Shown: piece by piece, positions 1 through 64,000 of the stretch | Layout: every line of letters begins with the position of its first letter | How positions within the stretch are numbered: the first letter of the stretch is position 1 | Assembly: GCA_002633005.1 (NCBI GenBank) | Contig: NMRA01000142.1 | Span: 310,001 to 374,000 of the forward strand | DNA length: 64,000 nt | Direction of reading: 5' to 3' | Source of the DNA: Phoronis australis | Lineage: Eukaryota > Animalia > Phoronida | Made by a program: the position numbers and the translations under genes | The notes under the pieces: model-generated | The model's database searches: none | What the model was told of the DNA's origin: nothing | The model's input: the letters and a program-made list of their open reading frames with translations, nothing else

Positions 1-440
1 ACGGCGCGTTCGTAACGGAACTATGGCTAAGTATAGAATCTCCCGCGATATCCTAGGCGACCGGCAGCGGCGCTGTGCACTACGACTCCGTTTCCGTCGT
101 CTGCTCCACTGTGCAATCCCGTCATTATTGCCAACACGAAAAATGGATTTGGTCTTTTGGGCATTTGAAGACTATTTCAAATACGACAAATTTGTTAAGA
201 GTTGATGGCACAAAATATAAAATGTGTAATAAGCTTTACAAAAAGAAGTAGGTTACGCGCGCAAACGCTGTGGCCCATAAACAAGCAAGTCTTTTAGTAT
301 GGGAGTTCTTGGATAATACTTCAGGAATCAAGGAAAATGCTTAATTTTTAGAGGTAAAAACAGAAAAATTTCCTCCCCCCATTCGGTGCTATGCGCATCT
401 ACAATCGTGGTTCAGTTTGCGCAAATGCTTCCAGGCGGAC

Positions 441-485
441 AAAATGTTGCCCCCCCCCCCTTGTGATATCCTGGATCCGCCACTG
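441..485 (-). mobile_element. Terminus of a CAGTGGCGGATCC-family MITE
   Basis: The reverse complement CAGTGGCGGATCCAGGATATCACAAGGGG...CAACAT matches the start of the element at 12920. Confidence 0.6.
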
Positions 486-727
486 TGGTAATTACAGTAC
501 CATTTGAGAGTGCGAAGCGTGGCAGTAAAATCAACCGAGGGCAGATTCCCCTGGTGGCATTGTCTAGTTTGAGTTTGACATGCTGCTCAAACGTTTCCCA
601 GTAATTCTCAATTTTCTTTGGTACAGCTGGTGTTAATTCGTAACTGTGAAAGTGTTCAGGTCCTCTAGTGTACTACACGTTTAAAATTCTCCGTCAAGGA
701 GTTTATGCGACCTTTGAACACTATTAC

Positions 728-869
728 NNNNNNNNNNNNNNNNNNNNNNNNNNNNNNNNNNNNNNNNNNNNNNNNNNNNNNNNNNNNNNNNNNNNNNNNN
801 NNNNNNNNNNNNNNNNNNNNNNNNNNNNNNNNNNNNNNNNNNNNNNNNNNNNNNNNNNNNNNNNNNNNN
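728..869. other. Assembly gap
   Basis: Run of N followed by poly-C. Confidence 0.99.
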
Positions 870-2942
870 CCCCCCCCCCCCCCACCTCCGTCCACGGTGT
901 TATTCGCGGCATATCGTGAATGTGGTCTGCCAATTTTGTTTGTCCAACGTGTACGTTGTTGGTGAAGAAGACGCGAAAATAAAAAGTATGCATTGGCACC
1001 GATTCAATTTAATAATGCAAATTTTGACTGAACAATATTCGCGGATTTGTTAAGTCAAATACGACCGTTTAATACAACTTTACTGCGTATTCAATGTTTT
1101 TCAGCGTCGTGCTTTTACAATCGACGCAACTTGTGCCCGAACGGGAGCCCTCTCTTATTTATGTACGTGTCGCGCGCACTCATGGGTGTCCCGGCTCGGT
1201 ATACGAGCCAGATACAATCTCGAGATTTCCGTCTTCTCAAAATCTATTTCATTCTTGCGCCAACACCTAAGAGAAAAAAGAGGAACGGAGCAGGCACGGA
1301 ATGCAGAATGGAGAATGGGTTGTTGATCGAGGAGTTCGATAACAGAGGATCAGTAACACTATTTTATCAGGTCATTTTTTCGAGAACAAGCAAGTATTTA
1401 TCGTTTCTGGCACGGCTCAAAATCGTTATCTTCGTCACTGGAAATATTGCACGACGAGGTCAACATGATCTCATCATTTAAATGAAGAATGAGAGGCCTC
1501 AAGGTCCTTGCATACAGTCAATGTTACTGTTGCCTGTGACGTTATTGGATGCATCTGCATCTGCACGTATATTTATAATCGGGGATACTGCTACCTGTTT
1601 CACTTGTAAAAGCATCAAAAGTTTCAAGTGGAAGCTGATTCGAATCTAGTCCTTGGTTTACATTACTAGGATGTACATCACTAAGTCTAAGACATTGTTT
1701 GACGTTTCTGCAGGAATACCCATTACCACCATGTCGCTTACTTCATCAGCGTGCAATTCACTGTCAATTTCGCTTCAAGTGAGAGCAATAGTCAAGTTGC
1801 CTCCCATAGGGTCCCGATAGGGGACCTAGAAATTCTTGTTAGTATAAGATTTTTCGATTATCTTATGATGAGGTGGCCGCCCTGAAGCATTTTACCTGGG
1901 TTGTAATCGTGACGACTTTCAGAATTTTTAATTATGCAAATTAAGGCCGCCACTGTGCAAAATTCTCTATGCTTATACATGTCCAAGTAGGCTTACCATA
2001 GCTGGGTAGATTATTGTTTTTACATGTTTCCAATGTCACTGAATTCAATGAATAAATCGTGATTTTGCACAATTCATGCAAATTAAGGCAGCCATTATTC
2101 AAAACCTACTTGAGTTTATTTTTTTATTTAAGGATTTTAAAATCTTTTTCTATCTACGGTCTGTGCGTACGAATTTCATCAATGTCTTTGAGAGTTATTT
2201 TAGATATATAAAAATCTTCTATAAGTGTACTTTACTATTTGAGGATCGGATTATAGTTTTTCCAACTTCAGGCAGCAATTAAATTCACCGAATTATCAAC
2301 AATTACAAGATTAGCTTCCAATTGTCAAAAATCATCATAAACAAGTAAATCAGAAACCAACGAATTTGTTTATCAAACAGGAATGTTAAGAGTAATTTCC
2401 GCATGCATGCTCGGAGACTTTTGACGGGTAACCGGGGGGAATATGGGAGATGGGGTATTCGTATTAAGGTGTAGTTTCAGAGGTACCTATAACGGTTCAC
2501 GATGCAAACTTGAACTCCCACAAAAATATTGAAATTTTCAGTTGTTTATGATTGCAAGAGTTCTTTGAGTACCCCTTTTGACACGTACACGATTATTACA
2601 AATAGTAGCCTAGACAGCAGTGTTTTCCACATGTGGGAATTCTTTACAAACAACTCATAGTAACCATCTTCAAAAGAGACACTATTCTTGTGATACTATG
2701 GGAAACAGTAACATTATTTTATAACTAACCATCGGAAATAGTCCTTTTGTGTAATTCACAAGTAGTGGTCTTCACGTTCTTCAAAATTCCACCCTTTCGA
2801 TGGGGGCAACCCTATTGTATTGTTGGTTGTTTGGGTTGAATGGCTGTGCTGTGCAAGAATGTCTTGTTTTTTGAGGAATTTGGAATTCAAACTTCCCTCG
2901 TGAATACTTGGCAGTGTCGGATTTACATACAAGGGTTAGTGG

Positions 2943-3080
2943 CCATGGATTTAGGACGTCTATATATGTCGCACGGTATTCTATACTTATGGTCATGACC
3001 ATGGATATAGAGTGGCTACCTATGTACCGCTCTTCTATATTGATGTTCATGACCATGGATTTAGATTGTCTATATTTATG
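2943..3080. repeat. Three short hairpin-like units starting CCATGGAT(A/T)TAG, separated by TCATGA
   Basis: Unit starts at 2943, 2999 and 3053; the junction TCTATA..ATGGTCATGACCAT..TATAGA is palindromic. Confidence 0.6.
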
Positions 3081-4776
3081 TAGCGAGCTACGACAATTAG
3101 TATAACCAAAAATAGGAATTAGAGCCTGTACTTTGTCTAACAAGTGGGTGAGACGAACTCTTTATAGAATATTCTTTTCTATTTGGATTTGATATGTCTT
3201 ACACCTTGAAGCTTGTAATGCATCAAGGCCAGTCAATGAATGTATATTGTGTTTATTGAAATACCTTTAGGTAATCATTAGTTTTAGCAGAATTATTAAA
3301 GTTTGACTTGTGGCAATATTGCGTAGCGTTTTAAGACACATGTTCATAATGACGTCATTCAGCATTTAATTCCAAAATTTAATGCGCCAGAGCCACGTAT
3401 ATTTGTCAAGTTTGACATTTGTAACCCCGTCTTGTTGGAACAACTAACTACACATGGCTTCTAGAACGTTCTAATGTTTCAATTTACGTTTAGAAACTAT
3501 AAGAGACGAAACGTAATGTAATTGCACAAATTCATAAGCAGTAATAGAATGGCTGCAGGACGGGATTGAACTGGAACCCTCTGGTACAACACTTCGGGGC
3601 GGCAGGTGGCACCAGTGGATTATTAATTAAAATGCGTTTGCCTGACTTACTTGAATGAATCTATGTAATATTTCTGATGCTGAAATGTTTGGTGCCGATC
3701 ATCACGAATTGTTGTGTCGCCTCTCCCTCCCCCCTCCTCCTCTCCGGAGAGGGTTCTGCACGAGACAAATCTAGCTACATGTACGCTCTCAGGATGTACA
3801 CAGAAGTCCTTGCCCTGACTGTTGCATACTACTGTATGCATTATATATATTGCTACTTGCTAGTTCAAAGGCTTAGTTTTGCCCCTTATATTTACCGCCA
3901 ATCTTAAAGAACTTGTACGTAACAAAATAGATACTGTGTACTGTTCGTTTTCTTCACTGTTTTAATCATATTTTCTAAACTTAGAATAAGTAATGCTTGT
4001 GTAAAAATCTTGCCCCTCCATTTTGGTTGATATGAATTCTAGTGAGACTGATCATCGTTCACATAAATCAGTCTGATCATCGTTTACAGCATTATTTTTA
4101 GGGTCGTTTTTGGTCAGTGACAAAAATTCATATGAATTACTAGGGCTGATGAAAAAACTTAGATTTTATATTACACCTTTCGTTAATATTAATTCTTATC
4201 AACATGTTATAACATGTCATACCAATCTTAGAAATAGTCGAAATTAATCTATTTTAAAGAATCATTTGTAATAAATTTTATCAACAGCTTCCTACGGCCC
4301 TGCAAAATTTCCGCAATTCCTGCATTTAATTCGATTTTTTCCACAGTACAGTGTTCAGTTTATTACTTTGTATCATCAAGGGGCGGAAACCAGTCTGCGT
4401 CAGACGATTGCCGTAAACTCCAGTCCCGGACAGCATCAACCAAATCCCCAGATTCGCATCCCAAAACTCGACACAATTAAGCAGCGAAAGGACTCCATGC
4501 ACTATAATTACTGGGTATCGCCCACGAACCGAACTTACATGTATGGCTAAGACGCCGAGTAAAATAGGCCTGAACTAGTGCACCTCAGTCAGCTGAGACT
4601 TGGCGAAGACACGCACCAGTGCTCGCGGCTCATAAAGTAACAAGGTGTAACTACCTAACTTGCAGAAACCAGCAATATCGAAATGCCAGCCGAGTCTTCC
4701 AAGCCCTGAAATTATTGCAATTTGACAACGGAACAAGATTATACCGTAAGAGCTGTGGCAAAAGTCGAGCCAATGT

Positions 4777-6668
4777 CGTTTTTTAAAGCACTAAAAAGTC
4801 CGCGAGTTTTTAGTAGACGCTGAATAGGTTACTACAGAGAAATTAGTCAACATAGTGAGCTCGAAAGTTACGGATTTGTAAAACTGTTTTTTCCGGTGGG
4901 CCTCGCGGGTGGTGGTCCCCGTCCGGGGCAGACCAAACGCATTGCTCTTCGCTGTTAGAGGCGCTAACGATTGAGTGAGACCTTACAAATCGAGTATTTA
5001 ACTCGTCTTTTGTTTCGCGGGGTTGTTGTTTTCATGTGCAGAGCTGAGTATGAGCTAAAACGATTACCCATTTCGTGACTGCCTTCCAGTTGAACCAGGT
5101 GAGCAATTTGCATTACTAATCGATCAGATTTTCTCTTATACACCTGAGTCTGTGTGGGCCACTCTGGCCGACTCTGGGCCTATATAATCAGTAGTCTACT
5201 AGTTCCAAGCGCTGCCAGCGGCTGTGATCTGCACCGACACTCACCCCCCTGTAGTAATGTTCCATTGGCCTTGGAGTCTTGGGTTAGATGTGGAATTTTG
5301 AAATGTGGTGTTACTCCCCATGAGGATGTGTACTGCAAATGTCATTTTAAAACCATGCATTTCAAACGGGTGGTAGTCTACGACCAACCCCACGAAGGAA
5401 GCAAAATTTCATGAATAAGTTAATTCCAAATTATGTTAAAACACACATGCACACGCATATGCACACGCACATCCCCCCACACAGGTATAAGCATATCATT
5501 CTATGTGTTACAATGCATAAAGCAAAACTGCCTGTGGGTCGGGCCACACAGGTAGTTTAGCTGCCTATGTTAACACTGGGCTGTTTTTATTGTCTTTAAT
5601 TTGAAGTGTTATTAATTTTTCTTAGTAAATGATGCAATTCTGTGGCAAGCCAACTCTATAAAATTGAAAATTTCAGCATATCTGAAATGCCCCTGTCCAA
5701 TTTCAGCTGTGCTCCAATGTTTATACTGCACACTTGTGAGAATTCCAATGTGGAATGGTTTGTTTATTGCATCAAACTATAGTATCTTCAATTGATTTTT
5801 ATATATTTTTAATTACAATCCTTGTGATATTCGGTTTTGTAAATTGACTCAGTAAAAACTTGATTTTTATGTCGTCTGCTTCCCTCTTTTAATTTCACAG
5901 TGTTATTGATGGATTTGATCTTATTTTTTCTGCATTTTGCATGTGTAAGTCACTTCTCACTGTGTATATGTAATAGGTAGTTATTATTATTATCTTATAG
6001 CCGAAAATTAGTATAACTTACTTAAATTTCCTTTTTCAGAATGGACATTCTAGGTAGTGTGTGACACGTGACAACTGTTGGGCAGTTCTTGGCCGAAAAT
6101 GGACTCCAAAATCAACAGTTTGAAAGGTACAAACAGCTGTGGAGACAGGATTTTGTCGCAGGTGATCTGACAAGAGGCACATTTATTGGGACCTTGAGAT
6201 TACTCCGTTCTAGCAACCAAGAGTCCAAGTAGGGGGACGTGACTCTGACGGGGCTTCTACAAAAGCACACCGTTCAGACTGGGTACTTTCGCTATTTCTC
6301 AGGGCAATGACATGTGACTGCATTAATTTTTATGACCCCAAGTCAAATTACTGAAATGTGTATTGGGGTATGGTTGACACGACTGTAATAATATTTATCG
6401 TGTCTTGCATTATGTCTGAACAAAGTTTTTTTATTCTGGACAGGACAGTGAGCTCCCAGAGCTGTCTGTGTGAACTAAGTTAACACTAAATTTTGAGATG
6501 ATTTCTCAACATATTTTTTCAAATTTTGTGACATTCACCGTACTGATGTGTAATAAGTGAAAATATGTTCTCTCTGTTTAATTGTCAAAATTTAATCAGT
6601 GCAGTATTGCATTTGTTTATAAATAGATGCAGAAGTAATTTTGTACTCATGACAAACAAAAGTTTTTT
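4777..6668 (+). repeat. ~1.9 kb interspersed repeat, copy 1 (probable non-autonomous or decayed transposon)
   Basis: Collinear similarity with 15018-17144 from TAAAGCACTAAAAAGT to CATGACAAACAAAAGTTTT. Contains a decayed exon-like segment after ttttcag| at about 6040. Confidence 0.85.
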
Positions 6669-6705
6669 GTCACTGATTGGTTTAAATTTGGAACGTTCTT
6701 AAGGT

Positions 6706-6890
6706 ATTTTACGAGCGTAATTTACGGCGACATTTCCCCCATTTCAATTACGGGCGTAATTTTACTGCAACACTTTTGCAATTTAACTTACGCTCGTAAT
6801 TACGAGCGTAATTTTACGGCGAAAGTTTTCCCCAATTAATTTACGAGCGTAATTTTACGGCGACACTTTCCCGTCAACGGCCCACCATAC
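6706..6890. repeat. Array of TTACGAGCGTAATTTTACGGCGA units including a perfect 24-bp palindrome; likely subterminal repeats of a DNA transposon end
   Basis: Units at 6709, 6748, 6800 and 6841; palindrome TTACGCTCGTAA|TTACGAGCGTAA at 6788-6811; the array ends in GGCCCACCATAC. Confidence 0.7.
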
Positions 6891-7574
6891 CTTGGAGTCG
6901 GTGACGACGCCATCAAGCCTTTGAGATGTGCAGAGAACTTCGCTGATACTCTGGGGGTACATTTCTTGTCCATTCGCGTGTAAATCTTGTTAGCGTAAGA
7001 TTTTTGCGTAATGTTGAAATTATTTCTTCCTTTTGGTTGTTCAGTTAATTATATAATGCCAACCTCTCTTGTCCATTTCCTTTTATTGTTACTATTACAG
7101 CCTAACTTAATTGACATTACAAATTAGTTAGTTGACTAACACGTTGATTAATTGGTCTATTACTACTTGAAGGGCGTCATTGTTACAGTCTTTATTTTTT
7201 TGCATTTTGGTAACACTCCTAGTTGTTTGAATTAAAAAATATTTTTAACCTTTCAGATAAGCGAAATGATAATTATTTATGAAAAGAATTGTGTTCTTTA
7301 TCTTAGTGTAACCATACACCATCAAGAGCTTACGGAGTACTTTCTAATGATATGAGTTTTACGAAATTCGGTGGCAAAATGTCGGAATTGTGAAGTTTTA
7401 GCAACAGAAAAGAAGGTGACACTCGATCCCTAGAGTTCTATGGGTGGAGTATGTGTATTCTGAACTTATTAACAAAGCTAGTCCTCTAATGCAGTTCTCA
7501 TACTCAAGGCTCAGGTGTGTATATAGGATTTGGCTTTTTTAACTGACGTTTGGTTTCTGTCAACACTTACCTTG

Positions 7575-7716
7575 CAGGGGAGGATTCAGGATTTTGAGTT
7601 GGGGGGCAGAGCAGAGTATTAACCAGGATTTTGCCACACCAGAACTGCCAAATGGAATCTGGAAGAATTTTAGGGGGTCCATGGCCCCCTTGCCAGCCGC
7701 TCTAAATCCGCCACTG
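7575..7716. mobile_element. Short MITE-like element of the same CAG(T/G)GGCGGAT family
   Basis: Imperfect TIRs CAGGGGAGGATTCAG...CTAAATCCGCCACTG. Confidence 0.6.
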
Positions 7717-9008
7717 CCTTGTGGGTGAAACGCTGAATGAGGTAAAGAATGTATTTTCCAGCACGTTAGGAGACAAACGTTAGTGCCAGACGTTGTGAAC
7801 ATGTTAATAAAAGTGGATTTTTTATGTACGCATAATCGAGTCTTAAGGCGCCTATCGACAGGTACTTTTCTTAGCAACATAAGTTACTTTACCAGCAATA
7901 TCTTTGCATCACCGTTTTTGCAAAAGTTGTGGATACCTACTGTAACGTTCTATGGCACTTGAAAGACAGAATATACAATCGTTTTTTCACGGGCTTTGAT
8001 TTCTGCAAACACGGAATGTCAAGAGTTTCCGTTTCTCATGGAAAACACCGGATATTATGTCCTGGAGCAAGGATAAACCATAGTAAAGTTACGAACAATC
8101 TGGGCGCCTAATGTTCACACACTTGAGTCCGAGAGCGTTTGAATGGCTCCTGCTTTTTTCGCCAAAATTTGGTCACTGGCAATTTGTCTTGCATTGATCA
8201 CCTATTGGAGCGGAGGTGAGATGAAGGTATTCAAATAGATGGATGTCATACTTGAGTTGGAGAACTAAAATCACTGTACTCAGACGGATTGACCCGCTGA
8301 GTCAATTTGCTTCCTACTGATGATTTTCTATACATTTGACACTCCACACGTCATCAGAAAACCGAATATATTATCCACCGAACATACAAGACGAGTTCCA
8401 AAGCGACGAGTGTAGTAGCTAGGACCAATATGTATATTACTCCCAGGCAATAATAACTCTTATTACATTTATAAACGCTCAATAAGTTTCACTTAACTAA
8501 CTACCTACTCCGTTACAAAGCGGCTTGTTGATATCGTCGAGTTTTCAAAAAAAAATCATGTGGTCATGGGCTGAGGCTTAAGCTCTGTACTCGGAAAGTC
8601 CGTCACAGACATCCAATCTCCGACATAGGGAATTTTTAGGTGATTTCTACTTTTATCGTTTTTAAATATTGACGTCAATGATGTATTAGCAGGCGACAGA
8701 AGTAAGATTGGCTTAAATTGAAACACCCGGGTTTAGTATCCATTTAAACTTGTTAAATTTTTAATAACAAATTTGTGTCTTATTTTGAAACCAGCCAGTG
8801 TTGTTTCATGACTTGAAATGAGAATTATGGCCGCTGTGCATGAGAGGCGCAGAACTGAAATAAGTGGAGACTATAACCCCCCCAGCCCGCCCCTGTGGTG
8901 CGCTACCCATGTTGTGACGACTGTCTTTCATGTTAATTTTATTGCATGATAGCCGCAAACCAAAGATGTTCCATGACATCCAGTCATGAGCATATCGAAA
9001 TTTAGAAT

Positions 9009-9232
9009 TCAACAGTTGCTCTGGTCAGTTATAACAAAGTTGCTCGTCTCCAACCCTTTTTCATTTAGACGTAGTTTCAGTGTTTCTACAATGGAATCGT
9101 CCAGCGTAGGAGTGCGAGACAAGATCCAGACAAACTCCTTTGTAGTACCCTGGCTGTATGGCGAACACGAGTAAACGACCGAATATGTGTCATAATCGGT
9201 GTCCACCACCCAGTAGTTTGAGAGTCGTGACC
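9009..9232 (-). CDS. APOD: Apolipoprotein D-like lipocalin, last coding exon
   Basis: tattccag|GG. Translates SRLSNYWVVDTDYDTYSVVYSC...EFVWILSRTPTLDD...TDQSNC*, with SCR2 (TDY), SCR3 (WILSR) and the terminal Cys. The four exons total 555 nt (184 aa plus stop). AATAAA on the minus strand at 8938-8943. Confidence 0.93.
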
Positions 9233-9595
9233 CTGGAATACAAGGGTTTTGCACAGAGTTAATGAGGATTTCGCGGCTTTATAGTTGTCAGTGTTGAAAG
9301 CGAAAGTATCGTTACCGAGAAAGGCCTTTTCGGAATATTGTTGTGTTAAGTTATTAAGATTGGCCAACAACAAAAATACGTTTTATTATTAGCTTTTAAA
9401 AGTGGCTTGATTCGTTTTCGAGTTTTTAAAGCAAAATATTGAAGAAATGCAATTTTAAGTAATTATAGGTTAAGGCAATTGGATACCTTCGGTACCATGG
9501 GAAACACTTCTTTTCAACCCATGAAACCTTATACTTTTGAAGTCATTGATGATCACAAAACCTATTATTTTTTCTTAGAAATCCGATTTTTCCAC

Positions 9596-9858
9596 GTTCG
9601 CACGAAGCTTGAAAATTTTATCCATGTATTGTATTACAGGTACAATCGGTTGTCTGGAAAAAAATAGCGAAGCCTATTTAACCAAAAACTCAGTCGTTAA
9701 AAATCAAGACCACTATTGTGTCGTTTTTCAATGAAACGACCGAGACCTTGATTTTTGACGACTGGGTTTTTGTTTTAAATAAGCCTTGCTCGTTTTAACA
9801 GGCTCTCGATTTAACCTAATAGAATGTAAAGATAAAAACTTTAAGTTTCGTGCAAAAC
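9596..9858. mobile_element. Foldback/MITE-like long imperfect inverted repeat in an ApoD intron
   Basis: Arms AAAAACTCAGTCGTTAAAAATCAAG / CTTGATTTTTGACGACTGGGTTTTT, extending outward to GCACGAAGCTT / AAGTTTCGTGC. Confidence 0.75.
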
Positions 9859-10288
9859 TTGTCACGTACATGGCAGCTGCGACTTAACTGCGACGAACTC
9901 AGATAATTAATTAAAACATAGTCATGGGTTGACAAGTAGTATTTTAGAACATATTTTTAAATATCTTCAAGGAGCGCACTCCTTTAAAAAGAAGTGCGAT
10001 CCCTGATAGCGAAAATATCCAATTACTTTAAAGATGAACCAAAACAGATGACTGTTTAGGCCACTTAAGCTTATAAAATAGTTGTCGCCTTTTTCCTTTC
10101 TCCAACTTAAAATGATTTCTGAACTTGAGAAGATTTGGCAGTTTATTGTTGCTAGTTTGGCACAAAAAATAATTTCAACTATGAGCAAATGACCATAGTT
10201 GTTTTTGACACCAGAATGTGGTTTATAGTGGCTCTAAATATAACATCGAGGTATTAAAAATATTTAAAAATAAAACGCTTTGGCTTAC

Positions 10289-10371
10289 CTGAAAAATCTA
10301 TGGCCAACTTTGCAGGCACCGCAGGATTCAGTGCGAAGGCGTTACCAGTCATTGTGAATAATTCACCAGTG
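10289..10371 (-). CDS. APOD: Apolipoprotein D-like lipocalin, coding exon 3
   Basis: tttccag|C...TCAG|gtaagc. Translates (S)TGELFTMTGNAFALNPAVPAKLAIDFS(G), matching the ApoD G-A...PAKL-v-F pattern. Phase 2 in and phase 1 out are compatible with both neighbouring exons. Confidence 0.9.
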
Positions 10372-11183
10372 CTGGAAAGAATTTACAGGCTGTATCACAA
10401 GTCACATGAAAATTTAGGGGAGGCTGGCCGGGGTCTGCCCTCTTACGGCACGACCAAAAGTCACCCGCGAACCTTTTTCTTTCAAAAAACACATTGTGGT
10501 TTCTCTTTTGCGATATCATAGAACAGCAATAGAAACAGTAACAACGGAGAAGAACATTGAATAATTAAAATTATTCACACGCCTATGGCCACGCACGCAC
10601 TTAACCTTTGTTCGACAAACACAGAAACTGTTAACATGCACTGAGGCGAAAACTACATTTCGGACGGCTTGATACTTGACTTCAGCAAACGTAGTCCATT
10701 TACGGTATAAATGTCACGGAAAGTTGGTACGTTAGCTAAAAGATAACCTTGAATCTATTGAATTTGATGGTGTGAGACATCGCAAATTTGCGTTTTCGGT
10801 GAAAGCTGTCGACTATTCAGAAAGTAACACGAGCTTTGATGACTGCAACTTGTGAGGACTGCTCAATTTTCGTCAGACATCTAGGCCTAATTCAGGTAGA
10901 GTTCGTCTCGGCTTACAACACGTTTCGCGGGGAAGGTGAGGTTGGCATATGCGCGAGAGAAAGGTAATGCTACTGAGACGCAAAACGTTGTACCGGGAAT
11001 ATGCGTCCGTGAGAGGAATAGTGTGCACGAGAGAACTTTGTACGCAAGAAGGTCAACCAGTCAGGATGATCTGTACTCTAGCGAGAAAGTTTCCAAATTC
11101 AGTTTAAGATGCTCGTCCAAAGCATTTCTTGATTTAATGATTAAGTTGACGGGAATTGTAGGTTTAACTAAACTGTCCTATAC

Positions 11184-11314
11184 CTGATTATGATTCCTTT
11201 ATTAAGCACGTTAAAGCTGTCATCTGGAGCCGCAGTGTACGAGGCCTGGATGCATTTCAGTCCTCTTTCGAAGACGACGTCGGAACGTTGGATTTCATAC
11301 CAGTCACCGAGATA
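11184..11314 (-). CDS. APOD: Apolipoprotein D-like lipocalin, coding exon 2
   Basis: ttgcag|TAT...ATCAG|gtatag. Translates YLGDWYEIQRSDVVFERGLKCIQASYTAAPDDSFNVLNKGIII, containing the lipocalin SCR1 GxWYEI motif and a conserved Cys. Phase 0 in, phase 2 out. Confidence 0.92.
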
Positions 11315-11579
11315 CTGCAAGAGTATTAATTATAAATTCAATTAAGAAGAAATGACGTATCTTAGATCGAATTCCATATCTATGTAGGTGAAGTTAATAA
11401 ATTATATTACTGAAAAACGCTGCGTTCAGAACTGTCAAAAGTGGACCTGCAATTGACGTTTCAAGAAGAACTTGGTGTTTTCGTGCTTCCTCTGCGAAAG
11501 GTTTAGAACTAAACACTCGTGAATAAAGAAGGCTTTTCAAGTAAGTTCAACATCGCATTGGAAATCCTTCATTTTTTAC

Positions 11580-11696
11580 CCGTGCCATGTTGAGCGACGG
11601 CTTCAAAGCCGCTGTTTCTAGACATCCTCTCGTGTTGATGAAACGCTGCCCACTGATGACGACTAATGAACACAGTGCAATGACGGCTTGAAACAT
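11580..11696 (-). CDS. APOD: Apolipoprotein D-like lipocalin, coding exon 1 (signal peptide and first Cys)
   Basis: Translates MFQAVIALCSLVVISGQRFINTRGCLETAALKPSLNMAR, with a hydrophobic signal-like N-terminus. GT donor (cgg|gtaaaa), phase 0. An alternative in-frame ATG lies at 11723. Acceptor taatag| at 11742-11743 and a likely upstream 5'UTR donor (|gtgagt) near 11852. Confidence 0.8.
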
Positions 11697-12878
11697 GACG
11701 ACGGTGAAAGTCGAACTGATCATCCGACGACGCGCGTTCACCTATTAAAGGTCTGTTCTTGCGTAACCGACACACGTGTAAGATCAGACATTTATCCATA
11801 AACTACAAAATGTATGCTGGTATAGGATTATTTCATTTCTCGCTGCGACTCACCGTTCTCGAGTTATGTGAGGTTTTCTGATTTGAGGACTGTCTTTTAT
11901 CAATAGTTATTATAATCCTTCAAACACTACCTTTGATATCACCCAGATGGGAAGATTTAGTGTTGTATTGTATTCAAATTTTCAAAGGGTACATTAGTCG
12001 CATTTATTTTGATTACATTTTAAAATTGATTTCTTTGCCAGCACTCAATTTCAAATGGCCATTTTACCATGTTGCTTATTGATACATGTAAGTGTCTCAG
12101 CCCTTATTGTCAAGCGTTTCATAATTAAGAGTTAAAATCGTGCTTATTTCAGATCAAACACGCCCATATTTTGAGACAGTCATGATTCGGCCTTTCAAGC
12201 TTCTTAGTTAAAACCAGAACCACTCTGCCGAGGGCCTTTGATGCACTGAAGAAAGAGAATCAAATAATACCACAGTACAGACCTACAGTGCCCTTTTCTT
12301 GGTGCGTTGCCAACAAGCCCAACAAAAAGCAGTTCTTTATTACAATTCTAAGAGAATGTTTTAGTGCAAAATATGAAAGTTTTACCTTTATACGAATTCC
12401 ACACAATACAATTTCCTGTTAAAAAGCTACAGGACAGTAATTATTTATTTTCACTTTCATCACATTATGGAGCAGACATCAAATGCAATGACAGATATCT
12501 TTCAGTGAAGTATTACTCCCTCAGATGTTACTTCTCAGCTTAAGCAACGCCGACTTTTTCTAATTTAATGCTGCCTTTTTCCTGTTTAGCAGGCTACAAA
12601 TGGAAAGCGAATTAGGCCTTACACTCTCATAACACAAGTCTCCTAATAGTCCGTGCCGTGATAGGATTCCATTCTTGTTACCAACTCAATTCACAAGGAA
12701 TGCTAGACTGTTTCATGAACAGGATTAAGAAAAAAAAATCAAAAATAAAGAAACAGGAAATGATCTTACGTTCCACACAGTTATCAGGTTAAAAATGGAG
12801 CAAAAGTTCAAATGGGTACATAACTGCTTAGCTAAACCTTTTTTAGCAAATGTGAAATAGGAGAGTATCGAGACCAAA

Positions 12879-12919
12879 TCTACCTACCTACATACATACA
12901 TACATACATACATACATAC
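12879..12919. repeat. (TACC/TACA)n microsatellite
   Basis: Directly visible in the sequence. Confidence 0.9.
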
Positions 12920-13198
12920 CAGTGGCGGATCTAGGATACCATAAGGGGTCCCCAACATGTTGCCTCGAGGAATTGGGCAAAGCGCGATTGTGTGTGCACG
13001 GGCGGCCCGAAAGTTGCAGGGTCCGGGAGTAGTATGAACTTTCTGTTCGGAAAGTCTATAGACTAAAAAAAAAAATAAAATAAATAACGAGAACGCGATC
13101 CCGCAATATTTCCTTACGCTTCACGCTGTTGCTGTTTCAATTTCCTTGAGGCAGCCGGGCGGGCCCCCTGCCCCCCCCCCCCCCTAAATCCACCTATG
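12920..13198. mobile_element. MITE-like element with CAGTGGCGGAT-type termini inserted in a (TACA)n microsatellite
   Basis: Starts CAGTGGCGGATCTAGGATA and ends poly-C TAAATCCACCTATG. Related ends occur at 441-485 (GGATCCGCCACTG) and 7575-7716. Confidence 0.7.
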
Positions 13199-13859
13199 CA
13201 TACACATACATATGTATACATAAATACATTTTACTCTTCTGGGAGCGTGTGCCTTGTCGTGGCGTAACAGCTTGCGCATCTCTGTGACATCTAGAGCTAT
13301 ACCGGCGGGAGTCTTATACTTGCAGAACAGTACACGTGACTTTTTACCGCCAGATGCGAATTTGAATTTCTGAAAATTTTCCACCCAATTTCGACATGAA
13401 ACAAGGCATAATATCAAACCATGGAGGACGAGAATAGAAAAAGGAACCCCAGCACCGAAAGTACTGCATTAAATACGATTACTGAGAAGATGACGCAAAC
13501 TTCACTGGATTTTGTTATGTTCGTGGTTTTCATTAAACTTGGAGAGTTCAAAACATAACCTTATATGGCACTGGTAGCTAGAATCATAGATTGTGTAAGT
13601 TGTGCAAAACAATTCTCTGAAATCTGATTATGACTCATGAGCATGTGATCTTTAGTTCTGACAAACAAGTTTTCTGTTGAGAGTTAGACAGCATAGTGAA
13701 TAGATGTATCTTGTAGATCTAGAATAAACCCACGTAAAACCCTAACACAGAGTTGTGTTTGAAAGAGGTTTTCATACAGATTTTACAAATATTACCCCAC
13801 TCCGTGAGGCAGATCGCAGTGCCTGTGAAAGTGTTCATCCTGAAATTCTGAGGTTTTAA

Positions 13860-14062
13860 AAGACACTAACATCGCCCGAAATGATCAAAACTTTGAGAGA
13901 GCAACTGATAGACCCTGCCCTAAACGAGATTAAGAGCTTCTATGAATCCAAAATGAAGGAAAAGGACGACCAGATTCATGACCTCAACTTGGTGCAAGTG
14001 AGGTACCTTCAAAATAGTGTGGACAGTCTCGAGTAATATTCTCGCAGAAATAGTATAGTCTC
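13860..14062 (+). mobile_element. Degenerate LINE ORF1-like fragment (coiled coil plus LE-x-YSRRN motif)
   Basis: MIKTLREQLIDPALNEIKSFYESKMKEKDDQIHDLNLVQVRYLQNSVDSLE*YSRRNSIV. A TAA at 14034-14036 stands where the Q of the LEQYSRRN motif of non-LTR ORF1 proteins would be. Confidence 0.7.
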
Positions 14063-14187
14063 CACTGAGTCAACGAGCCATGAATAAGGCGAGACAATTG
14101 GCGTTTCAATTTTATACTACTTGTAGTATAAAATTAGACCCAGCAGTTGAACTGATAGTTGTTTTCAAACCCCTTCGGACAAGTACC

Positions 14188-14790
14188 GTAGTATAAAATT
14201 GAAACGCCAATTATCTCGCCTTCATTGCATATACCCAGCGGTTGAACTGATAGTGTTGTTTTCAAACCCCTTCGGAAAATTTTTCAGTTTGCTGTACGTG
14301 TAAACTGAAGTCACCCATCCCTTTATTGAACAAGAGCAATGTTGTGTATAAGGTTGAATGTGACAACTGTAAGGAATTCTATATAGGACACACACAGAGA
14401 CGCCTCTGTGACAGGTTGAAAGAACATGACACCTCAGAGAAAAGTAACATATATAGGCATTGTATTAGCTACAATCACCAAGCCAACTCTGTTAGTATTA
14501 TCTGCAGAGAACCTAATAAGGAGTTACTGTACATTAAAAAGTCATTGGCCATTCAGAACCAGCATGCCACTGATTCTCTGAATAACATGCAGAGTTCTGT
14601 GACCCTGCAGCTATGGTGATGACCAGCTACTGACCATATTCTATGTATCTTTCACTTCACTCTATGGATGTTTCCTGAGCTGTATGTTGGCACTTGTTGT
14701 CCTAAATTGTTGTAAATATGATCCTGATGATGTCTAATGAAAAGACGAAACGTTGAATTGAACATGAACTTTTTATTTGTGCGGCCATCG
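14188..14790 (+). mobile_element. 5'-truncated Penelope-like retroelement fragment (GIY-YIG endonuclease C-terminus plus 3' end)
   Basis: SIKLKRQLSRL...(frameshift)VFKPLRKIFS...KSPIPLLNKSNVVYKVECDNCKEFYIGHTQRRLCDRLKEH...IYRHC...H. The VVY..C..C...YIG.T.R....R..EH pattern with CCHH ligands is characteristic of PLE GIY-YIG domains. Confidence 0.88.
14715..14760 (+). ncRNA. Hammerhead-ribozyme-like motif in the Penelope-like element 3' region
   Basis: CTGATGA (14724-14730), stem GTCT/AGAC, GAAA (14747-14750), then palindromic AACGTT. Minimal hammerheads are an established feature of PLE repeats. Helix I pairing here is poor. Confidence 0.6.
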
Positions 14791-15017
14791 TCCGGTTTGT
14801 GGCCAAAAACTGATCAGTTTGGTGTTAATTTTCACTGAACATTATTGCGTCCCGGCTGGTTGTACGAGCCGGATTCAATCTCAAAATCCATTTCATTGTT
14901 GCGCTAAACACCCAATGAGAACGAAATGATTCCAATTTGATTAAGGAATAATTTCAGGCTAACGGAAGAGCCATCCTGACCGGCGACAGTCGACTGAGTT
15001 CATTGTTAGTCTATAGC

Positions 15018-15691
15018 CGTTTATTAAAGCACTAAAAAGTGCGTGAGTTTTTAGTAGACGCTGAGTAGGTTACCACGGAGAAATTCATCAAACCAACATA
15101 CTAGTCATTTGTACTGAGGTCGACTGGAAGTTACGGAGGCGGAAACCTGTTTTCCCAGTGGCCTCGGGTGGTCGTCCTCCGTCCGCGGCAGACAAAACGC
15201 TTAACTTTTCACCGTTAGAGGCGCTAGCGATTGAGCGGGACCTTACAAATGGAGTATTTTATCTCGTCTTTTGTTTCGCGGGGTTTTTGTTTTCATGTGA
15301 AGAGCTGAGCATGAGCTAAAACGAATTTCCATTTCGTGACTACCTTCCAGTTGATCCAGGTGAGCAATTAAACCATTTTTGTTACTAATCCATCAGAATT
15401 TTCTATTATGCACCTGAGTTCAGTTGTCTGGACAAAATGGTGAGTGTGAAATGCAGTCTGTCTCTGGCTTCTGGACCTTAGTTCCCAGCGCCGCCAGCGG
15501 CAGTGGTCTGTACTAGCACACCCACCCCATCCCCCAATGACTTTGGTGCGCCACCCATGTATTGTAATGTACGCATTTCAACCCCATGTACTTCAAACAG
15601 GTGGTAATCTACACACACTGCACACACACGCACGCACACACACACAGAGGCGCGCGCACGCCCACCCACCCCCCNNNNNNNNNNNNNNNNN

Positions 15692-15725
<34 letters not shown>

Positions 15726-17144
15726 CCGCACATCCGGTACATGCATACATTTCATTCTTTGTAATTTGCTGTTTTGCAATGCATAAAGCAAAACTGCCTG
15801 TGTGTCGGGCCATACCACACAACAGGTGGCGCAGCTGCCCATGTTAACAGCTATTTTTGTTTTATTAGTTTGAAATGTTTTTATTTTTTCTTGTTAAATG
15901 TTAAAAGTGTGTGACAAGCCAACTCTATAAAACAGAAAATTCCATATGGCAGGCGTGAAGTAGTGTCCCTGTCAATTCAGTGATTCCTATTTTTTTTCAA
16001 GTTACCAGCATTGTTATTTGTGATGTTCGGTGTTGTAAATCGACTTTATGAAAACTTTGATTTTTATGTCGTCTGCTTCCCTCTTTAAATTTCACTGTGC
16101 AATTTACAGATTTGATGTATTTTTTCTGCAGTTTGCTTATGTTTTCGAATACCATCACTTCTCATTGTATGTAATGGGTATAGTTATTGTTATTATCTTA
16201 CAGTAGAAAACTTATTATATCTTAAATTTTCTTTTTCAGAATGGACATTCTAAGTAGTGTGTACACTCACGTGATAACTGTTGGACAATTCTTGGCCGAA
16301 AATGGACTCCAAAATCAACAGTATGAAAGGTGCATACAGCTATGGAGACAGGGTTTTGTCACGGGTGATCTGACAAGAGGCACACTTAGTGGGACCTTAG
16401 AATTCCTCCGCTATAGCAACCAAGTGACCAAGTTGGGGACCCCTGACCTTCTGACAGGGCTTCATCTAGGATTTCAAAAATAAAGCATCCAGACTGGGTA
16501 CTTTCCCTATATCGCAGAGAAATGACATGAGACTGCATTTTGATGACCCCAAGTCAAATTATTGACATATATATTTTGGTATGGTTGACAGGTCTACAAT
16601 AAGGTTTATTGTATCTAACATCATATCTGAACAAAGTTTTTTATTCTGGATAGTTAAGGTAAACACCAGAGCTTACTTGTTCATTTTGCTTATGCGTCCA
16701 TATGCTGAACGGGATGCGGAAATGCTGAAGAGGGCGTCCCAGATAGGGTGTCTAAATTTGAGTCATGGTGTCCATTTCGACTCTCTGAATGCCCATTAGA
16801 TGAAGACCTGCCCCCCTGGGTCCTCCTCTGGATTGGTGCCTGACATACCTAATCTTTTGTGTGGTATGCCATTGCAATATTATACCTTCTACTTGCAAAA
16901 TTCACCAAACTTTTGCTCGTTTGTTTGGGTATTACTATCTGTGTGAACTAAGTGGTCACTAAGTTTCGAGATGAATTTGTAATATATTTTTTCAGATCTT
17001 GTGACATTCACCTTACTGATATGTAATAAGTGAAAATATGTTCTCTCTGTTTAATTATCAAAATTTAATCATTGCAGTATTGCATTTGTTTATAAACTAA
17101 TAGATGCAGAAGTAATTTTGTACTCATGACAAACAAAAGTTTTG
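15018..17144 (+). repeat. ~2.1 kb interspersed repeat, copy 2
   Basis: Same orientation as copy 1. Carries an expanded (CA)n tract with an assembly gap (15675-15691), an extra ~260-bp insertion (about 16670-16935) and ORF remnant 16241-16483. Confidence 0.85.
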
Positions 17145-17271
17145 TTTATAAACTGAACTCTGCTCCTTAAAACTCGGAGAAAACTGTTTATGAATTTATC
17201 ATAAGGTTTGGATTCTTGTAGTACTTGCATACAAAGTCCAAATTTCAGACTTTTAACTATTATCTTTTCAG

Positions 17272-17389
17272 GTATTCACCACGATTCAATGATATTGTTC
17301 TAGCTGATTTCAAGCCCATTCCAACGATGGACGGAAAAGTTAAGGAACACAACTTTACTTTGAACGAACTATTGATACAGGCTGTCACA
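17272..17389 (+). CDS. TERT: Telomerase reverse transcriptase, TEN-domain exon (first recognisable exon; the start-codon exon was not identified)
   Basis: cttttcag|G...GTCACA|gtatgt. Translates YSPRFNDIVLADFKPIPTMDGKVKEHNFTLNELLIQAVT; the C-terminal part resembles TERT 'sLkELvarvlq'. Phase 0 out matches the next exon. Confidence 0.7.
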
Positions 17390-18498
17390 GTATGTTTATT
17401 AAAATACAAACAATGACGGATCCCGGGGTGATATTTCGTCATATGGACCGAAAATGAGCGATATTGCTTTCTCGAAATCCATATGACTTGATGCGCCTAG
17501 AGGAGTGGTCTATATTTGTTTTGTTCCACGACCACTGATACTTCTTTCCTCAAATTTGTTCATCTTTTATTAGATTAGTTTATTCTTAGTGTACCGGGTT
17601 TGATGTTTTGACATTGTCAGGTCACTTTGTGGTCAAGATTTGTGGTTTCTACAGCGTCCGATTGATCAGTTCGCGAATAGGAACATCTGATGTCTAAAAT
17701 GAAACGGTCTAAGTTACGATATTTTGGAAGTTGTAGCACATTTCAGCCTATCAGAAGACAGAAATATCAATTGCCATGCAATAATAAATCATAAGTGTGC
17801 CTGAGTGTTGTCATTTATTGTACTGGTGCACAGAAAGGGCATGGTCTCATGAGAATTTATGGTAAATCAATTTGAATTTCGAAATTTTGTATTTTTTTTA
17901 AAGCTTGCAACTTCATTGCTTTAAATCCTAAAAATAATTTCTGATAATGTAGTTTAACAACACTCCTTAACTATTGTGCCACTAATGAATTAAAACTTTT
18001 CTTAACATTTGTTACTAAATTCCACATGCTTGCCTTGCTAAGTGTATACTGAATTGCTCTACACAAGTTATTTCGAAAGATAACGTTTTTCACAACTAAA
18101 CACTCTGGATTAAAGCCCCACATAGTACTAAGTAGGTCAAGATGACATTCCAAACATCAAACTGCAATACATCAGGTTAACGACGGTGCATTTTCCCTCT
18201 GAAGCAATCGGTGACCTTCATTCGGTCCATTGTGTTATCATGTACAGTTGGGAAAGTTAACTCGCTGTATTAAAAACAAAACGAAGTGTTCCCCCCATAC
18301 AGTGGTTTTCAAAGATGTGTGGGGGTTTAAAACACTAAATAAGTGCACTTAAAATGTCCTAAGTGCAGTTTCCATAGTCTTATTCATTCTTTCTCTAATG
18401 TGATGTTCTTCGTTGGCTGTTTTATTGATATGTTGGTACGCTCTTCAGCATTCATGACAAAATAGCCAGCTATCAGCTTAATTTTAAAAAAATTTCAG

Positions 18499-18561
18499 AT
18501 TTTATTGAAGAAGAATAATGGTAAAGGTGGACAAAATATTATCTCACTGGGCTTCTCACAG
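18499..18561 (+). CDS. TERT: TERT TEN-domain exon
   Basis: atttcag|ATT...CAG|gtgagt. Translates ILLKKNNGKGGQNIISLGFSQ, equivalent to the TEN motif NVLAFGF of vertebrate TERT. Phase 0/0. Confidence 0.82.
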
Positions 18562-19910
18562 GTGAGTTATTGCCTTAACACAGAATTCTACAAATATTTC
18601 AAATCTCCGATGACAATTCTTCCTAAAAAAAGGAAACTGCTCCCCGTGTCTTCCACAGATACAAAAAGTTAGCCTTTGGGAATGATTTTTATTCATTTTT
18701 TCATCAACGGTTTGCTTGCCGGCTTATGCAATTAATAGCTTGAAGTGATTACACGTATTTGCCCAATAATTTTTGTAAAAACATCCGATTGGTCTCACCT
18801 TTTTCCTTACTCGGGCAAGAAATAATTTCTGGAGTTCATACGAATCATTTGTTATTGTTGTTTGCTGCGTTGGGTTAGCTTCCGTAACTGAAGCAGTTCG
18901 GCAGTCTTTGTTATTCCGTTTTATTGCAACTAATTTCCAATTCAATCAAAGATTCGGCACACGGTGATGTTCTTTTGAAAGAGCAAATATGCCCTTGAAG
19001 AATATTGTTTTTGACACCAGACAGGGCCCCCAATCCCTTCATCTGGGGGCTGAATATCGGCCCCATTCTCCTTGAAACATACTGAAAAATCACACGAAAT
19101 TCCCCTCATGAGGCCCAAAAATTCCCCTCAAGTGACTGAAAAATTCCCCTCGAGATTCGAAATACTTGTAACTCACACAAGTGACAATTTGAAAGAGCAC
19201 AAAATGTTAGTTTTGGCTACTTGAGGCGGAGACTATGAGGGATTGCATTAGGGTGGGGGGTGCTATTGATGGTGATCGGAAGAAGGCACAGGGATCTTTC
19301 CCTTCGGGTGAACGAGGGCCCTGCCAGAGTATGATTTATACCAGTAGCTGGTTCATTAAAATATACAATTATTGACTCTCATCAATATATTGGTTTTCAG
19401 ACCCAAAAATGTGATCTATTATATCATTACATCCGCTATATAATTCATGGAAGGAGGTTATGTTTGGGATTTCAATGAGATGTCGGTCAACTATAAGTTT
19501 TGTACCCAAAGTATGGAGATTTTGAAAGCATTTGTACGAGATGCCCAAAATGTACAAAAGGAACAATCGATTATATTTTTGGAAATTTATGTTTGTGTTC
19601 ATACAAAATATCCCGCAATTGAATCGCAATGAAATCCCCAGTACTTTTCGCAAAGGCTTAAAAGAATTAATGACGTTACCACGGAAGCGGTGAATATATG
19701 AGCCGTCAATGTATTGATTTATATTACGCGTGCGACGGTGCGACCTACCACGTACCTACCATTAATACTAAAACTTGTCAAATTCATTTAATTATAAAGG
19801 TCCTTCTATATGCAATTCCGTACCAGTCACCATGATAGCACTTAATTGTCCCTTTTTAAAAAACAAGTTAAATGTCACCTTTCTAGTATGACTCAATGAA
19901 CCATCAAGTT

Positions 19911-19955
19911 TATCTACCTAGTATCTATCTATCGATCGATCGATCGATTGATCGA

Positions 19956-19995
<40 letters not shown>

Positions 19996-20008
19996 TCTGT
20001 CTATCTAT
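19911..20008. repeat. Compound tetranucleotide microsatellite (TATC/GATC/TGTC)n
   Basis: Directly visible in the sequence. Confidence 0.9.
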
Positions 20009-20088
20009 TAACCTCTGCTGATTTTATAATTTCATAATCTGTCGAACTTATCAAAATGCTATCAAATTGAATGTTTTTACTGTTTCAG

Positions 20089-20207
20089 AACAAGGGAAAG
20101 ACTTGCTTTGCTTTAGTGAACTCGATGAATCCGTCACTGGAATTGTATGGGATCAGTCCCGCATTCCAGGAAATGAGTAAAAATATTTGGAAAATTCTTC
20201 ATACTAT
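20089..20207 (+). CDS. TERT: TERT TEN-domain exon
   Basis: gtttcag|AAC...ACTAT|gtgagt. Translates NKGKTCFALVNSMNPSLELYGISPAFQEMSKNIWKILHT(I), supplying the conserved W of the W-x-x-L-x-x-x-VGDD motif. Phase 0 in, phase 2 out. Confidence 0.82.
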
Positions 20208-20357
20208 GTGAGTAAAATATAAGGTGATGTTCATGAAAAATGGACTGTTTATTAATTTGTATTTTTAAAATTGTCATCATTATTTGGTTGAATCTTGGCC
20301 ACAACTTTGATATTGTTTCTTTCGACCTTAATATAGTTAATGTTTAAACCTGTTACT

Positions 20358-20585
20358 TGTTCCAAGAAACTGACTAAATTCATTTTTGACAAAAGTCTTA
20401 AGATTTGTCTCAACTTCCACACTTTGAAACTTCCTCATCTGGTAAGTTAGTCAAAATTTAGACAAAACTTAAGTCAAACTTAAGATCTATTCCTTGAAAC
20501 GGAATTGAGACAGATTTAAAACTTATAATTGACTGAAATTTAAGGTTTGTCTTAGCCAATTCAGTTTTCTTGGAACAGGACCCCA
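20358..20585. mobile_element. MITE-like inverted-repeat element in a TERT intron
   Basis: TGTTCCAAGAAACTGA ... TCAGTTTTCTTGGAACA inverted arms with internal CTTAAG repeats. Confidence 0.65.
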
Positions 20586-20813
20586 GTAATGTAAGTGTCC
20601 TATCTCAACTAAGATGTCGTGTTATACTTGTTGAAATGGTATTTGCATTCATTTAATTAAATAATGAATTGGTGTTTTACGTGCAAGTCAACGCACTTAA
20701 TGAATATCTGAGCCGCGTTAAATTTGCTACTACTTGTTACAATAAATTTTTGAAAAAAAAAATTGCTACTCACGTTATAAACTTAATGAGTACTTACTGA
20801 AAATTTATTTCAG

Positions 20814-20896
20814 TGTCGGAGATGCCTGTTTACTGATGCTGTTAACCCAGCTGTCCATCTTTGTGAAGAAAAGTGAGAGCTTCCTACAGATAGCAG
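20814..20896 (+). CDS. TERT: TERT TEN-domain (GQ motif) exon
   Basis: atttcag|T...GCAG|gtgcat. Translates VGDACLLMLLTQLSIFVKKSESFLQIA(G), which aligns by eye to human VGDDVLVHLLARCALFV...AYQVCG. Phase 2 in, phase 1 out. Confidence 0.87.
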
Positions 20897-21466
20897 GTGC
20901 ATTTGGAGGTTTGGTGGATATCATGTCTGTCGCATATGACATGTTCTAGTTCTATAGACAAGTTGTACTTTTCTGAGAAATGTATTTTAAAACTGCTATA
21001 TACTGCTGTTTTGCTGTCAAATACAAGTTTAAGCTCAGGGCTGGCACGTTTGGTCTTCCAAAGCCCCGTAATCCTTTGTTTGAATTAAAATTGATTACTA
21101 GTACAATAAAATGCTTGGAATTTTTATGAAGGCCCGTACTGCTTCACGGTAACAAGCAACTGTAGTGAACCTGATCTAAAAAAGTGAGGAATTGTCTGTT
21201 TTTGTCAAGTCTAAAAATCACTCCTATTACGAGTACAAAACAAGATGGAGATTGATTTTATTCCTCCCAGAATTCCCCGAGTACTACCATGAGACTGATT
21301 TTATAATGGCAAATGACCCATATCAAAAGTTAGTTTTTGACAGGAGTTAAGGTTTCATTTGAAAAGGATTTCAAAACTCATTACATGTTGCTTGGAATAA
21401 AGATGTGCTAATTTTTTTCTGACATTGTTGTTTTTTGAAAATCTAGAATGGATTACCCAATTGTAG

Positions 21467-22649
21467 GGCATCCCTTACAGCTGAAATTGGTTCAAGCCAA
21501 ATTAAGGCAAAAGGCAGTCTCTAAAAACAAGGAGTCCAAGTTAAAGAAGACCGAATCTTCTCGTAAAACCTCATATGAAGTGAAAAGAAAACAGTTGCCT
21601 AGTCAGAACAGAGCAAGAGGAAAGAATGATGAAAATGATGGTGTTTCAGAAAAAAGAAATCTAATGTGTGACTCACTCATAGAATTGGATGAATCGCCAT
21701 TACCTATAAATATGCAGAGGAGTGGAGATCAGTTGCCATTGGTTCCAAAACTACAGGTCTCCAACTTCTCAATGTCGCAACAAACACGAAAAAAATCATG
21801 TGTGGCTGAGAACAGGTGTGACTGTGCTACCGCATCTCAATTTGAGGGTTGCATTTCACCAGTCTTTTCCAAGTCTCAGGAGAGTTTGTGTAATTTTGAT
21901 TCGGGATTGTTGGAATTCACTGAATCATCTGCTCATCATTCAGATCACATTGAACATGCAATAGCAAGTTGGCAGTTTCCAAAGAGCCCGCAGCCAGTGT
22001 CGCTAAAAGACTTGAGCGTTCAAAGCTTTGATCAACGCGGAAGTGGAATGAGCACTCTTAAAAAATTCCAAACTCAGCCAATGAGAGTGTTACACAAAAC
22101 TGACCAGCAACAATTTGACAGCGGTTACCTTAGCAGAACTTGCACGAATCCTATTAGTTTAGAAAAAAGTCCAGCCCCAATGTCTCCAGTAGATCCTAGT
22201 TCACAGAGATCATGTTTGGATCGCCAGATGTCCAATTTCACGGATGGAGCGCTACATGATTGCTCACATGAACTGCCAAGTTTTTACATCAGTACTGTTT
22301 CTGAAGAGATGCCAAAATGTTCTAGAGGGTGTGGCAAGATGGCGCATGTGTTGACTGTATCCACAACTAACTGCTCAGGAAACAATTTGCACTTTTCATC
22401 ACAGAACCGGTCGTCATGTTCAAATAGAAGCAATAAAAGGAAGCTAGAATGTTATCTGTCATCGGCTGATGTCCTTCAATCAAAATGCAGAAAGACTGTT
22501 CTCAATGAAGAGACAGTTAATTCGTGCACAAGTCAATGTCTGACTGTTTCCAGCTCCGCTGAAGTTGCAAATGGCAGTGATGTTTTGAAGAAGCCTACAA
22601 GGGGACGCCGTGGGAAAAAGAGACCCAAGATTTCTAAGTGCAGCTACAG
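21467..22649 (+). CDS. TERT: TERT exon: end of TEN domain (G-HPL) plus a ~390-aa low-complexity linker
   Basis: Acceptor ttgtag|GG completes QIAG-HPL (human QVCG-PPL) in the frame of ORF 21448-22653. Ser/Lys/Cys-rich linker with a basic NLS-like end (KKPTRGRRGKKRPK). Ends at the donor TACAG|gtgagg (phase 2). Confidence 0.8.
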
Positions 22650-23525
22650 GTGAGGCTTTGTTTTATTTTCACATATTAAATACTATTTTCATAAAATGTG
22701 TGCGAATGATGTATTCGTCTGTACACTTTGTTATGTTCATAATGCCATAATATGGAGGTAGTATGAGATTGCTGGAACCATGGCTCTAACCCACACAGAA
22801 CTGATGAACTTTTATGGTTAACTTGACATGCAGAGATAATAAAACCAATGAAGATGGATATAATGTATAATAACCACTGCTGACAGTAAAGTTACATTCA
22901 ACATTCCAGGCATTTTGGCCCTTTGTCCGTGGTCAAACATGTGGTATGAGACAAAGGCTGGCCATTAAAGAAAGTGAATTGTACACTAATTGATTAAAAC
23001 TCTCATACATGATGTGAATATTCCAAATAAAATATAGCCATCAAGATACTACTAAAACATAGCTTTAGGTAATAATGGTTAAAAATACAAATAATTTAAA
23101 AATGCTAAAAATTACATTTTAGTAACGGTAACATAAAAACACAATAACATGATGTTTTTTAGTAGTTATGTCTATCCATATTTTAAGTCTGCATAGCAGG
23201 ACTTACTAATTTCTGAATTCAGTTCTATGAAAACACTACATTTTTCAGATTCTGCATAATTATGCAGGCTCATACACATAAGTTACAACCATGTGATGAG
23301 CAGACGACCGCAATCCATGGTCATGTAGTGTGATCATTTTGACTGTGAGGCAAACACTCTGACTGTCAATCCACTTCTGTCTGTTCTGTTATTTACAATC
23401 TGTATATTATCAGTGCTGACCTGATTATGAAGAGTTTCTCTCTACCTCTTCCTCTTGTGTTGTTCATTTGTGTCAAGGTCTACTTGTGAACAGTTACTAT
23501 GTTCTACTGGCTGTTCAACTACTTT

Positions 23526-24810
23526 TCAATGTTCTTCTCCACACCCCTCTTGTTCATGGGAAGTCTGTTGCTGTCTTGACCTATTTATCCTTTCCTGTGT
23601 CTCTGTTGACTGTATACTTGATGGTGTGAGAATTGTTTGCTGTGCTCTTTGTCTTTGGGTCATTTGTGTCGTAGCTGTCATCTGACCAATAGCTTCTTCC
23701 ACAGTTTCCTCTTGTTTATGGGTGGCTAGTTGCATACTTGACAAAATTGCACTTTCCTTTGTCACTGCTGAGTGTATGGTAGAGGCACTGACTATTGTTC
23801 GCTTCGCTCTTTGTCTTTGAGTCATTTGTGTCGTAACTGCCATCTGACCAATAGCTTCTTCTCCACGCTCCTCATGTTCATGGGAAGCCTGTTGCTGACT
23901 TGACATACTTGTCCTATCCTTTGTCTCTGTTGTCTGTGAAATGGAGGCAGTGACCATTGTTCGATGTGCTGTTTGTCTTTGGTTCATTTGTGTCATAGCT
24001 GTCGTCTGACCAATAGCTTCTTCTGCACTTTCCTCTTGTTTAAAGGTGGCTAGTTGAAGTCTTGATGAAATTGCACTTTCCTTTGTTGCTGTTGAGTGTA
24101 CGGCAGAGGCAGTGACAATTCTTCTCTGTGCTCTTTGTCTTTGATTCATTTGTGTCATAACTGCCGTCTGACCAACGACCTCTTCTCTATGCTCCTCTTG
24201 TACATGTGAAGCCACTTGCCGACTTGACATGCTTGTCCTTTCCTGTGTCTCTGTTGACTGTATACTGGATGCTGTGACAATTGTTTGCTGTGCTCTTTGT
24301 CTTTGGGTAGTTTGTGTCATAGCTGTCATCTGACCAATAGCTTCTTCTGCACGTTCCTCTTGTTTATGGGTGGCTAGTTGCAGACTTGACGAAATTGCAC
24401 TTTCCTTTGTTGCTTTTGAGTGTACCTCAGAGGCAGTTACAATTGTTTGCTGTGCTCTTTGTCTTTGATTCATTTGTGTCATAACTGCCATCTGACCAAC
24501 AACCTCTTTTCCACGCTCATCTTGTTCATGGGAAGCCACTTGCCGACTTGGCATGCTTATCCTTTCCTTTGTCTCTGTTGACTGTATACTGGATGCTGTT
24601 ACAATTGTTTGCTGTGCTCTTTGTCTTTGGGTAATTTGTGTCATAGCTGCCATCTGACCAATAGCTTCTTCTGCACTTTCCTCTTGTTTATGGGTGGCTA
24701 GTTGCAGACTTGACAAAATTGCACTTTCTTTTGTTGCTTTTGCGTGTACAGTAGAGGCAGCAAATACAATTTGTTGTGCTTGTTGTCTGTGGTCCATTTG
24801 TGTCATGACT
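23526..24810 (-). repeat. Coding tandem repeat, 162 bp / 54 aa, about 8 units with A/B alternation
   Basis: Anchor TCTGACCAA recurs at 23681, 23843, 24005 and onward at 162-bp steps. Unit resembles GQMxAMTQxxQRQRAQQTIVTASxxxSxxTKE. Confidence 0.92.
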
Positions 24811-27800
24811 ACCATATGTCCATCAGGTGTTTCATTCGGTGAGGACCTCTCCATTAAATCTGTGCTATTGGAATCTCTTCTGATGTCTCGGTTGCTTGAT
24901 GAATGTGTTACCGATGATGTGTTCATCTTTGTAACAGCAGACCCTGTCTCAGTTTCATGGACCTTCTTGGCAGTGCTTGATATTGAGGAGATTGCGGTTG
25001 CCTGCTGAAACACCTCTGATCTCTGCACAGAAACATCTTGTTGTGGTGACTCATTGGTTTCTGTGGAGCTACTATGCTTGTGGATTTTACTAGAAGCCTC
25101 ACTGTCATGAACATCTTGTCTCAACTGCTGTGAAGTTTGTTCAAGTATAGTTTGATGTTCAACATTTTCCGTGTCTAATGCTTCGGAAGTTGCCAAGCTG
25201 TTCGTTGTGTGAGACTGTATATTGTGTTTTCTTAATTCTGATAGTTTTGAGGATTTGTAAGCTGTAATCTTTTCTGTTTTCTGACTGCTCTTTCTTGGTC
25301 CAGTAGAAAGACTTGTGCTGTCTTGTTCCATTATGTTAGAATTATGTTTCAAGTCATATTGACATTCCGTGTGTACCTCTGAAATATCATGCTTCATTGC
25401 ACTTTGAATTCTTACCGCTTTTTTAGTACTTAATTTATGGGTAAGTGTTGTTCCTTTAGTGTTGACGGAAGATACTACTGTTGGTGCTGTAGATGTTGCA
25501 AATGGAACCAATGATGATGTTGCCATATCGGTCTGTTTGATTTTTGACCTCTGTTGAAACACTTGTGACTGGGAGCTCGAGGCATATTTAGCTTCAGTAT
25601 AATATTTCAAGCGTTCGCTCCTGGACTGTGTAGACAGAGGTGATGTAGAGCTAGATGCAAGTGATACTTCTTGCTGAAGATTCTTCCACTCTACTCCCAT
25701 TTGAGCTTCTGAAGTATTGTCTGCGTTTTCTCTGGGAAAAGTTTCATTTACACCTGGTATGTGTCTTTCAGATTGCTCTTTTGTTCGTTTTTGGTCTTTA
25801 GAGGAGTCACTGGTCCCAGTACTTGTGTGGAAAGACCATGACACGAATGACTGCATTTGTTCTGTTTTGAAGGTCATGGAAGGAAGCCTGTACACAACTT
25901 TATTGACATTCTCTGATGTTGGTGATAATTTTTCTGCAACATCCTCATTTGTTTCAGGGTTCCTGTTTACACCCTGCTCCTCTCCAGCAGAAAACATTTG
26001 TGAAAAGCTGGTGCTTTGCTGGTTGTATCCTGCTTCCTGTTTCGCTTGTTCATCAGTAAAGATCGTCACTGTACCTTTTATGTCCACTCTCTGCCCCAAA
26101 GGTTCTTTTACGTTTACCACAGTGGTTGCATGGGCTATTTCATGCCAAGCACTTAGTTTATCAGTCAAAAGCACATTGTCTTCTTCCTCCCGTGTGTTGC
26201 CATTTTCTTCATCATCTTCCACTACCATGCCCTCTGCTCTACCTTTACCGGGTGATGTGTGCTCTGTTGTCACTAGTTGACAAACAGAATTTTGATCAGA
26301 ATCGCTCATATGAGTGTGCCCTTGATCACTTTCTATTGTATCTATGTTTTGGTTGCTCTCGGTTTCTATTTGTTTTTCAGTCACTTCCATGACCTCTGCA
26401 TCTTGCGGCCATGCTGTTGTTGCTAAGTTTGTTACCGGTTGAATCTCAGTTTGTATTGGTTCACCATAGTCAGCCTCTTTGTTCCTATTTTCATTAGGCT
26501 CATTAGATAGATGTTTATCAGGGGTATCAATGGCCTTTAAAGTTGTAGTGTAGTTGGGAAGGTGTTTTAGGGGATCCTGTATATTGCTTAATCTGTTTTC
26601 TTGTCCTTCGGGTATGATGGACAGCTCATCAACAGGCTTTAACACCACTGCAGTTTGATAAGTTTGTTGTACCTGCTTTTTACGTAAATGTACAGTCCTC
26701 TCTATTCGATCTGTTGTGGTGAATGGCTTTTCCACAATGCCTTGTGCATTTTCTGACAATAGTCCTTTGTCACAGGTAAGGTCTTCTAATGTGTCATTTG
26801 GTGTAGGCTGTAGACATGACGTACTTGGCGTGCTTTGCTCAAAGCCTTCTTCTGCTTCTTGTGTTCGTGTGTCAATGGTTTCAATCTTGGATGTAATACT
26901 TTGATCTTCTTCACAGATATTTATGGTCTTTTGGTGTTTTTCACTTTTCTGTCCAAGTTTGTCAAAACATATTTGCACATTTTTCAAGGCTGTTTCTGTT
27001 CTTTGAACATTCTTCTGTGCTCTTATGTGTTGTTCCTTAACAGCTCCTGGTGCTGTTTGTTCTGATTTGGTTGTTGTCATTTCTAGTTTGTTTATCTGAG
27101 GCTGGGTCATTCTGGGTTCAAACATAACTGGGCATTGATCTGTTGCAGCCATGTCTATTCTGTTGGTAGACTGAGACAATTCGCTCATGTTGTTGCTCAT
27201 GTTGTTGTTTTGGGGTGTTGGCGGGTCGATGTGAGACTTCTCATAATATTGTTCAGTTTCACTTTGGTGAGATTTCCTGAACATCCCTGTGTCCTGATTG
27301 ATCATAAATGCTTCATCATCCGCCATGATTGTTTCAGGCTCCCTGTTGGTGCTGTCACTAAGTTGACGTAGATGGCTCTGTATTCTACAAAATCTACTGT
27401 CTGTCTCTTCAAATGTGATGGTAGGCTCATAGGCAGGTGTTAACATCGCTGTTGATTTGTCCATTAGATACATTTGCTTTTCAATTTTCCCAGCTTGTTG
27501 CATTGCAATTCTTTGTTGGTCTTCCTCATTGGGAACTCTTGGTATTGAAAAGCTGCTGGTCCCAGCAGATTTAGAAGTGTCAACTGCTTCTTGTGAATGC
27601 ACCATACCATGCGTGATGTTGTCATGAACCTCGTCAGGGATTGGTGTTATTATACAAGTAGTTTCTCCACTTTGACTCACACCTGTAGATTGGTCTTTAC
27701 TCATCCTGTATTTGCCATAAGGTCCTTTGGGCTTCTGTGTAAATTCATCAAAATACACTTGCACGCATTGCATTGCAATCTGTGAACGCTGAACATTTTG

Positions 27801-30800
27801 TGTCGTTATGGTTTGTTCATCAACAGGGCTTTGCACTGTATCTTTGTGTTCTATTGAGCATTCCAGAATTGGCCTCTGAGACTGCACTGTAGTTTCTGAC
27901 AGGTTCTCAATAGTGTGATCATCAACATCAGTGGTTACTCCAGATACTGGAGTTTGTACTCCATTAATGTCACTACCATTGATAATTTGAACAGCTATAG
28001 GTGTTGTGTAGTGGACTGTTGACTGCTCATTCTCATTCTCATTCTTTTCATCAGCTATAACAGATAGTTCAGGGTCACCAAAGCATCTACTGGAACTTGT
28101 TCTGCCAGTGTTTAATGTAAAAATGGCACCATTCAAATCGAGTGTTTGTGCAGTCTCTGGACTGTATTTGGTTATAGGAACTCCATGCAACAGTGTTGAA
28201 GCCTCTGCATTCTCTTTTCTGGTTGTTGCAGGTTGGCCTTTAAGTCTTTCCACTGCCTGTTGGTCAACTGGACACTGGTCAGTGTCTCTTGCTGTGTCAT
28301 GTTGGTTTTGACTTTCTTCTGCTTCTGGTTTATCAAGGTCATCGGATTGGTCTGTTGGGGTTGCTGGCTCTAATATCTTGAAAGCTGTTTGGTCAAAAAA
28401 CTGCTGCAGTCGGTTCAGGTGGTCTTCTCTGCCTTCCTGTCTGATTTTTGTGATTGTTTCCTCACCAACAGGCTTCAACTCAATTATATGTGTTTCATGC
28501 ATTTCTTTTGGTTTGACATCAACGTCACTTTGGGCAGCATCCGTCTCTGCACTGCAGTTGGTTATAGGAAGTCCTTCACATGGCAGTGTTGCAGTCTCTG
28601 CATTCTCTTTTCTGGTTGTTGCACCTTGGCCTTTTAAGCTCTCCACTGGTTGTTGGTCAACTAGACAGGGGTCAGTTTCTCTTGTTGTGTGATATTGGTT
28701 TTGACTTTCTTCTGTTTCTGGTTTATCAAGGTCATCAGATTGGTCTGTTGGGGTTTCTGGCTCAAAGGCCTTGAAAGCTGTTTGGTCAAAAAACTGTTGC
28801 AGTCGGTTCTGGTGGTCTTCTCTGCCTTCATGTCTGATTTTTGTGATTGGTTCCTCACCAACAGGCTTCAACTCAATTATATGTGTTTCATGGACTTCTT
28901 TTGGTTTGCCATCACTGTCACTATCGGCAGCATCCGTCTCTGCACTGTAGTTGGTTATAGGAACTTCTTCTCGTGACAGTGTTGCAGTCTGTGCATTCTC
29001 TTTTCTGGTTGTTACTGCTTGGCCTTTTAAGCTTTCCACTGCTTGTTGGTCAACTAGACACTGGTCAATTTCTCTTGTTGTATAATAATGGTTTTGACTT
29101 TCTTCTGCTTCTGGTTTATCAAGGTCATCAGATTGGGCAGTTGAGGTTGCTGGCTCAAAGACCTTGAAAGCTGTTTGGTCAGAAAACTGCTGCAGTTGGA
29201 TCTGTTGCTCATGTTGTGTGCTTTCTTGCCTGTCTTTTGTGATTGCTTCCTCAGTGACAGGCTTCAACTCAGTTTTATGTTTTTCATACGCCTGTGCGAC
29301 ATTTGTATTGGCATCAGATGATCCTGTTAAGGTTGCTGGCTCAATGGTCTTTAAAGTTGTTTGGTCATAAAACTGCTGCAGTCTGTTCTGTTGGTCTTCT
29401 CTGCCTTCTGGTCTGATTTTTGTGATTGTTTCCTCTCCAACAGGCTTCAAACCAATTATATGTTTATCATGCACTTCTTCTGATTTGTCATCAACATCAC
29501 TATCAACGGCATTTGTCTCTGCACTGTAGTTGATTATAGGAACTCCTTCATGTGACAGTGTTACAGCCTCTGCATTCTCTTTTCTCGTTGTTGCACCTTG
29601 GCCTTTTAAGCTTTGCACTGCCCGTTGGTCAACTACACACTGGTCACTTTCTTTTACTGGGTCATATTTGTTTTGACTTTCCTCTGCTTCTTGTTTATCA
29701 GGGGCATCTGATTGGGCAGTTGGCGTTGCTGGCTCAAAGACCTTGAAAGCCGTTTGGTCAGAAAACTGCTGCAGTTGGATCTGTAGCTTATGTTGGGTGC
29801 TTTCTCGTCTGTCTTTTGTGATTGTTTCTTCAACGGCAGGCTTCAACTCAGTTTCATGTTTTTCATGTGCCTCAGCGTCACTTGTAGTGGTGTCAGATGA
29901 TCCGGGTAAGGTTGCTGGCTCAATGGTCTTTAAAGTTGTTTGGTCATAAAAGTGCTGCAGTCGGTTCTGGTAGTCTTCTCTGCCTTCCTGTCTGACTTTT
30001 GCGATTGTTTCTTCTCCAACAGGCTTGAACCCAATTATATGTTTATCATACACTTCTTCTGATTTGCCGTCAATGTCACTGTCAACAGCATCCGTCTCTG
30101 CACTGTAGTTGGTTATAGGAACTCCTTCACATGACAGTGCTACAGCTTCTGCATTCTCTTTTCTCGTTGTTGCACCTTGGCCTTTTAAGCTTTCCACTGC
30201 CCATTGGTCAACTATACACTGGTCAATTTCTTTTACTGGGTCATATTGGTTTTGACTTTCTTCTTCTTGTTTATCAGTTGCATCTGATGGTGCAGTTGGG
30301 GTCGCTGGCTCAAAGACTTTGAAAGCCGTTTGGTCAGAAAACTGCTGCAGTTGGATCTGCAGCTTATGTTGTGTGCTTTTTCGTCTGTCTTTTGTGATTT
30401 CTTCTTCAATGACAGGCTTCAACTCAGTTTTATGTTTTTCATACGCCTCTGCGTCATTTGCATTGGCGTCAGATGATCCGGGTAAGGTTGCTGGCTCAAT
30501 GGTCTTTAAAGTTGTTTGGTCATAAAAGTGCTGCAGTCGGTTCTGGTAGTCTTCTCTGCCTTCCTGTCTGACTTTTGTGATTGTTTCTTCTCCAACAGGC
30601 TTGAACCCAATTATATGTTTATCATGCACTTCTGATTTGCCGTCAATGTCACTGTTGACAGCATCCGTCTCTGCACTGTAGTTGGTTGTAGGAACTCCTT
30701 CACATGACAGTGTTACAGCCTCTGCATTCTCTGTTCTGGTTGTTACACCTTGGCCTTTTAAGCTTTCTTCTGCTTGTTGGTCAACTAGACACTGGTCAGT

Positions 30801-33800
30801 TTCTTTTGTTTTGTCATATTGGTTTTGACTTTCCTCTGTTTCTGATTTATCATGGACATTTGATTGGGCAGCTGGGGTTGCTGGCTCGAAGACCTTAAAA
30901 GCTGTTTGGTCAGAAAACTGCTGTACTTGGATGTGTAGCTTATGTTGTGTGCTTTCTCGCCTGTCTTTTGTGATTGTTTCTTCAACGGCAGGCTTCAACT
31001 CAGTTTCATGTTTTTCATGTGCCTCAGCGTCACTTGTAGTGGTGTCATATGACCCTGGTAAGGTTGCTGGCTCAATGGTCTTTAAAGTTGTTTCGTCAAA
31101 AAGCTGCTGCAGTCTGTTCTGGTGGTCTTCTCTGCCTTCCTGTCTGATTTTTGCAATTGTTTCCTCACCAACAGGCTTCAACTCAATTAAATGTTTTTCA
31201 TGGACTTCTTTTGATTTGTCATCAACGTCGCTGTTAGCAGCATTTGTAATGGAGTTCAGTATCACAGGTGAGATTCTGGGTTCAATTATCCTCAAATCTG
31301 TGTCATCGGTAAACTGAGGTAAGCGATTCTGTATTGTACTTAATTGTCTTCTTTCTAATCTTTCAGTTGCGATTGCCGCCTCAATGACAGGCTGCAATTC
31401 TGTTTTGTTAGTTTCGTGTACTTCATTTGGTTTCTCATCAAGATCACCATTGTCATCATTCTTGGTGGTGTCCAATGTGGTAGGTGTTGTTGTTGGTTCA
31501 ATGGTCTTAAAATCTGTATAGTCTGAAAACTGCTGTTCTTGGTTCTGTTGTCTGCTTTCCTGTATTTCACATGTCACTGTTGCTGCAACAACAGGTTCCA
31601 ATACTGTTTTGAGCTTTTCTTGGCCTTCTCTTGTTTTGTCATCAAGATCACCATCAGTCTCATTCTCAGTTGAGTCAGGCAGGGCAGGCATGGGTACTAA
31701 CTCTATGGCCTTCTGATCAGTTTGGTCAGAAAACTGCTGCAGTCGGTTCTGTAACTTTTGTTTTCTGCTTTCTTGTCTTTCTTTTGTGATTGTTGCCTCA
31801 TCAACGAGATTCAACTCAGTTTTATGTTGGTCTTGTTCTTCACTAGATTTCGGAACAAGATCACCATCAGCAGGTGCGACTGCTGGTTCATTGAATCTGA
31901 AATCTGTGCTGTCAGAAAGCAGTTGTAAGCGGTTCTGTTTCTTACAACTTTCAGTTGTGGTTAATGCCTCATCTATGGGCTTTGACCCTGCTTTATGTTT
32001 TTCACGTGCTTTAAGTGGTTTTTCACCAGGATCACCATCTGCATCATTCGTAGTGGTATCCAATGCAGCTTGTGTGATTGTTGGTTCAGTGATCTCATCT
32101 GAGTAGTCAGAAAGCCATTGTAGTTGGTTCTTCTTTCTCCTTTCTAGTCTTTCGTGTGTGATTGTTACCTCATCGACAGGTTTCAAGGTTGTTTTGTGCT
32201 TTTCATGTACTTCACTTGATTTGCCATTAAGGTCCCTATCAACATCATACATAGTGGTGTCTGGTGTAGTAGGTGAGTCTGTTGATTCATTGATCTTTAC
32301 AGTGGTATAGTCAGGAAACTGCTCTAGTTGGTTCTGTATCGTTTGCCGTCTGCTTTCTAATCGTTCACTTGTAATTATTGTTTCAACGACAGGTTTCACC
32401 TCTGTTTTACGTTTTTCATGTTCTTCACTTGATTTGCCTTCAAGATCATCATCATCATCGTCAACATCATTTGTAGTGATGTCAGATGTAGCAACTGTGA
32501 ATTCGGGTTTAATAATCATCAAATCTGTGTAATCAGGAAACTGATGTAGTCGAATTTGTGACCTACTTTCTAGTCCCTCACATGTGATTTTTGCCTCAAC
32601 ACGAGTTTTATGTTTTTCATCTTCTTTGCCTGATGTGCCATCAAGCTCACCATTAGCATCATTTGGAGTGGCATCACGTGATGCAGCTGCAGCTTCTGGA
32701 TCAGTGTCGTTCAAAGCTTTGTAGTCAGAAAGCTGCTGCATTTGCTTTTGCCTCTCATGTAATCTTCTTTCTAGTCTTTCGCTTGTTATTTTTGGTTCAT
32801 CGACAGGTTTTTGTGTTTCACATAATTCCTCTGAGTTGCCATTGCCATCCATTTGGGCTTGCTCTGGTACTCTTTGCACTGTGCTCTTTATGTTGGCAGT
32901 TGTAGTGACTGTGTTGTCGGCAGTATCTGAGGGAAACCAAATGCCATGTCTGCTTTCATCCGACGAGATGTTGGCTGGCACTTCAGTCTCAGCAGCACTA
33001 TGATGTAACTCCTTCATGTCTGGCATCATGTTCTCATGACTATCATGCATATGAATCTTAGAGGTACTATTTATCTCGTCAGCTTCTTCGGGTTTTGTTG
33101 TAATATGATCAAAATACAAAAATGCCCTTTTCAATGCACCAAATTCTCTTCTTTCAACATTGTCTTGTGCAGTTATGAATTGCTCATTCACTGGGGTTTG
33201 CACTAGGTATTGATCTTGGATTGTTGCTGTTTCCAATTCTTTCGTATATGATGGGATGTCTTTACTCGGTGCCTGTTGTTCAAAGATCTCATTGTCAGAT
33301 TCATCTCTGGATGTTGCGCTATCACTGGGCTTTACTTCTTTGGTCTCACCCTCTGAAATAGTTGGTTTGTTGACCTCTGTTTTCACATCCATTAAACTTT
33401 GCTGAATTGATACTTGATGATCGTAAGGTATATCTTGCAGCTCTGGTTCATGGCTATCTTCCATTTTACTCGCTGCTTCACTGCTTCTGGCATCTTTGAA
33501 CTCTTGACCTTCATCAAACAGTTCCGTATTAGACAATAAAGCCACGCTTGATAAATGTTTTTTAGGTTCCTCAGTGTCACTCATCCCACATTCTGTTGTT
33601 TTGTTCCTGTCATTCGGGTGGTCATCATTTAGTGCTTCATCACAGTCAGGCACTAGATGTGTTCTGGTAGTTTCTGGTTTATTTTCTTTCAGGGAAGAAT
33701 TTGTGTTAAGTATTTTTGTGGAGAGGTCATCGGTCAATTCTTCTTTTGCTTGTGGATTCCAACCTTCTTCTTTTAGTTTGCAAGTTTCTTCAACTGTGTT

Positions 33801-36800
33801 TTTGATTTCAACAAATGTGTTGCAGTCTGGTGCCAGTAGCTCTTCCTCTGATTCACTACAGTACCTGATATCGAAGTCGTCATCATGTTTTGGGTGCTCT
33901 GATGGTCTGTCACCTGGCTCCTTAGGGGAATCCTTATTAGTAATCACATCACCAATGTGTTGTGACTCTATGGCATTCTGTGTGGAATTGGACAGTTCAC
34001 GCATCTCTGCAGTGTCTTCACTTGTTTTGCTATTGTCGTATTCTTTNGTGTTTCACATATTTCCTCTGAGTTGCCATTGCCATCCATTTGGGCTTGCTCT
34101 GGTACTCTTTGCACTGTGCTCTTTATGTTGGCAGTTGTAGTGACTGTGTTGTCGGCAGTATCTGAGGGAAACCAAATGCCATGTCTGCTTTCATCTGATG
34201 AAATGTTGGCTGGCACTTCAGTCTCAACAGCACTATGATGTAACCCCTTCATGTCTGGCATCATGTTCTCATGACTATCATGCATATAAATCTTAGGGGT
34301 ACTATTTATCTCATCAGCTTCTTCGGGTTTTGTTGTAATATGATCAAAATACAAAAACGCCCTTTTCAATGCACCAAATTCTCTCCTTTCAACATTGTCT
34401 TGTGCAGTTATGAATTGCTCATTCACTGGGGTTTGCACTAGGTATTGATCTTGGATTGTTGCTGTTTCCAATTCTTTCGTATATGATGGGATGTCTTTAC
34501 TCGGTGCCTGTTGTTCAAAGATTTCATTGTCAGATTCATCTCTGGATGTTGCGCTATCACTGGGCTTTACTTCTTTGGTCTCACCCTCTGAAATAGTTGG
34601 TTTGTTGACCTCTGTTTTCACATCCATTAAACTTTGCCGAATTGCTACGTGTTGATCGTAAGATATATCTTGCAGCTCTGGTTCATGGCTATCTTCCATT
34701 TTACTCGCTGCTTCACTGCTTCTGGCATCTTTGAACTCTTGACCTTCATCAAACAGTTCCGTATTAGACAATAAAGCCACGCTTGATAAATGTTTTTTAG
34801 GTTCCTCAGTGTCACTCATCCCACATTCTGTTGTTTTGTTCCTGTCATTCGGGTGGTCATCATTTAGTGCTTCATCACAGTCAGGCACTAGATGTGTTCC
34901 GGTAGTTTCTGGTTCATTTTCTTTCAGGGAAGAGTTTGTGTTAAGTATTTTTGTGGAGAGGTCATCGGTCAATTCTTTTGCTTGTGGATTCCAACCTTCT
35001 TCTTTTGGTTTGCAAGTTTCTTCAACTGCGTTTTTGATTTCAACAAATGTGTTGCAGTCTGGTGCCAGTAGCTCTTCCTCTGATTCACTACAGTACCTGA
35101 TATCGAAGTCGTCATCATGTTTTGGGTGCTCTGATGGTCTGTCACCTGGCTCCTTAGGGGAATCCTTATTAGTAATCACATCACCAATGTGTTGTGACTC
35201 TATGGCATTCTGTGTGGAATTGGACAGTTCACGCATCTCTGCAGTGTCTTCACTTGTTTTGCTATTGTCGTATTCTTTGTCAAATTCTGCTTTGGTTTCA
35301 AGCAGGGTGTCCTGTTCAAGGCTTTCATCTGTTGAAGTGCTTAGGCATCCTTTGTCTACAGGTTCTATTGTATCATCACAAATGGGCTGTGATATGTCTT
35401 CTGATAAGTTTCTGAGGTTCTGTTGACTGTTAGGCTTTTCAAGGTTCAATATAGCACCATCATGAATTTTGTTTTTAGGCTCTTTTTCCAACTTATGGTC
35501 TTTTTTATCGGTGTAGATTTCCTTTTTGTCACTCAGATGAAGTTGAACCACAGCAAATTGTTGAAATTGGCTGGTTTCTTCAATTTCTGCACATGGTATC
35601 GAATTGTCATTTTGATTAATGCTAACATATTCAGCACTGTATACCAATTCTTCAAAGTTTTGCCCTGTGGTCTCCATTGTTATCATGTCATCCAGGCTGT
35701 TGTCAATCTTTGGCTGGTCATGTGTTCTGCTGTCGGTTTTGGGTAATTGGTGCCACTCTTCTCGCAATATATCTTGTGGCAGTGGTTTGTAATCTGTCAT
35801 CGTTTTGCAAGCAGCAGCATGCTGAACGTAATCTACTTCAAGACCTTCTTTGTTAACGTGGTCATCATGTTCATCTTCTGTTTTTATCTCACCTTCAGTT
35901 GTTGTATCATTTTGTTCATCTTGTCTTTGCGATAGACCATGGTCAATATAATGTTTTTCTTCTTGAGCAGTTGTGTAAAGCCTATTGGTGGAGGCTGAAA
36001 TTTGCTCTTCTGTAGTAATATACGTGTTTTCCATCTCTGTATATTCTGCAAGCCTTGCATCTGTGGTTAATTTGTTTGTGGATTGTGAACCTCCCCCACT
36101 TGCATCCATTACTTCATGGTCTTGCCATTTATCCATGTTGCCTTCTGCCTCAAAGACTTCACAACTGGTATCAGTCTGTCCATCTATGTCTGTTACTCCG
36201 GAGTCCTTTGTTTGCCAGTTGTCAGGCTTATTTCCATTGTGCTCAATGTGGTTATTGAAACTTGTTTCAATGGCATCAGAGTCATCTTTGTCGCCTTTTT
36301 CAGTAACCTCTAAATAGTTGTCTCCGTCATGCTTGTCAACCTTGTGCAGGTACCATGGCTCGCTGCACCTAGCATCATTCTTATCTGTATTCACGACCTC
36401 TGCACTATCATGTACTGTTTCATTCTTCTGGTCTTTGGTCTTGGCTTGAGAATCTTTTTCAACCCTTGTGCTCTTTTTGTTATCACTATTTTCATTACAT
36501 TCTCGATAGTCTTTGTCAAAATCATCATTCTCATCACCAGTTGACTCAGAAATTTTACTCAGATTCTTATTCTTGTTATCTTTCCTTGTTACCTCAAAAT
36601 TGCATTCCGTTTCATCAATTGTATCTTTTGTAGCCTCAAGACACGTTTCAGAACTGGTGTCATTCTCATCATCTGTGCCCATGACCTTTGAACCTTCATA
36701 AGTGGGTGCAACATCACAATCTTTTTCTTTACCCCGTGTGCTTTCATCACGTGTGTCATCATTTTTATGATCAACCTGTACATGGATGTCTATTGTGCCT

Positions 36801-39800
36801 GACCAATCTTTGTACCCAGGAACAAGTTCTTCATAGTTGCCAGCAACATTGGGACCAGTTGTATGCTGAGTATTGTTTACTTCCCCATTTTTGTGTTTCA
36901 TCTCATCAGCTGCGTTGAGTTCATCGGATTCTTCTTCACATCTCATGTCATTCTGATCGTCATTATCCTTTGATCCTTCTTCATGTTTGTAATCAAAGTA
37001 ATCATCTTTGTTCAGAGATTCAGAGCCTTCATCACTCCTGGACTGTTTGTCCTTAACCTCAATATTTGCCGCAAGCCAGCTGGTATCATCGTTATTATTA
37101 GTGGTCTCAGATCTTTCTTCACCTTTAACCTCAATATTTGCTGTAGGCCAGCTGTCATCTTTGTTATTTGTTGTCTCAGATCGTTCTTCACTTTTGTTTT
37201 TTATCTCTAAGTCTTCCTTATTCTCTCTTGTGGCTTCATACCTGTTTTCATTGCTTTCCATTGACTGATTTTCTATACCAAGTAAATTTTCATCATCTGT
37301 GTGTTTTGTTTCAAAGTCATGCATTTTGCTGTACTCGATTGCTAAGTAAACACCCTCTTCATTGTCTTTTTCATCACTATTACCTGTCACAATTGAGTCC
37401 TTTCCAGGCTTCTTTTCACGTGCTTTAGTCTCAGCAACATTTGAATTTTCTCCATTCTCTGACTCATTCATTTGAGAATTGTGATGAACATTATTTAAGC
37501 CTTCTTCATTCTTTTTAATGGCTTGGGGGTTTTTGTCGCTGATGTATGGTTCTTGTATCACATCTGTAATCTCATCGGTATTGTTGTCTGTATTTGTATC
37601 TGTTGAACTTTCTTGTTTGGCACAGATTTCATTTTCCATATCAGTGTTTTCTGGGGTTTGACTCTGTGTTGCAGCATCCCCATATCTAGTTGTCATGTCA
37701 TTGGAGTCTTGGTTGTCAGTCGTGTCCAAATGTTTGTTGTGCGTAGTACGATTCTCTCTGCTAGCCACCATTGTTTCTTCCTCATGACCACTCTCTTCTT
37801 GCTGTTTGTCAAGTGAGTCATTTGTCTCTTCCCACAGGATGTCATTTTTGTTTTCTTGGTCTTCAGCCTTTGAATCTTCTTGTATGTTGTATATGTCTTC
37901 AAATGTATTTCTCAATTCATAGTCTGTCTGGTCAGCTGTGTCCTCAGTCTGAGAATCTTCATCATTGCCATTTGACGTGTCTGTATTTTCAGAGAGCTTT
38001 TCTTGTGCAGTTATTTCATTGTTATGGCCTGATTGTTTGGTATCATTCTCACCATCTCCAACAATGACACCAACACTATGTATGGTGCATATCTCTTCAA
38101 ATGTATTCCCCAATTCAAAGTCCTTCTGGTCAAACGTGTCTTCAGTCTGAGAATCTTTATCCTTCCTGATTGATGTGTCCGTAGTGTCAGAGAGGCTGTC
38201 ATATCCGACAGTTACATCAACACTATTTTCAGGTGTGTCATACTCTCCATCTTTGTTTGTGTTGTCCGACTGTTCTAGTGCTTCATTAATATCATCACTT
38301 GTGTATACAGTTTCTGGTTTTTCTGCATTATCTGTATCGTCTTTGAAGGTAGCATCCAATTCTGTTGGTCTCATATCAGTTTTACCTTGATTGTCTATAC
38401 CATTGTTGTCATCTGTTTCTGCACTTTCTGTATATTTTGTTTCATTTTCCTTGTTGTGGAGAGTAGTTTCAGAAACCTTTTTACTTCTGATATCTTTCTC
38501 CGAAGCATTAGTTGTAGCTTCTGAACTATGCACATTGTCACTTTGGTCATCTCTCACAATGCTATTTGATGTAACTCTGCATGTTGTCACCCCTTCAGCC
38601 TTGTCAGTGTTGTCTGTAGCCATGGTGTCATTTTTGTCAGCTGTGTTTGTAGCTTTGGAGCTTTCTGTCCAGACGTTATCTGTTTCGTTTTTATAAGTGT
38701 ACTTTGAATTTTCCGTGTAGTCAGCATCATTTTTACTGTATGTGTCAGTTCCTTCAAGGCTCATTTCGCACCCTGCATCATGTTTTTTACTGTCCTGAGT
38801 TTCTTTAGCGCTTACTTGGTGCATTTTATCAACATTTTCTAATGCATCTCTTTGTCTTGTTTCAACCTCATAGTCTGTGGTCTTTAATGGTTGGCTGTAC
38901 TTGAATTTTTCCTGTTTATTTATAGCAGAGAAATCTTTATTGCCAGCAACATATTCTTCATCTTGATCATTGTTACTTGAAGTATCTTTGTTGTAATTCT
39001 TGTCAGTTGTTTTTGAAATCATTGTACTGTCGTTCTCACGAATCACGTGAAATTCCCAAGAGCCTTCTTCATTCCTTCTGTCTTCAGTATCTCTTGTGTC
39101 ATCAACGTTGTTCGTGTCATCATATTCCATGGCTTCTGAAGCTTCTTGTGTTGATTCATCTTTGTTTGTGAGTGGAGAACGTTTTCCACACCTTCCACCA
39201 TCACTGTCATTGATACGTGTAGCGTTTTCAGGCATAATGTTGTGCTTATACTCTTTGTTCATAAGCTCGTCATGTCTGTTGTCAGTGTTATTCTGATCAT
39301 CGATGTCCATGTTCTTTGAAAATGCTTCTTTAGCATCATTCTCATTTTCTTTTATCGTAATGTCAGAACGTTGTTTTTGTTTCTCGACAGCCTCTCTAGC
39401 TGTATCCGGATGTTTTAAACTTTTCTCAGAGTTGGTTTCTTTCATTTCTAGTTCTTCATCACTACTTTTACCCATGATATGTATAACATCTCCATGGTTA
39501 GTGTCACTTGGTTCCTCTTTTTCAACTATCTCTGAATCTTTGTAACTGATGGCTTCTTTCTCTGTTTCTTTGTCTCGGACAGTGAAGTCATCTTTCATTG
39601 TGGTATCTGCATCATTTTCATAACTGGAAACAGTCTCTGTTTCATCTTTTTGTCCACTGTCTTCTTGGTCCCTTGTTTCTGTGGTCTGTTGACAGATGGC
39701 ATCTTTCTTTTCTTCTTCATTTGTAATAGTATCAGGTTGCCTGGTAGCCGCATCTAAAACATCTTTATAGCTGGTGTCATAATTTTCTGTAACATCTTCA

Positions 39801-42800
39801 CGGTCTGTAGAAGTTTGATTTTCTTTATCCATGACTTCTGAGCCATCGTGACAGGTAAGATCTTTCTGTTCTTTTCTAGAAATATGTAAGACACCTTCAT
39901 TGGTGCTTTCATCCCTTTTTACTTGCTGTGTTTCCTCTGAAACTTCTTCATTTGTTGCTTCCTCTTCACATCTGTCTTCACCTTCGAAGCTGGTGTCTTC
40001 CATGCTTGCTCTTCGTGTTACCTGTGAAATTTCCTCACATGTATCGTCTGGTGCTACCTCTTTATTTATATCTTCACCAATTTCTTGCTTGGTATCAGTG
40101 TTATCACAAACTTTTCCTACATCTTCGTAGCAAGTGTCATCCTTGTTTGCTCTTTGTGTTACTTGCGGAACTTCTTCAAGTGCTCTCTGAGCCTTTACTA
40201 CCTCTTCTTTTCTGTCTTCATCAATTACTTGCTTGGTATCAGTACCATCCCAAATTTTTCCATCATCTTTATAGCTGGTTGCTCTGTCAGTTACCACTGA
40301 AATTTCTTCGTATGCTGTAACATTCTGTGTTCCCTTATCATCCATGTCTTCAGAAACACTTTCTTGTTTGATATAAATGTCACTAGTTGCACCTATTGTC
40401 TCTGAACCTTCGTTGTATTTGTTGTGATGACATTGTTCTGCCTCATATTTTTCAGCTGTGTTCTCATCTTCCTTAGATGTGCTGTCAACACCTTTTTCAT
40501 CATCTAATACTATCTTAGACCTGGTATCAGTCACTGCTTCTGTGGTCTCTGAATCTTCTTGATAGATGACAACATCCTCTTTGTCAAGCATTTCCAAATC
40601 TTCTTGAGTCTTCTCTTGTATCGTCTTGTCATCTTTCGTAGTTGACTCCACATATTGAAGGTACATGGCATCGCTTTCATTGTACACAGTAGTATTATCG
40701 TTTTCTTTGGAAACACCTACTGAAACTACCTGACAGATAGTTTCATCTCTCTTTTCTTGTAGTGCCGCTGAAAATTCCTCATTTCCAATATTTTCGTTAA
40801 GTTCATTGCTAGTTGTGTCTGACTGTTCTTCACTGACAATGATGCCGTCATCCTCTCTGGCAATGTTTACCAACATGTCTTCTTGCCCGATGTAACGTTC
40901 TTCGTTGTCACTGGTGTCACTGATATTTCTATCCTCTTTTTCACTGAGAGTATTGTCATCTTTCCTGGGGATTTCAGAAATGTTTTCATTGCTGGCATTC
41001 TCCTGATCTGTATTCTCAACTGTCCCTATCTCCATAATATTGTCCTTGTCTTTTGGCCTCTTTTCTGTGGCCTCAGAGGCCTCTGAACTATATTGATGTT
41101 CTCTGTCTGCCTCATAGTTTCCTGTTGTCTCTTCTACTTCTTCAGACTTATATACAATCTCGTCATTTTTGTCACCAGATCCTTTTGATAATCTGTTATC
41201 ACTTTCAAAATCTTTATCAGCCTTATTGGCACTATCGAACATGAGTATTGGGTCATCTTTGCCAGATTCTTTTGAATGTTTTTGTCTGTCGTTCAGGTCT
41301 TCAGCCGTGTACATGACTGGTGAACATTCTTTGCCTTGGGCAACATCTTTGAAATCTTCAGTGAAGATTTTTATGTTATTTTCCTGCACACTACCCTCAC
41401 TGTCTTTGTCCAAGGCCACTGAGTACTTCTCTTGCTCGTTGTTAGTGTCTTCACTTAAGTTCTGAATTTCTAACACTATTTCAGACCTGGTAACTGGTTC
41501 TGCTTCAGTGTCCTCTGTGTCTCCTCTGTAGATGACAGCTTGCAACTCTAAATCTTCAGCAGTCTTGTTAATAACCTCTTCGTTAGCAGGCACCTCCAAA
41601 TCTTTCTTGCACTTGATACCGTCTTCTTGGCGTATTATTGCTTTCTCATATTCTTTGCCAGTGTGTTCTGAACCTGCTTGAAGGATGGCGCCGTCCTCTT
41701 TGTCTTTTAATGTGGCCACTGGAAGTTCCCCATCTTCAATATTCTGATCAGAAGCATTGTTATTTGTGCTATCATGGAATGTGTCCTGTGAACACGCTCT
41801 GTCTCTGGGAGCTTCTTTGCCATCGTCACTGGCTATTGTAAACTTCTTTTCATGCACACTGTCCTCATTATCTTTGTCAGTGGACTTCTCTTGTTTGACA
41901 TTAGTGTCTTCATTTGTGTTCTGAGTATCAGATATTACTTCAGAACTAGGACTTGTTTCTGACTCAATGTATTCTGAATCACCTTGGTAGGTGACACCAT
42001 GCAGCTTTAATATTGTAGCACTGTAAATTTCTTTGTCAGTGTCTTCTGAACCTTTTTGACAGGTGGCATCATCCTTTTTGTCATTTCTTGTAACCACTGA
42101 AAATTCCCCATGCTTGGTATTCTGATCAAAAGTGTTGTTAGTTGTGTCTAGGAGTTCTGCACTCATATTGTCTCTGACGTCTTCATTGGCAACTGTCTCT
42201 AAAACGTCATTGTGACCAAAGCCAATTGTATCCTCAGCACTTGCACTGATGTCATACCTGCTACTATGCTGTGTTTTGAATACCACTTGATATTCGTCCA
42301 ACCTCCCATCATCCATGTCAACCAAAATGTCTTCCTGGTTTTTGCCATCTCCTTTGTCTCTGGTATCACAATTTTGATGACTAATGACATTTCTTTCTTC
42401 TATTACAGTTTTAATTTTGTCGTCCTTTACAGTGTTCAAATCCTCTCTGTTACAAGATGCATTTTGGTCAACCGTGTGATCTTTCCCAGTCTCCACTTCA
42501 TTGTCTCTTTCTCCGTAACTGTTTTCAGTATCTGGGTGGACTTCGTCATCATTGCTCTTTGCGTGCAAACATTCATTCTTGGTATCAGTCTCTATGTCTT
42601 TAACATTGTCATCTGGATCTCCTGCAAACTTGGAATCTTTCTTACCTGCTTCGTCCATTCCCTCTAAAGCGCTTTCACTCTGATGTTCATAATCGCTATC
42701 ATTATCAGTGACCTCTGAACCATCTTTATGCATGCTGTCCGCCTCATATGGTTCCCTTGTTTCATCGCCTTCAGACATTTTTTCAATTTCAACTTTTTCA

Positions 42801-45800
42801 GAATCATTTTCTTCATGCCTGTTACCAGTTTTATTGTCTTGTGAACCAACAGGCATTGAGTCTTTGTCATCTTTGCCAGAATCTTTTAACCCTTCTTGAT
42901 CGTCATCTTTATGCCTTTTTAATGACTTGTCATCATTTCTGGGAGCTTCTGTGATGATGTTATTGTTGTTGACAGTTGCGTCATCTTCTGTGTCCAATGC
43001 CTCTTTACACTTCTGTTTCTCTGAGTCGTCAGTTGTGTTTTGAATGTCATATATCATTGCTGACCTGTCCGTGTCTATTTCAGATGCCTCTAAATCATCT
43101 TGACAGATCGCAGCTGCTTCCATTTTGTCAAACAGTTCCAATTGTCCTTCAGTGTCATCTTTTTTGGCAGTAGTTTCTCCAGTGTTTTGGCAGGTGCTAT
43201 CGATTTCTCTGTATGAAGTATTAATTGCCTTTTCTTTGGCATTGTCTTCTGAAACTTCTTCACGGATGTCATCTTCCTTTCTGTCTTTGCATGTGGCATC
43301 TGAATGATCCCCGTGATCAGTATTCTGATTAGCAATCTTGTCAGTTGTGTCGTCTCTGTATTTGTCCTGTGAACATTCTCCACTTGTGGAGGTATTTTCA
43401 CTATCTTCATTGGCTGTTTGAGTGTTCTTTTCATGCATGCTATCCTCATTCTCTTTGTACATGTCCTCTGAGTGCTTCTCTTGCCTGCTGATAGTGCCTG
43501 CACGTGTGTTATGAATATCCAATGTTATTTCAGACCTGGTGCTTGTTTCTGGTTCAGTGTCCTCTGAATCTTCTTGGTGGTCAACAGCATGCAACTCCAA
43601 GTCTTCAGCAGTCATGTCAATTATGTCTTCTTTGTCAACAGCACCCAAACCTTCCAGGGAGCCTATTTCATTGCTTTTATATATTGTGGCATTCTCACTT
43701 TCTTTGTCAGTGTCTTCTGGACCTTCTCGACTGATTATATCGTCCGATTTGTCTTTGGATGGCATATCTGAAATTTCCTCATGCTTTATATTTTGATTAG
43801 AAGTATTGTCATCCTTGTAGGTATCCTGTGAACATTCTATGCTTCTGGGATCATCTTTGTCATCTTCATTGTCAATTTTTACATTCTTTTCATGCACACT
43901 ATCCTTTTTACTGTTTTCCGATGCCTCTGAGTACTTCTCTTGCTGGTCATTAGTGTCTGCACTTGTACTCTGAATATCTAACATCATTTCAGACTTGGCA
44001 ACTGTTTCTGCTTCAGTGTCACCTGAATCCTCTTGATAGATGACAGTATCCAACTCCAATGTTGTGGCATTCTCAATTTCTTTTTCAGTGTCTTGAAAGG
44101 TGGCAACATCCTTTTTGTCTGTTCTTGTGACCTCTGAAAATTCCCCATGCTCAATATTCTGATCACAGGTATTGTTAGTTGTATCTGAATTTCCTAGACT
44201 TATATTGTCTCTGCCATCCATATTGGCAACTGTCACCAGAACTTCACTGTGGCTGAGGTCAACCGTACAAGTTTTTCCATGTCTCTCATCAATTTCATTG
44301 CAGTCTTTTTCAGTCACTTGGGAACCAACAGGCTTTGAATCTGTGTCATCTTTGTCAGAATCTTTTGAACCTTTTTGTCTGTTCTCTTGCTCACCATCTT
44401 CATGCTTGTATTGTGACTTGTCACTTCCGAGATCATCTTTATCATCTTCATTGATGATCTCATCATATTTGTCCATTTTTTGTTTGTGCTTTTGTTGCTC
44501 CTTGTCATTGTCATCAGTTGTGTTTTGCATGTCAGGTGTTACTTCTGAGATTTCGTCTGCCTCTGCTTCAGTCACCTCTGAGTCTTCTTGGCGAATTGCG
44601 GCAGCCTCTACTTTGTCAAACAGCTCTGAATGCTCTTTAGTATTGTCTGTGGTAGCAGTTTCCACAGTGTTTTGACAGGTGCTATCATTTTCTTTGTCTG
44701 TAGTAGCAATTGCCTTTTCTTTGCTAGTGTCTTTAAATTCTTCACCAATAGAAACATCTTTTCTATCTGTGTATGTGGCCTCTGAAAATTTCCCATGCTC
44801 AATATTTTGATTGGAAGTATTGTCTGTATTGTCATCCCTGGAGATTCCCTGTGAACATTCCACACTTGTGGAGACATCTTTGTCATCTTGATTGTCAAAT
44901 TTAACATTGTCGTGCACACTGTCCTCGTTATCTTTCTCCATGGCCTCTGATTTCTTGTGTTGTTTGTCATTAGTGTCTGCTGTTGTGTTCTCATTACCTG
45001 ATATCATTTCAGATCTGGTGTCTGTTTCTGCATTAGACTCCTCTGAATTTCTTCGGTAGGTGACATCATCCAGGTCCACTGCTGTGGCATTCTCAATTTC
45101 TGTTTCAATGTCTTTCAAACCTTCTAGACAGGTGGCATCTTCATTTTCGTCTTTTCTTGTGACCTCTAAAAATTCCCCATGCTCAATATTCTGATCAGAA
45201 GTATTGTTAGTTGTAACTGAATTTTCTTCACACACATTTGCTCTGTCATCTTCATTGGCAACTGTCACTAAAACTTCACTGGAGCTGAAGTCACCTTTGC
45301 TCACAGCACTTGAACTGATGTCGGGCCTGCTACCATGTGTTTTGGACAGTTCTAAATATTCGTCCATCCAGCCATCACCCGTACTGGCTTTGTGCATGTG
45401 AACCAAAGTGTCTTCATGGCTGTTAACGTTTTCTTCTTTGTCGGTGGTATCAGAACTTTGCTGACTAATCACATTTCTTTCTTCTCTCACAGTTGTCATT
45501 TTGTTGTCTTTTACAGTGCTCAAATCTCCTATGTTACAAGATGTATTTTGCTTAATGTTATGAGCTTTTCCAGTCTCTACTTCATTGTCTGTTTCTCTGT
45601 AACTGTCTTCAGTGTCTCGATGGACTTCATCATCATCGGCCTTTGCCTGCAAACCTTCTCCATCCTGGTTATCATCTCCTTTGTCTTTAACAGCGTCATC
45701 TGAATCTTTTTCAGGCTTAAGATCTTTCTCACCTACTAGAGCCATCGCCTCTGAAGCACTTTCACACAGGCATTCATAGTTGCTATCATTGCCAGTAACC

Positions 45801-48800
45801 TCTGATCCATTTTTATGCATTCCATCTGTTTCGTGGTTTTTGATTGCCTCATTGTCTTTGTTAGGCATTTTATCAATTTCATATTTTTCAACACAAGTTT
45901 TTTCATGCCTGTCACCAGTTTCGTTGTAGTCTTTTTCAGTTTGTTGTGAACCAACAGGCATTGAATCTGGGTCATCTTTGTCAAAAGCTTTTGAGCCTAC
46001 TTGTTTGTTGTCTTGCTCATCTTTATGATTGTCTAGTGATTTGTCACTTTTGTTAGCATCTTTGAGATCTTCATTGATGTTCTGATCATCTTTGTCCAAC
46101 TTCTGTTTGCACTTTTGTTGCTCCTTGTCATTGTCATCAGTTGTATTTTGCATTTTGTGTGCTGTAGCTGGGCTTTGGTCTGTCTCTGCGTCAGTTGGCT
46201 CTGAATCATATTGGTGAATTGTAGCAGCCTCTATTTTGTCAAACAATGCTGAATGTTCTTCAGTATCATCTTCTTTGGCATTAGATTCCACATTGTTCTG
46301 GCAGGTGGTATCATTTTCTTTGTAAGCAGTTGCAATTGCTTTTCCTTTGTCAGTGTCTTCTGAAACTTCACCTATGGAAACATTCCTTCTGTCCATGCAT
46401 GTGGCCTCTGAAAATTCTTCATGCTCAGCATTCTGATGAGAAGTATTGTCGATTTTGTCATCTTTGTATGTGTCCTGTGAACATTCCATGCTTCTGGGGT
46501 CCTCTTCATTGATAATTTTAAAATTGTTTTCATGCGCATTATCCTCGTCATCTTTGTCGATGTCCTCTGAGTTGCTGTGTTGCTTGTCATTAGTGTCTCC
46601 ATTTGTGTTCCGATTATCTGTCATTTCAGACCTGGCATCTGTTTCTGCTTGAGACTCCCCTGAATTTTCTTGGTAGATGACAGTATTCAGGTCCGCTATT
46701 ATGGCATTCTCAAGTTCCTTTTCAATGTCTTCTGAATCTTCTTGATAGGTGGCATCATCCATTTTTTCTTTTCTTGTGGCCTCTGAAAATTCTCCATGCT
46801 CAATATTCTGTCCAAAAGTATTGTTAGTTGTATCTGATATTTCTTCACACATTTTGGTTTTGTTTTCTGCATTTGCAACTGTCACTAAAACTTCACTGTG
46901 GCTGAAGTCAACTGTACCCGTTGCATTTGAACTAATGCCAGATCTGCTACCATGCTGTGGTTTGGATACCTCTGAATATTCATCCATACTGCCACCACCC
47001 ATTTTAGCTTTGTCCATGTGAACCAAAATGTCTTCCTGGCTATTACCATTTTCTCCTTTGTCGCTCGTATCAGAACTTTGAGGACTAATGACATTTCCTT
47101 CTTCTGCTACAGTTGCAATTTTATCGTCTTTTACAGTGTCCAAGCCCTGTGTGTTACCAGATGTGTTCTGGTCAACATCATAAGCTTTCCTAGTCTCCAC
47201 TTCATTGTCGATTTCTTTGTAAATGTCTTCAGTATCTGGATCAGCTTCATCATCACTGCTTCTTGTCTGCAATCCTTCTCCATCCTTGATATCATCTTTG
47301 TCTTTAACTGTGTCCTCTGAATCTTTTTCAGGCTTGAGATCTTTCTTACTCACTTGATCCATCTCTTCTGAAGCACTTTCACACTGACGTTCATAGGTAG
47401 TATCATTGTCAATGATCTCTGATCCATCTTTATGCATGCTGTCTACATCATATTTTTTGGTTGTCTCATCTTCTTCAAACATTTTATCAGTTTCAAAATT
47501 TTCAGCATTCATTTTTCCATGCCTGTCGTCAGTTTCATTGCAGTCTTTTTCAGTGTCTTGTGAACCTGTAGGCATTGAGTCTGTTTCATCTTTGTTAGAA
47601 TCTTTTGAACTTTCTTGTCTGTTGTCTTGTTCATCATATTGAAGCTTGTCTTTTGACTTGTTGTCATTTCCTAGAGCATCTTTGGCATCTTCATTGATGA
47701 TGTTCTCATCATTTTTGTCCGATGTCTGTTTGCACTTTTGTTGCTCCTTGTCATTATCATATGATGTGTTTTGTATGTCGGGTGTTGGCATTGCGCTGTT
47801 GTCTGTCTCTACTTCAGTTTCAACTGAGTCATCTTGGTGTATTGCAACAGCTTCTATTTTGTCAAACAGTTCTGAATGTTCTTCAGTATCACCTTCTTTG
47901 AGAATAGTTTCTACACTGTTCTGACTGGTGCTGTCTATTTCTTTGTATGAAGGTGCAATTGCTTTTCCTTTGCCAGTATCTTCTGAAACGTCTTCACCAA
48001 TGGGAACATCCTTTCTGTCTATGTATGTGGCCTCAGAAAATTCTTGCTCATTATTCTGATTAGATGTGTTGTCAGTTGTGTCATCCCTGTAGATGTCCTT
48101 TGAACATTCCTCTGTTCTAGGGACATCTTTTTCGTCTTGATTGGGAATTTTAACGTTGTTTTCATGCACACTATCCTCGTTATCTTTGTCCATTGCCTCT
48201 AAGTTCTTGTGTTGTGTGTCATTAGTGTCTGCACTTGTGTTCTGAATAATCAATGTCATTTCTGACCTGGCATCTGTTTCTGCTGTAAACTTCCCTGAAT
48301 TTCCTTGGTAGATGACACTATCCAGGTCCGCTGTTATGGCATGCTCAATTTCCTTTTCAGTGCCTTCTGAACTTTCTTGATAGGTGGCATCATCCATGTT
48401 GTCTTTTCTTGTGGCCTCTGAAAATTCCCCATGCTCAATATTCTGATCAAAAATACTGTTAGTTGTGTCTGAATTTTCTTCGCACATATTGGTTCTGTTT
48501 TCCACACTGGCAACTGTCACTAAAACTTCACTGTTGCTGAAGTCAATTGTACCCATAGCACTTGAACTAATGTCAGATCTGCTACCATGCTGTGGTTTGG
48601 TTACCTCTAAATATTCGTCCATACTGCCACCACCCATTTTAGCTTTGTCCATGTGAACCAAAATGTCTTCCTGGCTATTACCATTTTCTCCTTTGTCGCT
48701 CGTATCAGAACTTTGAGGACTAATGACATTTCCTTCTTCTGCTACAGTTGCAATTTTATCGTCTTTTACAGTGTCCAAGCCCTCTGTGTTAACAGATGTG

Positions 48801-51800
48801 TTCTGGTCAACATCATAAGCTTTCCAAGTCTCCACTTCATTGTCTATTTCTTCGTTAACGTCTTCAGTATCTGGATCTGTTTCATCATCATTGCTCCTTG
48901 TCTGCAATCCTTCTCCATCCTTGATATCATCTTTGTCTTTAACTGTGTCCTCTGAATCTTTTTCAGGCTTGAGAGCTTTCTTACTCACTTGATCCATCTC
49001 TTCTGAAGCACTTTCACACTGACGTTCATAGGTAGTATCATTGTCAATGATCTCTGATCCATCTTTATGCATGCTATCTACATCATATTTTTTGGTTGTC
49101 TCATCATCTTCAAACATTTTATCAGTTTCAAAATTTTCAGCATTCATTTTTCCATGCCTGTCGTCAGTTTCATTGCAGTCTTTTTCAGTGTCTTGTGAAC
49201 CTGTAGGCATTGAGTCTGTTTCATCTTTGTTAGAATCTTTTGAACCTTCTTGTCTGTTGTCTTGTTCATCATATTGAAGATTGTCTTTTGACTTGTTGTC
49301 ACTTCCTGGAGCATCTTTGGCATCTTCATTGATGATGTTCTCATCATTTTCGTCCGATGTCTGTTTGCACTTTTGTTGCTTCTTGTCATTATCATATGAT
49401 GTGTTTTGTATGTCGGGTGTTGGCATTGCGCTGTTGTCTGTCTCTACTTCAGTTTCAACTGAGTCATCTTGGTGTATTGCAACAGCTTCTATTTTGTCAA
49501 ACTGTTCTGAATGTTCTTCAGTACCACCTTCTTTGAGAATAGTGTCCACACTGTTCTGACTGGTGCTGTCTATTTCTTTGTATGAAGGTGCAATTGCTTT
49601 TCCTTTGCCAGTGTCTTCTAAAACTTCTTCACCAATGGGAATATCCTTTCTGTCTATGTATGTGGCCTCAGAAAATTTTCCTTGCTCATTATTCTGATTA
49701 GAAGTATTGTCAGTTGTGTCATCCCCGTAGATGTCTTTTGAACATTCCTCAGTTCTAGGGACATCTTTTTCGTCTTGATTGGCAATTTTAACCTTGTTTT
49801 CATGCACACTATCCTCGTTATCTGTGTCAGTTGCCTCTAAGTTCTTGTGTTGCGTGTCATTAGTGTCTGCACTTGTGTTCTGAATATTCAATGTCATTTC
49901 TGACCTGGCATCTGTTTCTGCTGTAAACTCCCCTGAATTTCCTTGGTAGATGATACTATCCAGGTCGCCTGTTATGGCATGCTCAATTTCCTTTTCTGTG
50001 CCTTCTGAACCTTCTTGATAGGTGGCATCATCCATGTTGTCTTTTCTTGTTGCCTCTGAAAATTCCCCATGCTCAATATTCTGATCAAAAAGACTGTTAG
50101 TTGTGTCTGAATTTTCATCGCACATATTGGTTCTGTTTTCCACGTTGGCAACTGTCACTAAAACTTCACTGTGGCTTAAGTCAACTGTACCCGTAGCATT
50201 TGAACTAATGCCAGATCTGCTACCATGCTGTGGTTTGGATACCTCTGAATATTCATCCATACTGCCACCACCCATTTTAGCTTTGTCCATGTGAACCAAA
50301 ATGTCTTCCTGGCTATTACCATTTTCTCCTTTGTCGCTCGTATCAGAACTTTGAGGACTAATGACATTTCCTTCTTCTGCTACAGTTGCAATTTTATCGT
50401 CTTTTACAGTGTCCATGCCCTCTGTGTTAACAGATGTGTTTTGGTCAACATCATAAGCTTTCCCAGTCCCCACTTCATTGTCTATTTCTTTGTAAATGTC
50501 TTCAGTATCTGGATCAGCTTCATCATCACTGCTCCTTGTCTGCAATCCTTCTCCATCCTTGATATCATCTTTGTCTTTAACTGTGTCCTCTGAATCTTTT
50601 TCAGGCTTGAGATCTTTCTTACTCACTTGATCCATCTCTTCTGAAGCACTTTCACACTGACGTTCATAGGTAGTATCATTGTCAATGATCTCTGATCCAT
50701 CTTTATGCATGCTGTCTACATCATATTTTTTGGTTGTCTCATCATCCTCAAACATTTTATCAGTTTCAAAATTTTCAGCATTCATTTTTCCATGCCTGTC
50801 GTCAGTTTCATTACTGCAGTCTTTTTCAGCATCTTGTGAACCTGTTGGCAATGAGTCTGTTTCATCTTTGTTAGAATCTTTTGAACTTTCTTGTCTGTTG
50901 TCTTGTTCATCATATTTAAGCTTGTCTTTTGACTTGTTGTCACTTCCTGGAGCATCTTTGGCATCTTCATTGATGATTTTCTCATCATTTTTGTCCGATG
51001 TCTGTTTGCACTTTTGTTGCTCCTTGTCATTATCATATGATGTGTTTTGTATGTCAAGTGTTGGTGTTGCACTGTTCTCTGTCCCTACTTCAGTCTCAAC
51101 TGAGTCATCTTGGTGAATTGCAATAGCTTCTATTTTGTCAAACAGTTCTGAATGCTCTTCAGTATCTCTTTCTTTGAGAATAGTTTCCACACTGTTCTGA
51201 CTAGTGCTGTCTATTTCTTTGTGTGAAGGTGCAATGGCTTTTCCTTTGCCAGTGTCTTCTGAAACTTCTTCACCAATGGGAACATCCTTTCTGTCTATGT
51301 ATGTGGCCTCAGAAAATTTTCCTTGCTCAATATTCTGATTAGAAGTATTGTCAGTTGTGTCATCCCCGTAGATGTCCTTTGAACATTCCTCAGTTCTAGG
51401 GACATCTTTTTCGTCTTGATTGGCAATTTTAACCGTGTTTTCATGCACACTATCCTCGTTATCTTTGTCCATTGCCTCTAAGTTCTTGTGTTGCGTGTCA
51501 TTAGTGTCTGCACTTGTGTTCTGAATATTCAATGTCATTTCTGACCTGGCATCTGTTTCTGCTGTAAACTCCCCTGAATTTCCTTGGTAGATGACACTAT
51601 CCAGGTCCGCTGTTATGGCATGCTCAATTTCCTTTTCAGTGCCTTCTAAACCTTCTTGATAGGTGGCATCATCCATGTTGTCTTTTCTTGTGGCCTCTGA
51701 AAATTCCCCATGCTCAATATTCTGATCAAAAATACTGTTAGTTGTGTTTGAATTTTCTTCGCACATATTGGTTCTGTTTTCCACATTGGCATCTGTCACT

Positions 51801-54800
51801 AAAACTTCACTGTGGCTGAAGTCAACTGTACCCATAGCATTTGAACTAATGTCGGACCTGCTACCATGCTGTGTTTTGGATATCTCTAAATATTCATCCA
51901 GACTGCCATGACCTGTACTAGCTTTGTCCATGTTAACCAAAATGTCTTCCTGGCTTTTGCCATTTTCTTCTTTGTCACTGGCATCATAACTTGGATTTTT
52001 ATTGGTATTTCTATCTTCTATTACAACTGTAAGTTTGTTGTCTTTTACAGTGTTCAAATCCTCTCGGTCACAAGGTGCTTTTTGCTCAATACGATCTTTC
52101 CCAGTTTCCACTTTGTTGTCTCTTTCTCTGTAACTGTCTTCAGCATCTGGGTGGACTTCGTCATTATCACTCTTTGCCTGCAAACCTGCTCCATCCTTGT
52201 TATCTTTTTTGCCGTTAATAGCATCCTCTGAATCTGTTTGAGGTTTGAAGTCTTTCTTACCTACTTGATCCATCTCCTCTGAAACACTTTCACATTGACA
52301 TTCATCGTTGGTATCATTGCCAGTGACCTCTGAACCATATGTATACACGTCATATGCCTCATATTTTTCAGTTGTCTCATTGCCCTTTTCAGACATCTCA
52401 TCAATTTCATATTTTTTATCATCAGTTTTTTCATGCCTGTCATCAGTTTCAGTGTAATCTTTTTCATCCTCTTTTGTATCTGTGTCCTGTTTTTCAGAAT
52501 ATTTTAACGCTTCTAGTTTTTGGCCTTCATCATCATTTTTATCACTGTCTTTTTCTACCTCAGTTGTGTCATCTTGGTGGATCACAGCAGCCTCTGTTTT
52601 TTCAAACAGTTCTGAATTTTCTGCGGTGTCATCTTTTGCCGTAGCTTCCACAATGTTTTCGCTGGTGTTATTGTCTTTGTCCATGGCGTCTGGGTACTTC
52701 TCCTGCTTGTTGTTGATATCTGCACTCATGTTATCAATATCTTTGTACCTAGTGCCAGCTTCTGCTTCAGTATCTTCTAAGTCTTCTTGGTCGATGGTAG
52801 CGTACAGCTCCAAATCTTCAACAGTCATGTTAACAACATCTTCTTTGACAGCAGCCTCCAAACCTTTCAGGAAGGTACCCTCTTCTTCGCATATTGTGTC
52901 ATTCTCAGCTTCTTTGTCAGTGGTTAATGAACTTTCTTGGCATATGGTATTATCCTTTTTGTCTTTGCACAATGCCTCTGAGTATTTTCCATCCTCAATT
53001 TTCTGAATGGAAGCATTGCTAGTGATCCCATCATTGTACATTTCATGTGAACATTCTCCGCTTTTGGTGGCATCTCCATCTTCACTGGCAATTGTAAAGT
53101 CTATTTTATGCACACTATCCTCATTATCTTTGTCCATGACCTCTGAGTACTTCTCTTGCTTTTTGTTGGTGGCATCTGTTGTGTTCTGAATGTGTGACAT
53201 TGTTTCAGACCTGATGCTTGTTTCTGATTCAGTGGCCTCTGTATCTTCTTGATAGATGAGAGCACACAGCTCCAAATCTTGAGCAGAGCCTTCATGACTG
53301 TCTTCAGGATATGGATCAGCTATGTCATTACCATCACTCTTTGCCTGCACACCTTCTCCATCGCTGATATTATTCTCCTTAACAGTGGCCTCTTGATCTA
53401 TTTCATGTTTGAGATCTTTCTTACCTCCTTCATCCATCTCTGAAGCACTTTTTTCTTCATTCTGGTTCACCTTGTCACCTTCTTTGTCAAAAGTTTTTGA
53501 ATCTTTTGTACAGAAGGAGTCATTATCATTGTTTTCTTCATTGTCCTCTGAATCTGCTTTGGTGACACTAATGTTGTCAAATTCTCTTTTGTTGTCATTT
53601 GAACCTTCTTGAAAGTTGACACTTTTGTCATCATTAACAACAGTCTCCTTGTCTTCATAGCTGTGGTCATTCTTGTCAGCTCTGTCAGCTACACACCTGT
53701 TGTCCTCCACAACTTCTTTTTCTGTGTTGCTTAACATCACACCAACATCGTCATCTTCATCTGCTGCATCCGAACATTCTTTGCTGTTGATACCATTCTT
53801 ATCCTCTTGATTCATGAAATCTAAAATTTCTTCCCTGTTATTACCTGTTTTATCCTTGTCTATATCATCTAAACTTTCATGGTGCGTTGTAACACTCTCT
53901 ACATTGTCTAAGGTAATAGCTTCTAAGTCGTCTTCCTCTATGGTATGCATGTTGTTATGTTTGTCCATATTCGTTGGATCGTCATTTTCTGTGGCAGTTA
54001 AACTTTTGTCTTTTTCTTGATCAGTTTTATCAAAAATTTCTTCATTGCTGGTAAGGCTTTGTTGAGCATTGTAACTTTCTTTGATTTCTGGGAGACCATT
54101 AACGTTATCAGCATCACCGTCTGCACTCTTAGAACTTGTGTCCTTTTTACTTGTATTATTTGAGTTGTCTTCATCATCTTCAATCAGGTTCGTAGCTCCA
54201 CCACTGCTATCTTCATCTCTGTTATATTTGATATCGGAACAGTCTTCATTACTGTTACTCATTCTGGTGTCCTTGTCCACAGCACCAGAACTTTGCGCAG
54301 TTGGGATGTCTTTCTCTTGGCAATCCTCATTGATAATTTTGTCCTGTCCATACTTTGCATTTTTATCTTCATTGACTGGAAGACCCTCTTGGGTGATGCT
54401 GTCATTCTTCTCTTTGTTTGTTAAGTCTAAATCTTTGGTTTGGGGAATATAAACTTCTTTTCCCTCAAATTCATTTTGCTTGGTGGTCCTATTTTCTTCT
54501 CTGCAGGTGTTGACCTCTGAATCACCATGGAAAATTGTGTCATCCCTGTCTTCTTTGTATATTGCCTCTGCGCCTGTTGCATGCCTAGCCTCATTCTGAT
54601 CAAAACTCATGTTAACAGGATCTGAACTCTCCTCATCCTTAGTCAACTTGACATCTTCAGTAGTGACATCGGAATATTCCTTGCTGCCATTGTTTTCAGG
54701 GTGGATACCCACCCTTTTAACTTCGTCATGCACACAGTTTTCAAGTGAATTGTCTTCTGACCTAATATTCACATTATCTTCAAGTTTGATATCTTCTGAG

Positions 54801-57800
54801 TCCTTTTTGCAGCTGGTGTCTTTTTCCTTGTCTTTGGTGATGCTCTGCACATCTGTTTCATATCTAGTGTCGTCATTTACTTTATCTGTCTCATGACTGC
54901 TTGCTGTTACATAACCTTGCACATCAATGGTATCATCATTGCCATCTTTTTCTGTTGCCTCTGAACTTTCTGGATACCTGGCATCATTGCTATCTTTTAC
55001 ATCAGATTCTTCCTTTTCTATGGATTTACTTTCATTGGTGCCAGTTGTTTCTAGGTGTTCTTCATTCTGGGTTTCGCTGTCATTGTTTCTATCGGCGATA
55101 TCTTCCTCCCTGCTATCATCAGCATCTTTGTCAACATGGTCAGACTGTCTTTGTCTGTAATCCACATCATCATTCTTGAAATCTGAACTCTCTTGACACT
55201 CTTCATTTTCTGCTTCATCCATGTCATTGACATGTACAACTTCTTGGTTCGTAGAATTGACTGCATTGTCAACTTGTGTTTTGCTAGTCTCCTCTAGATT
55301 TTTATCACTTTTATCACCGAGCTGGGATTTTTCTTGTCTGTTTGCATTATCAACTGTATCTATGTCTATTGAGGCTTCTTCTTGCAGGCAACTACTGTAT
55401 TCTTTCTCATCAGTGGTTTGCGTCTGTTCTGAGAACATTGCATCATTTTCTCCTTCGTTGTTGTCAACCTGTGAGTCATTTTCATGTCTGTTGTCATTAA
55501 TTTTGTCATTGTTAACTGAACTTGTCTTTCCATCTTTAGTAGTGTCCTCCAAAGCTTTTTCATACCTGTAGTTGCATGTGGTGTCTTCTTTGTTCACAAT
55601 TTCATTAATTTCTTCCATGTCTTCTTTTTCAGTAGTCTCTGAAGCCTCTTGGTCTTTTTCATATGTTGTACCAGTATCAATACTGTCATATTTTTTAGCT
55701 GGGGTGCTAAAAGCTCCTTCAAACTTGGGTTCATTTTGCACCTCTTGATTGATTGCCTCAGAGATGTTTTCATATGATAATGTTTTGCTTATGACCTTTG
55801 AACCATCTTCTTGCTTGCCTTCATTGTTCTCTTGAAGAGTTACCTGTTGACTGTTTGCAAAACTTCCAATAATCTGGATTTCAGTTCTAGTGGTCTCTAA
55901 CAGTGTTTCTTGTCTTGTAATTCCTTCTTTATTCAAACCTTCTGTATCCTGATATGTAAGATGAACATCATCTGTCTCACGCACCCCTGACAGTTCATTT
56001 GTAGCATCATTTGTATTATCTTGTGAAATTTCTTGTGTCGTAGTATTCACACATGTGTCTTTTACAATATGGCATTCTTTGTCTTCAGAAGAATCTGGTT
56101 TTTCTTCTTCCCTGATTTCATTTGTATCATTTTCAGTACTGATATCATCCTCATCTTCATTCCCGTTATCTTGATCACCAGGCCCAATTTCCGATTTATC
56201 TAGTCTTTGGGTATTTAATCTCAATTCCGCATCTGTCTTAATACCCTTGATTGTGGTATGAGAAGCTATATTCCAAATACCCTCTTCGTCTGTACCCGGT
56301 TCATGTTTGTTAACATTTCTGTTGTCTATATCACTGGTGTTTCCATTTCCTTCATCTTCAGAATTTTCGCTTGAGTCATCGCCCACATTTTTTAGTTTGG
56401 TCCCAAGACCTTCCTCACTTGTGGGATCTGCACTGGCATCTTCATCACTGTCCATCATTTTTGTATCTTTGCTTCTTTTGTAGTTCTTGATCTCTTTGTC
56501 AGTGACCTCTGGATCTTGTTCCTTTCTGGTATGATTGATTTTTGAATGTTCGGAGTTGTCTTGCGACTTGGCGTTATCTTTCAACGCTAAGGCTTCTAAG
56601 CCGTTTTCATCGCCATCCTTGTCAGAGCGTTGCTCCACTGAGTGTTCTTTACATGTGCTATCAATCTCATCATCTTCACCCTTGTCTTTCAAACTTTTTT
56701 TATGTTTCCAAAGTGTAGTTTCTTCAAATTGGATGTCATCATCTTTGTCTTTGATAACATTTTCCTTGTTTTTATCGTCTAAATCTTCTTTGAGATTGAT
56801 TGTCTCTTGACAGCCATCAGTTTCATAAGTGGTCTTAGAATCGTTATTGTATTTCAGTGTGTCACTCTTGTCTTGTTGGGTAGCAGGAACTCCTGTCTCG
56901 TCTTCATGTACAGTATCATCCAAGTTGTCATTGTCTTCTAGCATTGAATCTTTGTGTGTGGAAAGACCTTGTTCGTTGGTTGTTCTGTCATCTTTGTCAT
57001 TGGTTTCTTGGCTGTCATTGGATACTTTATTGTTTTTGTCTTGCCGTTCTGAATCCCTTTCTTGGCTTATTGCATTCTCATAGTCATTGTCTGCAGTTTC
57101 TAAACCTTTTTTCTGTGCTTCATTCTCATCAATTAGCTCATAGTTGATGAGCTCTGTACCTTGTTCGGTTCCCCTCTCATTGGATCTGTTGGTAGTTTCT
57201 GGAAATTCTTGCTTGCCATTTTCATTAGATTCTCCAGAATCACACCTTGTATCATCAGTCTCATTCTCCTTATCAATAGGCTCTTCATGTCTGGTGATGT
57301 CTTCTTCACCTCCATAAATTTTATCTGAATCTTCTTGGTGCGTTTTATGGTCCTCATTGTTTTCATCTTTAATGTTTGATCCTACTTTATACCTGGCAAT
57401 TTTTTCACCATCATGGGCAATGGTGTTTGAGCCTTTTTCCAATTGAATACTATCAACTTGATATTCAGCCTCTGAGACTTCTTCATAATTTGTTTTGTTG
57501 TTGTCTTCCTTGACTGTGCTGACTGTTTCTTCTTTAGGTCTGCTTGTAGTCTTTTCTTTGTCCAAGGTTCTTAAATCATCTTCACTGGTGCTATTTTCAT
57601 TTTTCTCCTGGATGATCTCCGTATCCTCTTGGTTCCTGGTATGGTTCTGTACCTTTTGATTTAAGTAATCTTCCTGTGACTTGTCGACGTCAGCCTCTTC
57701 ATCCATAAAGTCACATTTTTCACTGTCACCTTTCTTGTTTTTTGTGACTTCTGAACTGCCTTTGATCCTGATAACATTTTCATATTTCTCTGTAGTCTTT

Positions 57801-60800
57801 GGATCATTTTTGTCTGTGGTCTTTCTATCATCGTCAACTTTGTCAGCCTTTTTCAAGTCTTTGATCAACCATTTAGAATGTGGTACATTCTGGATTTTCT
57901 CATCAACTATGGGCACAATGTCAGATTTTTCATCTTGTGTGCTTTGTTGATCTCCTCTTTCTGTGACCTGTGAATCATCTGCATATGCGATATTGGCATA
58001 CTCTTCGGCAGTGTTTTCAGAACCTTCTTTGGCCTCAACCTCTGAATCTTCATGTGTCATGTCTTTACTGTAGTTCACATCAGATTCTTTTGAGATGTCT
58101 TCATACCAGATATGAGCATCACTATCTTCTTCCTTATCTTCTGCAATTTCTCCTATGGCTTTAGAACTTTCATTGCATCTGCTGTCATTTGTTGCATACT
58201 TGTCACTGGTCTGAGAACCTACACCCACTTTGTCAATTCCATCTTGTTTGCCTTTCACCTCCGAACTCTGGATGTCATTCATGTCACAAATTGTTGTGGG
58301 CTCTGAACCTTCATGCCAGTTAGAATTCTCATTAGATGTTTTCATACCATCTATCTTGTCTTCTTTCGTGGTATCACTTTGGTCTTCTGTGTGAGTAACT
58401 GCCAAGACTTCTTCGTATTTTGAAGTAATGTCCTTTTCATTGCCCTTAGCTTTAATTTCATCATCCTTTGTTCCAATATCTTGTTCTTTGTAAGCCTCTT
58501 TGTTGCCATTGTCTGAGACCACCAGTTCTGACTTAAGTGACGTATCATTCTCTTTTTCTGTGTCTGCAATCTCCGAGTCTTCTTCATCATGACAATGCTT
58601 GCCATCATATTGGCCTGTTGCCATTGAACCTTCTTCATCTTTGATGTTAATTTCTTGAATAGCCTTTGAGTCCTCTTGTCTGTAAATAATTTGATAATCT
58701 TTCACCATGGTTTCTCTATCTTCATTAGTCTTGTCATGTGCCATCAGATCTGAACCTCTTTCAGGGCTTGCGTTTTCGTCAACTTTGTCTACATCTACTG
58801 AATGATGTTCGTGCTCTTTTTCAGTCAACGGTGAATCATCTGCATATACAATATCTTTGTCAGATTTTAAATCTATGGTCTCTGAATCCTCTCGGCCTAC
58901 TGCAACTAGATGTCCTTGGGTGATGTCATCACAATATTCCATCACAACTGCCTCTGAACCCTCATGATACCAGGCTTCATGCTCATATTTGTATAGGACC
59001 TTTAAACCTTTTTCACTATCTTCCTCTGCCTCGGTACTTGCTATGTTTGAAGTTTCCTTGGAGCTGCTATCATTCTCTTGTTTTTTATTAGTCTGAGTAA
59101 CAGTATCTACATTGTCATTGCTATCAAGATCATCTTTCAGGTGAGATTTTGGTATTTTCCAAGTTTTGTTATCTTTCCAAGTGCCTTCATCACATGTTTC
59201 AGATTGCTCAGAACTTCTAAATGTACCGTGGCTCTCATTGTGATTGTCTTGAGTTTCAATGCTTTCTTCATTCATCGATTCATGTTCTACATCTTTGTCA
59301 GTGGTCTTCCAGGATTCTTCCTGCCTTGCAACATTCTCATTGAAATTTTCTTGGCCTTTATCAATATCATCATATTTAACGAGAACCTCTGCATGGTTTT
59401 GACTTTGAACATTTTCTTGATTTTGGTCCACTGTTTTGGGGCTAAGTTCATAACGGTTATCAGTCAAGTGAACTACATTCATGGTAACGGCATTTTCTTT
59501 TAACTTGGTAAGATTGTCTTGTTTTGTATCAATGGCCTTTAACGTATCTTCGTAGTTGCTGTTATTCTTTTCAAGTTGGGTCATTGATGTTGAAGGAGGT
59601 TCTAGATTGTTTGTTGTTAAGTGATCTTGGCTCACGGTTTCTAGGACTTCGTCAGCCGTGGTGTAATTTTTCATATCTGTATCAATCTGCTCTGAAGTAA
59701 TAGCACACCTTCTGCCGTCAGCTGCATCTGCATAGTCTAAGTCTTCTTCATGCATAGTATTAGTCTCTTGTTCGTTTTGTACAGTTCTCGTCTTTTCTTT
59801 GTGCAAATTATGGTCACTATACTCATTCTTCACTGATGCTAAACCTTCTTCATATTTGGCATCCGTTTCAGCAGGATTGTCTTTACCCATTGAGAGTTGT
59901 GTATCACGAACAAAGTCAGATCCCTTTGTGGCTACATCCTTTTCTGTCTTCTCTTCTTTGTCATTGCTATAGCCAAGCTCTGTATCATAGTCCAATTCTT
60001 GTGAATTTTGGTCATGACTGCTGTGACTGCTTTCATCTTGGTAATGGCTGTCACCCATGTCTTTTTCTTTGTTAGTTTCTGATGAACGTTCTTGACATGT
60101 GATATACTGATCATTTTCAATTGGATCTGAAATGTATGCGTAATTAATATCATCAACTGCTTTGTTGATGACTTCTGACCCTTCTTGTGCGGTATCATTG
60201 TCATACCCTGTATATTCTGGCTTTGCTTCAGAACTTTCATACTTGCCGTTTTCATGAGAGTTGTCTTTTTCAACTAGCTTGTCATAGCTGTTCTCATAAG
60301 CTTTGTTGATGTTGCGGAATCCATATTGGTGTGTGTTGTCTTTCTCATCATCTTTTCCCACTGCCTCTCCCAAATCATTGATGCACTTAGCTTCCGAGCT
60401 TAGCTTAATGCTGGCAACATTTCCTGTGTCTATGGCACTGATATCTGACTCTTTAAAGCAGGTGTCAGCATCAGAATTCTTTTTGATGATGTCTTTGGAG
60501 CTTCCAAGCCGAGAATCATTGTTGTCAGTTGTTTCTGTAACTATGAGGCTTTCCTCGTGCTTGATATTTGCGTTGTTATCTTCGTCTGTTGTTTCAGAGT
60601 TTTCTCCATCTTTGAAGTTGACCTTTGGAATCTGTCTGGCAATAGCATCACTCTCATCGTTGTCAGCATCTTCTGAACCAGTGTCATTCTTAGTGTCATT
60701 ATTGTGTGAGGCATCAAAGTCTTCTGCTAGTATGGTATCAATGTTGTTGTCTTTGTTCGTGGTTATTGACCATGCTTGTCCATACCAAGGTTCTTCTACA

Positions 60801-63800
60801 TTATACATGGTCACTGACCGTTGTTGATACATTGTGTTATTTTGTAGGCATTCGTTCTGCTTAATTTCAACATCAGTTTCTGTTTTGATGGTTTCTGACA
60901 ATTCTGGTTCATCCTTAGTTTCACGATCCTGCGTTTCATTCATGACATATGACTGTTCTTCATATCTTGTATCATTGTCGTCTTGATTGTCTTCAACAGT
61001 CTTAGCTTCTTCCAGTTTCATTTCCACCTTTGTTCCTGTATGTTGTTTAGCACCGTCATCATTTTCCCGTTTACCTTCATTTTTATCATGATCGGGCATT
61101 AGTTTGGTACATGCTTGTTCTGACTCATCAGTCTTTTTGAGTCTGTTTGTTTGTGCCACTAAGTCATTACTATTCATCAAATCATTTTTTCTTCCATTAT
61201 CAGTTTCCAGTTCAGTATAGTCTGCCTCTGTTGATGCTTCATCTGATACTTTAGCAACAGACTCTTTAATCTTGCTGTCCTCAGTATCTAGGAATGGTAG
61301 TTTATCATCTAGAAAAGCAGAGTCTGCTTTAAATATTTCTTGAACTACCTCATCCTCTAGGTGATGTTTATTTGGCTCGGGCACTATAGTTTCGTGCTCT
61401 GTTATGGTTAGTGGCAGGTGCTCTAGTTCTGTTTGTTGCAGATTGTCATGTTCAGTATGTAAAGTTATGAAGTCCTGCCGATTACGTTGGTCCTGGCTCC
61501 TATCAACTGATTGATAACTTTTTGCATCTGGCGGAATTTGTTTGTCATCATTATCCGATGGTGTTGATATTTTCTTGTCTTCTGTGGACCCAGTTGATGA
61601 TGATGCTTCATTGATACTTTTACTCTCTGGTTCTGATTCTGCCAACTGGTTGCTGGGTAACTGGTCGCTGATACTTGCTTGTAATGAAAAACTGTGTGCA
61701 GCTCCATCTACTTGAAACTGGTGTGGAGCATCACTTTTTGATGTTGATTCCACCTGCGCCGCATGGTCATGCTCTAACAATTGTTTATGATCATGCATAG
61801 TGTCTTCAGTTGACGTTGGTTCTTGAACTTTTTGTACGGTTTCCCTTTGGCTGTGGATAGAGTCTCCTGGTACAATTACACAAGTGTCTATCTCATCCTC
61901 GATTGCTTGCTCCATGCTACTGTCTTCCATTTCATGTTCGTGAAGTTCTTTCATATCGGTTTCCTTGGTGATACTTGGTTTCACTTCCACATGCTCTAAA
62001 GCGTCCTCCCTGTTAGATGTCTCTGCTGCACTTTTGCTACCTCCCTCTCTCAGTTGGTCACTACTAGTCATGTGATAGATAATTTCATCAGTTGTTTCTA
62101 TATCTAACCTTACACCATTGTTATCATTGCCATGGTTAGCTTCCCACACTTCAGCCAAAGACTCATTCTCATGTCTGACATTGTCTTGTGTCTTCAATTC
62201 ATGGTCTCCTAAATCTATGCTTTCATTTGTGGCATTACCTGTCTGTGCTGGAACACCGTCTGTTTCAGACTGTAATGATAGGCATGATGCTGCCTGTGAT
62301 GTCTCTGTTACCATTGGTCGTTTGTCCATGGATTTGTCGTCATTTGTTGGTCGATGAAGTACTGGCACTGTACTAAGCATCGTTCCTTGTTCAGGCAGTA
62401 AGTCACACCTGTTTACAGATTCAAGTCTAATTGATGGTATTGTGGACCATACAGAGATTTCACTTGGTATCTGCATTTTGTCATCTGTAGTACTTTTTGT
62501 GGGCGTGATTCCTTTGCGATTAATCTGTGGTTCTTCAAGAATTATCTCATGTTGCATTGACTGAATGTATAGGTCTTCCTTCGAGTTAACTGAGACATCT
62601 TGGGTTTCACTTGTGCCTCTTATGCCCATGGTCTTGTTCTTGGTTTTTTGTTCAGCTTCATTTGTTTCCTGAGCTGTAGTGCTGATGTTTTTACCAAAGT
62701 GTAATTGGATAAGCTCTTTCTCATCTGTAAGTACCATAGTTCGAGCTCTGCTTTCGTCTTTCCATGGACTATCCACAGATGTCAGTGTACTTCTAGCCTC
62801 TGATCCATGCATTCTTGTTTGGATCCTCTCATTCATTTGCATACTGTCAAATATGTATTTTGTTCTTCTCTTTGCTATAGTGTGTAGATTCTCCTTGGTT
62901 TCTTTGACAACAAGAGGCTCGTCAACGCATGCGTCATCTTCTGCTGTAACATTTAACTTCTCCCTGTCTTGAGCTTCTTGCCAATCAGTTCCAGTGATTA
63001 TTTGGTTGTCTATTCTGTCCACTGGTTGTTGTCTGTTTGATACAGTTTCGTGGTCTATGTAATTGCTTGTCAGCTGCTTGTCACTTATATCTGTTGTCAT
63101 CAATTGGGCTGCTGGTGTTCTTTCTGGAGGAAGAATTTGGAATAAATCATTTAATGTCTGTGTTGGCCTTGTTATAATGACAGCAGCTACATGTGGTTCA
63201 TCAACAGCTTGTTCGGCAACCCCGTCAACTTTGATGAAACGTAAACTGACTTCTTTTCTTGTTACCACATCACTTCTGTCCTTATCTAGTGACTCCAGTG
63301 ACAATTTCTTCACTGGTGTTGTTTCTTTGTCAGTCCGTTGAAGAGGGCTTTGCTCATTCATAACTTCTTGACAGTTACCAATCTTCCTGACCCGATTGTC
63401 ATCGTCACTTTCCTGATTGTTTTGTCTGACTGTTTCATTCCTTGCACGTGGACCTAATTCTTGAATTATGTCATGTGTGATTGAATAGTTTATATCAACC
63501 GCTGCCTCTTCAGTTTCAAACTTTGTTGGATGTGCTTCTTCTCTTGAATTTTTTTCATGATCTTCTTCCTGTGGTTCTTGTGATACTTCGTTTTCTGACT
63601 CCGGGGTTGGTGTTTTAGACAGAATTTCCAAGTCCGTTATCAGCTGCTCATAGCTCTGACTTATTTTTGTTGTCTGACCTAAGCTTCCTTTTGGAACCAT
63701 TCTTTCCTCTAGTTCTAGACTCAGATCTTTTATGTCCAATGGGCTTTTGTCTTTCCAACATAATTTTGTGTACGGTACAGTCTGACTGCTCAACTGTATT

Positions 63801-64000
63801 TTGTGGAGCTGAGTTGATGTTGCTTGCGGAAGCGAACTGTCTGATTCACGTCGTGGTCGATCTCCATTCACTTCAGGAGGACGTTTGATGTCGGGGATGG
63901 CGTCTAAACTTCTGTGACCTCTGTGCTTTTTATGCAAAGGTTCCAGCATGTATTTTACAGTTGTTGATGTAGAAGAAACCCCACCGTCATCTGTCTGTTG
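23526..64000 (-). CDS. Giant intronless ORF / terminal exon encoding at least 13,080 aa of acidic, repeat-rich, probably intrinsically disordered protein (5'-incomplete)
   Basis: The 9993-aa ORF (33968-63949) and the 3492-aa ORF (23526-34004) join in frame once the 1232-nt duplicate at the N join (34047-35278) is removed. The frame is still open to 64000 (QQTDDGGVSSTSTTVKY precedes the listed Met). Composition is dominated by D/E/T/S/N/K/Q. Indels seen between internal repeat copies preserve the frame. No folded domain or transmembrane segment was recognised. Confidence 0.9.
28130..31250 (-). repeat. Coding tandem repeat, ~576-579 bp / ~193 aa (four full and two internally deleted units)
   Basis: Shadow ORFs recur at 29164, 29743 and 30319. 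Protein unit KPVGEETIxKxRQEGRED..NRLQ.F.DQTTLKTIEPATL...QLQQFSDQTAFKVFEPATP...ESLKGQGATTRKENAEAVTLS. Confidence 0.92.
32813..35278. other. Probable assembly artefact: overlapping contig ends (two haplotypes) joined by a single N
   Basis: 32813-34046 (1234 bp) and 34048-35278 (1231 bp) are near-identical, differ by scattered SNPs and one 3-bp indel, and directly abut the lone N at 34047. Confidence 0.88.
40700..53500 (-). repeat. Coding tandem repeat, ~1.62-1.64 kb / ~545 aa; three near-identical central units plus diverged or truncated flanking units
   Basis: Anchor encoding (Q)HGSR near 45328, 46945, 48580, 50218 and 51859 (spacing 1617-1641 bp), with a diverged copy near 42260. Outer boundaries are approximate. 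Confidence 0.9.

What the first reader, a model, noticed from the sequence alone, without database searches (positions are those of the whole stretch)
17272..64000. Giant antisense gene apparently nested inside an intron of telomerase reverse transcriptase
Seen: five phase-compatible plus-strand exons spell a TERT TEN domain (NIISLGF; WKILHTIVGDACLLMLL; FLQIAGHPL) and a linker, ending at the donor AG|GTGAGG at 22649. About 0.9 kb later the stop codon of a ~39-kb minus-strand ORF appears, and that ORF fills the rest of the window. Established: functional TERT also needs TRBD, RT and CTE domains, and none are visible here. Inference: either TERT continues beyond 64000 and hosts the giant gene in an intron longer than 41 kb, or this is a TEN-plus-linker-only TERT derivative. 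A nested arrangement would imply convergent transcription and possible mutual regulation. I know of no described example of either arrangement.
Basis: partly seen in the sequence, partly recalled or inferred. Interest (0 to 1): 0.9.

Follow-up and report, generated by a model that had tools for sequence, protein, structure and literature searches.

The report
Giant antisense exon inside telomerase gene
In this animal the front half of the telomerase gene is spliced onward to an exon that lies outside the window, so the 39,000-letter stop-free reading frame on the opposite strand right behind it (longer than the longest one in the fruit-fly genome, and predicted to encode a floppy, acidic protein) likely sits inside one huge telomerase intron.

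Summary
Together they give 551 stop-free codons with the TEN/GQ motif at the published spacing. RNA reads confirm two junctions. Five reads of run X2 leave the donor exactly at 22649 and continue in frame into sequence found nowhere in the window, so the transcript is not TEN-plus-linker only. The minus-strand frame is real. The raw sequence breaks it at a single N, where 1.2 kb is assembled twice; merged, it has at least 13,080 codons and is open at the window edge. It is acidic, about 95% predicted disordered, has no Pfam domain, shows dN/dS below 1 between its repeats, and is weakly transcribed antisense to TERT. Best reading: a TERT intron of more than 41 kb holds a giant antisense coding exon (0.78). 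Not shown: where TERT's next exon lies, whether the giant gene is wholly nested or interleaved, and what it is. Antisense nesting is common; a TERT host and this exon size were not found in my searches. Mutual regulation is untested.

The parts
15000..15359 (+). TERT 5' non-coding exon (start approximate; donor GTGAGC at 15360)
   Evidence: joint 15359|16240 GT..AG in X1 (2 reads) and X2 (3 reads)
16240..16329 (+).
   Evidence: acceptor confirmed by RNA; donor predicted only
17272..17389 (+). TERT coding exon 2 (TEN)
   Evidence: splice sites predicted
18499..18561 (+). TERT coding exon 3 (start of the GQ motif, N..GF)
   Evidence: splice sites predicted
20089..20207 (+). TERT coding exon 4 (GQ motif, conserved W)
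   Evidence: splice sites predicted
20814..20896 (+). TERT coding exon 5 (GQ core VGD..LL..FV..Q)
   Evidence: donor confirmed by RNA
21467..22649 (+). TERT coding exon 6: end of GQ (G-H-P) plus about 386-residue serine-rich linker; phase-2 donor
   Evidence: RNA depth about 3 on the TERT strand; 5 reads spliced out at 22649
22650..64000 (+). Inferred TERT intron of more than 41.3 kb (about 40.1 kb visible once the doubled 1.2 kb is removed); 3' end outside the window
   Evidence: the continuation seen in reads is absent from the window
23526..64000 (-). Giant stop-free reading frame, at least 13,080 codons after merging, open at 64000, stop at 23526-23528; acidic, predicted disordered, no Pfam domain
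   Evidence: about 6 read pairs on this strand in 22799-28100
23021..23525 (-). Probable 3' UTR of the giant gene; the only AATAAA on this strand before the TERT exon is at 22662-22667
   Evidence: one read pair in X1
32809..35278 (.). Assembly artefact: 1.2 kb present twice (97.9%) around a single N at 34047; it causes the apparent frame change
44267..52483 (-). Tandem array of about 546-residue (1638 bp) units inside the giant frame, with older copies towards 41300
28153..31247 (-). Tandem arrays of about 192- and 131-residue units inside the giant frame
23527..24822 (-). C-terminal array of 54/108-residue units (7.5 copies of 162 bp)

Best explanation
The plus-strand gene is likely this animal's telomerase reverse transcriptase (TERT): its transcript is spliced from 22649 to an exon that is not in the window, so the stop-free antisense frame of at least 39.2 kb that follows likely lies inside one TERT intron of more than 41 kb. 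The giant frame is likely the terminal (or only) coding exon of a separate gene, predicted to encode a roughly 1.5-MDa acidic, disordered spacer or scaffold region. It would have grown by in-frame tandem duplication inside the exon, which stretched the host intron without touching TERT's splice signals because these lie on the other strand. The two genes are transcribed towards each other over the same DNA, so each would interfere with the other if both were active in one cell. The likely outcome is expression in different cells or at different times, not dedicated mutual regulation.
For: SHOWN. (1) A stop-free 551-codon splice chain, with two joints confirmed by RNA. (2) GQ motif: against the consensus printed in a supplement of PMC5405514, N..GF lies 42 residues before the conserved W in both, and 14 of 38 positions of the core block are identical, across two splice junctions (by-eye count; binomial 2e-8, 4e-4 after allowing for register and gap). 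(3) 5 of 5 partly fitting X2 reads end at 22649 with one continuation, which reads in frame S-F-H-K-V-L-P-R-R-R. No TERT-strand read lies in 22799-23908. (4) The continuation has 0 matches in the window. (5) There is no N between 15692 and 34046. The stretch from donor to stop has no long copy elsewhere in the window and no pile of repeat-derived reads. The one gap inside the giant frame is bridged by a 1.2-kb overlap. (6) The giant frame behaves as coding: the first 25 listed of 34 self-matches all have offsets divisible by 3; dN/dS is 0.36-0.88 in 9 of 9 repeat comparisons and 0.43 between the doubled copies, with no stop where 1-18 stop-making changes per pair are expected. (7) About 6 read pairs lie on the antisense strand against 1 on the TERT strand in 22799-28100, while the reads on TERT exon 6 are all on the TERT strand. 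INFERRED: the position of the next exon beyond 64000; the disorder (FoldIndex below 0 over 95%, D+E 24%, pI 4.4, no hydrophobic segment); interference (from Drosophila work, PMC5174743, abstract only).
Against: TERT's downstream exon was never located: no genome, and 0 matches in metagenome contigs. The continuation comes from one run only; X1 had 2 partly fitting reads, under the listing threshold, and X3 and X4 had none. It gives only 10 residues, too few to call TRBD. Every profile or sequence search with single exons was blank: Pfam, PDB (12, 13, 19, 64, 65), protein collections (10, 44; one search gave two unrelated repeat ORFs), Atlas (28). The RNA comes from other individuals and differs from the window at 25 listed places in exon 6 (about 2%), which fits alleles (the doubled copies differ by 1.8%) but also a young paralog. 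A dead partial copy of TERT's 5' end at 4777-6666 shows that this region does duplicate. Transcription of the giant frame rests on about 6 pairs (6 vs 1, p=0.06), from 5.3 kb of 39 kb examined. No DNA or long reads tested the assembly.
Confidence: 0.78

Rival explanations
1. This TERT 5' half is a truncated segmental duplicate that simply abuts the 3' end of the giant gene. The complete TERT lies elsewhere, and the spliced reads come from it.
For: Reads differ from the window at 25 listed places in exon 6, many in all reads of both runs. A second, dead copy of the promoter region and first exons lies at 4777-6666. Two TERT genes in the purple sea urchin is recalled, not checked.
Against: All six coding exons are intact with no stop, unlike the dead copy, which has a stop at codon 8 and about 80% identity. 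The 2% difference equals the difference between the two copies doubled at the N (22 substitutions in 1,231 bases).
Confidence: 0.1
2. Misassembly: a contig joins TERT's intron start to the 3' end of an unrelated giant gene somewhere between 22650 and about 23020.
For: This is a draft assembly with gaps and at least one unmerged overlap. No read pair or long read linking the two sides was seen.
Against: There is no N in 15692-34046, no long repeat at the supposed join, and RNA depth is zero there, whereas repeat-bearing introns pile up reads.
Confidence: 0.08
3. The giant frame is not a protein-coding gene but a mobile or viral polyprotein remnant, or an untranslated repeat that is open by chance.
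For: No homolog was found. Its size matches the largest viral ORFs (PMC6211748 seen only as a listing; the size of that ORF is recalled).
Against: No Pfam family passes its cut-off in about 13,500 residues scanned. The composition is disordered and acidic. About 866 stops are expected and none is seen. dN/dS is below 1 and frame is kept between repeats.
Confidence: 0.02
4. Refinement of the best explanation, not exclusive with it: the frame is the giant exon of an ankyrin (or a similar multi-exon cytoskeletal scaffold), and the two genes are interleaved, with TERT's 3' exons lying in introns of the giant gene.
For: Giant ankyrin exons are among the longest ORFs of animal genomes, lack homology across phyla, are often repeat-bearing and rich in E/D/T/K, and lie downstream of the death domain in echinoderms and protostomes (PMC5135030). 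The frame here has no visible start and ends in a stop.
Against: No ankyrin, ZU5, UPA or death domain is in the window. Repeat units here are 162-1638 bp against 36-228 bp in ankyrin exons. The length exceeds all long exons tabulated there (largest 27,804 bp). Composition alone does not identify a gene.
Confidence: 0.2

Closest known systems
Animal TERT genes (Lai et al. 2017, PMC5405514; read: passages, section on intron-exon structure, 12 supplement files as text)
   Same: TEN domain with GQ motif, then a poorly conserved linker. Extra introns are known in intron-rich TERTs (sea urchin 11 more than human, oyster 27, sponge 29).
   Different: TEN is spread over six exons, and the intron after the linker is longer than 41 kb and holds a giant antisense frame. 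The passages read mention no nested gene. The paper's FASTA supplements could not be read, so no direct alignment to real TERT proteins was made.
Opposite-strand nested genes (Drosophila: PMC3814207, passages; PMC5174743, abstract; C. elegans polq-1/ceh-10: PMC12274878, abstract)
   Same: A gene inside a long intron on the opposite strand. About 10% of fly genes are in nested structures, and 71% of nested genes are antisense. A DNA-repair polymerase host (polq-1) is a precedent.
   Different: The median coding length of antisense nested genes in flies is 898 bp; here it is at least 39,240 bp, and this frame fills nearly all of the visible intron. Full nesting is not shown.
Giant ankyrin long exons (Jegla et al. 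2016, PMC5135030; read: passages, one results section, tables S3 and S4, S1 text)
   Same: A single multi-kilobase stop-free exon, fast-evolving, with internal tandem repeats and acidic S/T-rich composition.
   Different: At least 39.2 kb against 27.8 kb for Drosophila Ank2-XL, the largest ORF of that genome. Repeat units are longer. No ankyrin domains are visible, so identity is untested.

Membership tests
TERT | TEN domain with GQ motif | tested here: met
   By-eye comparison with the consensus: same N-to-W spacing (42), 14 of 38 core positions identical. The pattern test (0 of 20,000 shuffles) used a pattern drawn up after seeing the match, so it is not independent. Single-exon profile searches were blank.
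TERT | Variable linker after the GQ motif | tested here: met
   386 residues, 16% serine, no Pfam hit
TERT | TRBD start (TFLY/U-motif) after the linker | tested here: inconclusive
   Only 10 residues of the next exon are known. A likeness to the run-up of the TFLY motif is recalled; the passages read in PMC8096264 and PMC5405514 give no sequence that tests it.
TERT | CP, QFP and T motifs | not testable with these tools
   outside the window; no genome
TERT | RT motifs 1, 2, A-E with catalytic aspartates, and CTE | not testable with these tools
   outside the window
Opposite-strand nested gene | Lies on the strand opposite to the host | tested here: met
   opposite read orientation
Opposite-strand nested gene | Host splices across it | tested here: inconclusive
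   donor used and acceptor exon absent from the window, but the exon is not placed
Opposite-strand nested gene | Whole gene, promoter included, within one host intron | not testable with these tools
   frame open at 64000
Opposite-strand nested gene | Transcribed on its own strand | tested here: inconclusive
   about 6 pairs antisense vs 1 sense, p=0.06
Giant ankyrin | ANK repeats-ZU5-ZU5-UPA-death domain in the same gene | not testable with these tools
   none in the window; upstream exons would lie beyond 64000
Giant ankyrin | One very long stop-free exon of disordered, non-conserved sequence | tested here: met
   not specific to ankyrins
Viral or transposon polyprotein | Protease, helicase, polymerase, integrase or capsid domains | tested here: not met
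   no Pfam family passes its cut-off in three pieces covering all but 30 bases of the frame

The most novel reading that the evidence does not exclude
An animal telomerase gene hosts, in the intron between its linker and its RNA-binding domain, an antisense gene whose single coding exon exceeds 39 kb and encodes a disordered protein region of 1.5 MDa or more. Every full-length TERT mRNA must be transcribed head-on through it, and its polyadenylation signal sits 13-18 bases from TERT's donor. The giant gene's activity would then act as a built-in, cell-type-specific off switch for telomerase.
Probability: 0.12. Interest if true: 0.85.

Novelty: new variant of a known kind. Interest (0 to 1): 0.6.

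Why it matters
If the layout holds, it gives a natural case in which telomerase expression is physically tied to a second, very large transcription unit. That makes it testable whether antisense collision helps set telomerase activity in an invertebrate. The frame is longer than the largest ORF of the fly genome and than any ankyrin exon tabulated in PMC5135030, so it pushes the known size range of a single coding exon and of a disordered protein region. Practically, such a layout will split TERT in automatic annotation and can make the N-terminal domain look 'lost'. Against this, antisense nesting is ordinary, and no regulation was shown.

Tried and rejected
Pfam on 9 pieces and on 66 of the 68 stop-to-stop frames of 62 codons or more in 1-23520 (the two left out overlap exon 6) gave no TERT family. 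PDB sequence searches with five exon-sized queries gave 0 hits each. Protein collection: linker exon against longer proteins, none of 3,704 candidates; first 900 residues of the giant frame, none of 1,136; GQ-core stretch, none of 9. The representative library gave two hits at E about 1e-3, both repetitive ORFs unrelated to TERT, rejected. Atlas: no usable hit for the GQ stretch; only scores under 0.8 for the giant frame. An alignment of two exons came out overlaid and was not used. The run index listed no RNA holder; the raw-read runs it added were laid. X3 and X4 gave no reads on 21467-28100. The loose-end sequence has no match in metagenome contigs. The open stretch at 19372-19560 is not a TERT exon: wrong phase, and reads there run on into unlike sequence. 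An acceptor-like site at 63123 is not taken as the start of the giant exon, because the frame stays open for 292 more codons. Literature searches for a gene nested in TERT (top 20 listings each, titles and abstract starts only) and for record exon sizes showed none; the library lacks most subscription papers. PMC3088285 and PMC4712671 (passages) were irrelevant. Six look-ups in earlier findings gave nothing that bears on this locus. No structure or complex prediction was run.
Full report
What was checked. The window is animal-like DNA (39% GC, spliceosomal introns, draft assembly with N runs at 728-869, 15675-15691 and 34047). No whole genome is held, so everything beyond 64000 is unseen. The lineage was not determined. 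A GQ motif is reported missing from arthropod and lophotrochozoan TERTs (PMC5405514), which would point to a deuterostome or an early-branching animal; this is a weak inference.

The plus-strand gene. A sixth, with the ATG (16240-16329), lies upstream and joins in phase 2. Spliced by coordinates, the six give 551 codons without a stop and end in phase 2 at 22649. All introns are GT..AG and 570-1,527 bases long. Exon-by-exon searches found no family or homolog; the exons are 21-39 codons long, so these blanks say little. The identification as TERT rests on the GQ consensus printed in a supplement of PMC5405514. The N..GF element lies 42 residues before the conserved W in both. In the 38-residue core from that W to the closing Q.G.P, 14 positions are identical with one gap (counted by eye). 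At a 6% chance rate that is 2e-8, or 4e-4 after allowing for register and gap; over the whole 79-column motif the corrected value is only 0.03, because the middle is divergent. The match runs across two splice junctions. A 386-residue serine-rich linker follows.

RNA evidence. Three 2026 raw-read runs with the same species label (X1-X3, about 18-19% of each read) and one contig set (X4) were laid. X1 and X2 cover the exons with first mates on the minus strand, which in most stranded libraries means plus-strand RNA. Listed joints are 15359|16240 (2 and 3 reads) and 20896|21467 (4 reads). On 21467-28100, X1 laid 44 reads, X2 29, X3 and X4 none. All 5 partly fitting X2 reads break exactly behind 22649, with a median of 96 loose letters and full agreement. 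Read in phase 2, the 30 letters shown continue the frame as S-F-H-K-V-L-P-R-R-R. X1's 2 partly fitting reads were below the listing threshold. No TERT-strand read lies in 22799-23908. The 30 letters occur nowhere in the window on either strand at up to 3 mismatches and not in metagenome contigs. So the donor is used, the message goes on coding, and the next exon is outside these 64 kb.

The minus-strand frame. In the raw sequence it is two ORFs of 10,010 and 3,508 codons. The break is at the lone N, where 1,238 bases occur twice at 97.9%: 22 substitutions and one 3-base indel. This is what two overlapping contig ends from different haplotypes look like (inference). With one copy removed, the frame is 39,243 bases, 13,080 codons, open at 64000, against about 866 stops expected. 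The product is 24% D+E, pI 4.4, about 1.47 MDa, 95% below the FoldIndex threshold, with no hydrophobic segment and no Pfam family above its cut-off. It contains tandem arrays of about 546, 192, 131 and 54/108 residues. The 25 listed self-matches (of 34) all have offsets divisible by three. The gap-length tally from blastn in the same call did not favour multiples of three (92 of 761); I attribute this to blastn splitting gaps, but did not test it. Codon alignments of 9 repeat pairs give dN/dS 0.36-0.88, and no stops where 1-18 per pair would be expected at the synonymous rate. Selection thus keeps the frame open while caring little for the exact residues, as for a spacer. About 4 read pairs in X1 and 2 in X2 lie on it or just past its stop in the orientation opposite to TERT; one pair in X2 has TERT's orientation and could be unspliced TERT RNA (estimated from depth). 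This is weak (6 vs 1, p=0.06) and covers only the last 5 kb. No relative was found.

How it most likely works. Shown: TERT's donor is used and its acceptor is not in the next 41 kb; the DNA from donor to giant frame has no gap and no evident repeat. Inferred: the intron spans the frame. An antisense gene is invisible to the host's spliceosome, so in-frame tandem duplications could enlarge it at the cost only of transcription time and polymerase collisions. The giant transcript ends close to TERT's donor: reads reach about 23020, and the only AATAAA on that strand before the exon is at 22662-22667, though no read shows its use. In flies, nested pairs diverge in expression, which is read as avoidance of interference (PMC5174743, abstract). 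In C. elegans a nested gene can induce a short host transcript (PMC12274878, abstract). Both runs that hold TERT reads also hold a few antisense reads, but bulk samples cannot tell cells apart. Whether the giant gene is wholly nested or interleaved with TERT's 3' exons cannot be told, since its start is outside the window.

Rivals. A truncated duplicate beside the giant gene, with reads from an intact TERT elsewhere (0.10): reads differ by about 2%, and a dead 80% copy of the 5' end lies at 4777-6666, but the exons here are intact and 2% equals the haplotype difference seen at the N. A contig misjoin (0.08): untested by DNA reads. A viral or mobile origin (0.02): no domains. Giant ankyrin as the identity of the frame (about 0.2): it fits by size, composition and terminal position (PMC5135030), but nothing in the window tests it.

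Comparison with what is known. About 10% of fly genes are in nested structures, 71% of nested genes are antisense, and their median coding length is 898 bases (PMC3814207). The arrangement is therefore a known kind. What is unusual is the host and the scale. Four searches listed no gene nested in a TERT intron (listings only). The frame exceeds Drosophila Ank2-XL, at 27,804 bases the largest ORF of that genome, and every long exon in that paper's table. Two further searches showed no larger exon in their listings, which does not establish a record. The FASTA supplements of PMC5405514 could not be read; they might show whether a TERT of this lineage is already described.

Verdict. Observation confirmed; truncated-transcript alternative contradicted; giant intron with an antisense giant exon likely (0.78); regulation untested. 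New variant of a known kind, interest 0.6.

Noticed in passing
window 4777-6666 (+): Dead partial copy (about 80-90%) of TERT's 5' region 15018-17143: non-coding exon, ATG exon with a 3-base loss and a stop at codon 8, and part of the next intron.
   Followed up: partly
window 9012-9278 and about 11170-11314 (-): Two exons of a lipocalin gene (Pfam PF00061, E 1.5e-13; G-x-W motif in the upstream exon), apolipoprotein-D-like by recall. It lies head to head with TERT, between TERT and its dead 5' copy.
   Followed up: partly
window 14254-14616 (+): GIY-YIG endonuclease fragment (Pfam PF01541, E 1.2e-5), probably a Penelope-type retroelement remnant just upstream of the TERT promoter.
   Followed up: no
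window 32809-35278: 1.2 kb assembled twice around a single N; any annotation of this assembly will show a false frameshift in the giant frame.
   Followed up: yes
window 19100-19210, 20360-20580, 21255-21296: Short interspersed repeats in TERT introns that attract many RNA reads from elsewhere, on both strands.
   Followed up: no
window 22662-22667 (-): The only AATAAA/ATTAAA on the minus strand between the giant frame's stop and TERT exon 6 lies 13-18 bases from the TERT donor; its use is not shown.
   Followed up: partly
window 20782-20928 (+): The genomic frame through TERT exon 5 stays open into both flanking introns, and the intron-encoded residues loosely mimic the spliced neighbours; probably chance.
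   Followed up: no
window 19372-19629: Open stretches of 62-128 codons in TERT intron 18562-20088 without a Pfam hit above cut-off; reads there run on into unlike sequence, so probably a mobile-element remnant.
   Followed up: no

Follow-up and report, generated by a model that had tools for sequence, protein, structure and literature searches.

A single reading frame on the minus strand runs without interruption from the edge of the window, that is, the whole stretch of 64,000 nt of Phoronis australis DNA analysed here, to a TGA at 23526-23528, which is its sole stop, and it is still open at position 64000. Depending on which copy of an internal assembly overlap is kept, the frame is 39,240 or 39,243 nt long and encodes approximately 13,080 amino acids (1.47 MDa). 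The initial annotation claimed at least 39 kb (13,080+ aa) without a stop; this is borne out on the minus strand with the overlap counted once, and the 39,243 nt quoted there is one of the two valid lengths. It is very probable that the frame is translated along its whole length, and we infer that the span is likely a single exon, the last one of a lineage-specific gene. The combined reading, i.e., a single last exon nested in a telomerase reverse transcriptase (TERT)-like gene and encoding a disordered acidic tether, is put forward tentatively, its chances as a whole being somewhat below even.

Extent of the Open Frame

A six-frame scan found the longest stop-free stretches in two minus-strand frames, at 33971-64000 (30,030 nt) and 23529-34052 (10,524 nt), whereas no stretch in any other frame exceeded 1,212 nt. 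The two meet at an assembly join (32813-35278), where 32813-34046 and 34048-35278 flank a single N at 34047 and are 98% identical: 1,209 of the 1,231 aligned bases agree, one 3-nt indel is present, and the copies differ at 8 synonymous and 14 nonsynonymous sites without a stop. This duplication is likely an uncollapsed overlap of two haplotypes of one stretch, and the 1.23-kb overlap was counted once in the length given above. The frame comprises a 5' part at 34048-64000 (9,984 codons, still open where the window ends) and a 3' part at 23526-32812, which terminates with the TGA. Position-specific base use predicts 437 stops in this frame (P of none ~1e-193), and the remaining two minus-strand frames contain 563 and 1,766 stops over the same span.

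The location of the assembly join inside the frame, and the fact that single huge open reading frames are known in some RNA viruses and bacteria, would be in line with viral integration, contamination or a faulty assembly. Such an origin is extremely improbable: no single stretch of the 13,080 amino acids matched a Pfam family, neither a PHROG family nor, among viral and metagenome contigs, any relative was found, the longest exact repeat is 220 nt, and the sequence at 15692-34046 leads from a spliced gene into the frame without an N. Moreover, CpG depletion runs continuously from the neighbouring gene (observed/expected 0.24-0.33 over 22650-64000 as compared to 0.92 over 1-13000, and 0.29-0.32 across codon boundaries of the frame), as is expected within a methylated gene body.

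Selection on the Reading Frame

In 13 frame-blind DNA alignments between repeat copies, 36 of 40 gaps were multiples of 3, and the remaining 4 formed two adjacent pairs (2+1 and 2+4) that restored the frame within 2-3 columns; by contrast, a non-coding duplicate serving as control had only 2 such gaps out of 24. The earlier statement that all indels are multiples of 3 therefore holds in net effect but not literally. Furthermore, no stop was present among the diverged repeat copies as compared to ~100 expected (13 non-independent pairs). In-frame indels and absence of stops in diverged repeats support the proposed selection for translation; decay triggered by a long 3' UTR could also purge stops.

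The dN/dS values between repeat copies ranged from 0.42 to 1.48 and were below 0.8 in 10 of the 13 pairs; since the count takes no account of transition and CpG bias, values of 0.6-0.7 may mean neutrality. Amino-acid constraint on the giant protein is weak, and its residues drift nearly freely. The locus would be a clear example in which selection maintains frame, length and charge and the amino-acid sequence is left to drift.

Transcription and Splice Signals

RNA reads were placed on 15730-34046 using 18-19% of each of four raw runs (X1-X4). In the stranded runs, the spliced reads of the plus-strand gene described below are first-mate-minus, and reads in the 3' part of the giant frame were first-mate-plus in 6 of 17 bins in X1 and 4 of 17 in X2, with the opposite orientation in one bin of X2. 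Converted from depth and including the bin that straddles the stop, this amounts to about 9 minus-strand read pairs vs. 1 opposite pair, whereas none of the 17 bins was covered in X3 or in X4. Transcription of the giant frame is barely seen, and its RNA support, which lies on the 3' part, is thin; among the RNA datasets listed, none contained 54001-64000. The only minus-strand AATAAA/ATTAAA between 22650 and the stop, at 22662-22667 and 13 nt from the last donor of the plus-strand gene, is a candidate poly(A) signal.

Internal in-frame splicing of the span is conceivable because its sense strand contains 37 acceptor-like (TTTYAG) and 61 donor-like sites. Large in-frame pieces, for example repeat units, might then be spliced out of several exons and the usual protein would be much shorter; the repeat units are multiples of 3 and the read depth is too low to reveal joints, both compatible with this option. 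It is improbable given that stops and frameshifts are absent everywhere, which means that every part is translated in some isoform, and that the sense strand has fewer pyrimidine-rich acceptors per kb (0.42) than the flanking DNA (2.3-3.6).

A Putative Telomerase Gene on the Opposite Strand

The giant frame is faced by a plus-strand gene which the initial annotation had missed. Its six exons chain into 551 stop-free codons with GT-AG borders throughout: exon 1 (16241-16329) carries the ATG start and a GT donor whose phase 2 fits exon 2 (17272-17389), the GQ motif begins in exon 3 (18499-18561, Gly87), exon 4 (20089-20207) continues the chain, exon 5 (20814-20896) holds the VGD...Q core of the motif with Gln155, and exon 6 (21467-22649) contains the end of the motif and a linker of ~390 aa before a phase-2 donor (gtgaggc). 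Splicing of exon 5 to exon 6 was seen in 4 reads of X1. Compared by eye with the GQ consensus in the supplement of PMC5405514, the product is identical in 19 of 83 columns with one gap, 14 of these identities lying in the last 38 columns, and its Gly-to-Gln spacing of 68 is close to the 69 given for human G100/Q169 (PMC2943602). The gene resembles the TERT N-terminus in the GQ pattern, the spacing and the long low-complexity linker that follows, and it differs in that the TEN region is spread over six exons and that the CP, QFP, T and RT motifs do not lie within the window. The linker matched no Pfam family, and database searches with single exons returned no match. Judged from these sequence features, the plus-strand gene is likely TERT, represented by its TEN/GQ domain and linker. 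An intron-rich TERT with a GQ motif, like the mosaic CpG depletion, would suit a non-vertebrate deuterostome (PMC5405514) without proving such a source, and a lipocalin search had no match closer than 51%.

No acceptor partner for the donor at 22649 was found within the window, and neither T, RT, CP and QFP nor the other tested TERT patterns occur on the plus strand over 22600-64000. Because no later TERT motif lies within the window, and the distance from the donor to the giant-frame stop is only 876 nt, a TERT intron of more than 41 kb is likely taken up by the giant frame. The five other introns, only 570-1,527 nt long, speak against this setting. We regard it as probable that the frame is nested antisense in an intron of an intact TERT. 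Alternatively, the plus-strand gene may be a 3'-truncated TERT copy (TEN and linker) whose end is the TGA at 22651-22653, which follows directly on the donor if exon 6 is left unspliced, so that the two genes lie tail to tail. This would be supported by plus-strand AATAAA sites at 22838 and 23026, by the absence of any read joint from 22649 across the giant frame among the reads on 15730-34046, and by a duplicate of the 5' region, now decayed, at 4777-6666; a decayed copy of exon 1 with a stop, at 6041-6124, means that partial TERT copies exist at the locus. On the other hand, exon 6 terminates at a near-consensus donor, all six exons are intact and spliced, the depth of 1.5 (X1) in the bin 22451-23061 is no more than expected from 6 reads at 22453-22557 with coverage stopping at 22650, and one plus-strand read pair lies at 23673-24283. 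Truncation is thus unlikely, if a serious contender; it bears on the setting alone and would fit every function proposed for the giant protein.

Genes nested in long introns are common in mammals, where more than one tenth of genes are hosts according to PMC11694760; compared with the pairs described there, this one would have TERT as its host and, as its guest, a coding exon of at least 39 kb. A literature search over titles and abstract openings found no gene nested in TERT on the opposite strand. If nesting is true, a giant tissue-restricted antisense transcript would be tied to the telomerase gene, and the locus would directly test, in an invertebrate, whether TERT is subject to transcriptional interference. 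A bolder version, which we consider quite unlikely, is that a young lineage-specific gene with a coding exon of at least 40 kb grew by repeat expansion in the TERT intron, that its product, an orphan polyanion of at least 1.5 MDa with helical repeats, represents a hitherto unknown class of micrometre-scale tether, and that its transcription gates TERT output where it is expressed. A gene grown inside that intron would mean that each TERT transcript crosses an antisense gene whose length exceeds that of the other introns many times over.

Composition, Repeats, and Relatives of the Protein

The giant protein has a pI of 4.4 and a net charge of -1,687, with 24% Asp+Glu, 18% Ser+Thr, 7.9% Lys, 24% hydrophobic residues, only 2.5% Pro and 142 scattered Cys. 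Asp+Glu varies between 18 and 29% per 500 aa in the 5' part (34048-64000), being lowest in the first 500 aa, and over the final 1,500 aa of the protein the net charge comes down close to zero. Each of the 27 blocks of 500 aa had a negative FoldIndex-type score. These disorder and charge profiles, which had been suggested as a follow-up, agree with the earlier description of a megadalton-scale, acidic and mostly disordered protein, and, in keeping with the view that no folded domain is visible, no single stretch has a Pfam match. No transmembrane stretch was found either. The Pfam rows TOBE_2, DUF4320 and Lgt1_N were rejected, as they had no passing stretch and were sums over repeats. Residues 1-1000 have no relative among proteins of 5,491-17,472 aa and residues 1-1200 none among 1.84 billion representatives, and the last 1,000 aa gave no usable Atlas match.

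Three repeat families were recognized on the minus strand. Five tandem units of ~545 aa (1.63 kb) occupy 44267-52483, with dS of 0.06-0.36 between neighbours, and decayed, older copies are spread over ~41300-53450. A 45-aa motif is present in 20 copies at 26505-32837, partly as members of larger repeat units 130 and 193 aa long, and a C-terminal 54-aa unit, neutral and rich in Gln, Thr, Ser and Ala, in 7.5 copies at 23529-24825, with a higher order of 108 aa. AlphaFold predicted the core of the 45-aa motif as one alpha-helix (17-47; mean pLDDT 75, pTM 0.35) and the 54-aa unit as helical without a compact fold (mean pLDDT 70.6, pTM 0.28; the other four models 45-55). Helices built on 7-20 self-repeats count as weak evidence; if correct, the initial annotation had missed two predicted helical repeat families, which are found solely in the C-terminal quarter of the protein. 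The 45-aa profile reached only unrelated PDB chains at E 0.55 or worse, and the 54-aa profile nothing better than E 2.3. A helix followed by LKxI in the 45-aa motif bears what we take to be a likeness to WH2/thymosin; an identity as WH2 or beta-thymosin was not supported, and no copy of the 20 had a Pfam match to one or the other, even with E allowed to reach 10.

Proposed Function

We estimate the chance that the giant protein is an intracellular tether as even or slightly better. In a terminal exon, stops would merely shorten the protein, and their purging over 39 kb would therefore mean that the far C-terminus has to remain connected with the N-terminus. Since amino acids drift nearly freely, what the ~10,000 acidic residues contribute may be length and charge and not their sequence. 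The helical repeats at the C-terminus (20 x 45 aa and 7.5 x 54 aa) could serve as a multivalent anchor, the N-terminus beyond the window as a second one, and the acidic chain between them as a self-repelling spacer of ~5 micrometres when stretched, on a commonly used per-residue length. The setting would most likely be intracellular, as a cytoskeletal or cortical scaffold in a restricted tissue.

The counts of N-glycosylation sequons and S-x-E sites lean the other way. Sequons number 181 overall as compared to 154.5 ± 10.6 expected (0 of 200 shuffles), S-x-E sites are slightly above expectation (153 vs. 137; 15 of 200 shuffles), and PKA, CK2 and SP/TP sites occur as often as chance predicts; the sequon excess together with the slight S-x-E excess leans toward secretion and against an intracellular tether. 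A secreted acidic glycosylated or phosphorylated matrix protein, adhesive, egg-coat or biomineral polyanion, with its signal peptide beyond the window, would suit the pI, the Asp+Glu and Ser+Thr contents, the sequons of the 545-aa repeats (75 vs. 52 expected), and the low RNA level in three runs, which is compatible with a gland-specific gene; the product of another very long animal exon, AgSp1, is likewise secreted (PMC6553539). Secretion is nevertheless unlikely, although it deserves weight: the two unique regions tested show sequon numbers at the chance level (50 vs. 46 and 33 vs. 34), the sequence is mixed, with its Lys and hydrophobic residues, and does not consist of simple Asp runs, the low Pro content means that there is no PTS mucin domain, and the C-terminus lacks a Cys-rich or other Pfam domain. 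Uncontrolled counts of short linear motifs gave 5 SxIP, 4 W-type LIR and 3 RVxF sites and are given no weight here.

Comparison With Known Giant Exons

The frame could also be the long exon of a giant ankyrin, located downstream of the death domain and organizing axonal membrane and microtubules. As described in PMC5135030, such long exons share with the giant frame a very long single reading frame rich in Glu, Asp, Ser, Thr and Lys, repeat arrays, loss of homology between phyla and a proposed role as molecular spacer. To rank among the longest open reading frames, as they do, is true of the giant frame with at least 39.2 kb and three repeat families and is not specific. The giant frame comes near them in composition (Ser+Glu 20.9%; Ser, Glu, Thr, Asp, Lys plus Pro together 52.5%) but lies below the averages given there (~25% and >55%; PMC5135030), Pro being low. 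The exons listed in that source average 8.1 ± 4.9 kb, with 2.1-7.5 kb in echinoderms and a maximum of 27,804 bp for Drosophila Ank2-XL, so that the giant frame, which is Pro-poor, Asp/Asn-rich and likely nested in the TERT-like gene, is at least 1.4 times as long as the largest one listed (PMC5135030). Moreover, an entire multi-exon ankyrin gene would have to lie inside the TERT-like gene or overlap with it, and the read depth is lower than that of the TERT-like gene. A giant ankyrin is thus an improbable identity. No ankyrin core or ankyrin-type Pfam domain was found in the part of the frame inside the window; exons for ankyrin repeats, ZU5-ZU5-UPA and death domain would be expected beyond 64000, along with the 5' end.

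As a tether, the giant protein would act in the manner of the giant-ankyrin long exons. Acidic projections or side arms, as in MAP1/Futsch, MAP2, neurofilaments and titin PEVK, also place a long charged disordered chain on a binding region and act by length and charge. The giant protein differs from these in being several times longer, in having novel repeats as anchors and in lacking a detected flanking conserved domain. Three further types were considered and not supported: titin, connectin or obscurin (no Ig, Fn3 or kinase domain in the 13,080 aa before the stop; Pro 2.5%), gel-forming mucin or VWF (Ser+Thr 18%, Pro 2.5%, scattered Cys, no C-terminal Pfam domain) and viral polyprotein (no polymerase, helicase, protease or capsid domain found with Pfam, PHROG and viral contigs).

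A literature search for a longer animal coding exon, made over listings and the papers cited here, found none, and the giant frame would rank among the longest unbroken animal coding exons described. The sizes that the initial annotation quotes for the largest human coding exons (MUC16, TTN and AHNAK, roughly 17-22 kb) did not come up in these listings. Giant exons of this kind escape homology-based annotation and get broken by assembly joins. Repetitive coding sequence of ~40 kb is also present in another invertebrate gene, that of the spider aggregate spidroin AgSp1 (42,270 bp), whose two similar exons flank an intron of 6.7 kb and whose secreted product has a spidroin terminal domain (PMC6553539), whereas the giant frame is unbroken over at least 39 kb and mostly non-repetitive or made of old repeats.

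Results and Discussion

A six-frame scan detected two minus-strand frames without a stop codon (33971-64000 and 23529-34052), and the longest stop-free stretch in all remaining frames of the window was at most 1,212 nt. The switch between both frames lies at the single N at 34047, one of three N runs (the others being 728-869 and 15675-15691), which is flanked by the near-identical copies 32813-34046 and 34048-35278 (1,209/1,231 aligned bases identical, one 3-nt indel). With this join counted once, the giant frame spans 39,240 or 39,243 nt with a sole, terminal stop codon (TGA, 23526-23528, minus strand), in agreement with the 39,243 nt given by the initial annotation; since it is still open at 64000, all sizes are minima. 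Base usage at each codon position predicts about 437 stops, and the other two minus frames hold 563 and 1,766. The giant frame is real and unusual. Within the tested stretches on both sides of the join, exact repeats reached at most 220 nt; thus, the repeats are not assembly copies, while the copy number could still be off.

Selection on the frame was analyzed via 13 frame-blind DNA alignments of the join and neighbouring repeat copies. Gaps were multiples of three in 36 of 40 cases, as compared to 2 of 24 in a non-coding control, a duplicated stretch in another part of the window. The earlier claim that all such indels are multiples of three therefore holds except for four gaps, which form two adjacent pairs regaining the frame within 2-3 columns. 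Summed over the 13 non-independent pairs, zero stops were present vs. about 100 expected at the synonymous rate. The dN/dS values ranged from 0.42 to 1.48 (below 0.8 in 10/13 pairs) and, as they derive from a simple count without correction for transition or CpG bias, indicate amino-acid constraint that is weak or nil. Hence the reading frame is guarded and the amino-acid sequence is not. Internal splicing may occur, as the frame also contains 37 TTTYAG and 61 donor-like sites, but each part must then still be translated in some isoform.

RNA of the same species label (three stranded raw runs, of which 18-19% each was used, and one contig set; X1-X4) was mapped on 15730-34046. The plus-strand neighbour gene was covered by first-mate-minus reads, with the GT-AG joint 20896 to 21467 present in 4 reads. 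Of the 17 bins lying fully within the giant frame, X1 had minus-strand RNA (first-mate-plus depth) in 6 and X2 in 4; X2 had opposite-strand depth in 1 bin, and X3 and X4 had no depth in any. Adding the bin across the stop gave, converted from depth, about 9 minus-strand pairs vs. 1 opposite. This pattern fits rare transcription of the correct strand in the mapped 3′ part, up to 34046, and is silent on continuity.

The predicted product comprises at least 13,079 aa (1.47 MDa, pI 4.4, net charge -1,687) with 12.4% Glu, 11.6% Asp, 9.6% Thr, 8.5% Ser, 7.9% Lys and 2.5% Pro. The disorder score was negative in 27/27 blocks and no hydrophobic 19-mer exceeded 0.98; these values support the megadalton-scale, strongly acidic, mostly disordered protein proposed initially. 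The layout starts at the window edge with about 900 residues of mild acidity, then about 2,600 unique residues of strong acidity. Next come the 545-aa units (five young copies at 44267-52483, minus strand, and older ones besides), another unique acidic stretch and the 45-aa motif, present 20 times (26505-32837, minus strand); the C-terminus carries a neutral 54-aa unit repeated 7.5 times on the same strand. AlphaFold with self-alignments modelled the 45-aa motif as one helix (pLDDT 75, pTM 0.35) and the 54-aa pair as one long helix (pLDDT 70.6 for the top model and 45-55 for the remaining four), so that both repeats are predicted to have helical propensity without a globular fold. Searches of Pfam, PHROGs, protein collections, Atlas, PDB profiles, and viral and metagenome contigs returned no relative, in line with the initial remark that no folded domain is visible. 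The giant frame is likely a giant disordered exon without detected relative. Titin-type, mucin-type, WH2-repeat and viral readings failed on the features tested.

In the scanned part of the ORF list, no candidate minus-strand coding exon was identified between the giant frame and a lipocalin gene further along the window, which together with the terminal stop would make the giant frame the last exon. A stop in a last exon shortens the protein without junction-dependent decay; yet stops have been purged over 39 kb, suggesting that the C-terminal end is needed joined to the N-terminus, and the weak sequence constraint suggests that length and charge are what the middle contributes. The simplest model would be a two-ended tether, in which the helical repeats would act as one, multivalent anchor, the N-terminus past the window edge as the other, and the polyanionic chain as the spacer linking both. 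By polymer scaling, such a chain would measure about 5 micrometres stretched, with a radius of gyration of about 56 nm when relaxed. A location inside the cell is favoured just modestly: sequon counts matched chance in both unique regions tested, yet the 545-aa repeats carried an excess of them, and the excess of S-x-E sites was marginal.

By analogy, the giant frame would work as do the long exons of giant ankyrins, described as ranking with the longest ORFs in their genomes, with homology lost between phyla and a proposed spacer role (PMC5135030). Its composition is close to but below the averages of that paper, its size is far beyond the exons listed there (8.1 kb on average and 27.8 kb at most, with 2.1-7.5 kb in echinoderms), and any upstream exons would lie past the window. 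The 42.3 kb coding sequence reported for AgSp1 is, by contrast, split over two similar exons (PMC6553539).

The plus-strand neighbour consists of six exons, 16241-16329, 17272-17389, 18499-18561, 20089-20207, 20814-20896 and 21467-22649, all with GT-AG ends and matching phases; chained, they give 551 codons with zero stops, and the sixth ends at a phase-2 donor. Compared by eye with the consensus of the GQ motif (a feature of TEN, the N-terminal TERT domain) printed in the supplement of PMC5405514, residues of exons 3-6 were identical in 19/83 columns with one gap (14/38 in the last part). The Gly-Gln spacing is 68, vs. 69 between the conserved human G100 and Q169 (PMC2943602), and downstream of the GQ region is a linker of about 390 aa, as in TERT. 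Automated searches with single 21-67-aa pieces gave no match, so the name rests on the GQ comparison; judged from sequence, the gene is likely telomerase reverse transcriptase (TERT). Short interspersed repeat pieces in its introns (19174-19206, 20359-20579, 21255-21296) attract numerous RNA reads that fit only in part and stem from other places in the transcriptome. Intron 3 holds a 128-codon stop-free minus-strand stretch (19369-19755), possibly a mobile-element piece, and its plus strand has open stretches of 55-62 codons.

The exon 6 donor and the giant-frame stop are only 876 nt apart, too short for the RNA-binding and RT domains, and the T- and RT-motif patterns tested on the plus strand gave no hit in 22600-64000. 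Either TERT would resume past 64000, placing the giant frame within a TERT intron of more than 41 kb (the other five introns measure 570-1,527 nt), or the TERT-like copy is truncated and the giant frame not nested. Truncation is rather unlikely and keeps some weight owing to an in-frame TGA directly after the exon 6 donor, two plus-strand AATAAA (22838 and 23026) and a decayed exon 1 copy with a stop (6041-6124). This copy, which also carries a deletion, belongs to an older duplicate, some 10.2 kb upstream, of the TERT-like 5′ region (4777-6666 vs. 15018-17143; four blocks, 73-90% identical), beside which no copy of later exons was found. The giant frame likely sits within a telomerase gene; both readings, of its nesting and of its function, depend on sequence past 64000. 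Only one canonical poly(A) hexamer (22662-22667, minus strand) is available to the giant gene; it is located 13 nt into the putative TERT intron and would place the 3′ end of the giant gene right beside the TERT-like donor. Nested genes are described as common in mammals (PMC11694760), and the titles and abstract openings found in a literature search included no gene nested in TERT.

Over 1-64000, CpG observed/expected forms a sharp mosaic, at 0.8-1.1 in 1-12000 (0.92 over 1-13000), declining through the TERT-like gene (0.64 for exons and introns) to 0.2-0.4 past 22000 (0.24-0.33 from 22650 onward; 0.29-0.32 across codon boundaries). The low values from 22650 on are as expected for a methylated gene body, which could belong to either gene. 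A plus-strand GIY-YIG endonuclease fragment (14254-14619, E 1.2e-05), some 1.6 kb ahead of the TERT-like start, is likely a Penelope-like retroelement remnant; on its flank, near 14135-14270, lies a short repeated stretch. The lipocalin gene is apolipoprotein D-like (minus strand, span 9009-11741, with 9009-9278 and a probable first exon at about 11550-11720; Pfam Lipocalin E 1.5e-13, best identities 50-51%) and faces away from the TERT-like gene.
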